The translations under genes and the position numbers were made by a program. The notes under the pieces were generated by a model that was given only the letters and a program-made list of their open reading frames with translations, was not told where the DNA came from and made no database searches. A stretch of DNA of 53,890 bases from Elusimicrobiota bacterium (GTDB lineage Bacteria; Elusimicrobiota; Elusimicrobia; UBA1565). The stretch is taken from assembly GCA_043819795.1 (NCBI GenBank), contig JBDREN010000138.1, positions 1 to 53,890 on the forward strand, written 5' to 3'. This document shows positions 1 through 53,890 of this stretch, piece by piece (position 1 is the stretch's first letter; each line of letters opens with the position of its first letter).

Positions 1-250
1 CCGGCGTCGCCGGCCGCGCGGGCGCGCCCTGCCCCGGACCGGCGGCCCTCGCCGGGCCTTGCGCCCCTCCGCCCTGGGGAGGGCGCTGCTGGGGCGGCGG
101 CGCCGTCGCCTGCCCGGCAACGACCCGGATGGCCTGGTCGATCATCGCCGCGGGGACCCCCTGCTTGAGCAACTGGCTCCGCAGCGCGGCCACCGGGTAC
201 TTGTCCTTGTACTGCCGCAGATAGGCGACGATCTGCTGTAAATTCGCCAT
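1..250 (-). CDS. Hypothetical protein, 5' part only (runs off the window)
   Basis: Manual translation from ATG at 250: MANLQQIVAYLRQYKDKYPVAALRSQLLKQGVPAAMIDQAI..., open to position 1; missing from the ORF track because it is truncated. Confidence 0.7.
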   Translation of the reverse strand, partial: MANLQQIVAYLRQYKDKYPVAALRSQLLKQGVPAAMIDQAIRVVAGQATAPPPQQRPPQGGGAQGPARAAGPGQGAPARPATP

Positions 251-428
251 CAACTCACCCTATACGGGGTCCCAAGGCCCTGCCTGCACGATATCCAAGG
301 GTTCTCGGCGGGTCGGCGGTATAAGTTTAGTCGCACGCGATGAAAAAATCAATAGTCAGATTGTTTCATGATCCCGGCGCCCCGGCCGGGGCGCTCGGCC
401 CCCGCCGCGACGACCGCACTCCGCGGCC

Positions 429-1487
429 TCATCGGGAAAGCTCCTTTTCCCATTCGAACGGGCCCTTCGGCCAGTAAAGCCCCAATCGCATCGCGACGTC
501 CACGTCGGCCGCCCGCGCGATCCCTTCGTCGACCACCGCGTGCGCCTCGGCGAACACCGCTTCCAGGACCGTCCGGAGGATGGCCGGCGCCGCCTCAGGA
601 CTCCCGTTGTAGCCGGCCGCCAATTCGGCGACCAGCGGGTTCTCGGTGCCCGGCGGGTTCTCGCCGTACACGTAGAACCCCCGGCTGTTGCGGCGCCCGC
701 GGCACCCGCGCACGATCAGGGCCTGTTCGATCGCGGGCGGCTTCAATCGCTCGGGACGGCCGAGGAGCTGATAGACGATCTCCGACACCGCAAAGTCCTC
801 CTCCAGGCCGAAAAAGTCGAGGATCTCGAATGGGCCCGCGCGAAAGCCCCCTCGAGCGCGCAGCGCGGCGTCGATGGCGGCCGGCGTCCCGCGCCCCCCC
901 TCCAGCAGGCGCATGGCCGTCAGGTAGAACGCCCGCGCGACGCGGTTGACGACGAAACCGGGCCGGTCCGCGCAGACCACCGCGGTCTTGCCCAGGCGCG
1001 CGGCCAGCTCGGCCGCGACGCCGAGCGCGGCTTCCGAGGCGTGCTCGTAGCGGATGAGCTCGACGAGCTTCGTGATGTGGGGGGGATGGAAGAACTGCAG
1101 GCCGACCACGCGCTCCGGATTCTCGACGGCCCGAGCCACCACGCTCACCGGCAGGGCCGTCGTCTGGACGGCCAGCACGCAGGACCGCTCGACCCGGGCG
1201 TCGATCCGGCGCAGCAGGTCCTGCTTGGCCTCGGGAGCCTCGGAGGCGCACTCGATCACCAGGTCGCAGGGCTCGAGCTTGTCGAGCCTGGTGGCCTTGC
1301 GCAGCAGGCCGAACGCGGCGGGCTGCTCCGCCCGGTGCAGGCCGCGCAGCACCATATCCTCGGCGTAGCCGAGGACCTGCTCCGTATCGTCGACGAGGAG
1401 GACCTCGAGCCCGGACTGCACGCACGCCTGCGCGATCCCCGCGCCCAGCGGCCCCGCGCCGACGACGCCTATCTGCCTGATTTCCAT
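429..1487 (-). CDS. 3-hydroxyacyl-CoA dehydrogenase family protein (PaaH/Hbd-like, two C-terminal domains)
   Basis: Rossmann VVGAGPLGAGIA, DLVIE, DRPGFVVNR, GPFEILD and a second GPFE motif; catalytic region reads GLQFFHP instead of GMHFFNP. Confidence 0.85.
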   Translation of the reverse strand: MEIRQIGVVGAGPLGAGIAQACVQSGLEVLLVDDTEQVLGYAEDMVLRGLHRAEQPAAFGLLRKATRLDKLEPCDLVIECASEAPEAKQDLLRRIDARVERSCVLAVQTTALPVSVVARAVENPERVVGLQFFHPPHITKLVELIRYEHASEAALGVAAELAARLGKTAVVCADRPGFVVNRVARAFYLTAMRLLEGGRGTPAAIDAALRARGGFRAGPFEILDFFGLEEDFAVSEIVYQLLGRPERLKPPAIEQALIVRGCRGRRNSRGFYVYGENPPGTENPLVAELAAGYNGSPEAAPAILRTVLEAVFAEAHAVVDEGIARAADVDVAMRLGLYWPKGPFEWEKELSR

Positions 1488-1668
1488 TTATCGCGCCCCT
1501 CTCCAGCTCTCCAGGCGCGGCGCGCTCGGAGCGTGTGAGCCTCTGCTCTCAGGTAACCCCGCCCGCCTCCGGCGGGCGTCCGATCCCCGGGTGGCTCGGC
1601 GGCGCATCGGACCCGAGGCGAAGAGCGAGAGAAAAATGCGTCGCGGCCGGGACGGGGAGCCGCGCGCA

Positions 1669-2049
1669 TCAGGGGGGGCCCAGCTTCTCGGTGACAGCGA
1701 TCGCCAAGTCCTTGAGGTTCAACGGCTTGTACAGTATCTTCGTGTCCGGACGGAACTCCACCAGCCTGGCCTGACGGTCCTCGGACTGGCCCGTGATGAA
1801 GATGATCGGGATCTCCCGGGTCTTCTCCGATATCCGGAGCAAGGCCTGGGCCGTCCCGCCGCTCAAACCGGGCATATCAAGGTCGGAGATGATCAGGTCG
1901 GGCATGATCTCGGGGGCCTTCCGGTAGAGCATCGAGCCGTCCTCCACCACCAGGACCTCGTAGCCCAGCTCCGAAAGGTAGTCCTTCAGGAGGGAGCTGC
2001 ACTCCTTGTCGTCGTCCGCGACGAGAATCCTCTTCTTCAACGTTTCCAC
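1669..2049 (-). CDS. Single-domain response regulator (CheY-like receiver)
   Basis: RILVADDD, PDLIISDLDMP (phospho-Asp), IPIIFITG, KP motifs; start placed at GTG 2049, overlapping the GNAT end. Confidence 0.85.
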   Translation of the reverse strand: METLKKRILVADDDKECSSLLKDYLSELGYEVLVVEDGSMLYRKAPEIMPDLIISDLDMPGLSGGTAQALLRISEKTREIPIIFITGQSEDRQARLVEFRPDTKILYKPLNLKDLAIAVTEKLGPP

Positions 2050-2591
2050 TCGTCTTTCAGCAGGCCCCAGCACTCCTGGTCCACCCAGCGCCCGTTGACC
2101 CGTTTATCCGCGCGCAGGCAGCCCTCGTAGCGGAAACCGAGCCTCTTGAGCACCTTGCGGAACGCGCGGTTGCTGGGGTCGAGCCGGGCGTAGACGCGAT
2201 GAAGCCCGGCCTTCCTGAACGCGTGCTCCAGGACGAGCCTCCCGGCCTCCGCGGCGTAGCCCTTATCCTGCCTGCCCGAGCGGACCCAGGCCCCGATCCG
2301 CGCCTGCGAGCCCTCGGCCTTGTGCATCCCCTGCAGGGCGGTCATCCCAACGAGCTTCTCGGAGCGGTTATCGAACGCTCCCCACGTAAAGGCGTCGCCG
2401 CTGGCCGCCTCGGCCTCGGCCTGAGCGATGAAGCGGGCCTCGTCGGACGCCTCGCGGACCTCGGAGACCCACCGCAGCCGCCGCTTGAGGCTCTCGCGCG
2501 AGGACTCGACGGCCTCGAACAGGGCCTCGGCGTCGGCCGCGGCGAGCGGGCGAAGATGGAGACGGCGCCCCTGCATCCTATCCTTGGCCAT
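2037..2591 (-). CDS. GNAT N-acetyltransferase, RimJ/RimL family
   Basis: LHLRPL, QDKGYA, N..S..V..RLGFRYEG pattern; ATG at 2591 preferred (ORF track starts at 2612). Confidence 0.85.
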   Translation of the reverse strand: MAKDRMQGRRLHLRPLAAADAEALFEAVESSRESLKRRLRWVSEVREASDEARFIAQAEAEAASGDAFTWGAFDNRSEKLVGMTALQGMHKAEGSQARIGAWVRSGRQDKGYAAEAGRLVLEHAFRKAGLHRVYARLDPSNRAFRKVLKRLGFRYEGCLRADKRVNGRWVDQECWGLLKDEWKR

Positions 2592-2994
2592 GCTGATTAC
2601 CCTTGCGCGCATCCCGAAGCAGACGGGCGAATCGGCCGCGGGACATCACCACTTGAACACACGAACCCTCGCCGATTTTACGATTTTTGGAATACACTTC
2701 CAAACGCGTGTAGACGCGGCTCCCGCGCACGCTCACGAGCGTGGCCGCGACCCGGAGATGCGCGCGGACTCCGACCGGCCGGAGGTGTTTGATGAGCATC
2801 CCGCCGCTGACCGCCTCCTCGTGCTCCTCTAGATGCGGGGCGAGCAGCATCCGGGACGCCGTCTCCATATGGTAGGCCATCGCCCATGTCGAATACAGCG
2901 GGTGGCGAACGAGCCCTTCGAGCCTCGGCTTCATCCAGGGCCGCACCACCACCGGCAGCTCCACTTTCAGGCCTTTGCGCAAATGCGGTTTCAT
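2578..2994 (-). CDS. Hotdog-fold thioesterase (fluoroacetyl-CoA thioesterase FlK-like)
   Basis: YST..M...ME.A, I.HL.P..VG and IGEG motifs; 138 aa; start overlaps upstream stop. Confidence 0.75.
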   Translation of the reverse strand: MKPHLRKGLKVELPVVVRPWMKPRLEGLVRHPLYSTWAMAYHMETASRMLLAPHLEEHEEAVSGGMLIKHLRPVGVRAHLRVAATLVSVRGSRVYTRLEVYSKNRKIGEGSCVQVVMSRGRFARLLRDARKGNQHGQG

Positions 2995-4535
2995 GATTCC
3001 TCCGGGATGAGGGCGAGGGCGGCGTCCAGGAGCCGGCGAGCCGTTCCGGCGAAATCCATGCGCGCCGAGGCCGAGGCCTCCCTGGCGCGGCGGCCCATCC
3101 GCCGCAGGCCCGCGGGATCGCCGAGCATCTCCTCGAGCCCGACGGCGAGCAGACGCGGGCGCAGGCCCGCGTCTCCGTAGGGCACCGTACGCCCGTAGGA
3201 CGGGTCGAGGATCTCATCGCCCCCGTAATGGTCGCTGGCCAGGATCGGCAGGCCGGCCCGCATCGCCTCGACGATGGTCAACCCGTAGCTCTCATGCAGC
3301 GACGGCGAGACGAAGAGGTCCGCCAGACGAAAATAAGCCTGCTTCTCGACCGGAGCGAGATATCCGGGGAAGAACACCCGGAAACGCCGGAGACGCTCCG
3401 CGGCCGCCCGCACACGCCGGCCGTAGCTCTCGCCGCGCATGAAGGCGGTCTCTCCGCAGATGAAGAGGCAGACGTCCGTCGCCCGGAACCGCGGGGAGCC
3501 CTCGAGCCGCCGCAGCGCCTCCAACAGAAGATGGATCCCCTTCTCGGGCGAAATGCGGCTCAAGGTCAATACCACGCGCGAGCCGGGCCTCAGATGGTAA
3601 TGCGCCCGAAGGCGGGACGCCTCCAACGCGACCGCCTCCTCCGAGAACGACTCGCGCCAACCGCCCCAAGGCGCGATGAGGATGCGCTCCTCCAGCGGCC
3701 GCCCCCCGACGTCGTCCGGAGGCGGCACTTCCTCGCGGTTGCGCTCGGTCGGCCGCCCCCCGACGTCGTCCGGAGGCGGCACTTCCTCGCGGTTGCGCTC
3801 GGTCGGCCGCCCCCCGACGTCGTCCGGAGGCGGCACTTCCTCGCGGTTGCGCTCGGTCGGCCGTCCTCCGTCCCGCCCGCCATAGCAGCGCCGGATCGTC
3901 TCGGCCATCCGCCGGGAAGGAAGCGCGAGAACGGCGGAGCGCTCGACCACCCGCCTCTGCTTCTGAAAGACGAGCCGCAGCACGTCGGGCACGCACCGCG
4001 CCAGCCCCCACCGCTCGATGCGGGCGAAGGCGCGGGTCCAGCGCTCCGGGGCCAGGAGGCCGCCGAGATAGAGCCGGTTGAAGAAATCGACGACGTCCAC
4101 GTGCCATATCGACAGGATCCGGTACCCGGCCCCGGCGAGGCGGTCGAGGTCCGGACTCTCGGAGATATCGTTGACGATCACCGCCGTGCGCCGGGGTTCG
4201 AAGATCCGGGGGTTGTCGAGCAAGTAGGCGGTGGTCGCGGCCTCGAACCGGCGGCAGAAACGCGCGTAGCCCATCTCCGAAAGCCGCACCAGGTCGGGGG
4301 AGCCCGGCCGCGACGGAAGCTGAAGGTAGGAGACGCCCGGGCGCTCCGGGGTCGGGTCATGAGCTCCCGAGCCCAGGACGGTGAGCCGGAAGTCCCCGGA
4401 CTTCCCCCGCGACGGCGCTCCCCCCAGGCCGGCCCAATGCCGGACAAGCTGGAGCCCGACCATACCGCCCCCGCCCAGGGGGGTCCGATCCATGGGGTAT
4501 CCCAGGTGGCTCCCGATGAAGACGACGTTCCTCAT
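2991..4535 (-). CDS. Glycosyltransferase family 4 (GT-B) with in-frame tandem repeat insert
   Basis: GGG near the N-terminus, RISPEKG, ADLFVSPSLHESYGLTIVEAM (EX7E motif); start uncertain (4535/4553/4583). Confidence 0.85.
   Translation of the reverse strand: MRNVVFIGSHLGYPMDRTPLGGGGMVGLQLVRHWAGLGGAPSRGKSGDFRLTVLGSGAHDPTPERPGVSYLQLPSRPGSPDLVRLSEMGYARFCRRFEAATTAYLLDNPRIFEPRRTAVIVNDISESPDLDRLAGAGYRILSIWHVDVVDFFNRLYLGGLLAPERWTRAFARIERWGLARCVPDVLRLVFQKQRRVVERSAVLALPSRRMAETIRRCYGGRDGGRPTERNREEVPPPDDVGGRPTERNREEVPPPDDVGGRPTERNREEVPPPDDVGGRPLEERILIAPWGGWRESFSEEAVALEASRLRAHYHLRPGSRVVLTLSRISPEKGIHLLLEALRRLEGSPRFRATDVCLFICGETAFMRGESYGRRVRAAAERLRRFRVFFPGYLAPVEKQAYFRLADLFVSPSLHESYGLTIVEAMRAGLPILASDHYGGDEILDPSYGRTVPYGDAGLRPRLLAVGLEEMLGDPAGLRRMGRRAREASASARMDFAGTARRLLDAALALIPEES
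3696..3863. repeat. Three perfect tandem 54-bp repeats inside the GT4 gene (18-aa unit GGRPTERNREEVPPPDDV)
   Basis: Unit cggccgccccccgacgtcgtccggaggcggcacttcctcgcggttgcgctcggt at 3696, 3750 and 3804, plus a closing cggccg. Confidence 0.95.
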
Positions 4536-4576
4536 GAGACCGGCCTGCATCATACTAATTCCCGCAAGGCCTCCGG

Positions 4577-4741
4577 GTCGCACCCTTCGCTACGCTCAGG
4601 GCTGAAGCCTCGCTCCGGAAGGAAGGCTTCTCCGCTCGGTGCTCGCCCTGGGGGCTGCCGCCCCCTCGGGCCCGCAAGACCCACATCGCCTTAGTGGGCC
4701 TTGCGGGTCACCCCCACTAAGGTCGGCGGACCAGGCCGCCG
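4577..4741 (-). repeat. ~150-165 bp structured interspersed element, copy 1 (inverted relative to copies 2 and 3)
   Basis: Reverse complement aligns closely with 6265-6419, with a longer loop in the first hairpin. Confidence 0.9.
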
Positions 4742-4803
4742 ACCAATAGGCCGGACTTGGACCGTCCGGCATGGCGCCCCTGCCGGGGTCGACGCGCCGC
4801 CGG

Positions 4804-4832
4804 TTGCGCCCCCCACCCCGAAGGTCTATAAT
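4804..4832 (+). promoter_or_regulatory. Sigma70-type promoter for the thiolase
   Basis: TTGCGC-17 nt-TATAAT; RBS AGGAG at 4881 before ATG 4893. Confidence 0.6.
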
Positions 4833-4892
4833 GGACTCGGTAGCACGAATCGCGCCCCGAGCCTGATCCGGGCGCCGTTAAGGAGAATCCCT

Positions 4893-6242
4893 ATGCAAGC
4901 TCAATCCCGCAAAATCGTGATCTGCGGCGGCGCCCGCACGCCCATCGGCCACATCTCCCGCTCCCTTTCGGGCCTCCAGGCCCCCGACCTCATGCGGATG
5001 GCCGTGGAATCCGCCATTTCCCAAGTCGGCGTCCCGAAAGACAAGGTCGACGGGCTCATCGCCGGCTGGGTGGCCCAAGACTTCGCGGCCCCCAACCTAG
5101 CCCGCGTGACGCTCTTGAAGACGGGGCTCCCCGAACGGTCTCAGGCGGTCACCGTTCAGAACAACTGCGTCTCCTCGATCGAGTCCGTGTCGGCGGCCGC
5201 CCGCTTCATCCTGGCCGGAGAGGGCGAACTCTACATCGCGGGCGGCACCGAGTGCATGTCCCGGATGCCCTACACGATCGCCGGCTCCCGCGCGGCCAAG
5301 GAGCTGCGCTCGCTCGACACGGTGAAGGCTAAATGGGGCGAGCTCCTGCAGAGCGAAGCGGTCGCGGTCCTCGACTCGATGGAGCAGGGCCTCACCGACC
5401 CGGTCAAGAACATCAACATGGCCGCCACAGCCGAGGTCTGCGCCCAGATGTTCGGGATTACCCGGGACGCCCAGGACGCCTACGCCTGCGAAAGCTTCAA
5501 GCGCTGCATCGACGGCTGGAACAACGGCTTCTACGCCTCGCATGTGGCCGCCGCCAAGGTGAACGGCACGGACCTGCTCGAGAAGGACGAATATCCCTTC
5601 CTGCGCCAGGACCTCGTCGCCAAGCCCAGGAAGTTCTCGAAGGCCCCCGTGCTCTTCGACAACTCGTTCTACCCGCTCCAAAAGTTCTACAGCGACTTCG
5701 GGAAGTACATGGAGGGCAAGCAGTTCGATCCCGAGGCCAAGGGGACGGTCACCCTCTTCAACTCCTGCGGGCGCTCCGACGGCGCGGCCGCGGTCGTCGT
5801 CGCCACCGAGGAGCGGGCCAAGGCGCTGGGCCTGCCGGTGCTCGCAGAGATCAAGAGCTGGGCCTTCGTCGGCAACAATCCGGCGCACATGGGCATCGCC
5901 CCGGCGATCGCCACCCCCGTCGCTCTCGAGAAGGCCGGCGTGAAGTTCGACGACCTGGACCAGATCGAGCTCCACGAGCCATTCGCCGCCACCGTACTCT
6001 CGATCTTCAAGATCGGCAAGGAGCGCTTCGGCCACGACTGGGACGCCAAGCACAAGAGCGGCGCGCTCAACCCCAACGGCGGCTCGCTCGCAATCGGCCA
6101 TCCGCTCGGGGCCACCGGGACACGCATGCTACTCAACGTCCTTTACGCGCTGAAGAACAACCCGAACGGGCGCCTCGGCATGATCGCCGCCTGCGCCGGC
6201 GGCGGCATGGGCGGAGCGATGATCGTCGAGAAGATCGCCTAG
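4893..6242 (+). CDS. Thiolase (acetyl-CoA C-acyltransferase), HEAF-type
   Basis: RTPIG, NNCVSS (catalytic Cys), HEPFA, GHPLGATG, CAGGGMG; ATG 4893 with RBS. Confidence 0.92.
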   Translation: MQAQSRKIVICGGARTPIGHISRSLSGLQAPDLMRMAVESAISQVGVPKDKVDGLIAGWVAQDFAAPNLARVTLLKTGLPERSQAVTVQNNCVSSIESVSAAARFILAGEGELYIAGGTECMSRMPYTIAGSRAAKELRSLDTVKAKWGELLQSEAVAVLDSMEQGLTDPVKNINMAATAEVCAQMFGITRDAQDAYACESFKRCIDGWNNGFYASHVAAAKVNGTDLLEKDEYPFLRQDLVAKPRKFSKAPVLFDNSFYPLQKFYSDFGKYMEGKQFDPEAKGTVTLFNSCGRSDGAAAVVVATEERAKALGLPVLAEIKSWAFVGNNPAHMGIAPAIATPVALEKAGVKFDDLDQIELHEPFAATVLSIFKIGKERFGHDWDAKHKSGALNPNGGSLAIGHPLGATGTRMLLNVLYALKNNPNGRLGMIAACAGGGMGGAMIVEKIA

Positions 6243-6456
6243 GGCGCCGAAGAAGTTTTATCCCCGGCGGCATGGTCCGCCGACCTTAGTGGGGGTGACC
6301 CGCAAGGCCCAACGGGTCTTGCGGGCCCGAGGGGGCGGAAGCCCCTAGGGGGAGCACCGAGCGGAGAAGCCTTCCTCTCGGAGCGAGGCTTCAGCCCTGA
6401 GCGCAGCGAAGGGTGCGACAGAGGGGCGGAGCGATGATCGTCGAGAAGATCGCCTA
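6209..6456 (+). repeat. 33-bp direct duplication of the thiolase 3' end flanking element copy 2
   Basis: gggcggagcgatgatcgtcgagaagatcgccta at 6209-6241 and 6424-6456. Confidence 0.9.
6265..6423 (+). repeat. ~150-bp structured interspersed element, copy 2
   Basis: cggcggcatggtccgccgacctta...gggtgcgacagag; internal hairpins cccgcaaggccc/gggtcttgcggg, ggggc-GGAA-gcccc, gaagcct/aggcttc. Confidence 0.9.
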
Positions 6457-6462
6457 AGTAGA

Positions 6463-6505
6463 GCGAAAGGCCGGGAAACCGCGCCGCGGATTCCCGGCCT
6501 TTCGC
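6463..6505. terminator. Probable bidirectional terminator hairpin between convergent genes
   Basis: 15-bp perfect stem gcgaaaggccgggaa/ttcccggcctttcgc; no strong U-tract. Confidence 0.6.
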
Positions 6506-6517
6506 GACCGTGCCGCC

Positions 6518-7195
6518 CTAGCGGCACGCGGGCTGCATGCCCACCCCGAAGAACTTCGTGCCCGTGATATTCCCGCGCGCCTCGCGGTAAAGCTCGACGA
6601 GCAGCGCGAGGGGGTCGCTGTCCTTGAGCAGCAGGTGTCGCGTCGGCCGCCCCTTCTTCTTCTTGGGCGGCACGATCACGACCGTCAGCGAGAACTCCTC
6701 CTGCAGCTCGCACTCGGTGCACTTCGTCTTCTGGATGAGGAAGTTCTCTTCGTCCTCGGTGATAGGCAGGAAACCCATGCTCAGCAGCGTATCGACGTAC
6801 CGCTGGGATTCCACCTTCTCCGAGCACACGGGCTCATCCTCCACGCCGAGCCGGCGCAGCGGCGGCTTCTTCTTGCCCTCGGCGATCTTGCGCAAGGCGA
6901 GCAGCTCGGTCCGCTTGGCCCGGTACCGGTCCCGCAGCCTTCGCGGAAGGGCCTCCGGATCGACCTCCATGAACTGCGGGACCGCCTCGTAAGGGAGGTC
7001 CCCCGTTTCGGCTGCCAGGAAGAACTCGACGAGCCGGATCGTGTCGGAGCTGGCCGCCACGCGCTCGGGCTCGGCTTTGACCTCGCCCTGAGCGGGAGGC
7101 TTCTCGGGGGCGCGCCCCTTGCGTCCGGCGTGAGCCGGCCGCGCGAGGCAGGAGAAGGCCATGAGCAGCGCCAAGACCGCCGCGGGAACGCGCAT
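6518..7195 (-). CDS. Hypothetical exported protein
   Basis: Signal peptide MRVPAAVLALLMAFSCLARPAHA; coding-like composition; several Cys including CTEC; no family recognised. Confidence 0.75.
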   Translation of the reverse strand: MRVPAAVLALLMAFSCLARPAHAGRKGRAPEKPPAQGEVKAEPERVAASSDTIRLVEFFLAAETGDLPYEAVPQFMEVDPEALPRRLRDRYRAKRTELLALRKIAEGKKKPPLRRLGVEDEPVCSEKVESQRYVDTLLSMGFLPITEDEENFLIQKTKCTECELQEEFSLTVVIVPPKKKKGRPTRHLLLKDSDPLALLVELYREARGNITGTKFFGVGMQPACR

Positions 7196-7201
7196 ACCTC
7201 A

Positions 7202-7274
7202 AGTATACCCCCACTTCCGCCCACTATCAACGCCGCCGGGGACGCTTGCCCTCCGGGCCGAGCCCTCGTACAAT
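7202..7274. promoter_or_regulatory. Back-to-back sigma70-type promoters
   Basis: Minus strand: TTGATA(7230-7225)-17-TATACT(7207-7202). Plus strand: TTGCCC(7246)-17-TACAAT(7269-7274). Confidence 0.6.
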
Positions 7275-7285
7275 AGTCCGGCCCC

Positions 7286-8236
7286 ATGCGACCCCCTCAT
7301 GTCGCCAGCCGGCGCGAGCTGCGCCACGCCCGAGCCGCGGAGCTGGCCTTAACGGCGCTGTTCGCGGCGTCCGTCTTCGCGGTATTCGCGGCCGCGGCGG
7401 GCCTGCTATTGGCCGCGCCCTTCGCCGCCCTCGTGCCGGCCCCGGCCCGGATGCTGCTCTACGGGCTTTCGGCCGCGGGCGCTCTGTGCATCGCCTACGC
7501 CGTCTTCATAGAGCCCTACCGCCTGACGATCCGCCGCGTCGAGGTGCGCAGCCCCAAGCTGGGCCCGGCCCCTGTCCGTCTGGCGCATCTGTCCGACATC
7601 CACGTCCGGGACTGGAGCCGGATCGAAGAACGGCTCGTCGAGGAGGTCCGCGCGCTCCGGCCGGACCTGATCCTCATCAGCGGGGACCTCCCCGCGCGCC
7701 GGGGCTCGGTGGCGGCCGTGCGGCGGCTCATGGGTGAGCTGGCGTCCATCGCCCCCACGTACTGCTCCCGCGGCAACTTCGAGTACCGCGATGTGGGGCA
7801 TGCGCCGCTGCTGGAGGGAAGCCGCGCGGTCTGGCTGCTCAACGAGCTCGTCACGCTGCGCGCCGGCGGCGCCAGCCTGGCCGTGGCGGGCGTGGACGCG
7901 GGGGACGAGAATACGGCCCGGAGCCTGGGAAGAAGCTCGGACCCCAAGATCTTCTCGATATGCCTCTATCACTATCCGGACCTGGTCCCCGAACTGGAGC
8001 GGCTTCCCTACGACCTCGTGCTCTGCGGCCACGCGCACGGCGGGCAGGTCCGCCTTCCCTGGATCGGAGCCCTGGTGAGCGGCTCTCGATCGGGGACCCG
8101 GTACGCGCGCGGAGTGTTCCGGTCGGGCGGCCGGACCGCCTGCGTCACGCAGGGAATCGGCTGCGAGAGCGGCTTCATCCCGCGGCTTCGCTTTCTGTGC
8201 CCGCCCGAGATCGTGCTGATCACCCTCACAAGGTAG
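7286..8236 (+). CDS. Membrane-anchored metallophosphoesterase (YkuE/YaeI-like)
   Basis: Two N-terminal hydrophobic helices; SDIH, SGD, GNF(E), HYPD, GHAHGGQ motifs. Confidence 0.85.
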   Translation: MRPPHVASRRELRHARAAELALTALFAASVFAVFAAAAGLLLAAPFAALVPAPARMLLYGLSAAGALCIAYAVFIEPYRLTIRRVEVRSPKLGPAPVRLAHLSDIHVRDWSRIEERLVEEVRALRPDLILISGDLPARRGSVAAVRRLMGELASIAPTYCSRGNFEYRDVGHAPLLEGSRAVWLLNELVTLRAGGASLAVAGVDAGDENTARSLGRSSDPKIFSICLYHYPDLVPELERLPYDLVLCGHAHGGQVRLPWIGALVSGSRSGTRYARGVFRSGGRTACVTQGIGCESGFIPRLRFLCPPEIVLITLTR

Positions 8237-8302
8237 CCGCGGACGTGTCCCGCGCTCGACGCTGTCTTTTTGGCGACGCGCCGCAGGTTCTGTCTTTGGC
8301 GG

Positions 8303-9256
8303 TTATCCGCGGGGATGATGCTCCTTATGTTTGCGCTTGAGGCCGCTTCTGTCGAGATGGGTGTAGATCTGGGTCGTCGTGAGGCTCGCGTGCCCGAGCA
8401 TCTCCTGCAGCGAGCGGACGTCGGCGCCGCCCTGCAGGAGATGCGAGGCGAACGTATGGCGGACGAGGTGCGGGTATAGCGCGCGGCTCAAGCCCGCCTG
8501 GCGGCCGAGCGTCCGCAGGTCTCGCCAGAGCTGGACGCGGGACAGGGCTTTCCCCGACCGGTTCAAGAAGACCTGCGGATCGACGATCCGGTCTTTAAAC
8601 CGCGCTCCCCGCGCGCGGAGATAGCGGGCCAGCGTCTCCCCCGCCCGCGCATGGACCGGGATCATCCTCTCCTTGGCGCCCTTCCCGAGCACGCGCACCC
8701 ATCCGTCCTGAAGGTTCACGTACTCGGGCCTGAGCGACAGCAGCTCCGAGGCCCGCATCCCGGTCGCGTAGAGCAGCTCGAGCATGGTCTTGGCGCGGAC
8801 CATGCGGAAATCGCCCCGGTCCCGCGCGCCCAGCAGCGTCTCGATCTCGTCGAGCGTGAGGAACTTCGGCAGGCGCTCCGGCAGGTGCGGGGACTTGAAG
8901 TTGCGGGTCGGATCTTCGGCGACGCGCTCCTCTGCGGCCTGGAAGCGGTAGAAGGCCCGGAGCGCCTCCATCTTCCGGAAGATGGAGGTGGGTTTGAGAT
9001 GCTTCTCGGACTTAAGGTGCCAGAGGTAGTCGTCGAGCAGCGCCGGGGAAACCCGCAGAGGGTCGCGCCGGCGGAGCCACTTCAGGAACTCGCCCAGATC
9101 CGACGCGTAGGCCAGGCAGGTGTTGTGCGCCAGCCCCCGCTCCAAAGACAGGTGCCTGACGAACTCCTCGAGGAGCGTGGGCCCGGCAGGGGCCACGTGA
9201 CCCGCCGCCTTGGGACCCGCCTTCGTCCGGGGGGCCGGTTTGTCGGTCCCTTCCAC
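8303..9256 (-). CDS. xerD: Site-specific tyrosine recombinase XerD
   Basis: LERGLA.NT..AY, LYATGMRASEL, GKG.KER, HLVRHTFASHLL.GGAD, LGHASL.TTQIYTH. Confidence 0.85.
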   Translation of the reverse strand: MEGTDKPAPRTKAGPKAAGHVAPAGPTLLEEFVRHLSLERGLAHNTCLAYASDLGEFLKWLRRRDPLRVSPALLDDYLWHLKSEKHLKPTSIFRKMEALRAFYRFQAAEERVAEDPTRNFKSPHLPERLPKFLTLDEIETLLGARDRGDFRMVRAKTMLELLYATGMRASELLSLRPEYVNLQDGWVRVLGKGAKERMIPVHARAGETLARYLRARGARFKDRIVDPQVFLNRSGKALSRVQLWRDLRTLGRQAGLSRALYPHLVRHTFASHLLQGGADVRSLQEMLGHASLTTTQIYTHLDRSGLKRKHKEHHPRG

Positions 9257-9273
9257 TCACGCGCCGGCCCGCG

Positions 9274-10395
9274 TTACCTGCGGGCTTCGTGATTGCGCGA
9301 CCCGGAGGCCGTCGCCAGGGCGGCCTTCTTCTGGCCCGCGAGCGAAGGCTTCTCCGGCGCGGGCTGCCCCGCCTGAGGCTTGGCGGCCTCAGCGACGACC
9401 ATGTACTTCTCGCGCAGGGCCTTCTCGATGGTCTCGGAGAGCTTCGGAGAGTCGCGCAGGAAGGCTTTCGCGTTCTCGCGTCCCTGGCCGAGCCGCTCCC
9501 CGCTGTGCAGGAACCAGCTGCCGGACTTCTCGATGAGGCCCGCCTCGACGCCTAGGTCGAGGAGGCAGCCCTCCTGGGAGATGCCGTGGCCGTGGATCAT
9601 GTCGAAGAGCGCCTGGCGGTACGGCGCGGCGACCTTGTTCTTGACGACCTTCACGCGGCAGCGCGTGCCGTAGAAGACGTCGCCCTTCTTGAGGTTCTCG
9701 ATGCGGCGGATGTCGAGACGCATCGAAGCGTAGAACTTGAGCGCCAAACCGCCGGACGTGGTCTCGGGGCTGCCGAACATGACGCCGATCTTGTGGCGGA
9801 TCTGATTGATGAACACCAAGCACGTGCGGGTGCGGGAGATCGCCGCCGTGAGCTTGCGCAGGGCCTGGCTCATCAGCCGCGCCTGCAGGCCGACGTGCGT
9901 GTCGCCCATCTCCCCCTCGATCTCGGCCCGCGGGACCAACGCCGCGACCGAGTCGATAACGATGACGTCGAGCGCGCCCGACCGGACCAGCTTCTCGGTG
10001 ATCTCCAGGGCCTGCTCGCCCGAGTCCGGCTGCGAGATGATCAGGTTGTCGCTGTCCACGCCCAGGGCCTTCGCGTAGCCCGGGTCCATAGCGTGCTCGG
10101 CGTCCACATAGGCGGCCATCCCTCCCGCCATCTGGGCCTGCGCGACGATGTGCAGCGCCAGCGTCGTCTTGCCCGAGGACTCGGGGCCGAAGATCTCGAC
10201 GATACGCCCGCGCGGCACGCCGCCGACTCCGAGCGCCAAATCCAAGGACAGCGCCCCGGTGGAGATCGTCTCCACTCTAATCTTAGCGGCCTTGTCTCCG
10301 AGCCGCATGATGGCCTCGCGGCCGTACGCCTTCTCGATCTGCGTCAACGCCAGCTCCAACGCCTTGCTCTTGCCGTCATGGGGGGGTGTCGCCAT
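9274..10395 (-). CDS. recA: Recombinase RecA
   Basis: [34 protein letters not shown]. Confidence 0.98.
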
Positions 10396-10563
10396 GGGAT
10401 CGCTCCTCCTCGCGGACGCGAGGAAACTAAATTTTCCTCATTGTACTACATTACGACCCAGGGGCAGAATCGTTCCCTTGCGCCGTGGCGCGGTCTTGGC
10501 GCTTGCCCCGATCCCCGCTTACGGGGCTGTTTTCCGCGGAGCGCTGTTTCGAGGGAATTCGGG

Positions 10564-11142
10564 CTAGTAGGCGAAGTAGGGCCGCTCCATGAGCTCGAGG
10601 CTGGTCCGCAGCGCCTTGCCCTCGCCCTCCCCGGAAAGGACCTCGGCGTACGAGGCGGCGACTACCGTGCCGCTATCCCACCAGAAATAGGTCTCCCCGG
10701 CCCGGCGCGGCTCGCCGTAGATCAGCGCCAGGTCCACGACCAGCTGATCGAGCGGCTTGCGGCGGGACTGCTCCTTGTCGTAGATCACCTGTATATGGAC
10801 GAGCCGGTCCCGCCGCAACCGCAGGCGGATCGTCCGCGTCCCGGCGGGGAAGTACTTCGCGAAACCCCTCTCGACCTCGATGCGGACGATCTTGCCCCCC
10901 GGCTCGGTATACTTAGGCCACTTCTTTTGCGGCGGGTAGACGATCTCGATCTGCTTCAGGCCGTCGCCCAGCTTCAAGCTCTCGAGATACCGCTGGATGG
11001 AAACGGAACCGGCGCTCGCCGGCAGGGCGGCAAGTGAAAAGAACGAAAGCGCGAGAAAAACGGACAACGGAACATTGGGGTCAGGCGTTATCGTCGACGG
11101 GCACGAATAAGTTCCGTAAGTCAACGCCTGACCCCTTTTCAC
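10564..11142 (-). CDS. Hypothetical protein, probably exported or membrane-anchored
   Basis: Hydrophobic LSVFLALSFFSLAALPASA segment; GTGA overlap with upstream stop; true start uncertain. Confidence 0.65.
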   Translation of the reverse strand: MKRGQALTYGTYSCPSTITPDPNVPLSVFLALSFFSLAALPASAGSVSIQRYLESLKLGDGLKQIEIVYPPQKKWPKYTEPGGKIVRIEVERGFAKYFPAGTRTIRLRLRRDRLVHIQVIYDKEQSRRKPLDQLVVDLALIYGEPRRAGETYFWWDSGTVVAASYAEVLSGEGEGKALRTSLELMERPYFAY

Positions 11143-12206
11143 GTCTTTTTGGCGTAAAGGCCCGCGCCGCTCTTGTAGTGCTTGTAGGTGATTTTGCCGA
11201 GCTGGCCGATGAAGCCCTTGGCGGCCACGTAGCTGCGGTTCCGGCCGGTCAGGACCGCGATGACGTAATCCCCGTCCGGCGAGAACACGATCCCCGCGTC
11301 GTGGCAGGCCCGGCGCAGAAGCCCGGTCTTATGGGCGATCTCCCAGCCCACCGGCAGGCCCTCGGCGAGCCGGGAGCGCGCGCGACGGCGCTTCATGATC
11401 TCGAGCATCAGCTCGCTGGCGAAACGGTCGACGACCTCGCCGCGGTAGAGCCTCTCGAAAAGCATGCCCATCTCGCGGGCCGTCGTATAGTTCTCGTAGC
11501 GCACGCGATGGCTCGTCAGGCGGAGCCCGTCGGGATAAATCTCGGTGTAGACGAAGCCCATCTTCGGGAAGAAGTTCTGCAGAAAACCCATGCCCACCTC
11601 GTCGATGAGCAGAAGCATCGCCGTGTTGTCCGACTCGTGCATCATCTTATCGAGAAGCTGGCGCACGCTGAAGCGCGTGCCGTCCCGCTTCCACTTGATG
11701 CTCCCTGAGCCGCCCATCCGCGTGCGGCGGCGCAGCTTCAGCTGGCTGCGCAATGAAAGACGCCCGCGATGGATCCGCTCGAACACGCCGGCCATGATCG
11801 GGACCTTGATAAGGCTCGCGGATGGGAAGAGGTCGTCGGCGTGATAGGCCCACTCCCACCCGCGCCGCAGGTCCTTGACGTAGATCGCGACCCGGGCGGG
11901 ATGCCGGCGCGCGGCCCCCTCCAGCCTCGCGACCATCTCATCGAAGACCGGCCGGAAGGGATCCTCCCGGAGCGAGGCCGTGCCCACCGCCGCGCCGCGA
12001 GCCGCGACCGCGCGAGGCCCGGCCGCCGGACCCACCGTCCCCCCGACCGAAGCCCGCCCGAAGGAGAACGGCCCCCCCTTCGGCAGCGCCAATAGGGCGC
12101 ACACGGCGCTTCCCGCGACAAGCAGCAGCACGACCGGGAGCCGGAGGCTTTCCGACGGGACCCAGCTCAGCGCCGCGAGGACTCGGTCGCGCGCGAGACC
12201 CAGCAT
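11139..12206 (-). CDS. Serine hydrolase of the class A beta-lactamase / PBP-like fold, with N-terminal membrane anchor
   Basis: SASLIK (SxxK), SDN and HKTG motifs; ATG 12206 avoids overlap with clpC. Confidence 0.8.
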   Translation of the reverse strand: MLGLARDRVLAALSWVPSESLRLPVVLLLVAGSAVCALLALPKGGPFSFGRASVGGTVGPAAGPRAVAARGAAVGTASLREDPFRPVFDEMVARLEGAARRHPARVAIYVKDLRRGWEWAYHADDLFPSASLIKVPIMAGVFERIHRGRLSLRSQLKLRRRTRMGGSGSIKWKRDGTRFSVRQLLDKMMHESDNTAMLLLIDEVGMGFLQNFFPKMGFVYTEIYPDGLRLTSHRVRYENYTTAREMGMLFERLYRGEVVDRFASELMLEIMKRRRARSRLAEGLPVGWEIAHKTGLLRRACHDAGIVFSPDGDYVIAVLTGRNRSYVAAKGFIGQLGKITYKHYKSGAGLYAKKT

Positions 12207-12240
12207 GCGGAGCGCCCCGCGCGAAGCGCGGGGCCCCGGG

Positions 12241-14703
12241 TCACTTGACCTTGGCGGGCGCCCCTGGGCGGAAGACAAGCTTGTCGTCCTTCTCTTCATG
12301 CTCAACGTGGATCGTCGTGCCTGAGTCGAACTTCTTCAGGAGGATATCCTCGGCCAGCGGGTCCTCGATCAAGCGATGTATGGTCCGCTGAAGAGGACGC
12401 GCCCCGTAGTTGGGGTCGAACCCCTTGGCGACGAGGTGCTTCTTCGCCTCGGCGCTGAACTCGATCTTATAGCCCTGGGCCTCGACCTTCCGCATGACCT
12501 GCTTGAGCATGAGCTCGAGGATCTTCCCCATATCCTCCTCGGAGAGCGGGTGGAAGACCAGGATCTCGTCGATGCGGTTGATGAACTCGGGGTTGAATAC
12601 CCGCTTCACCTCGTCCATCACGATGTCCTTCATGCTCTTGTAGTCGCGCTCCTTATCCTCGGACGGCGCGAAGCCCAGCGACTTCCCCTTGGAGATGAGC
12701 CGCGCCCCCACGTTAGAGGTCATGATGACGACGGTGTTCTTGAAGCTGACCTTGTGCCCGAGGTTGTCGTTGAGCACCCCGTCGTCCATGATCTGCAGAA
12801 GGATGTTGAACACGTCCGGATGGGCCTTCTCGATCTCGTCGAGCAGGACCACGGAGTAGGGCTTGCGCCGCACGGCCTCGGTCAGCTGGCCGCCCTCCTC
12901 GTAGCCCACGTAGCCGGGCGGGGCGCCGATGAGGCGCGAGACCGCGAACTTCTCCATATACTCGGACATGTCGATGCGGACGATCGACTCCTCGTTGCCG
13001 AACAGGGTCTCGGCCAGAGTCCTGGCCAGCTCGGTCTTGCCGACGCCCGTGGGCCCCAGGAAGATGAACGAGCCGATCGGCTTCTTCGGATCCTTGAGGC
13101 CGGTCCGAGAGCGCCGGATGGCCTTGCTGATGACCTTGATCGCCTCGTCCTGGCCGATGAGCCGCTTGTGCAGCTCGTCCTCCATCTTGACGAGCTTCTG
13201 CGTCTCGGACTCGGTCAGCCGCGTGACCGGCACGCCGGTCCACTTGCTGACGACGACCGCGATGTCGTCCTCGGAGATCGTCGGCACCGTCTGGTCCCGC
13301 TTCTCGCGCCACTTCTTCTTCTCGCCCTCGAGATCCCTGCGGAGCTCCTTCTCCTTGTCGCGCAGGCGCGCGGCCTTCTCGTACTCCTGGTTTGAGATCG
13401 CCCCCGCCTTCTCCTTGACGACCTCCTCGATCTCGGCCTCCTTCTTCTTGAACACGGGCGGAGCCTGGGTCGTCTGCAGGCGCGCGCGAGAACCGGCCTC
13501 GTCGATGAGGTCGATGGCCTTGTCGGGCAGGTAGCGGTCGGTGATGTAGCGGTCCGAAAGCTCGGCGGCGGCCGCGAGGGCTTCCTCGGTGTACTTGGCC
13601 TTGTGGTGCGCCTCGTATTTATCCTTAAGGCCGGCGAGGATCTTGACGGTCTGCTCGACCGTGGGAGGGTCCACGAGCACCGACTGGAAGCGGCGCTCCA
13701 GGGCCGCGTCGTGCTCGATGTACTTGCGGTACTCGTCGAGCGTCGTCGCGCCGATGCACTGCAGCTCGCCCCTGGCCAGCGCCGGCTTGAGCATGTTCGA
13801 GGCGTCGATGGCCCCCTCGGCCGCGCCCGCGCCGATCACCGTGTGGAGCTCGTCGATGAACAGGATGACGGAGTTGCGGGAGCGGCGTATCTCCTCGATG
13901 ATGTTCTTGAGCCGCTGCTCGAACTCGCCCCGGTATTTCGTCCCCGCCACCACGGCCGCCAAGTCGAGCGTGAGCACGCGCTTCGAGGCCAGCAGCTCGG
14001 GGATATCGCCCGCCATGATCTTCTGGGCGAGCCCCTCGACGATGGCGGTCTTGCCGACGCCGGGATCGCCGATCAGCACGGGGTTGTTCTTCGTCCGGCG
14101 GGCGAGGATCTGGATGACGCGCTCGATCTCGTCCACCCGGCCGATGACCGGGTCGAGGCGCCCGTCGCGGGCGAGCACCGTCAGGTCCCGGCCGAACTCG
14201 TCGAGCGTCGGAGTCTTCGACTTCGTCCGGGTCTGGGACTGCGGGCTGCCGACCTGGGGCGTCTGCCCCTCGCCGAGCAGATTGAGCACCTCCTCGCGCA
14301 CGACGTCGAGCCGGAGCCCGAGGTTCTCGAGGACGCGGGCCGCCACGCCCTCCTCCTCCCGGATCAGCCCGAGGAGCAGGTGCTCGGTCCCGACGTAGGA
14401 GTGGCCCATATGCTGGGCCTCCTCCACGGCGTACTCCAGCACCTTCTTCGCGCGCGGGGTGAAGGGTATCTCGCCAAGCAGCATCACGTTGTCGCCGGTG
14501 CCGACGATCTTCTCGATCTCCGAACGTACGCGCCGAAGATCGACCCCCAGGTTGGCGAGCACCTGGGCCGCCACGCCCTCCCCTAGGGCGATCAGCCCGA
14601 GCAGGATGTGCTCGGTGCCGACATAGTCGTGGTTGAGACGCTTGGCCTCCTCCTGGGCGATGAGGATGACCCGCTGAGCCCTTTCAGTAAAACGATTCGA
14701 CAT
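12241..14703 (-). CDS. clpC: ATP-dependent Clp protease ATP-binding subunit ClpC
   Basis: [10 protein letters not shown] start, two Clp-N repeats, GDPGVGKT and GPTGVGKT Walker A, UVR-type middle domain, IGF-like loop (LGF). Confidence 0.95.
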
Positions 14704-15051
14704 TATGGCCTCACACAGACGAATGCGGATTTCTACGGCTTTATCGGCGGAAAATACACCTACCGTAACAGTATTATATAACTTTGTTAAAAATGCAAGT
14801 CTCTCAAGGCATATCTCGGACGTTCGCAAAATCCTCTTTCCAGCTATACGGTTTTCAGGGCTCCCTCTTCGCGGGCGCGGCCGCGCGATGATTACATCTT
14901 CGCCTTTTTCGCGCAAACCGGCTTGGGACGCCTAGGTCTCGTGGCCCAGCAGGGCCTAGGCCGTTTTTGGCGGCCGCCGGACCCCGATGGCCCAGGCGCT
15001 TTCGCCTTACCCGGATACACTCAGGGTAGAGCCGTGAAAAGAGGCCAAATC

Positions 15052-17373
15052 ATGAAACAGAAACTGACCCCCGTCGGAATCGCGATTCTCTCGGCGTGCG
15101 TCGCCGCCGCCCCGAACGCCCAGTGCGCCGGGGTCATCGCGGGGCAGGCCGCAAGCGCCGGACACACGGCGCCGTCCGTCGCGGTCCCGACCGTCCCGAT
15201 CCTCAAGCTCGACACCCTGGCCCTTTCCCAGGCCCCCTCGTCGCTCTCCTCCACCCTGCCGGGCATGACCATGATGTCCTACAACGCCGTGCCCCGGACG
15301 ATCCAGTCCCCGCTCGCCGCGCCCCGCGCGGCCGCCGCGAACGAGGCCTCCGCCGTCCCCGCCGCCCAGGCAGCCCCCTCCCGAGCCCCCTTGGCCCAGG
15401 CCCGGCAGGGCGTCCTCGGGACGATCAAGAAATTCGCCGCCGCGATCGCCGGCCCGAGCGCCGCCCGCGACGGGCGCATGGCCACGCACAGCCGCGCCCT
15501 CTTCGACGGAACGCTGAAGCGCGCCGCCGGCGAGGACGCCCCGACGCCGGTCCCCGCCGCCGCTCAGAGCCCCGCAGCGGTTCCGGGCAGCGCCTTGGGA
15601 CGCGCGGACCAGGACGGCGCCGACCTGGCGCGCCTCTACCCCCGGGTCGTGTTCCTTTTGGACGTCTTCAACGAGCCCGCGTCCGACAAGACCGCCCAGT
15701 ACGTCCAGAGCCTGGTCGACCACGGAGTCCACGTCGTGTTCATGACCTGGCGTTCGCAGAAGGGTCCGGGCTCCGCCGAAGAGATCCTCCTCTCGCGCGT
15801 CAAGGCCGGGCGCACCAACCCGGTCACCGTCGTCAGCCACAACGGCGCCCGCATCGCCCCCCACTCGCGCGCGAAGAACCCGGCGCCCGTAGTCGAGGAC
15901 GCCGAGTCCTTTAAGACGGAGCAGATCGAGACTTTCCGGCAGATCAACGCGAAGATCCGGGAAGCGATGTCCCTCAAGGAGCCTCTCGAGGAGCTCGGCC
16001 TCCCGGACGCCGAGAACTCATTTACCTATATAGTACGGCTGCCCGCCTCGGTCCCTGAGGACGGGGTCGCGGCCGCGCGCGGCCAGCTGACCCGCCGCTA
16101 CAACCAGCAGCTGAAGGCGGCCAATCTCCCGTTCCGCGTCTCGGCCCATTCCGGCGACGCCCGCGCGGTCATCATGCATTCGACGCCGCTGCGCTTCTCG
16201 CTGCGGCGCACCTTCGCGGCGCTCGACCAACAGTTCCGCGACGAGAACCTCTCGGACGACCCCGGCAAGTTCCTGCTCCTGACCGATACCAAGAAGTCCC
16301 CCGAGTTCTCCCGCGCGTTCCCGAAGCAGACCCAGATCCAGGCGATCCAGGACGGCGGCGGAGCCGAGAACATCCTCGGCGCGGTGCTGGGCAACAATAA
16401 GCTGCAGGCCGTCTCCGTGAAGCTCGGCAAGCTGCGGCAGTACGTAGAGTACTGGGAGCCCCGGCACCGGTACCTCCCCGCCAGCGAGGGCGCGGCCCCG
16501 GCCTCCGGCGGCTCCACCATGAGGGGCGGCGACCGCCTCTACAGCCAGAAGTTCGCGATGTTCACCGGGAGCGTGGTCTACCAGCTCATGGCCTGGTTCT
16601 ACGAGCAGGTATGGCGCGGCCAGCACAAGCTCACGCAGCTCAACCAGCTGGAGACCAAACTCCATTACATGTGGACGAAACCGCTCCAGAACGGCGTCTT
16701 CGTAAGCCAGTCGCTGGCCAAGCTCATGCGCACCCAGACCTGGAAGTCCATGAGCCCCGGCTATGAAAAGTACGCGCGCAGCTTCCTTCGCAACTTCTGG
16801 TTCCGCGAGTTCGGGAACTACAGCGCCGCCGCCAACGACGTCATGGAGAACATGGTGGGTTTGGCGACGGACCGCAAGAGCCTCATCACGCTGAACTTCG
16901 CCTCGCCCGCGACCGGCCGGATCTACAAGATCCACACCCGCATCCCCCGGCTCATGAAGCTCGACACGGCCGACGGCCGCGTGCTCACGGCCCACGGCTA
17001 CCGATCCGGCAAGGAGACCCCCGACGACGGCGAGGAGCTCTTCGCCAAGACCCTGGCCATGGCCACGCTGGTCGGCCACGGACGCAAGGGCCCGGACGGC
17101 AAGTGGCACCACGGCTCGCCGGACGGCAAGCTGATATCGAAGCTGCAGGTCCAGCTCGAGTACCGCTCGAGCCATCGCTCCTGGGTATTCAACCCCGAGG
17201 AGCTGCTCACGCTCGACGAAAACGGCCAGATCAGCCAGGGCCCGATCGTCAAGGAAATCTCCAGCACGATCGAGCGAATGGAAGCCGACGAGGAGTACCA
17301 GAAGCACGTCGCCGAGCAGGACCGCAGGGCCACGAAGGAAGACCTGAAGCCTAATAAGAGGAAGGGGGCCTGA
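15052..17373 (+). CDS. Leader-bearing protein: signal peptide + Ala/Pro linker + degenerate HAD-like domain + degenerate PD-(D/E)XK-like domain
   Basis: ATG 15052 with GAGG RBS; aligns by eye with the downstream paralog (GVHVVFMTWRSQKGPGSAEE vs GVFFVFLSDRPQDGPGSVEE; AHGYRSGK vs VVDFKSGQ). Confidence 0.7.
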   Translation: MKQKLTPVGIAILSACVAAAPNAQCAGVIAGQAASAGHTAPSVAVPTVPILKLDTLALSQAPSSLSSTLPGMTMMSYNAVPRTIQSPLAAPRAAAANEASAVPAAQAAPSRAPLAQARQGVLGTIKKFAAAIAGPSAARDGRMATHSRALFDGTLKRAAGEDAPTPVPAAAQSPAAVPGSALGRADQDGADLARLYPRVVFLLDVFNEPASDKTAQYVQSLVDHGVHVVFMTWRSQKGPGSAEEILLSRVKAGRTNPVTVVSHNGARIAPHSRAKNPAPVVEDAESFKTEQIETFRQINAKIREAMSLKEPLEELGLPDAENSFTYIVRLPASVPEDGVAAARGQLTRRYNQQLKAANLPFRVSAHSGDARAVIMHSTPLRFSLRRTFAALDQQFRDENLSDDPGKFLLLTDTKKSPEFSRAFPKQTQIQAIQDGGGAENILGAVLGNNKLQAVSVKLGKLRQYVEYWEPRHRYLPASEGAAPASGGSTMRGGDRLYSQKFAMFTGSVVYQLMAWFYEQVWRGQHKLTQLNQLETKLHYMWTKPLQNGVFVSQSLAKLMRTQTWKSMSPGYEKYARSFLRNFWFREFGNYSAAANDVMENMVGLATDRKSLITLNFASPATGRIYKIHTRIPRLMKLDTADGRVLTAHGYRSGKETPDDGEELFAKTLAMATLVGHGRKGPDGKWHHGSPDGKLISKLQVQLEYRSSHRSWVFNPEELLTLDENGQISQGPIVKEISSTIERMEADEEYQKHVAEQDRRATKEDLKPNKRKGA

Positions 17374-17375
17374 AA

Positions 17376-20063
17376 ATGATCCGCACGCTCAGACTCCTGC
17401 TCGTTTTCAGCCTCCTGGCTCCGCCGCCGGCTTGGGCCTCCGGGATCGCGCGCGTGGTTAGCGTGCGGACCTCGGTCAACGCCCCCGCCGCGACCGGAGC
17501 GGCCTCGGCCCCGGCCCTCCGACTGACCCAAGGCCAGGCCCGGACCTCGAATCTTTCCCTGGACTCCGCTCTGCCCGGCGCCAGCTCCGTGAGTCCCACG
17601 GTCTCGGCGGCCAAGCACGGCGCCCCTGCCGCGATGGCGACTCCGGCCGCGGCCAAGGCCGCGCGGCAGGCCCCGGCGGCCAGCGCCGCCGCTCCTTCGG
17701 CCAAGGCGGCCGCTCCCGTCCTCCGAGGCGAAAGCGCCCGCACGAATCTGAGCGCGGCCGCCGACCGGCGCGCCGCGGCACCGGCCTCGGCGGTCCGCCA
17801 CGCGCGCCCCGCCGACGGCTGGAGCTTCAACAGCCTGGGCAAGCTCTTCGACGGCGCGCGGCAGAGCGCGGCCTCCGGCGGCCTGCGGCCGGCCGCCGAG
17901 AACGCGGCCATAGACCACAGCGACGTCCCGACCGATCGCCCGGCCGAGCAGGAGGAGGTCACCTCCGAGATCGCCGCCGAGCCGGAGCCCGATCCGCTCG
18001 ACCTCCGTTTCAGCCGCGCCGCGAAAAAGGACATCATGGGCTCGGACGTATACGCCTCGATCCGCCTTATCAACGGGTCCGGCAGCCAGTGGTATTGGGA
18101 GCAGTTCGCGCCCGACATGCCGCTCCGCGTGCTGGTCGGCGGCAGGATGGCGTTCTTCACGCGCATCACCGGGGCGGAGACGAAGACGATCGCCTCCCTC
18201 ACCCGCAAGGATCTGGAAGGCCACTACTCCCGGGCCATCATCTACGGCACAAAGGGCAGCCAGTACCGGTATTCCGTCCCGCAGCTGCGCAAGCGGATGA
18301 TCCAGGATCTCACCAAACTCTCCGACGGGAAGCCGAACGCCCCGCGCGTGATCGGCTTGAGCACGAAGGTGCGGGTCATGCAGTTCATGCCTTACAAAGA
18401 AGCCCGCCAGCTCCCGGAGAACGAGATCGAGCCGGACATGGAGCCCCGGGTCCGCAAGCCCGTGGACATCCCCGAGTCGCTCGCCGGGCTCAAGCGCTTC
18501 CTACCGAAGGTCGTGCTCGTGGACCTCAAGCTCTTCGAGAAGGATGGAAGCATCCCCTTCGACCTGTTCGAGGATATGGGCAAGCTCATGAAGGCCGGCG
18601 TCTTCTTCGTCTTCCTCTCCGACAGGCCCCAGGACGGCCCGGGCTCGGTCGAGGAGATGATCAAGAAGGGCCTCACGCTCCGCCAGCGCGACGACGTCGT
18701 GCGCTACAAGCTGCTCAGCCTCTCCTACGGCGGCAACAGCCTCTACGAGTACCGCGGAGCTTTCTCCCGGCGCATCAGCGCGCGCCGCTTCCCCAAGGAT
18801 CAGCTCGAGATGCTCGAGCACGCGGCCCTGACCAACGGCGCGGCCAAGTCCCTCGTCTCCGAGGGCTACGAGTTCACCGCCCTTCCCAAGAAGGGCGTGG
18901 CGGCGGCGGACGTGGCCGAGGGCATGAAGCGGACTCTGGCCAAGCTCGGCGTCGGCGAGAGCGAGTACACGCTGAGCATCGGCGAGCGGGGCAAGGACCA
19001 AGCGATCACCTTCCGGCCCACGGACCTGCCCAGCGCCATCCCGCAGCTCATGGAGACTCTGCGGACCCAGAAGAGCCTTTACGTCAACAACAGCGACATG
19101 ATGGTCGTCTCCCGCGACAAGGCGATCCTCGACGCCACCGCGGGCGCGGTCCAGCCGGCGGCCGATGCCCCGAAAGCCCGGGGGGCCGACCTCGTCGAGA
19201 CCTCGCTGGCCGCCATGCTCGGCGCCTACCGGGAGAACGTCCCCGGCGACCTGGCGGCCTCGGCATCGAGCATGGCGTCATTCAAGTACAACAAGGGCGC
19301 GCCCTCAGGAAGCTTCGACTACAAGATCTACATGCTGCTCGGCCACGTCATGCACGCGGCCTTCAACTGGGCCATCTGGGTCTACCGCGACACCGGCGTT
19401 CTGCCGCCGCTCGAGGAGCTGATCGCCAAGTCGCACGAGATCTGGCGGATGGAGGACAACCAGCGCATCAAGCACCTGCTCGACCGCCCCGGCGAGTCCA
19501 CGGCCGGCTACATGGAGGCCATGGAGAAGCGCCTGCGCAGCATGCACGCGGCCACCGCGCACATCCTCGAGCGCTACCCCATCGCGGTCGGCACCGAGCT
19601 CCCGAACCTCTTCGTCCAGCAGCGCTACAAGAAGGGCGAGCGCACCCATCGCGACATCTTCCGCTTCATCTTCGACTTCGTCGTGGCCCGCGAGACCGAG
19701 GAGGGCCTCGAATTGGTGGTGGTGGACTTCAAGAGCGGCCAGACCTCCACCATGCAGACGCTCGCCAAGGACATCCAGGCGCAGCTCTACGACGTACTGG
19801 TCCGCAAGCTGTGGCCGACCCTGTCGGTGCCGTACGGGGCCAACGGCAAGCTCGCGAAGGTGGTCAAGACCGGAGTCTCCTTCATCTACCCGCCCGATGC
19901 CTACACGCCGGAGATCAACGAGTGGGACCGGGTCCGCTACGAGAAATGGCTGCGGAACATGATGAACCGGATCCGCAAGCACAAGGCAGGGCCGCCAGCG
20001 CCCAAAGCGAGGAAAACCGCGGCCGCCAAGAAAGACTCGCAAAACGTAAAGAAAAGCGGGTAA
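17376..20063 (+). CDS. Leader-bearing protein: signal peptide + linker + degenerate HAD-like domain + C-terminal RecB-like PD-(D/E)XK nuclease
   Basis: ASASSMASF, LGHVMH, GTELP, FIFDFV, VVDFKSG, QAQLY motifs in order at about 19250-19800; starts 2 nt after upstream stop. Confidence 0.75.
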   Translation: MIRTLRLLLVFSLLAPPPAWASGIARVVSVRTSVNAPAATGAASAPALRLTQGQARTSNLSLDSALPGASSVSPTVSAAKHGAPAAMATPAAAKAARQAPAASAAAPSAKAAAPVLRGESARTNLSAAADRRAAAPASAVRHARPADGWSFNSLGKLFDGARQSAASGGLRPAAENAAIDHSDVPTDRPAEQEEVTSEIAAEPEPDPLDLRFSRAAKKDIMGSDVYASIRLINGSGSQWYWEQFAPDMPLRVLVGGRMAFFTRITGAETKTIASLTRKDLEGHYSRAIIYGTKGSQYRYSVPQLRKRMIQDLTKLSDGKPNAPRVIGLSTKVRVMQFMPYKEARQLPENEIEPDMEPRVRKPVDIPESLAGLKRFLPKVVLVDLKLFEKDGSIPFDLFEDMGKLMKAGVFFVFLSDRPQDGPGSVEEMIKKGLTLRQRDDVVRYKLLSLSYGGNSLYEYRGAFSRRISARRFPKDQLEMLEHAALTNGAAKSLVSEGYEFTALPKKGVAAADVAEGMKRTLAKLGVGESEYTLSIGERGKDQAITFRPTDLPSAIPQLMETLRTQKSLYVNNSDMMVVSRDKAILDATAGAVQPAADAPKARGADLVETSLAAMLGAYRENVPGDLAASASSMASFKYNKGAPSGSFDYKIYMLLGHVMHAAFNWAIWVYRDTGVLPPLEELIAKSHEIWRMEDNQRIKHLLDRPGESTAGYMEAMEKRLRSMHAATAHILERYPIAVGTELPNLFVQQRYKKGERTHRDIFRFIFDFVVARETEEGLELVVVDFKSGQTSTMQTLAKDIQAQLYDVLVRKLWPTLSVPYGANGKLAKVVKTGVSFIYPPDAYTPEINEWDRVRYEKWLRNMMNRIRKHKAGPPAPKARKTAAAKKDSQNVKKSG

Positions 20064-20208
20064 AAACGAAACCCAGCCGCCCGGTCAGGGCTCACTACGA
20101 ACCCTTAGGACCCACATCCGCATAGGCCAAAATCCTCTCCTGCGCCGCCCCTAGGACCCAACCGCCCCCGAGAGTCGGCGGATATCCTTGTAGGGACGGA
20201 GATTATTG

Positions 20209-22689
20209 ATGGAGAGAACCCCGAAGAGGGCGTCGTCTATATTGAGGGCCATGAGCTCGGCGTTATGCGCCTCGCTCGCTCTCGCTTCGCCGGGCCCGCT
20301 GGCCGCGCGCGCCTTCGCGGGCGCCGTGCTCAGCGGAGCCGGCGCCTCCTCCGGACCCGGGGTATCACCCGTCGTGTCGTCCGTCGCGCCGCTCAAGTCC
20401 GCCCAAAGCGTTTCCGGACCCTCGCTTTCCGCCTCTCTCAGCTCGAACCTGCCCTCAAGGACCGCTCTGCCGGTCCCGGTCGCGCGCTCCCGGCCGGCGG
20501 CCTCCGCCGCGAAAGGCGCCAAGGCCGCCCGGACGATCGCCCACGCGGACCCGGCTTCGGACTCGCCCACGGCGGCCGCGAAGCCCGGTTCTACCCGCCG
20601 CTACGCCGCTGACGGATCCCGCTCCACGCGCCGCGCCGCGCGCGAAGGGTCCTTCCGGACGCTTCAGGACGGTGCCCGCGGGATCGAGCGGGCCCGCACG
20701 TCCGAGGGACGTTTCGCGGCCCTCGGGAATCTTTTCAGCGGGTCGTCGCGCCTCTCACGCGAGGCCTCTCCGCCGCAAGCGGGCGCGGGGCGCCAAGCGC
20801 CCCTCCGGCCCGGCCGCCTCGGGTTGAGCGCTCCGCGAGCCAAAAGCCGCAAGACGGCCGAGCGCCCGGCCACGGAGCGAGGCCCGCCGGCCGCCGCCAC
20901 GAAGGCCATCCTTGAAGAGATCGCCCGCGATCCCCGCGCCGCGGTGCTCATCGACTACGACAACACGCTGACCGAGCGCGGTCCCAACGGCCTCAGCCTC
21001 CCGACCCCGGGCTACATCGTCGACGAGCTGATCAAGACCCTCGAGACGGGGATGCCGGTGGCCATCGTCACCGCGCGCACCTTCGACTTTCAGCCCCCGG
21101 GGGCCACGTTCCCCGGCACGGACACGCCCCTTCCCTACGAGGTCAAGACCAAGCTGATCGACCTCATCCCGGCCGGGCTGCGCCGCAACATGTTCGTCTC
21201 GGCGGACGTGGGCGGCGAGCTGGTCGGCTTCGACGCCGACGGCAACACGGTCCGCCTCGAGGACGGCCGCTGGTCGTCCGAAGAAAAGCGCGCCATCCGA
21301 CGGGGAATGAGGTCAGCCCTCCATCAGACGGGCCTCACCGAGCGGGACGCCACCATCGTCGACAGCATGGCCTCGCAGACCGCGATCGTGTTCAAGGAGA
21401 GCGACGAGCGCGCGGCCGCGTTCGCCAAGACCCTGCAGGACGCCTTCCGGAAGAGCGGGGTGAGCATCGAGGTCCTCCACCACCGGAACTGGGTGTACTT
21501 CAGCAAGTTCACCAAGGAGGACGGCATCCGCGCGGTCTACGCGGCCATGCGGGCCCGCGGGTTCCCGGTGACCCCCGAGAACCTCCTGATCGTGGGCGAT
21601 CAGTTCCGCTCCGAGCCCGGCGTGCCCGAAGGCGGGGACGTGGCGATGGCCAGGCCTTTCCCCGCCTCCCTGATCGTCAGCGTGGGCGAGCCCGGGCAGA
21701 CCATACCGCCCAATGTCCGCCATTTTGGGATGTCCGGCCCCCGGGGCAGCCTGCGGCTCCTCGCGGCCAATAGGAAAGCCTACGCGCGCAAGCATCCCCG
21801 CGAAGTCGCCCCCGACCGAAGCCGACTGATCGCGGCCCTGGCCGGAGCGACCGCGGCGGTCGCCGTTCCCTGGCTCGTCGGACACGCGGCGGTCGCCGCC
21901 TCGGTGGGCAGCGTCGCCTTGGCCGTCATCGGCATCCCTCAGATCGTCAAGAACTTCCGCCACGGGAAGCGGGCCACCCAGGATTTGGCCATCGGCAGCT
22001 ATCTCTTATGGTTCGCGGCGGCGGCCTTCCTTACCCTGACATCGGTCCTGCGAGCCTCGAGCGTCTTCTGGATCGCGGCGAACGTGGCCGGAGTGCTCGA
22101 AAGCTTGGCGATCATCGGCCAGATCAACGCCCACCAGCGCGACCCGGGGACCTGGAGAAAGACCGTTATGACCGTCGGCGGCGTCCTGCTGCCGATGCCG
22201 CTGATCCTTTTCGGCGGCCTGCTGTCGGCCGCTGCCTGGGCTTCGGCGGCGTTCGCCGCGGCCATGGGGCTTCTGCTGGTCCTGAACGTCCCGCAGATCC
22301 GCAAGAACTACCTGCTCTGGCGCTCCGACCGGCTGGCTCCCACAGGGCTCGCCTGGGGCGCTCCGGCGCTCGTCGTTTTCGGCAGCCTGCTCCATCTCAT
22401 TCCCGCCGCGCTGGGAAGCGACGCCTTCTGGATGATCAACAGTCTGATGGCCACGGTCACGGCCGGCACCGTTCTCACGCAGATCTTCCGCCCCGGGCTC
22501 GCGAACGCCCTGCTCAAGCCGGCTATGTCGCTCTCGGACAGGATCCGCGACGCGCTTCGCCCCAAAAAGGGGAACCCGTCGCCCCCGACCGGCGAACCCG
22601 GGCACCCGGTCTTAAGGCCCAGGGCCCCGTGGGTCCAAATCCCCGCATCCGACCCCCAAATGGCCCAACCCCCCGCCCAGGAGGGCTGA
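20209..22689 (+). CDS. Leader-bearing fusion: HAD-IIB-like phosphatase + PQ-loop (SWEET-like) membrane transporter
   Basis: DYDNTL (motif I), VTAR (II), K (III), VGD...GGD (IV), then about 7 hydrophobic helices with IPQIVKN and VPQIRKN. Confidence 0.75.
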   Translation: MERTPKRASSILRAMSSALCASLALASPGPLAARAFAGAVLSGAGASSGPGVSPVVSSVAPLKSAQSVSGPSLSASLSSNLPSRTALPVPVARSRPAASAAKGAKAARTIAHADPASDSPTAAAKPGSTRRYAADGSRSTRRAAREGSFRTLQDGARGIERARTSEGRFAALGNLFSGSSRLSREASPPQAGAGRQAPLRPGRLGLSAPRAKSRKTAERPATERGPPAAATKAILEEIARDPRAAVLIDYDNTLTERGPNGLSLPTPGYIVDELIKTLETGMPVAIVTARTFDFQPPGATFPGTDTPLPYEVKTKLIDLIPAGLRRNMFVSADVGGELVGFDADGNTVRLEDGRWSSEEKRAIRRGMRSALHQTGLTERDATIVDSMASQTAIVFKESDERAAAFAKTLQDAFRKSGVSIEVLHHRNWVYFSKFTKEDGIRAVYAAMRARGFPVTPENLLIVGDQFRSEPGVPEGGDVAMARPFPASLIVSVGEPGQTIPPNVRHFGMSGPRGSLRLLAANRKAYARKHPREVAPDRSRLIAALAGATAAVAVPWLVGHAAVAASVGSVALAVIGIPQIVKNFRHGKRATQDLAIGSYLLWFAAAAFLTLTSVLRASSVFWIAANVAGVLESLAIIGQINAHQRDPGTWRKTVMTVGGVLLPMPLILFGGLLSAAAWASAAFAAAMGLLLVLNVPQIRKNYLLWRSDRLAPTGLAWGAPALVVFGSLLHLIPAALGSDAFWMINSLMATVTAGTVLTQIFRPGLANALLKPAMSLSDRIRDALRPKKGNPSPPTGEPGHPVLRPRAPWVQIPASDPQMAQPPAQEG

Positions 22690-22695
22690 TATACT
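22687..22695 (+). promoter_or_regulatory. Extended -10 element upstream of the MFS gene
   Basis: TGATATACT, no canonical -35. Confidence 0.4.
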
Positions 22696-22714
22696 TTTAT
22701 TAGCGGGGAAATCC

Positions 22715-25150
22715 ATGCCGAAAATGAAGGAAAGGCAAGCATTTCTATTGAGGACCTTGAGTTCTCTGCTTTGCCTTTGCCTCCTGCTGAGCTCCCCCGG
22801 CCCGCTGGCCACCCAAGCCTTCGCCAACATCATAACGCATAGCGGCAAGGTCTCGGCCGGCGTCCAGGTGGCCCCCATTCTACCGACCGTCTCACCGGTC
22901 AACTCGGCGCAGAACCTGTCCGCTCCGGCGCTCTCCATCTCTCTTAAATCGAGCCTGCCCACGACGGCCCTGCCGACCCCGATCGCCAAGTCCCCGGCCG
23001 CGCTCCGAAGCGGCGCGGTCGCGGCCGCCGCGAGGTCCGTTTTCCCGGCAGCAAAGACGGCCGCTCGCGCCGCCGAGACCCCGGCCGCATTGTCCATCCC
23101 CGGATCCCAGGCTCGCACCCCGATATCCGACAAGGCCGCACGTAGCGCGAGCGGCTACGGCGCTCCGGAGAGCGCCCGCGCTCCTCCGGCGGCGCGTCAA
23201 AGCCTCGAGACCGGCGCCCGGAATATTCAACAGGCCGCCACCCATTCAGGACGGTTCTCCTCCCTTCAGGCTCTTTTCACGGGCTCCCGCCGGTCCGGCG
23301 CGCAAGCCGTGCCGGCCGGACAGTCCGGCATCCGGAGCCTCCTGGGACGGATCTCCCGGCCGCTCTCATTGCGCCGGGCGGCGAATCCCGCCGCTCCGGA
23401 GCGGCGGGCCGAGCAAGGCGCCCGCCAGCCCCCAGCCCCCCCCTCGCGAACCGAGAAGGACGACGAGCTCTCGCCCGAGGCGCGGCGCGGGATTCTGGCC
23501 ATGTTCGCCGCGCGCTTCCCCAGCATGCTCGCCTACTCCATCTCGGCGATCTCCTATCCCCTAATCCTGATCGAAGCGGTCGGCAAGGGCGGGATGTACC
23601 AGCTGTTCTCCCTGGGCGGCCTGCTCTCGATCGGGCTGGCCCTGGTGGCGGGCAGGGTCGCGGACCGGATGCCGCTCAAGAAGTACATCGTCTTCAACAC
23701 CGCCCTCCGGGCCGTGCTGAGCTTCGCCACCGCCGGGCTCTACGCCGCGGGCCTGCTCAACTTCGGGACTTTGATGGGGCTGACCATCCTCAACGGCTGG
23801 CAGTTTACGACCCTCTTCATCACCGATCCCGCCATGATGACCGAGCTGGTCGGCGACAACCAGGCCAAGATCCGCTCGACCGAGGCGCTCCTCCGCATCG
23901 CGACCATCTTCGTCACCGTCCTGTCCGGGCTCTTCCTGGGCAAATACGTGGTCGACGCGATGGGTTTCGCTCCGACCTTCGTGATCGTCGGAATCCTTTA
24001 CGCGATCCCGGTCTGGATCCTCGGGAAGTTCTTGCCGGACATCAAGCGAAAGCTGGTCCGGAAGGCGGGGCAGGTCGCCGACAAGCTCAAGAAGCTGCCC
24101 TGGAAGAAGATCGCCCTGAATACTGCCCTGCTGGCCGGAGCCATCGGGATCTACGCCTTCGTCTGGCAGTCCCCCTTCCCGTTCATCGCCGCGGTCCTAT
24201 TCATGCTGTGGCGCTCCGCCATCTTCCAGAACGTCATCAAGAAGCACGGCCTGCTCAAACTCGCGCTCGTCTTCGTGATGCTGACCGCCATCGCCGAGAT
24301 CCCGATGCGCAACGCCGTCCTCGGGGCCCTGGCCGAAGAGACCGTGGGGCAAGCCGGCAAGGCGGCCTTCTTCGGCAATCTCCTGGCCTCCTTCTATATG
24401 GGGCAGCTGGTGACCGGGACCGGCATGCTGAGCCCTTCCATGGAGATCAATATCTCCAAGATAGGCCCATGGAAGCTCAAGTCCCCCATCCGGTTCAACC
24501 TGAAGACGACCTTGAAGTGGGTCGGCGCCGCGGGCCTGGCCGCCTGGAGCTACTTCTACGTCATCCCCAAGGGCTGGCTGGCGTCCGCGGCGGCCTCGGT
24601 GGGATTCACCGCCTTGTCGCCCGCGCTATTGACCGTGATCGGCGGGATCGCGGCGGCGGCGGCCGTATTGAAGCTCTACACGAGCGTGCATAACGCGGTC
24701 CCCAAGGTGAGCCCGCGCGCGTGGATGCGCTGGGAGATCGTGGGCCTGCTCGGCATGAGCATTCCCCTCTTCTTCTGGGGATCGCCGGCGGCGCTGTACT
24801 TGAGCCTGTTCCTCTTCGGCATGCTACATAACGCTACCGCCCGCACGATCAGCGCCACCTACGCGAGCCAAGCCAAGAAACACGCCAGCGACTCGTTCCA
24901 GTACATGATGGGCATCAAGAGTTCCTTCGTCAATATGGCGACCTCCATCGCCTACGCGATCTACGGCCTGGCCAAGACCCTGCCCGAGAAGATCTGGGGG
25001 GACCCCAACGCCTTCCCGTTCACGTGGTACGTCGTGGTGGGGATCTACGCGATCTTCGCGGTGGTCTTCTTCGCCGGCAGCCGCCACATGCCGGGCCGGG
25101 ACAAGAAAGAGGCGGTCAAGTCTTCAGCGGATCAAGCGCGCCGCGCTTGA
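22715..25150 (+). CDS. Leader-bearing MFS-like transporter
   Basis: ~245-aa leader homologous to that of 20209-22689, then >=12 hydrophobic helices with MFS motif A (AGRVADRMPLK). Confidence 0.75.
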   Translation: MPKMKERQAFLLRTLSSLLCLCLLLSSPGPLATQAFANIITHSGKVSAGVQVAPILPTVSPVNSAQNLSAPALSISLKSSLPTTALPTPIAKSPAALRSGAVAAAARSVFPAAKTAARAAETPAALSIPGSQARTPISDKAARSASGYGAPESARAPPAARQSLETGARNIQQAATHSGRFSSLQALFTGSRRSGAQAVPAGQSGIRSLLGRISRPLSLRRAANPAAPERRAEQGARQPPAPPSRTEKDDELSPEARRGILAMFAARFPSMLAYSISAISYPLILIEAVGKGGMYQLFSLGGLLSIGLALVAGRVADRMPLKKYIVFNTALRAVLSFATAGLYAAGLLNFGTLMGLTILNGWQFTTLFITDPAMMTELVGDNQAKIRSTEALLRIATIFVTVLSGLFLGKYVVDAMGFAPTFVIVGILYAIPVWILGKFLPDIKRKLVRKAGQVADKLKKLPWKKIALNTALLAGAIGIYAFVWQSPFPFIAAVLFMLWRSAIFQNVIKKHGLLKLALVFVMLTAIAEIPMRNAVLGALAEETVGQAGKAAFFGNLLASFYMGQLVTGTGMLSPSMEINISKIGPWKLKSPIRFNLKTTLKWVGAAGLAAWSYFYVIPKGWLASAAASVGFTALSPALLTVIGGIAAAAAVLKLYTSVHNAVPKVSPRAWMRWEIVGLLGMSIPLFFWGSPAALYLSLFLFGMLHNATARTISATYASQAKKHASDSFQYMMGIKSSFVNMATSIAYAIYGLAKTLPEKIWGDPNAFPFTWYVVVGIYAIFAVVFFAGSRHMPGRDKKEAVKSSADQARRA

Positions 25151-25278
25151 TCCGCTCACACCTCTCTCTCAACAAGAGGCTCTGTCCGCCGAAGGCGGGC
25201 GACCCCCTCATAACCCAGCGGTGCAAGCGACCGGAAGGTCCCTTCGGGAGTTCCGGCGCTGAAATGACTTAAATCCCA

Positions 25279-25307
25279 TTGACAAGGGGGGACTCCTCGG
25301 TTACACT
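25279..25307 (+). promoter_or_regulatory. Sigma70-type promoter
   Basis: TTGACA-17 nt-TACACT. Confidence 0.7.
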
Positions 25308-25367
25308 AATGACGGCACCCCGCCGAGTAGGCGTCCACCACTACCGGACGCCGGAAGTCCGTATTCC

Positions 25368-26843
25368 TTGATGAGATCAGTCCTCCACCGAGGGCGTTTT
25401 GCGCTCGCGGCGCTCGCGACGGCGATTTGCTTGTCCCGGGCGGCGTCGGCCGCCCCGGCGTTCACGCCGGAGGAACGCGTCCTATTCTCCTCCATGGTCG
25501 TGCAGGCCGTGGTCCCCAGCACCAGCGGCTACCGCATGTACATGACCAGCGACAGCGTCCGGGTGCTCTCGGCCAGCTCGACCGATCAGATCAATTGGAG
25601 TCTCGAGACGGGCATCCGGCTCTCGACGGCTCCCGACCATCTCGACTCCTCGTCGATCACCGCCCTCGGGGTCCTGCCCTCGACGAACTCCGCCGACGGC
25701 TACCGCATGTACTACGTCGCCCTCAGTTCGGGCGGCCTCTACAGCCTGCTGAGCGCGACCTCGACCGACGGCCTGAGCTGGGGCAAGGAGGCGGGATACC
25801 GCCTGAGGGCCAACGGAGGCGCCGGCTTCCTCGACTCCCCACAGCCGCTGAGCGTGAGCGGCACGCTCATGCGGCTGTTCTACGTGGCGGACAACGCCGG
25901 CGGCAACGACCCCTCCAACTACCGCGTGTTCGCGGCGACATCGAGCGACGGGGGCCTCTCCCTCGACGAGACGGGAAGCGTCCTCTCGGCTCAGGCCTAC
26001 CAGGTCTCGGTCACGACCCTGACCGACGGCCGCACGCGCCTGTATTACTCGGCGCCCCTGACCGGCGAGACGACGGCGTCCCAGGTGCTCTCGGCCATCT
26101 CGGACGACGGGGAGACCTTCACCGTGGAGGACGGGGTCCGTCTCTCCACGACATCCTCGCTCGCGGCCCTGACGTATCCCCGGGTCATCCGCACGACCGA
26201 GACGTTCCGGTGGCGCATGTTCTCCAACTACACGCTCTCGGGATCCACGGAGCCCTACGTCTCCAGCGCCCTGACGCTCACCCCTGTCGTGGACTCCCTC
26301 GCCCCGGCCTTGGTCCTCAATTCACAGACGGCCGTCCCGTTCACGCTCTCGGGCGAGATCTTCTCGCCGTCACCGACCGTGACCTTCACGCAGGGCGCCG
26401 CCACGTTCACGGCCACGGGCGTCGCGCGCCCGAGCGACCTCCAGATCACCGGCACGATGGACCCCTCCACTCGATCCACCGGCAACTGGCACGTGGTCGT
26501 GACCAACGCGGACGGCATGGGGGGGCTCCGGTCGAACGGGCTCTACATCGACATCCCGCCGGGCAACGTGACGATCACCGACAACCTCTTCCGGCCGCTC
26601 AGGGGCCAGTCGGCCAAGATCGCGATCGAGATCTTCGAGATCGGCAACGTGACGGTCAGGCTCTACACGGTGGCGGGGGGGCTGGTCGCCACCCTGTACG
26701 ACGGCCCCATGCCCACGGGGACCACCCTGGTCACGTGGGCCGGCACGACCTCGCTCGGCAACACCGTGGCAAGCGGGGTCTATCTCCTGAGCGTGCGCGG
26801 GCCGAAGATCGACACCGTCAAGAAGATCGTGGTGATCAAATGA
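25368..26843 (+). CDS. Secreted beta-propeller protein (Asp-box-like repeats) + Ig/TIG-like domain + FlgD/T9SS type-A-like C-terminal domain
   Basis: Signal peptide; repeats YRMY...SAxSxDG.xW/F; C-terminus W.G....G..VASGVYLL....KKIVVIK. Confidence 0.75.
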   Translation: MMRSVLHRGRFALAALATAICLSRAASAAPAFTPEERVLFSSMVVQAVVPSTSGYRMYMTSDSVRVLSASSTDQINWSLETGIRLSTAPDHLDSSSITALGVLPSTNSADGYRMYYVALSSGGLYSLLSATSTDGLSWGKEAGYRLRANGGAGFLDSPQPLSVSGTLMRLFYVADNAGGNDPSNYRVFAATSSDGGLSLDETGSVLSAQAYQVSVTTLTDGRTRLYYSAPLTGETTASQVLSAISDDGETFTVEDGVRLSTTSSLAALTYPRVIRTTETFRWRMFSNYTLSGSTEPYVSSALTLTPVVDSLAPALVLNSQTAVPFTLSGEIFSPSPTVTFTQGAATFTATGVARPSDLQITGTMDPSTRSTGNWHVVVTNADGMGGLRSNGLYIDIPPGNVTITDNLFRPLRGQSAKIAIEIFEIGNVTVRLYTVAGGLVATLYDGPMPTGTTLVTWAGTTSLGNTVASGVYLLSVRGPKIDTVKKIVVIK

Positions 26844-27793
26844 GGACCGCCTCCCTCCTGATGGGTCTATGCGTCCTCGTCGCGGCGCCCCCGCGCGCCG
26901 AAGCCGAGCCGGGCCGCACGGCGGCGCCGTTCCTCCAAAGGGCTCTCGGCGCCCAGGCGGCGGGGATGGGCAACGCCTTCGTAGCCGTGCCGGGACGGGC
27001 CGACGCCATCCAGTACAACCCGGCCGCCGCCGCCACGCTGGACCGCAAGACGCTTTCCTCGACCTACCTGAACGGCTTCGGGGGCACGACCCACGGATTC
27101 CTCGGCTACGCGCACCCCGTGCCCCACGGGACGCTGGCGGCCGGGGTACTCTACTTCAACGCCGGACGTATCGACCTGAACCTCTCGGACGGCACCCGCG
27201 GCCGGGTGACCGCGGGAGAGGACAGCGCGTGGACGCTGTCCTACGCGGCCCGGCTCGGAAGCCGCCTGAGCCTCGGGGCGACCTACCGTTTCGTGCGCCT
27301 CGAGCTCGCCGAGACCGTCCACGCCACCACCTCCCAAGGCGACTTCGGCCTGCTATGGAAGGTCCCGGGGCCGCTGCGGGGACTGTCCGCGGGAGCGGCG
27401 TACCAGTATTGGGGCCCCGACATCACCTTCGAGGAGGTGGGCGATCCCGCCCCTCGGACGCTCCGCTACGGCCTGGCCTATCACTTCCCGGAGGTCTCCA
27501 CGAAGCGGATCGACCCCAGCGTCGACCTGGAGGAGTTCGACATGACGCTCACGACCGACGTGATCGAGGTGCGCCATGAGAAGCGCTCCCCGCGCCTCGG
27601 CGTCGAGCTCGGCCTCACGCCCTCCTTCATGAACCGGATCGCCATCCGCTTCGGATGGGTCTTCGAGCGGGCCGGAGAGTCCCACACCATCGGGGTGGGG
27701 CTGCGGCACCGCGGCGTCCGGTTCGACTACGCCTTCGGAGGCAGCCCGGAGCTGGGCAACCTCCAGCAGCTGTCCTTGACGCTGACGTTCTGA
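26840..27793 (+). CDS. PorV/PorQ-family outer-membrane beta-barrel
   Basis: ATGA-coupled start at 26840; signal peptide; GAQAAGMGNAFVA...AIQYNPA signature; DYA near the end; terminal Phe. Confidence 0.8.
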   Translation: MRTASLLMGLCVLVAAPPRAEAEPGRTAAPFLQRALGAQAAGMGNAFVAVPGRADAIQYNPAAAATLDRKTLSSTYLNGFGGTTHGFLGYAHPVPHGTLAAGVLYFNAGRIDLNLSDGTRGRVTAGEDSAWTLSYAARLGSRLSLGATYRFVRLELAETVHATTSQGDFGLLWKVPGPLRGLSAGAAYQYWGPDITFEEVGDPAPRTLRYGLAYHFPEVSTKRIDPSVDLEEFDMTLTTDVIEVRHEKRSPRLGVELGLTPSFMNRIAIRFGWVFERAGESHTIGVGLRHRGVRFDYAFGGSPELGNLQQLSLTLTF

Positions 27794-27843
27794 GGCGCGA
27801 CAAGGCGGAACAACGACCTCTCGGATGTCGGGCGCCGCGCGTG

Positions 27844-28479
27844 TCAGACCACGCCGAAGGCCAGGAGCGTCTTTTCCAGCCGCGCGGCGCCCCGGTACCG
27901 GACGGCGTGCATGCCCAACTTGCGCGCGGCGGCCACATTGGCCGCCAGATCGTCGATGAAGAGGCTCTCCGCCGGGTGCACGCGCGCCCGGCGCAGCGCC
28001 GAGAGATAGATGCCCGGCTCCGGTTTGCGCAGGCCGAGACGGTGGGAGAGCACGGCGCCGCGCACGTGACGGGCGAAGGCGTACCGGCGCCGGATATGGT
28101 CGTAGTGGATGGCGTTCGTGTTCGATAAGAGGTAGACCCTGCGGCGGGCGGCCGCCCGCCGCAGGAGCCCCGCGGTGCGCTCAACCAGCTCGAAATGAGC
28201 GCACCAGATCCCGCGGAACCGGGCGTAATCGCCGGCGAATCCCATCTCGCGTTTCAGGAGCCGGAAGATCCCTCTCGGGGGGATCAGCCCCCGCTCGATC
28301 TCATCGGAGAGGCGGCCCGACAGGAGCAGCCGCGCGACGCTCAGGGAGTGGCCGCGCGAGACCCGGGCGATATGACGCGCCAAGCGGGCCGCGTCGAACT
28401 TGAGCAGGACGTTGCCGATGTCGAAGAATACGGCCTTGATCGCGCGCTCGGGCTTGTCCGTGTCCTCCGTATTCCGCAT
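27844..28479 (-). CDS. HAD-IA family phosphatase (YihX-like)
   Basis: FFDIGNV, LLSNTN, RKP, FIDD...NV motifs. Confidence 0.88.
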   Translation of the reverse strand: MRNTEDTDKPERAIKAVFFDIGNVLLKFDAARLARHIARVSRGHSLSVARLLLSGRLSDEIERGLIPPRGIFRLLKREMGFAGDYARFRGIWCAHFELVERTAGLLRRAAARRRVYLLSNTNAIHYDHIRRRYAFARHVRGAVLSHRLGLRKPEPGIYLSALRRARVHPAESLFIDDLAANVAAARKLGMHAVRYRGAARLEKTLLAFGVV

Positions 28480-28537
28480 AATCTATCCCTGCCGGATATT
28501 AAACCTGTTCTGAACGACAGGATAAAGGAGCCGCCCC

Positions 28538-29236
28538 ATGCCCGAGACACCGGATGCCTCCAGCCTCGAGGCCGCCCTCAAGCTCATGGCTCCGATCATC
28601 AGCCATGAGATCCGCAATCCTCTGGCCGTGATCGGCAACTCCTCTTACTTCGTCAAGACGAAGCTCGTCCAGCTCGGCACGAAAGACGCCAAGATAGAAA
28701 AGCACCTCGGCATCATCGCCATCGAGCTCAAGCGCGCCAACGACGTCCTCTGCGAGATCCTCGCCTACGCGCGGATGAAGACCCTCTCTCTCCACCCCCT
28801 CCCGCTCAACGGCCTCGTGACCGACGGGATCAACGACCTGGAGGTCCCCGACTCCGTACGCGTGCGGGTCTCGCCCGCTCCGGAGAACCCCATCGTCCTC
28901 GCCGACGCGGAGCTCGTGTGCGCGGCCATCCGGCACGTCGTCCGCAACGCCGTGGAAGCGGCCGGCCTCACGAAAGACGGCGGCGGCGTCCAGGTCGCGA
29001 TCAAGGTCGAGGACGGGAAGTGGGGCGTGGTGGAAGTCACGGACGCCGGCGCGGGGGTCCCGCCGGAAGAGCGGGAAAAGCTTTTCACCCCCTTCCATAC
29101 GACCAGGCCCCGCGGGATCGGCCTCGGCTTGGCTTTCGCGCGCAAGGTCATCGAGAGTCTGGACGGACGCGTCGAGTTCGTGGCGCCGGACGGCCCCGGG
29201 GCGAGGTTCAGGCTGCTGCTGCCGAAGAGGCCCTGA
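28538..29236 (+). CDS. Sensor-less histidine kinase (HisKA + HATPase)
   Basis: SHEIRNPL H-box, RNAVEA N-box, D.G.G, F.PF.TT, GIGLGL. Confidence 0.85.
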   Translation: MPETPDASSLEAALKLMAPIISHEIRNPLAVIGNSSYFVKTKLVQLGTKDAKIEKHLGIIAIELKRANDVLCEILAYARMKTLSLHPLPLNGLVTDGINDLEVPDSVRVRVSPAPENPIVLADAELVCAAIRHVVRNAVEAAGLTKDGGGVQVAIKVEDGKWGVVEVTDAGAGVPPEEREKLFTPFHTTRPRGIGLGLAFARKVIESLDGRVEFVAPDGPGARFRLLLPKRP

Positions 29237-30788
29237 ACAGCCCCCCCAGCCACGACGCGAGACGCGCCAGCCGGTTCGGACGCGCCGGCTCGACATCGAG
29301 CTTCTTGAGAAAGGCCAGCGAGAGCAGGTAGGCGTTCTTGTAGTGCGGCAGGGAGAAGGACACCATCGTGTCCCGCGCGCTGTGAACGATGTCCCAGATC
29401 GTGTCGTTGGAGGCCCCGAATACCGTCATGGCCAGGATCCCCGCGCGCCGGAAGCTTGAGGAGTCGCTGTCTCCCCCCCAGAGCCGCTCCTCCCTCAGGT
29501 CCAGCCCGGTCTCCGAGGCGACCCGCCGGATCTTCTCGAGGAGCGCCTTGTCCGAGCGGTTCGGCCAGGAGAACGTCCCGTCCACGGCCAGGGTGTCGAG
29601 GTTGAGCATGGAGTCGATCCGCCCCCGCTCCTCGCGCGAGAGCCCGCGGACGTACTCCTTCGAGCCGATCAGACCCTCCTCCTCGCGCGCGAAGGCCACG
29701 AACACGTAAGTGGCGTCGGTCTCGACGTCCCTCATGGCCTGGTAAAGGTTGGTGACCATGGTCGCGCCGGTCCAGTTGTCGATGGTCCCGTGCCCGACGC
29801 CGGCCATGTCGTGATGGCCTCCCACGACGACGACCCGGTCGGTCCGGCCCTTCTTGACGACGATGATGTTGTGGCGGCCCCTGCCCGCGTCCTGGAGCCG
29901 GATCTCATCGGGAGCCGCCCCCGCTTGCTGGAAAAGCTCGACGACGACCCTCTCGCGCTCCGCGTTGGTCAGGGGGGAAAGGGCCATCTCGTCATAAAGC
30001 TCCTGGTCGTCCGGCATCGCCTGGGGAGCCTTCCTCCCCGGCTCCGGCAGCGGGACGGGCGTGGTCCGGCGCGAAGCGACGACCGCCGCGTGGCGGCCGG
30101 GCAGCAGCCGCCCCGCCGCGAACCGGCGCTCGGCGTAGCCGGCGAACTCCTCGGGAGAGAGCGGCCGGGCGGACGGGGCCGGCGCGGAGACGGCGCCGGC
30201 GGCGCGCTGGCCGTCGAAGACCGCCGCCAGAAAGCCGCGGGCGGAGGCGCCGGGCGCGACGCGGCCCAAGTCCTCGGCGAGCCGCGCCAGCAGGGGCCTG
30301 CCCTCGGCGGCCCGTCCCACGACGTCGAGCTTGCGAGCGACCGCCTTGCCGAGTTCTCCGCCCCGTGCCCCGAGCAGACGGACGGCGCGCGAGCGGCCAG
30401 CCGGATCGGCGAGCGCCCGCGCCAGGAAACGGGCCGCTTGGGCCTCCGTGGAGAGCTCGGCGGCCTCGAGGGGAGTCTCGAGCGCCGCGCGCGACAGATA
30501 CTCCGCGGCGTCAGCCCCGGAAACGTCTGCCCGGGCGGGGACCTTCGGAGCGGCCGTCGTCGGCAGCGTCGAGCCCAGCCGGAGCGAGGTCTGCTCCAGG
30601 TGCCGGTCGAGCGCCCGCAACAGTTGCGCTGAGACCGCCCCGGCCGAGGTCGCGGCCTGGCCGGGTCCGAAGTTGACCGATGGCGAGCGGACCGGGGCCC
30701 GGAACGCTCCGGCCCAACCCGAGGCCGGAAGCGCCGCGCAAAGCCATACCGCGAGCAGTCGGACGAAGAGGCGGCAGTCCATATTCAT
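29208..30788 (-). CDS. Leader-bearing M28 family metallopeptidase
   Basis: GGHHD, G.IDNWTG, REEEGLIGS, NLD, SD, HS..D motifs; signal peptide from ATG 30788/30782; leader with LGSTLP and VFDG. Confidence 0.82.
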   Translation of the reverse strand: MNMDCRLFVRLLAVWLCAALPASGWAGAFRAPVRSPSVNFGPGQAATSAGAVSAQLLRALDRHLEQTSLRLGSTLPTTAAPKVPARADVSGADAAEYLSRAALETPLEAAELSTEAQAARFLARALADPAGRSRAVRLLGARGGELGKAVARKLDVVGRAAEGRPLLARLAEDLGRVAPGASARGFLAAVFDGQRAAGAVSAPAPSARPLSPEEFAGYAERRFAAGRLLPGRHAAVVASRRTTPVPLPEPGRKAPQAMPDDQELYDEMALSPLTNAERERVVVELFQQAGAAPDEIRLQDAGRGRHNIIVVKKGRTDRVVVVGGHHDMAGVGHGTIDNWTGATMVTNLYQAMRDVETDATYVFVAFAREEEGLIGSKEYVRGLSREERGRIDSMLNLDTLAVDGTFSWPNRSDKALLEKIRRVASETGLDLREERLWGGDSDSSSFRRAGILAMTVFGASNDTIWDIVHSARDTMVSFSLPHYKNAYLLSLAFLKKLDVEPARPNRLARLASWLGGLFRASSAAAA

Positions 30789-30895
30789 CCATAGGCTAGC
30801 CGGATCCCCCTTGGGCGGGAAGCGACGAAAGGCCCATCGTCGGCCCCCCGGAAGACCCACCCGTTTATCGGCCAAAAGGCGCTTGCGGACCGGCC

Positions 30896-30924
30896 TTGAC
30901 AGCCCGACGCGCCCCCCCTATACT
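30896..30924 (+). promoter_or_regulatory. Sigma70-type promoter
   Basis: TTGACA-17 nt-TATACT; GGAGG RBS before ATG 30955. Confidence 0.75.
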
Positions 30925-30954
30925 CAGGAGCGACGTCCTTTTGGAGGGACCCCA

Positions 30955-31890
30955 ATGAGAAGACTCGTCTTGATGACAGTAGCGCTGGCGGTGATCCTGG
31001 CAGGCGCCCGCGACGCTTCCGCGGCCCCCGCGGGGGAGGCATACGAGCACGGCAATACCGAGGAAGGCAAGGCCGCATGGAAGAACGAGGTGGAGGGGCA
31101 GCCTGACGAGCCGGACGAGCCGTACACGGACCCCGGCTTGGACGAGCCCTATGCGGGGGAGAAGCGCCTGCCCGCGGACGAGGCGTTCGAGCACGCCAAT
31201 ATGGAGGAAGGGCGCGCCCACTGGAAGGAGATGTCTCCGGAGGAGAAGACCGATTATCTCAAAGAGCATCCCGACATCCAGGACCGCCTCAAGGATAAAT
31301 GGGAGAACGCCTCCAAAAAGGAAAGAAAAGCCTTCCTAAAGGAGAACCCGGACTTCGACAAGAAGGCCTTCAAGAAAAAATGGGGCGAGGCCACGCCGGA
31401 GGAGAAGGCCGCCTTCCTCGAGAACCAGCCCGCCGTCCGAGACGAGTTACAAATGAGGAGGGAACGGCTCAGAGGGCGGGGGGGCGAACAGCGGGAGCGC
31501 CACCGAGAGGACCGCGAGCGCATGGGCGAGAGCGGGGAGCGGCTCAAGGAGCGCGGGCGCGACAAACGGGAGCGTTCCGGAGAACGCCTCGAGCGCATGG
31601 GCGAGCGCCGGGAGCGCCAGGGAGACCGTCTTGAGCGGCGAGGCGAGCGCATGGAACGCCGCGGGGAGCGCATGGAGCGACGAGGAGAGCGCCTCGGAGA
31701 GCAGGGCCGCGAAGGCACGGGCAAGCGCCTTGAGCGCGAAGGCAAAAGGATGCAGAAACGCGGAGACCGTCTCGAGCGAAAGGGCGAGCGCCGGGGGCGC
31801 CGCGGGGAGCGCATGGAGCGCCGCGGGGAGCGCATGCAGCGCCCCGGCGGCAAGCCGGGCCCCGGCAGGCGCGGCCGCGGCGGAAAATAA
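30955..31890 (+). CDS. Exported repeat protein (three W..xxEE/K..FL.ENP repeats and about a dozen GERMERR heptads)
   Basis: Signal peptide MRRLVLMTVALAVILAGARDASA; promoter and RBS; highly charged repeats. Confidence 0.8.
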   Translation: MRRLVLMTVALAVILAGARDASAAPAGEAYEHGNTEEGKAAWKNEVEGQPDEPDEPYTDPGLDEPYAGEKRLPADEAFEHANMEEGRAHWKEMSPEEKTDYLKEHPDIQDRLKDKWENASKKERKAFLKENPDFDKKAFKKKWGEATPEEKAAFLENQPAVRDELQMRRERLRGRGGEQRERHREDRERMGESGERLKERGRDKRERSGERLERMGERRERQGDRLERRGERMERRGERMERRGERLGEQGREGTGKRLEREGKRMQKRGDRLERKGERRGRRGERMERRGERMQRPGGKPGPGRRGRGGK

Positions 31891-31989
31891 AGCCTGTAGC
31901 GGGAACGGGGCACTACACTAGCTTTCGGACGAACGCCGAACGCGCGTTTTCTCTCAGGAGGGGTTCAGCGAGGCGTCGCCCCTATGAGG

Positions 31990-32130
31990 CGGCGGCATGG
32001 CCCGCCGACCTTATTAGGGGTGATCCGCAAGGCCCGAGGGGTCTTGCGGGCGCGAGGGGGCGCAAGCCCCCAGCGGGAGCACTCGCGCGGGCCTTCAGAC
32101 CCCGAGCCGGAGGCGAGGGGTGCGACAGAG
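31990..32130 (+). repeat. ~140-bp structured interspersed element, copy 3 (diverged)
   Basis: Same ends as copy 2 (cggcggcatggcccgccgacctta ... ggtgcgacagag) and conserved hairpins. Confidence 0.85.
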
Positions 32131-32148
32131 TTCCCCCCTGGCGGACTA

Positions 32149-33498
32149 TCAGTCCGCCGGGCGGCGTAGGGGCGCGACAGATAAACGCATTCCCTTGACC
32201 GCCGTCACCACGATCTCCGCCCCATCGGAAAGCGCTCCCGCCTCGGAGGCCGCCTCCCATATCTCGCCCTGGACCCGCACCTTTCCCTTGGGCGCCAACT
32301 CCCCGATCGCGGCGCCCTCCAGGCCGACCATCCCCTCCATCCCGGTGGGGATCTTGCGCCGGTAGGTCTGATAGACGAGATAGGATACCACGGCCGTCAC
32401 ACCGAGAAGCCCCGCCAAACTACTGATGATCACCGACCAGGAAACGCCAAGCCCTCCCATAGACTGCTGGAACAGCATCAGTACCCCCAGAAGCATGGCC
32501 GCCACTCCGCCGAGCGCGAGCAGGCCGTAGCTGGTCACCTTGATCTCCAGCAGGAAGAATACCATCCCCAAGACGATCAGCAGCACGCCGGCGTAGCTGG
32601 CGGAAAGCGTTTGGAACGAGTAGAACGCCAGGAGCAGGCAGACGGCGCCGACGATGCCGGGCAGGATGAGCCCGGGATTGTACAGCTCGATGAACATCCC
32701 CCCGGCCCCGAGGCTCATGAGGATCATCGCCACGTTGGGGTCGCTGACCGCGGCCAGCCAGCGCTGGCGGCGCGTCATCTCGTAGCGCTCCACGGACGCG
32801 CCGGCGGTGCGCAGGGGCTTCTCGAAGTCGGGCAGGGTCCGGCCGTCGGCCTTCTTAAGGAGTTCGGGAAGGTCCTCGGCCAGCAGGTCCACCACGCCGA
32901 GGGCGAGCGCCTCCCCGGCGGGGATCGAAGTGCTCTTCGAGACGGCCTCGTAAGCCCAGTCCTGGTTGCGCCCGCGCTTCTGCGCGATCGACCTAAGATA
33001 GGCGGCCGCGTCGCTGACGGCCTTGGTCTCGAGGATATCGTCCTTCTTCTCCTTGCCGGGCTTCGCCCCCCCCATCATGGGGATAGCGACCGGATGGGCC
33101 GCCCCGATGTTCGTCCCGGGCGTCATCGCGGCCACGTGGGCCGCCATCGTGATGAAGACGCCGGCGGAGGCGGCCCGGCTCCCGGCCGGGTGGACGAAGA
33201 CGATGACCGGAAGCTCCGCGTTCATGACCGCCTTCACGATGATACGCATGGAGAGGTCGAGGCCGCCCGGGGTGTCGAGCTGGAGCACCAGGGCGTCGAA
33301 TCCCTCGTCCTCGGCGCGGCGGATCGCCCCCTCGATGAACTCGGCGGCCACCGGGTGGATGATGCCCGAGTATGGCGCAACGAGCACGCGCGGCGCCTGC
33401 GCGCTCTTATCGTGGCTTTCTTTTGTCTTGGCCGTTTCAGCGGCCCAGGCGGGCAGCAGCAATCCCAGACCGAGAAAAAGTGCGAGCGAGCGCCTCAC
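32149..33498 (-). CDS. nfeD: NfeD (long form): ClpP-class serine protease domain + membrane domain + OB fold
   Basis: LDTPGG, AASAG, IGAAHPV, ELYNPG..LPG, G.V.VQGEIWEA. Confidence 0.9.
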   Translation of the reverse strand: MRRSLALFLGLGLLLPAWAAETAKTKESHDKSAQAPRVLVAPYSGIIHPVAAEFIEGAIRRAEDEGFDALVLQLDTPGGLDLSMRIIVKAVMNAELPVIVFVHPAGSRAASAGVFITMAAHVAAMTPGTNIGAAHPVAIPMMGGAKPGKEKKDDILETKAVSDAAAYLRSIAQKRGRNQDWAYEAVSKSTSIPAGEALALGVVDLLAEDLPELLKKADGRTLPDFEKPLRTAGASVERYEMTRRQRWLAAVSDPNVAMILMSLGAGGMFIELYNPGLILPGIVGAVCLLLAFYSFQTLSASYAGVLLIVLGMVFFLLEIKVTSYGLLALGGVAAMLLGVLMLFQQSMGGLGVSWSVIISSLAGLLGVTAVVSYLVYQTYRRKIPTGMEGMVGLEGAAIGELAPKGKVRVQGEIWEAASEAGALSDGAEIVVTAVKGMRLSVAPLRRPAD

Positions 33499-34490
33499 GA
33501 TATGCTCCCCATCCGGCTCGGGGGAAAGTAGATGATCCAGGCCTTACCTTTCAGGTAGCGCTGCGGCACCGCTCCCCAAAAACGGCCGTCGCAGGAGCGG
33601 TCGCGGTTATCGCCCATCACGAAGTAGCTTCCCTCCGGGACCGTGACCGGCCCGAAATTGTCGCGCATCGTATCCCCGAGCTCCTTGTCGAGCTCGCGCT
33701 CGATCCAGCGCTGCTCGTACTGCGCCGGGCTCAGGGCGGTCACCGGAGGGGACTGGCGGCCCGGATCCGTGAACTGCGTGTAGGGCTCGCGCCCAAGCGA
33801 CTCGCCGTTGATGCGGACCATCCCCTTCTCGATCTCGACGACGTCGCCGGGCAGTCCGATGACGCGCTTGATGAAGTCCTTCCCGTACTGGATGCTCCCG
33901 CAGTGCACCTCCTCGTCGTCGTCGGTCGGGAACCGGAACACGATGATGTCGCCGCGCCGCACCTTGCGCAGGGGAAGCACCCGTTTGTCCATGAAAGGGA
34001 TCCGGACCCCGTAGATGAACTTGTTGACGAACAGGTGGTCGCCTATCTTCAGCGTGGCCTCCATCGACCCGGACGGGATCTTAAAGGCCTGCACGACGAA
34101 GTACATCAAAAGCGCCGCGAGCAGCACGGCCGAGAACACGGTCTCGGCCCATTCGAGGTCCTCGGTCAGGAAGTGCCGCCTTTTCTCCGACTCGGTCCCG
34201 CGCGACCACGCGCGCCAGAAGCCCCACGATCCCAGCAGCAGCGCGCCGGTCAGGCCCGCCCACAGCTCCCGGGGCGTCAGCATCCCGGGAACCGCGCTCG
34301 AGAACCGGCCCCGGCTCTCGAGCCACAGCACTCCCACGAGCGTGAGGGCGAAGCCCGCCAGCGCGAAGAAGAGGGCGTGCCAGGAGGCCGTGCCCGCGCG
34401 CGTATCGAGCCGGCCCGACCTGGTCCAGCGGCGGGTGATCCAAGCGTAGCCGCCCATCACCAGACCGATCCAGAAAAGTCGCGTTTCCAT
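33495..34490 (-). CDS. lepB: Signal peptidase I with extra N-terminal transmembrane helices
   Basis: IPSGSMEATL, FIKRVIGLPGD, MGDNRD.S.D; ATG 34490; follows lepA. Confidence 0.92.
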   Translation of the reverse strand: METRLFWIGLVMGGYAWITRRWTRSGRLDTRAGTASWHALFFALAGFALTLVGVLWLESRGRFSSAVPGMLTPRELWAGLTGALLLGSWGFWRAWSRGTESEKRRHFLTEDLEWAETVFSAVLLAALLMYFVVQAFKIPSGSMEATLKIGDHLFVNKFIYGVRIPFMDKRVLPLRKVRRGDIIVFRFPTDDDEEVHCGSIQYGKDFIKRVIGLPGDVVEIEKGMVRINGESLGREPYTQFTDPGRQSPPVTALSPAQYEQRWIERELDKELGDTMRDNFGPVTVPEGSYFVMGDNRDRSCDGRFWGAVPQRYLKGKAWIIYFPPSRMGSIS

Positions 34491-34528
34491 AAATGAGTCC
34501 GTATTGTATCTATTCAGGCGGCGGGCCG

Positions 34529-36331
34529 CTATCGCTCGATCTTGAGCACCGCCAGAAAAGCTTCCTGCGGGATCTCCACCGCCCCCAGCTGCTTGGCCTT
34601 CTTCTTCCCCTCCTTCTGCCTGGCGAGGAGCTTGCGCTTGCGGGTGACGTCGCCGCCGTAACACTTGGCGGTGACGTCCTTGCGCATGGCCCGGATCGTC
34701 TCGCGCGCGATGGCCTTTCCCCGCACGGAGGCCTGCACGGCCACCTCGAACATCTGGCGCGGGATCAGCTCCCTGAGCTTCTCGCACAGCGCCCTCCCGA
34801 AGGCCTGCGCCTTGTCCTTGTGCACGACCTGGCTGAGGGCGTCCACCGGCTCTCCGTGGATAAGTATCTCGAGCTTCACGAGGTCCGACACGCGGGAGCC
34901 GGCGGGGGTGTAGTCGAAAGACGCGTAGCCCCGCGACACGGACTTCAGCCTGTCGTAGAAATCGATCACGATCTCCGAGAGCGGCATCGTGTAGCGGGCG
35001 ATCATCCTGTCCCTCGACAGGTACTCGATGGAACGGTGCACGCCGCGGCGGTCCTTCAGGAGGTTGATCACCGGCTCCTGGAAGCCGACCGGGAGCACGA
35101 TCGTCACGTTGACGTAAGGCTCGCGGATCTCCTCGATGTCGCCGTAGTGGGGGAACTTGGAGGGATTGTCGACCGTCTCCCACTTCCGCGAGTTCTTTTG
35201 CCGGACCTGGAAGACGACGTTGGGACTCGTTACGATGAGGCTCAGGTCGAACTCCCTCTCCAGCCGCTCCTTCACGACGTCCATGTGCAGCAGTCCCAGA
35301 AAACCGAGCCGGAACCCGAAACCCAGAGCCTGGGACGTGTCTATCTGATGAGAGAACGAGGAGTCCTCCAGGTGCAGCTTCGCGAGAGCCGCCTTCAACT
35401 CGGGATAGTCGGCCGGGTTGATGGGGAAGACCCCCGCGAAGACGACGGGCTTGGCCTCCTCGTAGCCCGGGAGAGCCTTCTCGAGCGGCCGCTCGGACTC
35501 CATCAGCGTGTCGCCGACGTGCACCTGGTGGATGTCCTTTAGGCCGCAGATCAGGTAGCCGACCTCGCCGGCCGACAGGCTCTCGGCGAGACACTGCTTC
35601 GGCGTGAGGAATCCGACCTCCTCCGCCGTCACCTCGATCCCGGTCGAGAAGAAGCTCACGCGCGTCCCCTTCCTCAAGACGCCGTCGACCACGCGCACGT
35701 AGAGGATGACTCCCCTGTAGGAATCGTAGAGCGAGTCGAACACGAGCGCGGCCAGGGGAGCCTCGCTGGAGCCGGCGGGCGGGGGGATCTCTCGAAGGAT
35801 CGCCTCCAGGACCTCGGTGGTCCCCCGCCCCTCCTTCGCCGAGGTCAGTACCGGGTCCTCGAGGATATCCAGCACGTCGAAGACCTGCTCCTCGACGCCC
35901 TCGACATCGGCCGACGGCAGGTCGACCTTGTTAATGATGGGGATGAGCTTGAGGCCGAGCTGCTTGGCGAGGTCGGCGTTGGCAAGGGTCTGGGCCTCGA
36001 CGCCCTGCGACGCGTCGATGACCAGCAGCGCCCCCTCGCAGGCGCCCAACGCCTGCGATACCTCGTAGGCGAAGTCCACGTGGCCCGGCGTGTCGATGAG
36101 GTTGAGGATGTACTCCTCGCCGGCCGGGGTCTTGTAGATCATCCTGACGGCCTTGGCCTTGATGGTGATGCCCCGCTCGCGTTCCAGCTCCATCGAGTCC
36201 ATGACCTGCTCGCTCATGTTGCGAGCCGAGATGGTGCCGGTGTATTCCAGCAGGCGGTCGGCCAGCGTGCTCTTGCCGTGATCGATATGCGCGATGATCG
36301 AGAAGTTTCGTATGCGTGAGATATCAGTCAT
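34529..36331 (-). CDS. lepA: Elongation factor 4 (LepA)
   Basis: IRNFSIIAHIDHGKSTL, GFLGLLH, KCYGGD. Confidence 0.97.
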   Translation of the reverse strand: MTDISRIRNFSIIAHIDHGKSTLADRLLEYTGTISARNMSEQVMDSMELERERGITIKAKAVRMIYKTPAGEEYILNLIDTPGHVDFAYEVSQALGACEGALLVIDASQGVEAQTLANADLAKQLGLKLIPIINKVDLPSADVEGVEEQVFDVLDILEDPVLTSAKEGRGTTEVLEAILREIPPPAGSSEAPLAALVFDSLYDSYRGVILYVRVVDGVLRKGTRVSFFSTGIEVTAEEVGFLTPKQCLAESLSAGEVGYLICGLKDIHQVHVGDTLMESERPLEKALPGYEEAKPVVFAGVFPINPADYPELKAALAKLHLEDSSFSHQIDTSQALGFGFRLGFLGLLHMDVVKERLEREFDLSLIVTSPNVVFQVRQKNSRKWETVDNPSKFPHYGDIEEIREPYVNVTIVLPVGFQEPVINLLKDRRGVHRSIEYLSRDRMIARYTMPLSEIVIDFYDRLKSVSRGYASFDYTPAGSRVSDLVKLEILIHGEPVDALSQVVHKDKAQAFGRALCEKLRELIPRQMFEVAVQASVRGKAIARETIRAMRKDVTAKCYGGDVTRKRKLLARQKEGKKKAKQLGAVEIPQEAFLAVLKIER

Positions 36332-36355
36332 GCTTCCCGCTTCGGCGATCCGGCC

Positions 36356-38074
36356 TCACAGCTCGCTGAACAGTCTTCGGATCTGGCTGGAATCGGCGAG
36401 CTTCAGAGCCTTGTGGACCGCCAGCTGCGCGTCGGCCATACGGATGGAGCGGACGACCTGCTTGACGCGCAGGAACATGCGCGACGTCACCGACAGGATG
36501 TCGACCCCGAGCCCGATGAGCATGGGGACCGATCTCGGATCGGACGTCATCTCGCCGCAGACGGTGACCTTCTTGCCGCGCTTGTGGGTCGTCTCGACGA
36601 TCTGATGGAGGATCCGGACCACCGCGGGATGGTACGGGTCGTAGAGCTGCGCGACCTCCTCGTTGATGCGGTCCACGGCCAGCAGGTACTGGATGAGGTC
36701 GTTGGTCCCGATCGAGACGAAGTCGGCCTCATCGAGGAAGGCATCCAGGAGCAGCGCGGCCGACGGGATCTCGACCATGATGCCGAGCGGGACGCGCTTG
36801 GGCAGCTGGAAGCCCTCCGCCAAAAGCTCCTGCTGCGCCTGAAAGAAGATCCGGCGGGCGCTCTGCATCTCCGGCAACGAGGAGACCATCGGAAGCAGCA
36901 CATGGACCTTGCCGTGCTGCGCCGCGCGAAGCATGGCGCGGAACTGGGACTTGAGTAGGTCCGAATGGCGCAGGAACAGCCGGATGCCGCGCAGCCCCAT
37001 GAAGGGGTTCGCCTCGTTCTTGGGTCCCTCGAGCCCCAGCTGCGTGAGGCGGTCCCCGCCTATATCGGCGGTCCGGATCACCAGCGGATGCTCCCCCATG
37101 ACGCGCGCGACCTGGGAGTAGACCTTCGCCTGCTCCTCCTCGGTCGGGACGGTGGTGCGGTTGAGGTAGAGGCACTCGGTCCGGAACAGGCCCACGCCGT
37201 CCGGCTTGAGCTGGAGCGCGCCCTTGATCTCCTCCGGAGCGTCCAGGTTGACCATCATCTTCACGCGGTGCCGGTCCGCCGTCGTGGACGGCACGCCCCG
37301 CAGGCGCTCGAGGGCCTCCTCCTCCTGGAGCGACTTCTCCCGGACCTTCTCGTACTTGACGATCGCCTCCGGGCTGGGGTGGATGATGACCAGCCCTTGA
37401 TCGCCGTCGAGGATCATCCGGTCCCCGGTCTTGATCCTGTGGCTGGCGTCCGACAGCCCGACGACCGCGGGGATCTCCATGCTCTGCGCGAGGATGGCCG
37501 TGTGGCTCGTCTTGCCGCCGAGGTCGGTCACGAAGCCGATGATATTGTTCTCCTTGAGGCTGACCGTGTCCGAGGGAAGAAGGTTGCGGGCGACGAGGAT
37601 CGACGGCTGATCGACGTCGGCGAGGCTCCGCTTCTCCTGCTTGAGCAGGTGCGAGAGCAGCCGCTTGCCCACGTCGAAGAGGTCGTGCCGCCGCTCGCGG
37701 AAGAACTCGTCCTGCATCTTCTCGAAGGCCTGGTTGACGACCTCGAGCGCCTCCGACAGCGCGAACTCGGCGTTGACGCGCTCCTCATGGATGCGCTTCG
37801 CCACGTCCTTGGTGATCAGCGGGTCGCGCAGGATCAGCCTGTGCGTGTCGATGAGCCGGGCGTGCTCCTTGCCCAGCATCTTCAGGACCTTGGCCTCGGT
37901 CGCGTCCAGATCGCGATGGGTCGCCTCGAGAGCGGCCTTGAACCGCTTCACTTCCATACGGACGTGCTGCCTCGGGATGTCTATCCGGCTGATGACGATC
38001 TCCTCGGCCTCCAGGACGTACGCCGTCCCGATCACGATCCCCGGGCTCGCCCCCACTCCCTTGATGACGATCAT
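36356..38074 (-). CDS. ptsI: PTS enzyme I (phosphoenolpyruvate-protein phosphotransferase)
   Basis: TSHTAIL (phospho-His), GLFRTE, NPFMGLRGIR, SIGTNDL, CGEM. Confidence 0.95.
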   Translation of the reverse strand: MIVIKGVGASPGIVIGTAYVLEAEEIVISRIDIPRQHVRMEVKRFKAALEATHRDLDATEAKVLKMLGKEHARLIDTHRLILRDPLITKDVAKRIHEERVNAEFALSEALEVVNQAFEKMQDEFFRERRHDLFDVGKRLLSHLLKQEKRSLADVDQPSILVARNLLPSDTVSLKENNIIGFVTDLGGKTSHTAILAQSMEIPAVVGLSDASHRIKTGDRMILDGDQGLVIIHPSPEAIVKYEKVREKSLQEEEALERLRGVPSTTADRHRVKMMVNLDAPEEIKGALQLKPDGVGLFRTECLYLNRTTVPTEEEQAKVYSQVARVMGEHPLVIRTADIGGDRLTQLGLEGPKNEANPFMGLRGIRLFLRHSDLLKSQFRAMLRAAQHGKVHVLLPMVSSLPEMQSARRIFFQAQQELLAEGFQLPKRVPLGIMVEIPSAALLLDAFLDEADFVSIGTNDLIQYLLAVDRINEEVAQLYDPYHPAVVRILHQIVETTHKRGKKVTVCGEMTSDPRSVPMLIGLGVDILSVTSRMFLRVKQVVRSIRMADAQLAVHKALKLADSSQIRRLFSEL

Positions 38075-38078
38075 CTTA

Positions 38079-38267
38079 CCCGCGTCCCTCCCCCGCGGGG
38101 AGGGATGCGTAAGTGGTGGGGGCCAGCCCGCGTCCCTCCCCCACGGGGAGGGATGCGTAAGTGGTGGGGGCCAGCCCGCGTCCCTCCCCCGCGGGGAGGG
38201 ATGCGCCTGTGGGGGGGGCCAGCCCGCGTCCCTCCCCCACGGGGAGGGATGCGTAGGTAGTGGGGGC
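38079..38267. repeat. Four tandem 48-bp REP-like palindromic units
   Basis: Units at 38079, 38127, 38175, 38223, each with stem cgcgtccctcccc/ggggagggatgcg and a near-identical linker. Confidence 0.92.
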
Positions 38268-38311
38268 TATGTGCTTCTTATCGGTCACAGCCGTTCTTCC
38301 TTTCCTTCCAT

Positions 38312-38590
38312 TCATTCCTCATCGAACCGTCTCGCGAACATATCCGCGAACTCCCGCATGGCCTCTTCCTCGTCCGGCCCGTCGAGCCTGACCTTCACCT
38401 CTTCCCCGCAGGCCGCCGCCAGCAGCATCAGTCCCATGATGCTCTTGCCGTTGACGGCGATATCCTCCCCGTCCTGCCTCTTGATCACCCGGACGCTGCA
38501 CTGGTACCGCGCTCCCGCCTGCACGAACAGCGACGCGGGCCGCGCGTGCAGCCCCAGCCTGGTCGTCACCGTGAACCGCTTCTCGATCAC
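38312..38590 (-). CDS. ptsH: Phosphocarrier protein HPr
   Basis: GLHARPA (His15) and NGKSIMG (Ser46). Confidence 0.95.
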   Translation of the reverse strand: MIEKRFTVTTRLGLHARPASLFVQAGARYQCSVRVIKRQDGEDIAVNGKSIMGLMLLAAACGEEVKVRLDGPDEEEAMREFADMFARRFDEE

Positions 38591-38612
38591 GGTCGCACCC
38601 GGCGCCGTCCGG

Positions 38613-39383
38613 TCATAGCCCGACCAAAGCGGCGCCCGCGCCCAGCGCGGCGGCCGCGGCGTACGTCTTCAGCGTCGGGATACCGCACGCCCGCAGCCCC
38701 AAGGCCGCGGCGAGTATCCCGACGCTCCATAAGCTCGCCGTGCCCCCCCAGGGCGGCACGACCAGGGCGCCGGCCGCGGCGAGCGCGGCGCTCGCGAGCC
38801 CCACACGGCGCACCCAGCGGGCCTTCTGCTGCCATCGCAGCCTCTTTAAGACGATCGGAAGCCGCTGCTGCAGCGCGTACCCCATGCGTATCCCGTTCCA
38901 GCGCACCCACAGCGCCGGCGCGTTGTACAGCGCGAGATATACGAAAGCGCCCCAGAATACCGGGTGGGGGACGTCGAACGTCCACAGGGCCGCCCAGACG
39001 AGCATCGTTACCGCCGCGCAGGCCGGCTTAAGCGCGCCCCAGAAAAATGCGTCTCCGATCGCGGCCAAGGCCGCTCCCAGCACGCTCTTGACCTTCTCGA
39101 TGCGGCTATCGGCCGCCCCTCGCTTCTCCTGCGGCAGCCCGGAACGGCGCTCCTCCAACGCTCCGACGGCGCCCAGCACGAAGCCGACCATGTAGGGATG
39201 GGTGTTGAAGAAGCCCAGGTGCCGCAACGCCGCGCTCCGGTACGCTTCCCGATCCGGATAGACGCGCCGAAGCAACGGGTCCATCCCGAACAGGAAGCCC
39301 AGGTTCTGCATGCCCTCGTAGTTCCAGCACGACTGCAGGAGCAGGGAGCGCGCGAACATGCTCATCTGGAGTCTTCTTTCCAC
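38613..39383 (-). CDS. PTS mannose/fructose/sorbose family IID component
   Basis: LQSCWNYEGMQNLG, FFNTHP, LAAIGDAFFW; start GTG 39383 or ATG 39365. Confidence 0.9.
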   Translation of the reverse strand: MERRLQMSMFARSLLLQSCWNYEGMQNLGFLFGMDPLLRRVYPDREAYRSAALRHLGFFNTHPYMVGFVLGAVGALEERRSGLPQEKRGAADSRIEKVKSVLGAALAAIGDAFFWGALKPACAAVTMLVWAALWTFDVPHPVFWGAFVYLALYNAPALWVRWNGIRMGYALQQRLPIVLKRLRWQQKARWVRRVGLASAALAAAGALVVPPWGGTASLWSVGILAAALGLRACGIPTLKTYAAAAALGAGAALVGL

Positions 39384-40018
39384 TATCCCTTCCTGAACAA
39401 CGTATGCATGAGCGCCGCCAAGCCGATCCAGAGCGCCGCGCGGAACCCCGTCTCGAGCCCCCGCCGAAAAAAGCCCGGGGCGGCGTCCCACACCCAACCG
39501 AGACCGGGCCCCGCCGCGGCGACGCAAAGATAGACCAACGCCCCCGTCATGGCGAGATGCGCGGAAAGGCTCGTCGGCAGCAAGGCCGCCCAATCCACGG
39601 CTCCCTCGCCCTCCAGCGAGCGCAGCGCCCGCGTCGTGAGGCCCGCCCGCCAGGTCCGCACCCGCGTCTCCAGCCAGCGATGCCCCATCCCCGCCGCCAG
39701 CCCCGCGGGGAACGCCGCCGCCACCGGCAGGGTCTGCGGCCCGGCGCAGAGCAGTACCGCGCAGCCCGCCGCCACGGACCCGTTCAACGGAAGCGCCGAG
39801 CCGACCGGAGGGCTCTCCAGGCAGAAGAGCTCCGTCAGGACCCCCAGCGCCAGCCCGATACCGAGCTCGCCGCATACGAGGCCGAGGAACGGCCCGAGCA
39901 GGATGGGCCGCGAAAGCATCCACTGGCCCACGAGCACGGAGTCCGTCTCGAGCATGGCGATCCAGGCGCTCAACGCCGGCAAAAGGACGAAGTACCATCC
40001 GAAACCCATGCCCTCCAT
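39383..40018 (-). CDS. PTS mannose/sorbose family IIC component (short, divergent)
   Basis: GQWMLSRPIL.GP.LG...G...TEL...PVGS motif, hydrophobic, located between IIB and IID. Confidence 0.8.
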   Translation of the reverse strand: MEGMGFGWYFVLLPALSAWIAMLETDSVLVGQWMLSRPILLGPFLGLVCGELGIGLALGVLTELFCLESPPVGSALPLNGSVAAGCAVLLCAGPQTLPVAAAFPAGLAAGMGHRWLETRVRTWRAGLTTRALRSLEGEGAVDWAALLPTSLSAHLAMTGALVYLCVAAAGPGLGWVWDAAPGFFRRGLETGFRAALWIGLAALMHTLFRKG

Positions 40019-40025
40019 GTCCCCG

Positions 40026-40511
40026 CTACCCTCTCGACCGGATCAGAGCCATCACGTCGGACGGCGACTCCGTGGGGACGGCGCGTCCCTCGATGCGCAC
40101 CCCGCGCGCCGCGATCGCCTCCAGCGCCCGGACATCCTCCGCGCTCAGGAAGATCGCCTTCCCGAGCCGGACGGTCCCGGCCACGTAATGCAGCCCTCCC
40201 ACGTTCACCGACTCGAGTCGCGCCCCCCCTTCCAGCAGCGCGAGCATCTCGGAGGGCCCGGGGACGAGGACCATCGTCCGCTCCGCGGCGGAATCCGCGC
40301 GCCGGAGAGCCTCCGGGCCGTCCTTGACGGACCGGACCTCCAGCGCGACCGACTCCGGCAGGCAAAGCTGCATGAGCGCGGTCTGGGTGGGGTCGCCCTC
40401 CGCGTCGTCGCAGACGACCACGACGCGCCGCACCTTCAGAGCGGGCAGCCAGCCCTCCACGACCTGCCCGTGGATCAGCCTGTCGTCTATGCGCGCGAGC
40501 ACGATCGGCAT
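40026..40511 (-). CDS. PTS mannose/sorbose family IIB component
   Basis: RIDDRLIHGQV, VNVGG. Confidence 0.93.
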   Translation of the reverse strand: MPIVLARIDDRLIHGQVVEGWLPALKVRRVVVVCDDAEGDPTQTALMQLCLPESVALEVRSVKDGPEALRRADSAAERTMVLVPGPSEMLALLEGGARLESVNVGGLHYVAGTVRLGKAIFLSAEDVRALEAIAARGVRIEGRAVPTESPSDVMALIRSRG

Positions 40512-40517
40512 GACGCC

Positions 40518-40928
40518 CTATATCCTCTCCAAAAACTCCGTCTTGATGTCGCTGATCGACCTTTTCCCCGCCGACAGGACCTTCTTCACGAGCTCCGCGG
40601 CCGTCCCGTTCCTCCTGCAGTTGAAAGCGGTGACCAGCATGTACAGGTTCACTCCGCTGAGGACGTGGGCGTCCGCCTTGTCCTTGACCAACGGCAGCGC
40701 GACGTTGAACGGGGTCCCGCCCGGCATATCGGTCATGATGACGAGGCCGTCGTTGGTGTTGAGAGCCGACACGGCCTCCGAGAGGCGCCCGCCCACCTCC
40801 TTCAGGCTCAATCGCGGCGAGATGCCGATGCTCACCACGCCCTCTTCCTGCGGGCCGACTATCCCCTCCGCCGCCTCGATGAGGTAAGCGCCGAACTCGC
40901 CGTGCGTGACCACGATAATATTTATCAT
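40518..40928 (-). CDS. PTS mannose/fructose family IIA component
   Basis: VTHG, DMPGGTPFN, GVNL. Confidence 0.92.
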   Translation of the reverse strand: MINIIVVTHGEFGAYLIEAAEGIVGPQEEGVVSIGISPRLSLKEVGGRLSEAVSALNTNDGLVIMTDMPGGTPFNVALPLVKDKADAHVLSGVNLYMLVTAFNCRRNGTAAELVKKVLSAGKRSISDIKTEFLERI

Positions 40929-41782
40929 CTCCGGATGTCCCGGTGGAACTCGCGGGCCGGATAGCCGCTTTTCTGCAGTAACCGGGCCATATGATGCGCG
41001 ACGAACACGCTGCGGTGGCGCCCTCCGGTGCAGCCGACCGCGAGGGTGAAATACGATTTCCCCTCGCGCACGTAGTGCGGCAGCACCGACCGCACCAGCT
41101 TCAAGAACTGCTTCAGGAACGCGCCGCCGATCGGCCGGCGCATGATGTATCGCTGCACGGTCCGGTCCAGTCCCGTCCGCCGCTTGAGCTTGGGCCGGTA
41201 GTTCGGGTTCGGGAGGAACCTCACGTCCATCACGATGTCGGCGTCGAGAGGCAGGCCGTGCTTGTAGCCGAACGACACGACCGAGAGGTGCATCTCCCGG
41301 GTACGCCTCGTCCCGAGCGCGAACGACACCTGCTCCTTGAGCTCTCCCAGAGTCAAAGAGCTCGTGTCGATGACCTTGTCCGCCAGCCCCTTGATCTCGG
41401 TGAGGGACTCCCGCTCCGCTCGGATCGCCTGCAGGATGTTCCTGCCCAGAGGGTGCCGGTGGCGGGTCTCCGAGAACCGCTGGACCAGCGTCTCGTCCGA
41501 GGCGTCCAGGAAGAGCACGCGGCAGTCCAGCCCCCGCTGACGCAGGTCCTCGAGCATCCCCGCGAAACCCTTGAGGAAGCCCCCTCCGCGAACGTCCAGC
41601 CCCAGCGCGACCTCGCGGGGGCGCGAAGACCTGAGGACCTGGTCCTCAAAGGAGCCGATCAGGGAGACCGGGAGGTTGTCGACGCAGGAGAACCCGAAAT
41701 CCTCCAGGAACTTGAGGGCCTGGCTCTTTCCCGCCCCCGACAGGCCCGTGATGATGAAAAGACGCCGCCCCTTGACCCTCAT
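40925..41782 (-). CDS. rapZ: RNase adapter RapZ / P-loop protein YvcJ family
   Basis: GLSGAGKS, VDNLP, SETRHRHP, SFGYKHG, GCTGGRHRSV. Confidence 0.95.
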   Translation of the reverse strand: MRVKGRRLFIITGLSGAGKSQALKFLEDFGFSCVDNLPVSLIGSFEDQVLRSSRPREVALGLDVRGGGFLKGFAGMLEDLRQRGLDCRVLFLDASDETLVQRFSETRHRHPLGRNILQAIRAERESLTEIKGLADKVIDTSSLTLGELKEQVSFALGTRRTREMHLSVVSFGYKHGLPLDADIVMDVRFLPNPNYRPKLKRRTGLDRTVQRYIMRRPIGGAFLKQFLKLVRSVLPHYVREGKSYFTLAVGCTGGRHRSVFVAHHMARLLQKSGYPAREFHRDIRR

Positions 41783-42729
41783 GCCCGGTGCCTGCGCCGC
41801 GCGGCCATCCGCTCGATTAAGTCCCTATTGAAGCGCTCCGCGCTGGAGTAGCCCTGGGTCTTCAGCCTCTGATTGAGCGCGGCGACCTCGATGAGCACCG
41901 CCAGGTTGCGGCCGGGGCTCACGGGAATCCTGACGAGCGGGACCTCCACATCGATGATCTTCACGGTCCTGCGCTTGAGCCCGGTGCGCTCATAGTGGGC
42001 CTGGGGGTCCCAGGGCTCCAAGAGGACGGCCAACTCGACCTGGGACGCCTCCAGGATCGAGCCGATCCCGAAGAGGTGCTTGACGTCAAGGATACCCAGG
42101 CCGCGGACCTCCAGATAATGCTTCAGAGAGTCCGGGCACCTGCCCATCAAGACGTCTCCCGGCTTCTGACGGATCTCCACGATGTCGTCGGAGACCAGGA
42201 TGTGGTCACGCTTGACGAGCTCGAGCGCGCATTCCGACTTCCCGATTCCAGCCCTGCCATGGATGAGGACCCCGAGCCCGTAGACTTCCACGAGGTCGCC
42301 GTGGACCCGGACCATCGGCGCCAGCCGTTCCTCGAGCATGGCCGAGAACTCTCCCATGAAATCGGCCGTATCGAGCCCCGTGCGCAGCAGGGGGACGCCG
42401 AACTTCCGGCACGCCCGCGCCAGCGGCGGCGGGGTCCTCAAGTTCCGGGTGATCACGAGACACGGGATGTTCGGGCGCGACAGCATCTTCTCCAGGCTCG
42501 CGGTGATTCGGTCCCCCGGATCCTTCATGCAGTAGGCGTGCTCGCCCCGCCCGATGATCTGCACGCGCTCGGCGCGGAACGGGGTCAGGAACCCCGCCAG
42601 GGCCAGGCCCGGCCGGTTGACATTCGGAGTGAGTATCCTGCGGGTAAGGGACTTTTTTCCGACGATCAGCTCGAGCCTCAGCCGCTCACGCTGCTCCTTG
42701 AGCAGGTCGCCGACGGTGAGGTGTCTCAT
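41779..42729 (-). CDS. hprK: HPr(Ser) kinase/phosphorylase
   Basis: RPGLALAG, G.AGIGKSE, LVSDD, LEVRGLGI, PGRNLA. Confidence 0.95.
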   Translation of the reverse strand: MRHLTVGDLLKEQRERLRLELIVGKKSLTRRILTPNVNRPGLALAGFLTPFRAERVQIIGRGEHAYCMKDPGDRITASLEKMLSRPNIPCLVITRNLRTPPPLARACRKFGVPLLRTGLDTADFMGEFSAMLEERLAPMVRVHGDLVEVYGLGVLIHGRAGIGKSECALELVKRDHILVSDDIVEIRQKPGDVLMGRCPDSLKHYLEVRGLGILDVKHLFGIGSILEASQVELAVLLEPWDPQAHYERTGLKRRTVKIIDVEVPLVRIPVSPGRNLAVLIEVAALNQRLKTQGYSSAERFNRDLIERMAARRRHRA

Positions 42730-42740
42730 GAGGGGAAAGG

Positions 42741-43274
42741 CTAGCGCCCCGCCTTCTTCGCGGGCTGAAGCAGCCCGAAAGACTCGTCGAGCCTCCGATA
42801 AATCACGTTGACCTGCCCGGAGTCCTCGTCGCGGAACATCCAGAAGGTATACCCCATGCGCTCCATCTCATGGCCGGCATCCTCGGGCGACATCGGGACG
42901 AGGGGGACCTGCTTGATGACCGAGAAGCGAACCGGCCGCCGCTCGGGCTCCAGAATCAGCGATTCCATCTCCGGCACGGACGTCTTGTGACGGTCCTTCA
43001 GCCGCTCTTTGTACTTGCGAAGCTGCGTGTCGATCTTGTCAGACGCGAGGTCCACGGCGGCGTAGAGGTCCCCGGCCTTAGCCAGAGCCCGGAAGGTCTG
43101 CTTCGATGCGTGTATCACGATCTCGGCTTGGTGCGACCGCTTCTCCACCGAGACCAGGACCTGGGCCCAGACGATGTGATTGAAGTACTTCTGCGCCTTA
43201 CCCACCTTCTCTTCCACATAATCACGGATGGATTTCGTCAGGCGCATCTGTCTGCCGGTGATATGGATCTTCAT
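42741..43274 (-). CDS. hpf: Ribosome hibernation promoting factor (long HPF)
   Basis: ITGRQM.LT, DLYAAVD, QLRKYK, C-terminal PMSPEDA...M...F.F...VNVIYRR. Confidence 0.92.
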   Translation of the reverse strand: MKIHITGRQMRLTKSIRDYVEEKVGKAQKYFNHIVWAQVLVSVEKRSHQAEIVIHASKQTFRALAKAGDLYAAVDLASDKIDTQLRKYKERLKDRHKTSVPEMESLILEPERRPVRFSVIKQVPLVPMSPEDAGHEMERMGYTFWMFRDEDSGQVNVIYRRLDESFGLLQPAKKAGR

Positions 43275-43306
43275 TTGTCCTCCAGAGGCGAAAAATGAAC
43301 CGCCCC

Positions 43307-43381
43307 AGTGTAGACTATTTATTCCATAGTGTCAATAAGCCCCTCTATAGAATTGACTTTCCATAGTAAATTTAATAGAAT
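43307..43381. promoter_or_regulatory. Divergent sigma70-type promoters for the hpf operon and dnaA
   Basis: Minus strand: TTGACA(43335-43330)-17-TACACT(43312-43307). Plus strand: TTGACT(43353)-17-TAGAAT(43376-43381). Confidence 0.75.
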
Positions 43382-43489
43382 ATTCCAAATTGGGGCGTAG
43401 TTGAAGCCCTCGTGCGCTCCTGCGTACGCCGGACCCGTGACGACGCGGAAAAATGCCTATCCGAAAACATTTTTTCGACTATCAACACC

Positions 43490-43498
43490 TGTGGATAA
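43490..43498 (-). promoter_or_regulatory. Perfect DnaA box just upstream of the dnaA start
   Basis: TGTGGATAA (reverse complement TTATCCACA). Confidence 0.8.
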
Positions 43499-43501
43499 CC
43501 T

Positions 43502-44854
43502 GTGAGTAACCTAGATCCGGCGAAGATATGGGCCGATGTCGTAGACTACCTGCGGCCGGAGATCGGCGACGACAACATCGAGCTCTGGCTCAGGCCGGTG
43601 GAGGTCGTTGGGATCGAGAACCAGCAGCTCCGCATCAAGGTCCCGAATAAGTTCTTCACCGAGTGGATCAAAGACCATTACCAGCAGAAGATCGAGAGCT
43701 ATATCAAGAGCCTGACCGGAGAGGACATAGCCCTCGACTACTCCGCCGCCAAGGACCTCAAGAACGCACTCCCGAAGGTCGACCCCATCGAGGAGGCCCG
43801 GCCCCAGTCCGAGTTCTCGCTCAGCGAGCTCAATCCGCGCTACACGTTCTCCTCGTTCGTCGTGGGAGCGTCGAACAGGTTCGCCCACGCCACGGCGGAG
43901 GCGGTGGCCAAGAACCCGGGACGGCAGTTCAATCCGTTCTTCATCTATGGAGGCGTCGGCCTCGGGAAGACCCATCTCATGCACGCCATCGGGCACTCGA
44001 TGCGGAGAACGCACGCGCGCGCGCGCGTTCTATATACGACGTCCGAGCAGTTCGTCAACGAGTATATCGATTCGCTGCGCTACGACAAGCCCGACGCCTT
44101 CCGCGGTAAATACCGCAACCTTGACTGCCTTCTCATAGACGACATCCAGTTCCTTATCGGGAAGGGCCGCAGCGAGGAGGAGTTCTTCTACACGTTCAAT
44201 TCGCTGTTCGATTCCCATAAGGAGATCGTCATCGCGTCCGACCGAGCCCCGAAGGAGATGGCTCCGATCGAGCAGCGCCTGATCTCGCGGTTGGAATGGG
44301 GCGTCGTATCGGACATCAAGGCCCCGGACTTGGAGACCCGCATCGCGATCCTGCGCAAGAAGGCCGGGGCCGAGAATATCTTCGTGCCGGACGATGTGAT
44401 CCTCTACGTCGCGACCGTCATTAAGTCGAACATACGCGAGCTCGAGGGGGCGCTCATCCGCCTGAGCGCGTTTTCATCGCTGACCGGCACGCCCCTTAAC
44501 GTCGACACGGCTAAGGAGCTTTTAAAGGACTCCATCGGGGCCGAAGGCCCGATGACGGTCCGCGTCGAGACGATACAGCGCCAGGTGGCGGAGAAGTACG
44601 CGATCGAGCTGAAGGATATGAAATCGCGCTCGCGCCGCAATGAGGTATCGTTCCCACGGCAGCTCGCCATGTACCTCTCCTCCACGTTGACGGAGCTGTC
44701 CACGACGGACATCGGAAGAGCGTTCGGGGGCCGGGACCATACGACGGTAATCCACGCCCGAGATAAGATTAAGAGACTAATAGAGAAGGACCCGTTTTTT
44801 CTCGAGAATGTGAATAAACTGACCGAGCGCATCAAGACTGTGGAAAACCAGTGA
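43502..44854 (+). CDS. dnaA: Chromosomal replication initiator DnaA
   Basis: YTF..FVVG.SN, GGVGLGKTHL, IDDIQF, NIRELEGAL, FGGRDHTTV. Confidence 0.98.
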   Translation: MSNLDPAKIWADVVDYLRPEIGDDNIELWLRPVEVVGIENQQLRIKVPNKFFTEWIKDHYQQKIESYIKSLTGEDIALDYSAAKDLKNALPKVDPIEEARPQSEFSLSELNPRYTFSSFVVGASNRFAHATAEAVAKNPGRQFNPFFIYGGVGLGKTHLMHAIGHSMRRTHARARVLYTTSEQFVNEYIDSLRYDKPDAFRGKYRNLDCLLIDDIQFLIGKGRSEEEFFYTFNSLFDSHKEIVIASDRAPKEMAPIEQRLISRLEWGVVSDIKAPDLETRIAILRKKAGAENIFVPDDVILYVATVIKSNIRELEGALIRLSAFSSLTGTPLNVDTAKELLKDSIGAEGPMTVRVETIQRQVAEKYAIELKDMKSRSRRNEVSFPRQLAMYLSSTLTELSTTDIGRAFGGRDHTTVIHARDKIKRLIEKDPFFLENVNKLTERIKTVENQ

Positions 44855-45002
44855 CTTATACCCCGGAATAGCGCATAACTTCATGATCTGTGATTAACCG
44901 GGATAAAACATCCGGGCGTTGGTGATAAAAACACGATTTAAAACAATGGGATTCCCCACTTATCCACAGTATTCGCAATATTAAACAAGAGGACGAGGAC
45001 GC
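44839..45002. other. Probable replication origin oriC (dnaA-dnaN intergenic region)
   Basis: AT-rich; perfect TTATCCACA at 44960-44968, TGTGGAAAA at 44839 and several degenerate boxes; housekeeping gene orientation switches here. Confidence 0.75.
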
Positions 45003-46109
45003 ATGAAAATCAACTGTAGTACTGAAGAAATGTCGAAAGGCGTGCAGACGATCCAATCGGCGCTTTCCGCGAGGACGACACTACCGATACTACTGAACTT
45101 CCTCATGGAGACGGATGGATCGAAACTAAAGCTCGTTTCGACCGACCTCCAGATGGGAGTAAAACGATACATAAAAGCCGAGATCGAGAACGAGGGGAGC
45201 ATCACCATCCCCGCTAAGAAGTTCTCCGACATCCTCCACACGCTACCGCTGGACCATGAGATATTCCTCTCAATGGACGACGATAGCAAGGTCCTGATTA
45301 AGTGCGGACGCTCCCGGTTCGTGATCAACGGCACTCCGAAATCCGAGTACCCGGTCCTCCCCGAGTTCAGTAAGAGCAACTCATTCAGCGTCGGGGCCTC
45401 GGATCTTGCCGATATGATACGGATGACGATCTTCGCGGCCTCGTCGGATGAGACTCGCTACGTGCTCAACGGGGTGTTTTGGGCGGCCTCCGGCGGGACG
45501 ATGGAGATGGTCGCCACCGACGGCCGTCGGCTTGCGACGGTGAAGCGTGATATCCTCCCGAAAGATAAAGAATTCCGCGCCATCATCCCCACTAAAATAC
45601 TCCATGAACTCTCCCGCCTGCTAAGCAACAGCGAGGATGAGTCCATACTCATAGCGATCACTGAGAACCAAATAGCGTTCCAGACGAAGGACACAACGAT
45701 GCTCTCCCGGCTTGTCGAGGGCAGCTTCCCTAACTACGAGCAGGTCATCCCTATCAAGAAAGACATCAAGCTTTCCATAGCGACGAAGACCCTGCTTGTA
45801 ATGACCAAGCAGGCGTCTTTGTGCAGCCAGGATCGGGGAGGCTCCGTTAAGTTCACCCTAAAGAAGGGGGCTCTCCATATCTCCGCGTCGAGCCAGACGC
45901 TCGAGTTCGACGACGAGATTCCCGTCGAATATAAAGGCGACGATTTCATCATCGCGTTCAACCCGCAGTACGTCATCGACGGGCTGAAGGCTATAGGTTC
46001 CGAGAAAGTCCTAATGTCGCTCACCACTCCCGTGAACCCCGTCCTCCTCGAGCCCGAAGGAGAGGCGCAGGAAGGCTTTAAATACGTCGTGATGCCGATG
46101 CGCGTGTGA
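45003..46109 (+). CDS. dnaN: DNA polymerase III beta clamp
   Basis: LPIL.N, STDL, VATDGRRL, G.FPNY, terminal VVMPMRV; follows dnaA. Confidence 0.96.
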   Translation: MKINCSTEEMSKGVQTIQSALSARTTLPILLNFLMETDGSKLKLVSTDLQMGVKRYIKAEIENEGSITIPAKKFSDILHTLPLDHEIFLSMDDDSKVLIKCGRSRFVINGTPKSEYPVLPEFSKSNSFSVGASDLADMIRMTIFAASSDETRYVLNGVFWAASGGTMEMVATDGRRLATVKRDILPKDKEFRAIIPTKILHELSRLLSNSEDESILIAITENQIAFQTKDTTMLSRLVEGSFPNYEQVIPIKKDIKLSIATKTLLVMTKQASLCSQDRGGSVKFTLKKGALHISASSQTLEFDDEIPVEYKGDDFIIAFNPQYVIDGLKAIGSEKVLMSLTTPVNPVLLEPEGEAQEGFKYVVMPMRV

Positions 46110-46414
46110 CCATGTTCCGCGCATCCCGCAAGGCACGCTGGACGAAGGCCTCGGACGTGCTGCGGGGCTGGAAGTTCCAGCACGGCGTGGAAACGGACCG
46201 CATGCTGATACTGAACCAGGTTTGGGAGCGTGAGGTCGGACATTTATCCCGGCACTGGGCGCTGGCCGCGGTGCGGCGGGGGATATTATACGTCCGGGTC
46301 AGCACGCCCGCGGCGGCCCAGGAGCTGCAGCTTAGGGGCGGGCAGGTCGTCCGCAGCCTAAATAAATATTTTAAGAGGTCGTGGATCAAAGGCATCAGGA
46401 CGACGCGGGAATAA
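46106..46414 (+). CDS. DUF721 / DciA-family protein
   Basis: W...VG..., G.LYV.V...A.AQEL pattern; typical position before gyrB. Confidence 0.75.
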   Translation: MTMFRASRKARWTKASDVLRGWKFQHGVETDRMLILNQVWEREVGHLSRHWALAAVRRGILYVRVSTPAAAQELQLRGGQVVRSLNKYFKRSWIKGIRTTRE

Positions 46415-49039
<2,625 letters not shown>

Positions 49040-49047
49040 GGGAGGAC

Positions 49048-51633
<2,586 letters not shown>

Positions 51634-51641
51634 GCGCCATC

Positions 51642-52154
51642 GTGGAGAGAGCGACACCTAAGGGGCCGAAGGTGCGGTCGAAGCCGCGCCGGGGACGCGC
51701 CGCCGATCCCGAGGCGTCCCGGCATGGCTCCCCTCCGGGCTCGAAGCCAGGCTTCGAGATCGTTCCCCACACCTCCGATGTCGGCCTGCGCATCAGCGGC
51801 CCCACGTGGAAGGCGTTCTACAAGAACGCGGCCCTTGGGCTGCTCTGCGTCTACGGCCTAGAGAAGACTCGCCGGGGACCTCTCGCCGCCGAGATCCACT
51901 TGCGGGCCGATAACCCCGAAGACCTCCTCGTGGACTGGCTGACCGAGCTCATCTACCGCGTCTCGGCCGAGCTGTGGCTGCCGGCCAGGATCCGCATCCT
52001 GTCCGCCGACGACCGCTCCCTCGAGGCCCACGTGAGCGGCGACGGGCTCCAGGAGACCAAGGTCAAGACCGAAGTCAAGGCCGCCACCTACCACGGCCTT
52101 AAGGTCGTCCGGCAAGGCGGCCTCTGGACGGCCACCCTCATCCTCGACGTCTAA
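51642..52154 (+). CDS. Archease
   Basis: HTSDVG, L..WL.EL, VKAATYH, terminal DV; adjacent to rtcB. Confidence 0.88.
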   Translation: MERATPKGPKVRSKPRRGRAADPEASRHGSPPGSKPGFEIVPHTSDVGLRISGPTWKAFYKNAALGLLCVYGLEKTRRGPLAAEIHLRADNPEDLLVDWLTELIYRVSAELWLPARIRILSADDRSLEAHVSGDGLQETKVKTEVKAATYHGLKVVRQGGLWTATLILDV

Positions 52155-52156
52155 TA

Positions 52157-52185
52157 CGCGTCCCTCCCCCGCGGGGAGGGACGCG
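52157..52185. repeat. Single REP-like palindrome, same family as 38079-38267
   Basis: cgcgtccctcccc-cgc-ggggagggacgcg, perfect 13-bp stem. Confidence 0.85.
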
Positions 52186-52315
52186 GGGATGGGAGGGGGA
52201 CGGATGCCGTGTCGTGTTTCAATGAAGAGCTTAAAGGGATTCCGTTATCATTAGGGGACGGCGGCCGCGATCGAGGCCTACAGGGGAACTTCAGGAGGAG
52301 CCGATCGTATAAATC

Positions 52316-53755
52316 ATGGAGCGCAGGATCATCAAGCTCGACGAGTTCCGCTTCGAGGTCCCCAAGACCGGCGGGATGCGCGTGCCCGGACTGATATACG
52401 CCTCGGACAAGATGATCGGGAAGATCGAGCGCGAGCGCGTGGCGGAGCAGGTGGCTAACGTCGCGCACCTTCGCGGCGTGGTGGGGCATTCGCTGACCAT
52501 GCCCGACTGCCACTGGGGCTACGGCGCGCCGGTCGGGGGCGTCTCCGCGATGGACTTGGACGAGGGCGTCATCTCTCCCGGCGTCGTGGGCTACGATATA
52601 AACTGCGGCATCCGGCTTCTGCGCAGCGACCTGAAGGCGAGCGAGGTCAAGCCGCGCACGGGGCAACTTATGGACGCGCTCCACCGGACGGTGCCCTCGG
52701 GCGTGGGCAAGGGCGGCCGCATCCGGCTCGACAAGATCGAGATGGGCAAGGTCCTGCGCAAGGGCGCGCGCTGGGCCGTGGAGCGGGGCCACGGCGACGC
52801 CGAGGACCTGGAGGCGATCGAGGACGGGGGCATGCTGGAGGGCGCCGACCCCGACGTCGTGAGCGACCGGGCCGTCGAGCGGGGCAGGAACCAGGTCGGG
52901 ACGCTGGGCAGCGGCAATCATTTCCTGGAGCTTCAGGAAGTGGACGCGGTCTACGACCGGGGCGTGGCCGCGGCGTTCGGGCTTTTCGAGGGGCAGTTCG
53001 TGGTGCTCATCCATACCGGGTCCCGGGGCTGCGGCTACCAGATCTGCTCGGACTTTCTGAAGACGATGATGAGGGTCATGGGCCGCTACAACATCTCGCT
53101 TCCCGACCGGCAGCTCGCCTGCGCGCCGCTGAGCTCGCCGGAGGGCAAGGACTATCATGCCGCCATGTGCGCGGCCGCGAACTACGCGTGCGCCAACCGG
53201 CAGGTCATCACCGACCTCGTGCGGGAGGCCGTCATGCCCGTGCTCCAGGTGGGGCCGCGGGACCTGGGCATGCGCCTCGTCTACGACGTGAGCCACAACA
53301 TCGCGAAGATCGAGGAGCACGAGGTGGGCGGCCGCAAGCGCAGGCTCTGCGTGCACCGCAAGGGGGCGACCCGCGCCTACCCGGCCGGGCACCCCGAGCT
53401 TCCCGAGGCCTATCGCGACGTGGGCCAGCCCGTCCTGGTCCCGGGATCGATGGGGACGCACTCCTACGTGCTCGTCGGCACGGAGCGCGCCATGAAGGAG
53501 ACCTTCGGGACGGTCTGTCACGGCGCCGGCCGCATGATGAGCCGCACGCAGGCGGCCAAGCAGGTCCGGGGCCAGGACCTGGTCCGGGAGCTCGGCGCCC
53601 GGGGGATCGCCGTTCGCACCGACTCCTACCGGGGCCTGGCGGAGGAGGCCCCCCTCGCCTACAAGGACGTCTCCCATGTCGTCGACGTCTGCGACCGCTC
53701 CGGCATCTCGCGCAAGGTCGCCCGGATGCGGCCGTTCGGCGTCCTGAAAGGCTAG
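52316..53755 (+). CDS. rtcB: RNA-splicing/repair ligase RtcB (long, archaeal/eukaryotic-like type)
   Basis: MPDCHWGYG, GYDINCG, GSGNHF, HTGSRG, HRKGAT, HGAGR, EEAP.AYK. Confidence 0.95.
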   Translation: MERRIIKLDEFRFEVPKTGGMRVPGLIYASDKMIGKIERERVAEQVANVAHLRGVVGHSLTMPDCHWGYGAPVGGVSAMDLDEGVISPGVVGYDINCGIRLLRSDLKASEVKPRTGQLMDALHRTVPSGVGKGGRIRLDKIEMGKVLRKGARWAVERGHGDAEDLEAIEDGGMLEGADPDVVSDRAVERGRNQVGTLGSGNHFLELQEVDAVYDRGVAAAFGLFEGQFVVLIHTGSRGCGYQICSDFLKTMMRVMGRYNISLPDRQLACAPLSSPEGKDYHAAMCAAANYACANRQVITDLVREAVMPVLQVGPRDLGMRLVYDVSHNIAKIEEHEVGGRKRRLCVHRKGATRAYPAGHPELPEAYRDVGQPVLVPGSMGTHSYVLVGTERAMKETFGTVCHGAGRMMSRTQAAKQVRGQDLVRELGARGIAVRTDSYRGLAEEAPLAYKDVSHVVDVCDRSGISRKVARMRPFGVLKG

Positions 53756-53786
53756 CAGCCCGTGGCAAAAGTCTTCCGGGGCCTGC

Positions 53787-53885
53787 AATCGCCTGGAAGC
53801 GGCCTGCGCCTGCGTTGCTCCTCGGTCACATCCCGTCGAGGGATGCTCCCTCGTCGCGCCTTGGCTCGGCTCGCTCCAGGCGATT
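53787..53885. repeat. Nested inverted-repeat element after rtcB (possibly truncated by the window end)
   Basis: aatcgcctgga/tccaggcgatt outer stem with inner catccc/gggatg hairpin. Confidence 0.5.
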
Positions 53886-53890
53886 TCGCC

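Follow-up and report, generated by a model that had tools for sequence, protein, structure and literature searches.

A shared N-terminal leader on cysteine-poor enzymes and transporters of Elusimicrobiota, a candidate bipartite export signal

Related systems and the leader proteins

The closest described counterparts of the proteins analysed here are the Archaeovorins of Omnitrophota, giant multi-enzyme proteins for which a predatory role has been proposed (bioRxiv 10.1101/2023.11.21.568195; bioRxiv 10.64898/2026.06.07.730766). In the accessible parts of these texts, Archaeovorins are described, much like the leader proteins, as combining a signal peptide, membrane helices and enzyme domains of cytoplasmic type (HAD, glycosyltransferase, radical SAM), with Tad/type II loci linked to them. 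By description, the only level at which the two were compared, Archaeovorins are single proteins of at least 10,000 aa, whereas here dozens of genes of ~300-5,500 aa, scattered over the genome, carry a short portable leader. Membership in the Archaeovorin type was rejected, as the members are 225-5474 aa long and belong to Elusimicrobiota. The accessible portions of neither text contain the word 'cysteine', and 'leader' is absent from that of bioRxiv 10.64898/2026.06.07.730766.

Other systems share single features. Low Cys is a known mark of type V autotransporter passengers kept unfolded in the periplasm, and according to the part of the source available (PMC9769942) these resemble the leader proteins in Sec export and very low Cys content. 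They differ in that the cargo here is cytoplasmic-type or polytopic and that no C-terminal beta-barrel translocator was found among the best Pfam families of 45 own and 43 foreign members. Transmembrane effectors secreted by type III/IV systems are reported to have reduced hydrophobicity; in the portion of the source at hand (PMC12981334), they are like the polytopic cargo in moderate hydrophobicity and in having a foreign membrane as their goal; unlike the leader cargo, they are described there as carrying C-terminal or chaperone-bound signals and entering their machine from the cytoplasm. The Tad/Kil contact-killing apparatus of Myxococcus and the Tad pili of Bdellovibrio (PMC12428579; PMC8460266; PMC12075869) find a parallel in the Tad locus of this order, which in family f1 lies near core leader genes, but the parts of these sources available describe no leader-tagged cargo class.

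The leader itself consists of a signal peptide, a G/A-rich stretch (often with LxSxLP), a linker rich in A/P/S and amphipathic helices that close with F/Y-D-G or a variant, together ~180 residues, and ~50 genes of the host Elusimicrobiota genome have it in common. Plasmodium PEXEL, oomycete RXLR and plastid signal-plus-transit peptides are bipartite export signals of eukaryotes. The likeness to them is functional only, a signal peptide being followed by a second N-terminal element on unrelated cargo destined for another compartment or cell, and the basic, S/A-rich linker with its few acidic residues adds to the likeness; unlike PEXEL and RXLR, the leader is bacterial, its motif lies 140-240 residues in, and the leader alignment consensus lacks RxLxE/Q/D or RxLR soon after the signal peptide. 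No description of the leader system was found in the literature searched. To our knowledge, export of transporters with 12-14 helices, or of ATP-dependent enzymes of the cytoplasm, by means of a cleavable signal peptide plus a common N-terminal tag has no bacterial precedent.

Leader proteins in the window

In the window, which is the whole stretch of 53,890 nt that was analysed, the original prediction had assigned a common leader to five ORFs. All five are real, with ATG starts at 15052, 17376, 20209, 22715 and, on the minus strand, 30788 (Table 1), and each contains its LxSxLP motif and its end motif; the positions first given for the end motifs mark the second residue and lie 3 nt off the motif start. 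The leaders of 20209 and 22715 are homologous, as had been proposed, with 45% identity across the aligned N-part. An A/P/S-rich stretch in each leader applies generally, the exception being 30788, whose linker has an A/P/S fraction of only 0.37, below that of the other leaders, and 15 acidic residues.

Table 1 Leader proteins of the window and their features
Feature	Position	Strand	Description
Leader protein, 773 aa	15052..17373	+	Cargo: degenerate HAD-like domain and C-terminal region distantly related to 17376
Leader 1	15052..15510	+	Signal peptide, SLSSTLPG (15241-15264), A/P/S linker, helices ending ALFDG (15496-15510)
Leader protein, 895 aa	17376..20063	+	Degenerate HAD-like domain and PD-(D/E)XK nuclease domain (aa 650-868; PF12705, E 2.7e-7)
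Leader 2	17376..17855	+	Signal peptide, SLDSALPG (17556-17579), linker, KLFDG (17841-17855)
Leader protein, 826 aa	20209..22689	+	HAD phosphatase, DxDxT intact, fused to PQ-loop membrane domain (PF04193)
Leader 3	20209..20742	+	Signal peptide with SPGPLA, SLSSNLPS (20434-20457), linker, NLFSG (20728-20742)
Leader protein, 811 aa	22715..25150	+	MFS transporter (PF07690)
Leader 4	22715..23284	+	Signal peptide with SPGPLA, SLKSSLPT (22940-22963), linker, ALFTG (23270-23284)
Leader protein, 526 aa	29208..30788	-	M28 metallopeptidase (PF04389, E 3e-22), metal-ligand motifs present
Leader 5	30210..30788	-	Signal peptide, RLGSTLPT (30581-30558), helical-type linker, AVFDG (30224-30210)
-10-like box ATCCGGCTAGCCT	30793..30805	-	Ends 4 nt before 30788 start; motif defined after the fact

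The cargo classes named at first were recovered for 17376 (PD-(D/E)XK), 20209 (PQ-loop and HAD), 22715 (MFS_1) and 30788 (Peptidase_M28), whereas a Pfam search with 15052 gave zero matches. Its putative HAD-like fold comes from Atlas look-alikes (features 0.90-0.92, structure score under the naming bar) and from a short sequence match to 17376 (E 5e-6), and the HAD DxD motif is absent from the sequences of both 15052 and 17376. The five cargoes had all been taken as unrelated, but this match relates those of 15052 and 17376. A PDB sequence search with the 17376 cargo returned 0 matches. For 30788, the -10-like box ATCCGGCTAGCCT just ahead of the ORF supports the assigned start, and the transcript is probably leaderless.

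Cysteine loss, cargo and destination

In the window, Cys occurs only at residues 16 and 25 of 15052, at residues 20 and 22 of 22715 and at residues 5 and 17 of 30788, and 17376 has none. The same pattern runs through 94 leader proteins, in which Cys makes up ~2.0% of signal peptides (68/3393 residues) and 0.04% of everything downstream (3/14,382 in leaders, 29/72,394 in the remainder). Sixty-four further members hold 25 Cys in 55,669 residues, the 57 orthologues of 17376 hold 0 in 45,492, and members compared with aligned leaderless paralogues have 6 vs 87. Control values were 1.0% in 1850 other proteins of the genome, 0.955% in 203 polytopic proteins and 0.93% in 179 ordinary exported soluble proteins; as the latter keep their Cys, periplasmic residence alone does not purge it. 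DsbB was not found in the host genome (90% complete), and neither was VKOR, which was found in 7/31 relatives, so that disulfide avoidance in the own periplasm is not an established cause of the loss. A purge that starts right after the signal peptide is a separate line of evidence for the departure of these proteins from the cytoplasm.

The cargoes are additional copies of enzymes that depend on ATP or nucleic acids and of polytopic transporters; their housekeeping paralogues are leaderless. They include proteases, Clp/Lon, nucleases, a helicase, glucan enzymes and MFS/ABC/SDF/MscS/PQ-loop carriers, together with ordinary extracytoplasmic enzyme types (S8, M28, amylases, phospholipase D). Most catalytic motifs are preserved (SF1 helicase, ClpB Walker A/B, MutS Walker A, HD-GYP, radical-SAM CxxxCxxC), the ABC signature being degenerate, as is the HAD DxD of the two window proteins. 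Helices of polytopic cargo are less hydrophobic than those of other polytopic proteins (30 vs 203 proteins, p about 1e-7, compared without a prefilter favouring hydrophobic controls). Within MFS proteins only (13 vs 9), mean helix hydrophobicity does not differ significantly (p 0.23) and the most hydrophobic helix alone does (p 0.016). Helices near 0 kcal/mol are normally still released sideways from SecY. In 22715, zero additional helices lie between the leader and the first MFS helix, and the topology read from sequence puts the motif-A loop and the lysine-rich central loop on the leader's side. This predicted placement of cytoplasm-type loops on the side of an exported leader conflicts with plain insertion in the own inner membrane.

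Perhaps, and we give this an even chance, the leader acts as a bipartite signal under which proteins are exported by Sec, travel unfolded and are delivered to the inside of a prey or host cell. In the first step, the unfolded protein would leave the cytoplasm by way of a cleavable Sec signal peptide. The A/P/S-rich linker, variable in length, and the F/Y-D-G helices would then be read by a chaperone or second translocase, which would keep the cargo unfolded and move it past the cell's own envelope. In the last and least certain step the cargo would arrive within a prey or host cell in contact with the producer. ATP, nucleic acids and sugar phosphates would be available there to the soluble domains, and transporters would insert in the target's membrane so that the side that normally faces the cytoplasm lies toward the leader. 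As a set, the cargo would be a kit to digest and drain another cell. Against this reading count the degenerate domains, the ordinary extracytoplasmic enzyme types among the cargo, the comparison within MFS proteins and the usual sideways release of helices near 0 kcal/mol. By extension, and with slightly less than even confidence, the Elusimicrobia of this order could be contact-dependent predators or parasites with an unrecognised two-step secretion, in which dozens of Cys-free enzymes and whole polytopic transporters, guided by an N-terminal bipartite signal of Sec peptide and F-D-G helix, would cross the periplasm and enter another cell, so that the prey's cytoplasm and membrane receive the producer's own nutrient exporters and degradation machinery. 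No demonstration of a predatory or parasitic lifestyle of this lineage was found in the literature consulted; the proposal gives this widespread uncultured lineage a lifestyle hypothesis that is concrete and testable, and the leader route may explain the signal-peptide-bearing metabolic giants of Omnitrophota. The original prediction of a portable signal that sends enzymes and transporters beyond the inner membrane is, as a whole, partly supported.

Alternatively, though this seems rather unlikely, the cargo could act within the own envelope, in a compartment that is supplied with ATP (an invagination, vesicles, a sealed predator-prey junction or the periplasm itself in an energised state) and to which the leader sorts it, with transporters inverted in the inner membrane or placed in the compartment membrane. 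A Sec-type signal and Cys loss would suit any extracytoplasmic residence, but ordinary exported proteins of the host genome retain their Cys. The self-contained quality-control set among the cargo (ClpB, Lon, M48, M50, Rce1, M16) speaks for such a compartment, while a periplasm offers no substrate to nucleases, a helicase and MutS-like proteins, and the positive charge bias of the MFS loops would still be on the leader's side. Matches to TLC (ATP/ADP-translocase), which could point to an energy supply, occur in 22/31 genomes but are weak and partial (best E 8e-16). If true, either target, prey cell or energised envelope compartment, would mean a new sorting route.

The searches for injection systems, which gave no system, also favour an envelope compartment. 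With one marker family each and incomplete MAGs, FHIPEP (T3SS) was matched in 1/31 genomes and VipB (T6SS) in 0/31, and the VirB4 family (PF03135, T4SS) in 0/1 genome searched; on these counts, T3SS/T4SS/T6SS effectors were rejected as an explanation. Tad was found in 19/19 sampled genomes of the order but also in 207/251 genomes across the phylum, including two families without a leader match (f5, 19/20; f14, 57/70), and Tad accordingly failed as a discriminating marker. In family f1, Tad lies 10-15 kb from a leader-bearing subtilase in 4/4 genomes examined, and in genome G017 no leader genes flank it. Its secretin is only about 250 aa long. Tad would be a weak candidate for the second-step machine of delivery into another cell, and translocation of periplasmic proteins is not a known function of Tad systems. 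Neighbourhood gave no dedicated machine either: the host leader genes stand among unrelated genes, with no recurring neighbour by eye among the neighbourhoods listed.

It is improbable that the leader is instead a propeptide, tether or intramolecular chaperone of proteins that reach the surface or medium along known routes (type II, T9SS-like, vesicles), with F-D-G as processing or docking site and cytoplasmic-type domains acting on lysed-cell material. Secretins are encoded by five genes of the host genome, which also has 13 ATPase matches of the PilB/GspE/PilT/TadA type; secretion is typical of subtilases, M28, amylases and PLD, and the conserved leader-bearing subtilase could be the processing enzyme. 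Propeptides, however, are cargo-specific and the leader is common to unrelated folds, neither polytopic transporters nor ATP-dependent enzymes can function in the medium, and type II substrates are folded and tolerate disulfides. A C-terminal barrel or T9SS-type domain, which would mark such routes, was not found on members; in particular, no FlgD_ig/CHU_C match to the T9SS Ig-like sorting domain appears among those listed for them.

Very improbable, finally, is that the proteins stay on the cytoplasmic face, with their N-terminal hydrophobic segment unused or serving as an uncleaved anchor and the leader acting in regulation or scaffold binding. In topology and chemistry the cargo is indeed cytoplasmic, and the signal peptide calls are heuristic only (basic n-region, hydrophobic run, AxA). 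Against this, the basic n-region and hydrophobic core are conserved, as is A-x-A followed by Q (43/110) or A (25/110), Cys vanishes right after the A-x-A site, and leaderless cytoplasmic paralogues retain it. Two signal peptidase I genes are present in the host genome.

Architecture and conservation of the leader

The leader proved, as first proposed, to be a portable, lineage-restricted element on very diverse cargo, and its conservation is independent of that cargo. The leader profile matched 30/30 relatives of the order and 0/6 GC-rich non-Elusimicrobiota genomes. Within the phylum, families f1-f3 and f11, and in part f4 and f8, are leader-positive, in contrast to f5, f6 and f14. Among proteins of at least 250 aa, L.S.LP at residues 41-130 is enriched (30/2220 vs 7.2 +/- 2.9, maximum 15, in 100 shuffles), and L.S.LP followed by [LV]F[DST]G occurs in 10 proteins vs 0.15 in shuffles. 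Orthologues number 84 for 15052 and 57 for 17376. In those chosen by cargo alone, F/Y-D-G is found in 63/77 (1.3 expected) and 44/47 (0.5 expected), respectively, and the signal peptide is kept in 65/77 and 46/47 by heuristic tests. The N-terminal extension of the 17376 family is 123 to 236 aa long and takes helical inserts, and F158-D159-G160 are the sole columns at least 90% conserved ahead of residue 236 (47 sequences).

LxSxLP...LFxG had been put forward as the pattern to search for, of which the F/Y-D-G end stands. LxSxLP was rejected as the core signal, its strict form occurring in 0/77 orthologues of 15052 and its loose form in 19/47 of 17376; on these alignments it is a feature of the host genome's lineage, not universal. 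In the 44 leaders of relatives picked by N-terminal profile, strict F/Y-D-G occurs in only 2 (0.8 expected), variants are more frequent (13/44 vs 3.2 expected; 5 vs 0.1), and PG..[YW].A.A is present in 23/44 vs 0.1 expected. Across the sets compared, the conserved core is read as F/Y-D-G plus a signal peptide in which PG-x(2-5)-[YW]-x-A-x-A is a frequent ending. The leader profile together with the Cys signature is a ready marker to list cargo in any genome. The linker is basic and S/A-rich with few acidic residues (median net charge +6). A lipoprotein (SPase II) reading was rejected: 15052 has LSAC, but a lipobox is found in only 1/77 orthologues and 17376 lacks Cys.

A compositional artefact, with GC-rich 5' extensions read as A/P/S/R-rich protein and true starts downstream, can be dismissed despite the low complexity of the leaders and their codon-usage scores below those of cargo, as it is refuted by the conservation in cargo-selected orthologues and opposed by the motif enrichment, the unmatched GC-rich controls, the GC3 of leaders (0.84 vs 0.92 in cargo), the -10-like boxes directly ahead of long starts (20/50 vs 85/900), and the finding that 147 of the best 150 matches among 1.84 billion proteins are N-terminal leaders.

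An ESM Atlas search with the leader scored only 0.80-0.82, which is a lead only. The C-termini of members are short, often basic tails; as a second signal they were rejected, the enrichment being modest (mean +2.3 vs +1.0) and tracking generally basic cargo. In the window, the neighbouring ORF 25368 has a FlgD_ig/CHU_C-type match.

Anatomy and conservation of the leader

A bipartite leader on cysteine-purged, cytoplasmic-type cargo is real and order-wide in the host's lineage. It is apparently new to the literature: full-text searches returned no account of the leader, of any targeting role for F-D-G or of Elusimicrobiota cargo free of Cys, and passages of 10.1101/2022.07.08.499144, 10.1101/2023.11.21.568195, 10.64898/2026.06.07.730766, PMC11573180 and PMC12428579 give none either. 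All five window ORFs for which the original prediction had claimed a shared modular leader (15052, 17376, 20209, 22715 and 30788) were confirmed with their starts and motifs. The motifs are also enriched over shuffles: of 2220 proteins from the 3186 de novo called ORFs of the host genome (G000), 30 carry L.S.LP within residues 41-130 (shuffled, 7.2 +/- 2.9), and 10 have it together with [LV]F[DST]G further downstream (shuffled, 0.15). In 56 of the 1114 host proteins with an N-terminal hydrophobic run, the next region is at least 50% A/P/S/G; removing 10 without motifs (by eye) and adding four missed by the filter gave a set of 50 members, to which profile searches add 2-3 genes.

The leader opens with a signal peptide that frequently ends in PG-x(2-5)-[YW]-x-A-x-A (23 of 44 relatives' leaders; 0.1 expected) and is followed by Q in 43 or A in 25 of 110 leaders. 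A G/A-rich stretch comes next, frequently with LxSxLP at its end, then a basic A/P/S-rich linker, which a helical insert replaces or interrupts in some members (seen in 30788 and several 17376 orthologues), then a pair of helices whose end motif is F/Y-D-G or a variant, for example [DE]R[LIV]LG, and finally a second floppy stretch, after which the cargo begins. The end motif, placed in 49 of the 50 host members, lies at residues 140-242 (median 179), with an amphipathic helix ahead of it whose hydrophobic moment is 0.61, against 0.50 for the linker (p 5e-4). One 2621-aa host protein (see table) is a candidate atypical family member or machine part.

A profile of the first two leader parts matched all 30 order relatives examined (3-36 matches each) and none of six GC-rich outsiders; two genomes titled Elusimicrobiaceae gave no match, and two other Elusimicrobia genomes gave 11 and 13. 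Strict F/Y-D-G is scarce in the 44 relatives' leaders picked by profile (2; 0.8 expected), and both a broader end-motif pattern (13; 3.2 expected) and the [DE][RL][LIV]LG variant (5; 0.1 expected) are enriched. A wider profile run against 1.84 billion proteins returned 175 matches at E up to 0.001, and the best 150 of these comprised 147 N-terminal leaders and three repeat proteins, which were excluded. Of 67 new members of at least 240 aa, 10 carry F/Y-D-G (1.1 expected) and eight the LG variant (0.4 expected). Taxonomy for 10 matches yielded four taxon-named clusters, all Elusimicrobiota, two of them training sequences.

The strongest test relied on orthologues selected by cargo alone. A long N-terminal extension is present in 47 of 57 orthologues of 17376, with a signal peptide in 46 and F/Y-D-G in 44 of the 47 (0.5 expected); ahead of residue 236, F-D-G supplies the only alignment columns conserved at 90% or more. 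Extensions were likewise found in 77 of 84 orthologues of 15052, of which 65 passed the signal heuristic, 63 carry F/Y-D-G (1.3 expected) and none has a strict L.S.LP. As orthologues are mutually related, these counts demonstrate conservation, not independent origins.

Cargo, cysteine loss and destination

Among further members, 23 of 45 from the host and 33 of 43 from other genomes have a Pfam match. The families include transporters and membrane proteins (MFS, ABC exporter, SDF, MscS, Rce1), proteases and chaperones (M48, M50, M16, S8, LonB, ClpB), nucleic-acid and nucleotide enzymes (MutS, SF1 helicase, nucleotidyltransferase, HD-GYP) and also ATP-grasp ligase, ABC1 kinase, phospholipase D, amylases, GT20, vWA/DUF58 and radical SAM. 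A leaderless host paralogue exists for 23 of 92 cargoes, the helicase cargo sharing 46-48% identity with its twin. Catalytic motifs are intact for the most part, exceptions being the ABC signature and the HAD DxD of 15052 and 17376. That such cargo works in an ATP-fed envelope compartment seems unlikely, at perhaps one chance in four.

Beyond residue 45, Cys makes up 17 of 37,638 residues in the 50 host members (four of the 17 in or beside a radical-SAM CxxxCxxC) and 16 of 48,534 in 44 foreign members, compared with 1.0% in 1850 other proteins, 0.93% in ordinary exported soluble proteins (n=179) and 0.955% in polytopic proteins (n=203). By region, Cys amounts to 2.0% in the signal peptide, 0.02% in the leader and 0.04% in the rest. 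The 17376 orthologues contain none in 45,492 residues, and those of 15052 three in 61,694, with 108 in the first 40 residues; aligned paralogue segments (up to three matches per cargo) hold 87 Cys in leaderless proteins and six in leader cargo. Autotransporter passengers are described as Cys-poor because they cross unfolded (PMC9769942). Searches of the 90% complete host genome found no DsbB and no VKOR, which counts against a simple oxidation argument for Cys loss; an oxidising stage could be located in a target's periplasm or at the surface.

22715 and four of its orthologues lack any hydrophobic segment between the leader and the first MFS helix, and in them the leader's side carries both the motif-A-like loop (RVADRMPLKK) and the central loop, which is rich in lysine. 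If the leader is exported, these normally cytoplasmic loops would end up outside. Polytopic cargo helices are less hydrophobic than those of other host membrane proteins (30 vs 203, p about 1e-7; host only, 8 vs 203, p 0.004-0.008), as scored on a simplified Hessa-type scale with unmatched protein families; within MFS, only the most hydrophobic helix shows the reduction. Secreted transmembrane effectors are reported to be moderately hydrophobic (PMC12981334).

Leader proteins very probably exit the cytoplasm. Delivery into another cell is the favoured reading, with roughly an even chance of being correct, and functionally the leader resembles a PEXEL-type signal or an effector tag. Secretion to the surface, with the leader as a propeptide, appears improbable. 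Of the known bacterial secretion classes tested, there is none that the system matches in its defining features. PMC9476967 describes a UBA1565 genome, obtained from a non-axenic culture of an amoeba, as that of a diderm with seven amino-acid auxotrophies.

Range across the phylum

In a survey of 250 sampled genomes (up to 21 candidates scored per genome), the leader profile was positive in 18 of 19 genomes of the order, in the one genome of family f11 and in all three of f8, with weak matches in 8 of 79 in f4 and none in the remaining 148. The f11 leader is the same as that of the order, and a core cargo (membrane domain plus M48) is shared by 16 of the 19 genomes of the order and occurs otherwise in f11 only. 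The f8 matches are giant Cys-poor proteins (4 Cys in the 6402 aa read), one of which combines GGDEF and MFS. N-termini near-identical to theirs were seen at several contig ends. In f4 genomes, proteins of 880-2740 aa combine a signal peptide with MFS domains at the C-terminus and have 2-7 Cys; they may represent a divergent version of the system. Leader-type proteins were absent from a 400-kb sample of one f5 genome (153 ORFs) and from 400 kb of one f14 genome, in which the long Cys-free proteins resemble, by eye, autotransporters or outer-membrane proteins.

Coordinates of features in the window, the host genome (G000) and loci of relatives (L)
Feature	Location	Strand	Remarks
Tad locus	G000:C216:26000-44000; also L215, L216		short secretin (about 250 aa), fused CpaE-CpaF ATPase
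DUF6588-like conserved exported protein	L116:18365-19558	-	immediately upstream of leader-bearing subtilase, three f1 genomes
Promoter-like ATCC(G/C)GCTAnnnT	window 30793-30805	-	immediately ahead of start; also five other leader genes
FlgD-Ig-domain exported protein, then PorV-like protein	window 25368-27793	+	T9SS-like cargo/shuttle pair
Exported low-complexity protein	window 30955-31890	+	RRGERMER-like repeat units
Replication origin region	window 43502-51633	+	dnaA, dnaN, gyrB, probable gyrA; GC dip to 0.55-0.60
Atypical candidate, 2621 aa	G000:C72:3199-11064	+	family's signal-peptide type, two early F-D-G, no A/P/S linker
f8 giant protein, open frame 17,755 aa	L210 (G164:C37)		same signal-peptide type, very few Cys
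f8 giant protein, open frame 4,241 aa	L211 (G130:C60)		same signal-peptide type, very few Cys
f4 MFS-bearing signal-peptide proteins	L205:2296-10518; L207:7682-11452; L208:8225-10870		

Secretion genes and genomic setting

In the host genome (4.99 Mb; the window is its contig C138), five genes encode secretins and 13 matches to secretion ATPases were obtained, including a Tad locus. The Tad marker RcpC occurs in 207 of 251 phylum genomes, including ones of 1.0-1.5 Mb, so Tad does not explain the leader's range. In all four f1 genomes examined, a two-component cassette comes after the Tad locus and a leader-bearing subtilase after the cassette; in three of them a DUF6588-like exported protein, a candidate outer-membrane partner, lies between cassette and subtilase. 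The Tad-subtilase linkage is absent from the further genome G017. In another genome (G253), orthologues of 17376, 15052 and 30788 are adjacent in a 27-kb stretch that holds seven leader genes. In 20 of 50 leader genes vs 85 of 900 controls, a -10-like box lies 4-8 nt ahead of the start (first genes of units only, 17/44 vs 66/561), hinting at shared regulation. The strict form of the promoter-like motif, defined post hoc, precedes six genes, four of them leader genes.

The five window leader genes sit between clpC and lepA, close to dnaA. The four closest RecA sequences come from Elusimicrobia, and the order is tentatively taken to be UBA1565 (lineage IV). Taxon-named orthologues of window proteins belong to Elusimicrobiota in 15 of 16 cases in one set, where a partial record under the name Gaiellaceae is the exception, and in 16 of 17 in a second (the other labelled 'bacterium'). 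The low-complexity protein of the window had no Pfam match above cut-off. A pair resembling the window's FlgD-Ig and PorV-like proteins also heads the Tad locus in the host and two further genomes (G018, G104).

Follow-up and report, generated by a model that had tools for sequence, protein, structure and literature searches.

Organization and descent of the A/B locus

The window, a stretch of 53,890 nucleotides from an uncultured bacterium of the phylum Elusimicrobiota, contains two collinear ORFs on the same strand, termed A and B, whose coordinates and 2-nt spacing were reproduced (Table 1). The range of their homologues is essentially one order of Elusimicrobiota, and homologue searches with A and with B matched an identical set of genomes (25/41). 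B is immediately preceded by A in 35 of 42 loci, the remaining 7 being interrupted by contig ends; A is duplicated in 7 of the loci surveyed, and the two ORFs are fused in one lineage. The adjacency that the earlier note expected in relatives is thus conserved, and the solitary homologues it regarded as telling against a pair are not the routine, as A accompanies B. The pair occupies a core chromosomal site between clpC and the dnaA region, with no defence island, and its neighbours are leader-class genes (see below) rather than competence genes, transporter genes like the downstream MFS being the most frequent. The downstream MFS was ruled out as a fixed third partner, as it matches 19/41 genomes in a pattern that differs from that of the pair, and the gene at 20206-22689 is likewise not a fixed member. 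The 42 loci were found to contain no long ORF encoding an SF1-type P-loop, and a promoter/terminator scan within the pair gave nothing beyond chance level.

Table 1. Predicted features of the A/B locus and the downstream genes (positions in the window).
Feature	Position	Strand	Description
ORF A (773 aa)	15052-17373	+	signal peptide, Ala/Pro-rich leader, pseudo-HAD-IIB, dead RecB-type nuclease fold
A signal peptide (~residues 1-26) and low-complexity FDG leader	15052..15624	+	F151-G153 at 15502-15510
A HAD-IIB fold with C2 cap	15625..16398	+	4bnd_B Z 17.0, rmsd 3.7, 225 aligned
A nuclease-like domain	16402..17325	+	metal ligands gone; AdnA/ACE1 structural matches
ORF B (895 aa)	17376-20063	+	signal peptide, leader, ASCH, pseudo-HAD-IIB, intact RecB/AdnA-type nuclease, Lys-rich tail
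B signal peptide (~residues 1-21, PAWA cleavage-type site) and FDG leader	17376..17987	+	F158-G160 at 17847-17855
B ASCH (PUA-like) domain	17988..18410	+	residues 205-345; three ASCH structural matches
B HAD-IIB fold	18498..19235	+	4bnd_B Z 14.7, rmsd 4.8, 210 aligned
B PD-(D/E)XK nuclease	19239..19994	+	Pfam PDDEXK_1, AdnA structural match
B catalytic codons		+	H660 19353, E741 19596, D767 19674, D784 19725, K786 19731, Q801 19776, Y805 19788
Downstream leader-class gene	20206..22689	+	intact HAD-IIB (DxDxT) and PQ-loop membrane domain
Leader-class MFS-like transporter	22715..25150	+	downstream of pair

A and B are paralogous, as previously proposed: profile-profile comparison with hhalign gave a probability of 98.6% (E 9e-16) over 392 columns spanning both domains, and BLASTP an E of 8e-6 across the start of the HAD region, values by which a chance similarity is excluded. 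Over 39 pairs, mean identity is higher for A (0.45) than for B (0.43), with a correlation of r 0.98, and 20 of the 26 well-supported splits of the A tree are also present in the B tree. No orphan copies or cassette arrays were seen and the architecture is fixed. Judged from these comparisons, A co-descends with B by vertical inheritance.

Domain structures of ORF A and ORF B

The C-terminal domain of B matches Pfam PDDEXK_1 with 31.2 bits (cut-off 22), and the motifs quoted in the earlier note lie at the places it had given, including the D784 and K786 codons (Table 1). Residues H660, E741, D767, D784, K786, Q801 and Y805 are invariant in 80/80 homologues, and the catalytic set is also present in 19 of 20 more diverse loci, the exception being the fused locus, where Lys is replaced by Arg. 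When solved structures were searched by sequence with the A and B alignments, neither gave a match at E up to 1. The modelled nuclease domain of B aligns best with AdnA (PDB code 9np6_A; Z 16.9 and rmsd of 3.1 over 209 aligned residues), the further AdnA/AddB nuclease domains 6ppu (Z 15.2) and 3u44 (Z 12.7), and ACE1 (9iab; Z 13.8). As modelled, the fold, together with the D...D-x-K...QxxxY signature and the motif-I His, fits PD-(D/E)XK_1 (RecB-family) and is that of a channel-type single-strand nuclease, not of the restriction-enzyme type.

The corresponding domain of A has P632, G649 and R651 where B has D767, D784 and K786. Its whole model aligns with AdnA (9np6_A; Z 11.7 and rmsd of 6.1 over 215 aligned residues) and ACE1 (9iab_B; Z 11.6, rmsd of 5.5 over 218 aligned residues, Foldseek E 8e-6), so that a restriction-endonuclease-like C-terminal fold is recovered in both ORFs, while Pfam, NCBIfam and PADLOC gave no match for A. 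In all homologues of A (75/75) the second Asp is missing and the Lys is replaced by Arg, as it is in 27/27 more diverse domains, and Arg462, Arg633 and Arg651 are invariant. The suggestion that all catalytic residues are replaced holds for the present A but not as a rule, since the first PD-motif Asp is kept in 12 of 27 A-type domains. The domain is thus, by its sequence, a nuclease fold with a dismantled active site. An A-type nuclease fragment is also present in an unrelated architecture (P0195). Cas4-type Fe-S cysteines are lacking from the pair, as had been noted, with 2 Cys in 42,156 residues of A cores and 0 in 53,366 residues of B cores; neither protein carries the four-Cys cluster by which the Cas4, ACE1 and AddB nucleases are recognized. 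Helicase domains are also absent, the N-terminal domains folding as HAD and ASCH modules.

The HAD-IIB fold proposed earlier for both ORFs is confirmed by the matches to 4bnd (Table 1). The Rossmannoid core and C2 cap are common to A, B, the HAD-IIB enzymes α-PGM (4bnd), PMM (6i5x) and ISN1, and the comparison structure 5hus, a pseudo-phosphatase domain of a trehalose synthase regulatory protein (Z 14-17). The A and B domains differ from the enzymes in having broken motifs I, III and IV and an attached nuclease fold, and NCBIfam/Pfam HAD families gave no match for either. In A, motif I has lost its DxDxT stretch, as compared with an intact relative, and the motif-III Lys is absent, T232 and the invariant R234 being retained. 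B keeps D383 at the nucleophile position (79/79) and the motif-II Ser/Thr (S415; 80/80), with a basic residue (Arg/Lys) at position 385, the second Asp site. All A and B HADs are without the motif-III Lys and the acid pair of motif IV, and neither protein has the DxD, Lys and GDxxxD combination (motifs I, III and IV) of a HAD-IIB phosphatase. The statement that both lack DxD is correct for this pair but does not extend to the family in general, as 5 of 20 B relatives have a full DxD. Substrate choice in HAD-IIB enzymes is made by the caps, and these are the least conserved regions of both A and B. The nearest folds are those of sugar-phosphate and IMP enzymes, and the closest relatives with an intact HAD carry the leader and come from the same lineage (P0221 and the gene at 20206-22689). 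Only the A profile links to P0221, the B profile matching it with 2% probability; the 20206-22689 gene is related to the probable ancestor of the pseudo-HADs.

B additionally contains an ASCH domain that was absent from the earlier description. Its closest structures are 1t62_B (Z 10.9, rmsd of 4.4 over 134 aligned residues), 3s9x_A (Z 10.0, rmsd of 3.1 over 121 residues) and YqfB (9kyf_A; Z 9.7, rmsd of 2.8 over 100 residues), and a viral ASCH protein matches it with a TM of 0.69 by target. The domain is basic (net +12) and displays a conserved S-x-W-Y-W patch (S237 in 75/77, W241 in 76/77). The active site of YqfB comprises a Lys21-Thr24-Glu74 triad with Arg26, as given in an excerpt of PMC6972931; B shares the ASCH fold with this enzyme but lacks a Lys at the Lys21 position, which in a forced alignment is L/V/I/T/Q in 77/77, the Arg26 position being Arg in 41/77. 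The B domain would thus not class as a YqfB-type amidohydrolase. Profile comparison of the two gave no signal, so the ASCH assignment is based on folds and the forced alignment, and an ESM Atlas search with B residues 205-345 gave no usable match, the query's own model being poor (pLDDT 0.49).

Export signals, the leader class and the predicted A-B contact

Both ORFs begin with short cleavable-type signals displaying the Sec/signal peptidase I features of a basic n-region, a short h-region and an AxA site, as called by simple rules rather than a trained predictor. Export of both, which had been suggested previously, is likely and would run through Sec. An AxA-like site is present in 108/128 full-length homologues and an uncharged stretch of at least 19 residues in 1/128 only; no membrane helix apart from the signal was found in either protein. 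The signals are followed by a leader rich in Ala and Pro that holds an FDG motif, and both proteins are nearly devoid of Cys, features that they share with ~46 proteins of the genome (leader PSSM scores, being circular for seed sequences, were excluded as a test). Cargo of this class includes proteases, amylases, Lon, a helicase and transporters, and Pfam matches were obtained for 23/41, mainly hydrolases and transporters. Cys content per 100 aa is 0.04 in the leader class (46 ORFs), 0.16 over all 60 and ~1.0 elsewhere. Given the ASCH domain and a leader class found across the genome, A and B are better viewed not as an isolated pair but as one cargo within a broader export system. The leader-bearing SF1B helicase (G000:C192) was considered as a motor in trans and rejected as a rule, because most of the 36/41 matched genomes show frames of ~630-690 aa; these are leaderless in the 8 inspected, long or leader-bearing copies occurring in a handful of genomes only. 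The genome, 90% complete, encodes Tad-like loci and gives at least 4 secretin and 13 pilus/type II ATPase matches, and no tie was found between the leader and the pilus, type II or Tad-like loci. A T6SS sheath and a T3SS/flagellar export gate were not found with the queries used.

A nuclease-to-nuclease contact was predicted between A (without its HAD domain) and B, with a median score of 0.71 (0.77, 0.71 and 0.00 in individual runs) against 0.00 for the best of 3 controls, a score that the solved RecB/RecC and AdnA/AdnB folds may raise. The mark applied to such scores is reached by 116/157 solved complexes and 2/215 mismatched pairs. Contact agreement between runs was at least 0% and partner pLDDT at least 67. 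In the model, an A-specific hairpin (674-693) contacts B, and the contacts include B residues 789-796, the loop right after K786; the catalytic residues of B are not among them. At the interface, conservation is scarcely higher than in the remainder (0.78 vs 0.72 in A; 0.65 vs 0.71 in B). The prediction is consistent with the heterodimer proposed in the earlier note.

Relation to known systems and possible functions

Nucleases of the RecB family act in the cytoplasm, in repair, recombination or defence. The genome encodes a separate AddAB-like pair, and A/B is therefore not the housekeeping repair nuclease. In RecC, an inactivated nuclease domain without metal ligands guides the single strand (PMC1185551). 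RecB and RecC resemble B and A in that the subunits are paralogues, of which one has an active and the other an inactivated PD-(D/E)XK domain. A/B differ from them in the absence of RecD and of SF1 helicase domains, in whose places lie HAD-IIB folds, and in their export signals and ASCH domain; no SF1 helicase is fused to or beside the nuclease, as it is in RecBCD, AddAB and AdnAB. The D-DxK triad and QxxxY of B are shared with AdnA/AddB and ACE1, and the latter, as described in an excerpt of PMC12094033, also has no helicase and cuts only ssDNA threaded through its channel. B differs from these enzymes in lacking Fe-S cysteines and an Argonaute or helicase partner, in having a dead paralogue as partner and in its likely export. 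The Bdellovibrio proteins Bd0934 and Bd3507 are secreted nucleases thought to digest prey nucleic acid; a signal peptide is common to them and A/B, a likeness in kind that does not imply kinship, and the opening of the abstract mentions no dead partner or common leader (PMC7925074). Literature searches, in which the phylum-name query was partly insensitive through whole-word matching, retrieved no paper on the A/B pair or leader and none showing predation in this order. In the text available for an Elusimicrobia genome preprint (10.1101/765248), secretion, signal peptide, predation, pili and nuclease gave 0 matches, and its supplements might list such families.

We give about an even chance to A/B forming one exported enzyme whose nuclease domains pair and which, outside the cytoplasm of the producer, degrades single-stranded nucleic acid of foreign origin. 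Like AdnA and ACE1, B would draw single strands through a narrow channel and cut them there, the substrate being held by its ASCH domain and dead HAD. A, which is non-catalytic, basic and conserved, may take the role of RecC, binding or guiding the strand and bracing the loop after the D-x-K of B, so that no ATP motor would be needed. Less securely, the target may be DNA or RNA of prey or imported material, digested alongside other leader-tagged hydrolases; the neighbour's cytoplasm and the producer's own periplasmic compartment are about equally probable sites. If exported in this form, the pair would represent a second, independent and motorless invention of the active-plus-dead RecB/RecC design, and a clean enzyme/pseudoenzyme pair of ASCH, dead-phosphatase and dead-nuclease parts that is directly open to expression and assay. 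A bolder and more tentative proposal is an undescribed delivery system of free-living Elusimicrobiota, in which dozens of cysteine-free versions of cytoplasmic enzymes and transporters with a Sec signal and disordered FDG leader enter a prey cell, to dismantle it from within, or a digestive compartment; A/B would be a motorless RecBC-like cargo, its dead HAD and nuclease domains guiding strands or sensing arrival and B cutting prey nucleic acid. The common leader and the loss of cysteine from proteases, amylases, Lon, a helicase and transporters suggest an undescribed export route and possibly predation, a lifestyle that the leader-tagged enzyme set would fit; together with A/B, they offer an entry point to the way of life of a large, uncultured order.

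Among the alternatives, retention of the pair in the producer's envelope, as a periplasmic or membrane-tethered enzyme that processes DNA entering via type IV pili for transformation or feeding, is fairly unlikely. The secretin and pilus/type II ATPase matches, two weak ATP/ADP-translocase matches that could supply an ATP-using periplasmic cargo, and a lipobox-like LSAC at residues 13-16 of the present A are compatible with it, but a lipobox occurs in only 1/67 A and 0/61 B homologues, the rarity of anchor-length stretches speaks against tethering and the leader-class neighbourhood against DNA uptake. Its untethered periplasmic form overlaps with the favoured reading of an exported, strand-digesting enzyme. 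The immunity-like role once envisaged for A, as an inhibitor holding a toxic nuclease effector off until delivery, is quite improbable. A always accompanies B, both appear to be co-exported, and the predicted contact covers the loop directly after K786; however, the catalytic residues lie outside the contact list, A is slow-evolving and co-descending, and one lineage has fused the two. Sec substrates would not fold beside the producer's own chromosome, which also counts against an immunity protein. Polymorphic toxin-immunity pairs, with their variable tips, variable immunity genes and orphan cassettes, differ from A/B in these respects.

Very doubtful, too, is a modification-dependent or anti-phage nuclease, with ASCH recognizing a modified base and so permitting cleavage in the manner of the PUA-superfamily domains of type IV restriction enzymes. 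Modification-dependent enzymes described in PMC6765204 share with B an N-terminal PUA-like and C-terminal PD-(D/E)XK layout, and the conserved ASCH patch agrees with this reading, but they differ from B, which has a HAD between reader and nuclease, a RecB-type nuclease with a channel-type single-strand fold, and an export signal. PADLOC gave no match for the 5 proteins tested, and vertical descent at a core-chromosome site is not that of a defence island. Finally, in line with the ligand gating raised in the earlier note, the dead HADs may be metabolite sensors that activate the nuclease only in the presence of a nucleotide or sugar phosphate of the cytoplasm. This is unlikely, as the substrate-choosing caps are so poorly conserved and motif I is partly deleted, and it is combinable with any of the other readings; the kinship in fold to sugar-phosphate and IMP enzymes agrees with it, as do the D383 and S415 kept in B, the basic residue gained at 385, and T232 and R234 of A.

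Domain architecture of ORF A and ORF B

ORF A and ORF B (Table) are separated by 2 nt, are divergent to clpC and lie ~25 kb from dnaA. No second copy of either was found in the source genome (67% G+C), and their named homologues come almost all from Elusimicrobiota. The motifs quoted in the earlier note were all found at the positions it gave, and the paralogy it proposed is supported by profile-profile comparison (probability 98.6%, E 9e-16 over 392 columns spanning both common domains).

Table. Features of the window
Feature	Position	Strand	Description
54 bp tandem repeat	3696-3870		3.2 copies, 98%
ORF A	15052-17373	+	773 aa
ORF B	17376-20063	+	895 aa
HAD-IIB/PQ-loop protein	20206-22689		phosphatase-transporter fusion behind a leader; intact HAD-IIB (DxDxT) joined to PQ-loop (SemiSWEET-like) membrane domain; related to likely ancestor of pseudo-HADs
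MFS-like transporter	22715-25150		cleavable-type signal, then 240-residue leader
M28 peptidase	29208-30875		leader-bearing; relatives directly upstream of A in 8/21 loci
Signal-peptide protein	~30900-31890	-	long tail of Glu/Arg-rich repeats with units of 21 and 42 bp
48 bp tandem repeat	38079-38267		3.9 copies, 91%; ptsI lies just downstream
gyrA, two frames	49134-49958; 49531-51633

The AlphaFold models of ORF A and ORF B are confident (pLDDT 88.5 and 91.1, respectively), and both contain the HAD-like and nuclease folds that the earlier note described; it had overlooked a further domain in B. By structure comparison, A residues 192-449 resemble HAD-IIB enzymes (alpha-phosphoglucomutase, 4bnd; Z 17.0, rmsd 3.7 over 225 aligned residues) and residues 451-758 the nuclease domains of AdnA (Z 11.7), ACE1 (Z 11.6) and Dna2 (Z 10.1). 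The B model comprises three domains: ASCH, a HAD-IIB fold (Z 14.7) and a nuclease closest to AdnA (Z 16.9, rmsd 3.1 over 209 aligned residues), followed by ACE1, Dna2, AddB and RecE. The predicted N-terminal ASCH domain, B 205-345, is assigned from folds (1t62, Z 10.9; 3s9x, Z 10.0; YqfB, Z 9.7); it additionally resembles a viral ASCH protein and gave no signal against YqfB in sequence profile comparison. Lys21 is a catalytic residue of YqfB according to PMC6972931; in a forced alignment its position is hydrophobic in B, so the domain is read as a putative binding module, and a YqfB-type hydrolase was rejected.

The A profile matches P0221, an intact HAD-IIB relative from the same lineage bearing the export leader described below, with a probability of 94.9%, and P0221 is related to the gene directly downstream of the pair (E 5e-12). 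The HAD parts of A and B thus appear traceable to such an intact protein. The five residues of the DxDxT stretch of P0221 are missing from A. In B, the nucleophile-position D383 is retained in 79/79 proteins, together with the motif-II Ser/Thr, and neither the motif-III Lys nor the motif-IV pair occurs, divergent loci included. These losses make both HAD parts likely pseudo-phosphatases, and an active HAD was rejected. The statement that both lack DxD stands for this pair; 5 of 20 divergent B proteins have a DxD.

Nuclease sites and predicted association

Residues H660, E741, D767, D784, K786, Q801 and Y805 are invariant in all 80 aligned B proteins, which are all the matches of one homologue search (41-100% identity), bearing out the active-looking motif set first noticed. 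They are retained at 20 more diverse loci; the sole exception is Lys to Arg in an A-B fused protein. By fold and residues B belongs to the RecB-family nucleases and would be active. Across 75 A proteins, the position of D767 is invariably Pro, that of K786 invariably Arg, and that of D784 Ala, Gly, Ser or Val. The second Asp and the Lys are absent from all 27 A-type domains of the diverse set, and 12 of these (seven duplicated copies and five divergent ones) retain the first Asp; replacement of all catalytic residues, as originally claimed, holds for the A of this pair. The retained Asp supports descent of the A-type domain from a nuclease. Arginines R462, R633 and R651 are invariant in A and R630 is present in 74/75 proteins, indicating that A is strongly constrained and likely binds nucleic acid.

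The complex model paired B 205-872 with A 446-759, thus without the A HAD domain. Three runs scored 0.77, 0.71 and 0.00, giving a median of 0.71; the highest-scoring of three controls had 0.00. Of 157 solved complexes 116 reach the score mark, as do 2 of 215 mismatched pairs. Agreement of contacts between runs was at least 0% and partner pLDDT at least 67. The modelled contact is nuclease-nuclease, involving B 707-722, 840-846 and the loop that follows K786 (789-796), and A 521-526, 595-613 and an A-specific hairpin, 674-693; the B catalytic residues are absent from the contact list. The median supports A-B binding, as in the heterodimer suggested previously, and one run of three speaks against it. 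The score may have been raised by resemblance to RecB-family complexes of solved structure; no solved chain matches A or B by sequence. Conservation is not clearly increased at the interface (A, 0.78 vs 0.72 elsewhere; B, 0.65 vs 0.71). P0195, an FDG-leader protein, has helical repeats and, at its end, a dead-nuclease fragment of the A type; the hairpin with which A is predicted to contact B is part of this fragment.

Gene linkage and the leader class

Of 41 related genomes, 25 match A, and the same 25 match B. For G035 the A match lies at a contig end and is only the HAD of B itself; three genomes have the two genes on separate contigs. At 35 of 42 named loci A immediately precedes B, and in the other seven B is at most 1.4 kb from a contig end, so adjacency is conserved; a set of 20 loci drawn from the same collection is not independent of these. 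No helicase adjoins the pair at any of the 42; the source genome has its own AddAB-like genes. A is duplicated within one frame at seven loci and fused to B at one. P0158 contains a recent near-identical tandem pair, and several genomes (L026-L032) carry an old divergent A' in tandem with A, also in one frame; such duplication arose at least twice independently, hinting at A2B stoichiometry. The trees of 39 pairs have 23 of 36 splits in common and pair identities correlate at 0.98, a pattern indicating co-descent and obtainable from kinship alone. Of 301 genomes from across the phylum, 21 match the B nuclease: 20 belong to the order of the source genome, and the two largest families sampled contribute none (0/88 and 0/89). 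L102, one of the named carriers, is assigned to order UBA1565 by 10.1101/2022.07.08.499144.

Simple rules applied to 67 A and 61 B full-length homologues identified export-type signals, in keeping with the export claim of the earlier note. The n-region is basic, the uncharged stretch is short (median 16 in A and 12 in B; at least 19 in 1/128), AxA-like sites occur in 53/67 A and 55/61 B, a lipobox in 1/128, and no other membrane helix was seen in A or B, which argues for cleavage rather than tethering. The leader that follows spans 100-200 Ala/Pro/Ser/Gly-rich residues, with an FDG motif in 60/67 A and 49/61 B. A crude ORF caller gave 2,348 source-genome ORFs of at least 250 aa, of which 60 bear such a leader and 24 of these also the motif; motif matches whose leader is at least half A/P/S/G number 19 with a signal and 0 without. 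Cysteines per 100 residues are 0.16 in these 60 ORFs and 0.04 in the 46 that remain once 14 doubtful ones are excluded on visual inspection; other ORFs have 0.97 and 1.08. Cores of A contain 2 Cys in 42,156 residues and those of B 0 in 53,366, consistent with the lack of Fe-S cysteines reported before. All four leader-type helicase copies (one cut by a contig end) lack Cys, whereas eight of eight leaderless relatives have 1-5 and the leaderless paralogue 4; Lon has 0 with the leader and 5 in its ordinary form. At the 42 loci, 118 of 225 long ORFs, the pair counted, are leader-like and contain no more than one Cys.

Pfam matches were obtained for 23 of 41 leader ORFs scanned and none for 18. 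The cargo includes peptidases (M16, M28, M48, M50, S8, CAAX proteases, Lon), other enzymes (two amylases, glucoamylase, PLD, HD domain, ABC1 kinase, nucleotidyltransferases, ATP-grasp, SF1 helicase) and membrane proteins (MFS, ABC, SDF, MscS); many of these proteins require ATP or cytoplasmic substrates. The class numbers about 46-60 proteins in the source genome (e.g. L042-L081), among them an SF1B helicase and an HD-GYP-type protein. The neighbouring MFS-like transporter has no helix between signal and first membrane span and a strongly basic central loop, a poor fit to ordinary insertion into the inner membrane of the producer; its charge pattern suggests a cytoplasmic N-terminus, at odds with the signal. 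A Tad/Flp-like locus (L160, G000:C216:21600-41500), with a small pilin-like ORF, secretin and ATPase, shares its contig with two leader-class proteases.

Mechanism and alternatives

The favoured mechanism, to which we give an even chance as a whole, is that Sec would export A and B, which would then fold and pair. B would thread single strands into a channel and cut them there, in the manner that PMC12094033 describes for AdnA and ACE1, its ASCH and dead HAD helping to hold the substrate, and A would guide the strand, the part ascribed to RecC's dead nuclease domain in PMC1185551. Together with the other leader-tagged hydrolases, the pair would digest foreign nucleic acid. Of this picture, the analysis shows the folds, residue patterns, gene order, fusion and composition and models the binding, whereas we infer activity, substrate, location and predation. 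The passages covered of 10.1101/2023.11.21.568195 discuss predation for Omnitrophota and name Elusimicrobiota for giant genes only. The pair differs from RecBCD, AddAB and AdnAB because it has no motors, and from Cas4 and ACE1 because it has no cysteines; it would be functionally most like a motorless RecB/RecC. Literature searches found no publication on the pair or the leader, and the system is real, conserved and undescribed within the literature searched.

An envelope-resident nuclease serving DNA uptake is an unlikely reading, and gating by ligands of the HAD folds, which could be combined with the others, slightly more so. It is improbable that A is an immunity protein, and equally so that the pair acts in modification-dependent defence: the domain layout is that of enzymes in PMC6765204, and PADLOC gave no match.

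Elsewhere in the window, the division of gyrA over two frames is either an assembly error or a frameshift.
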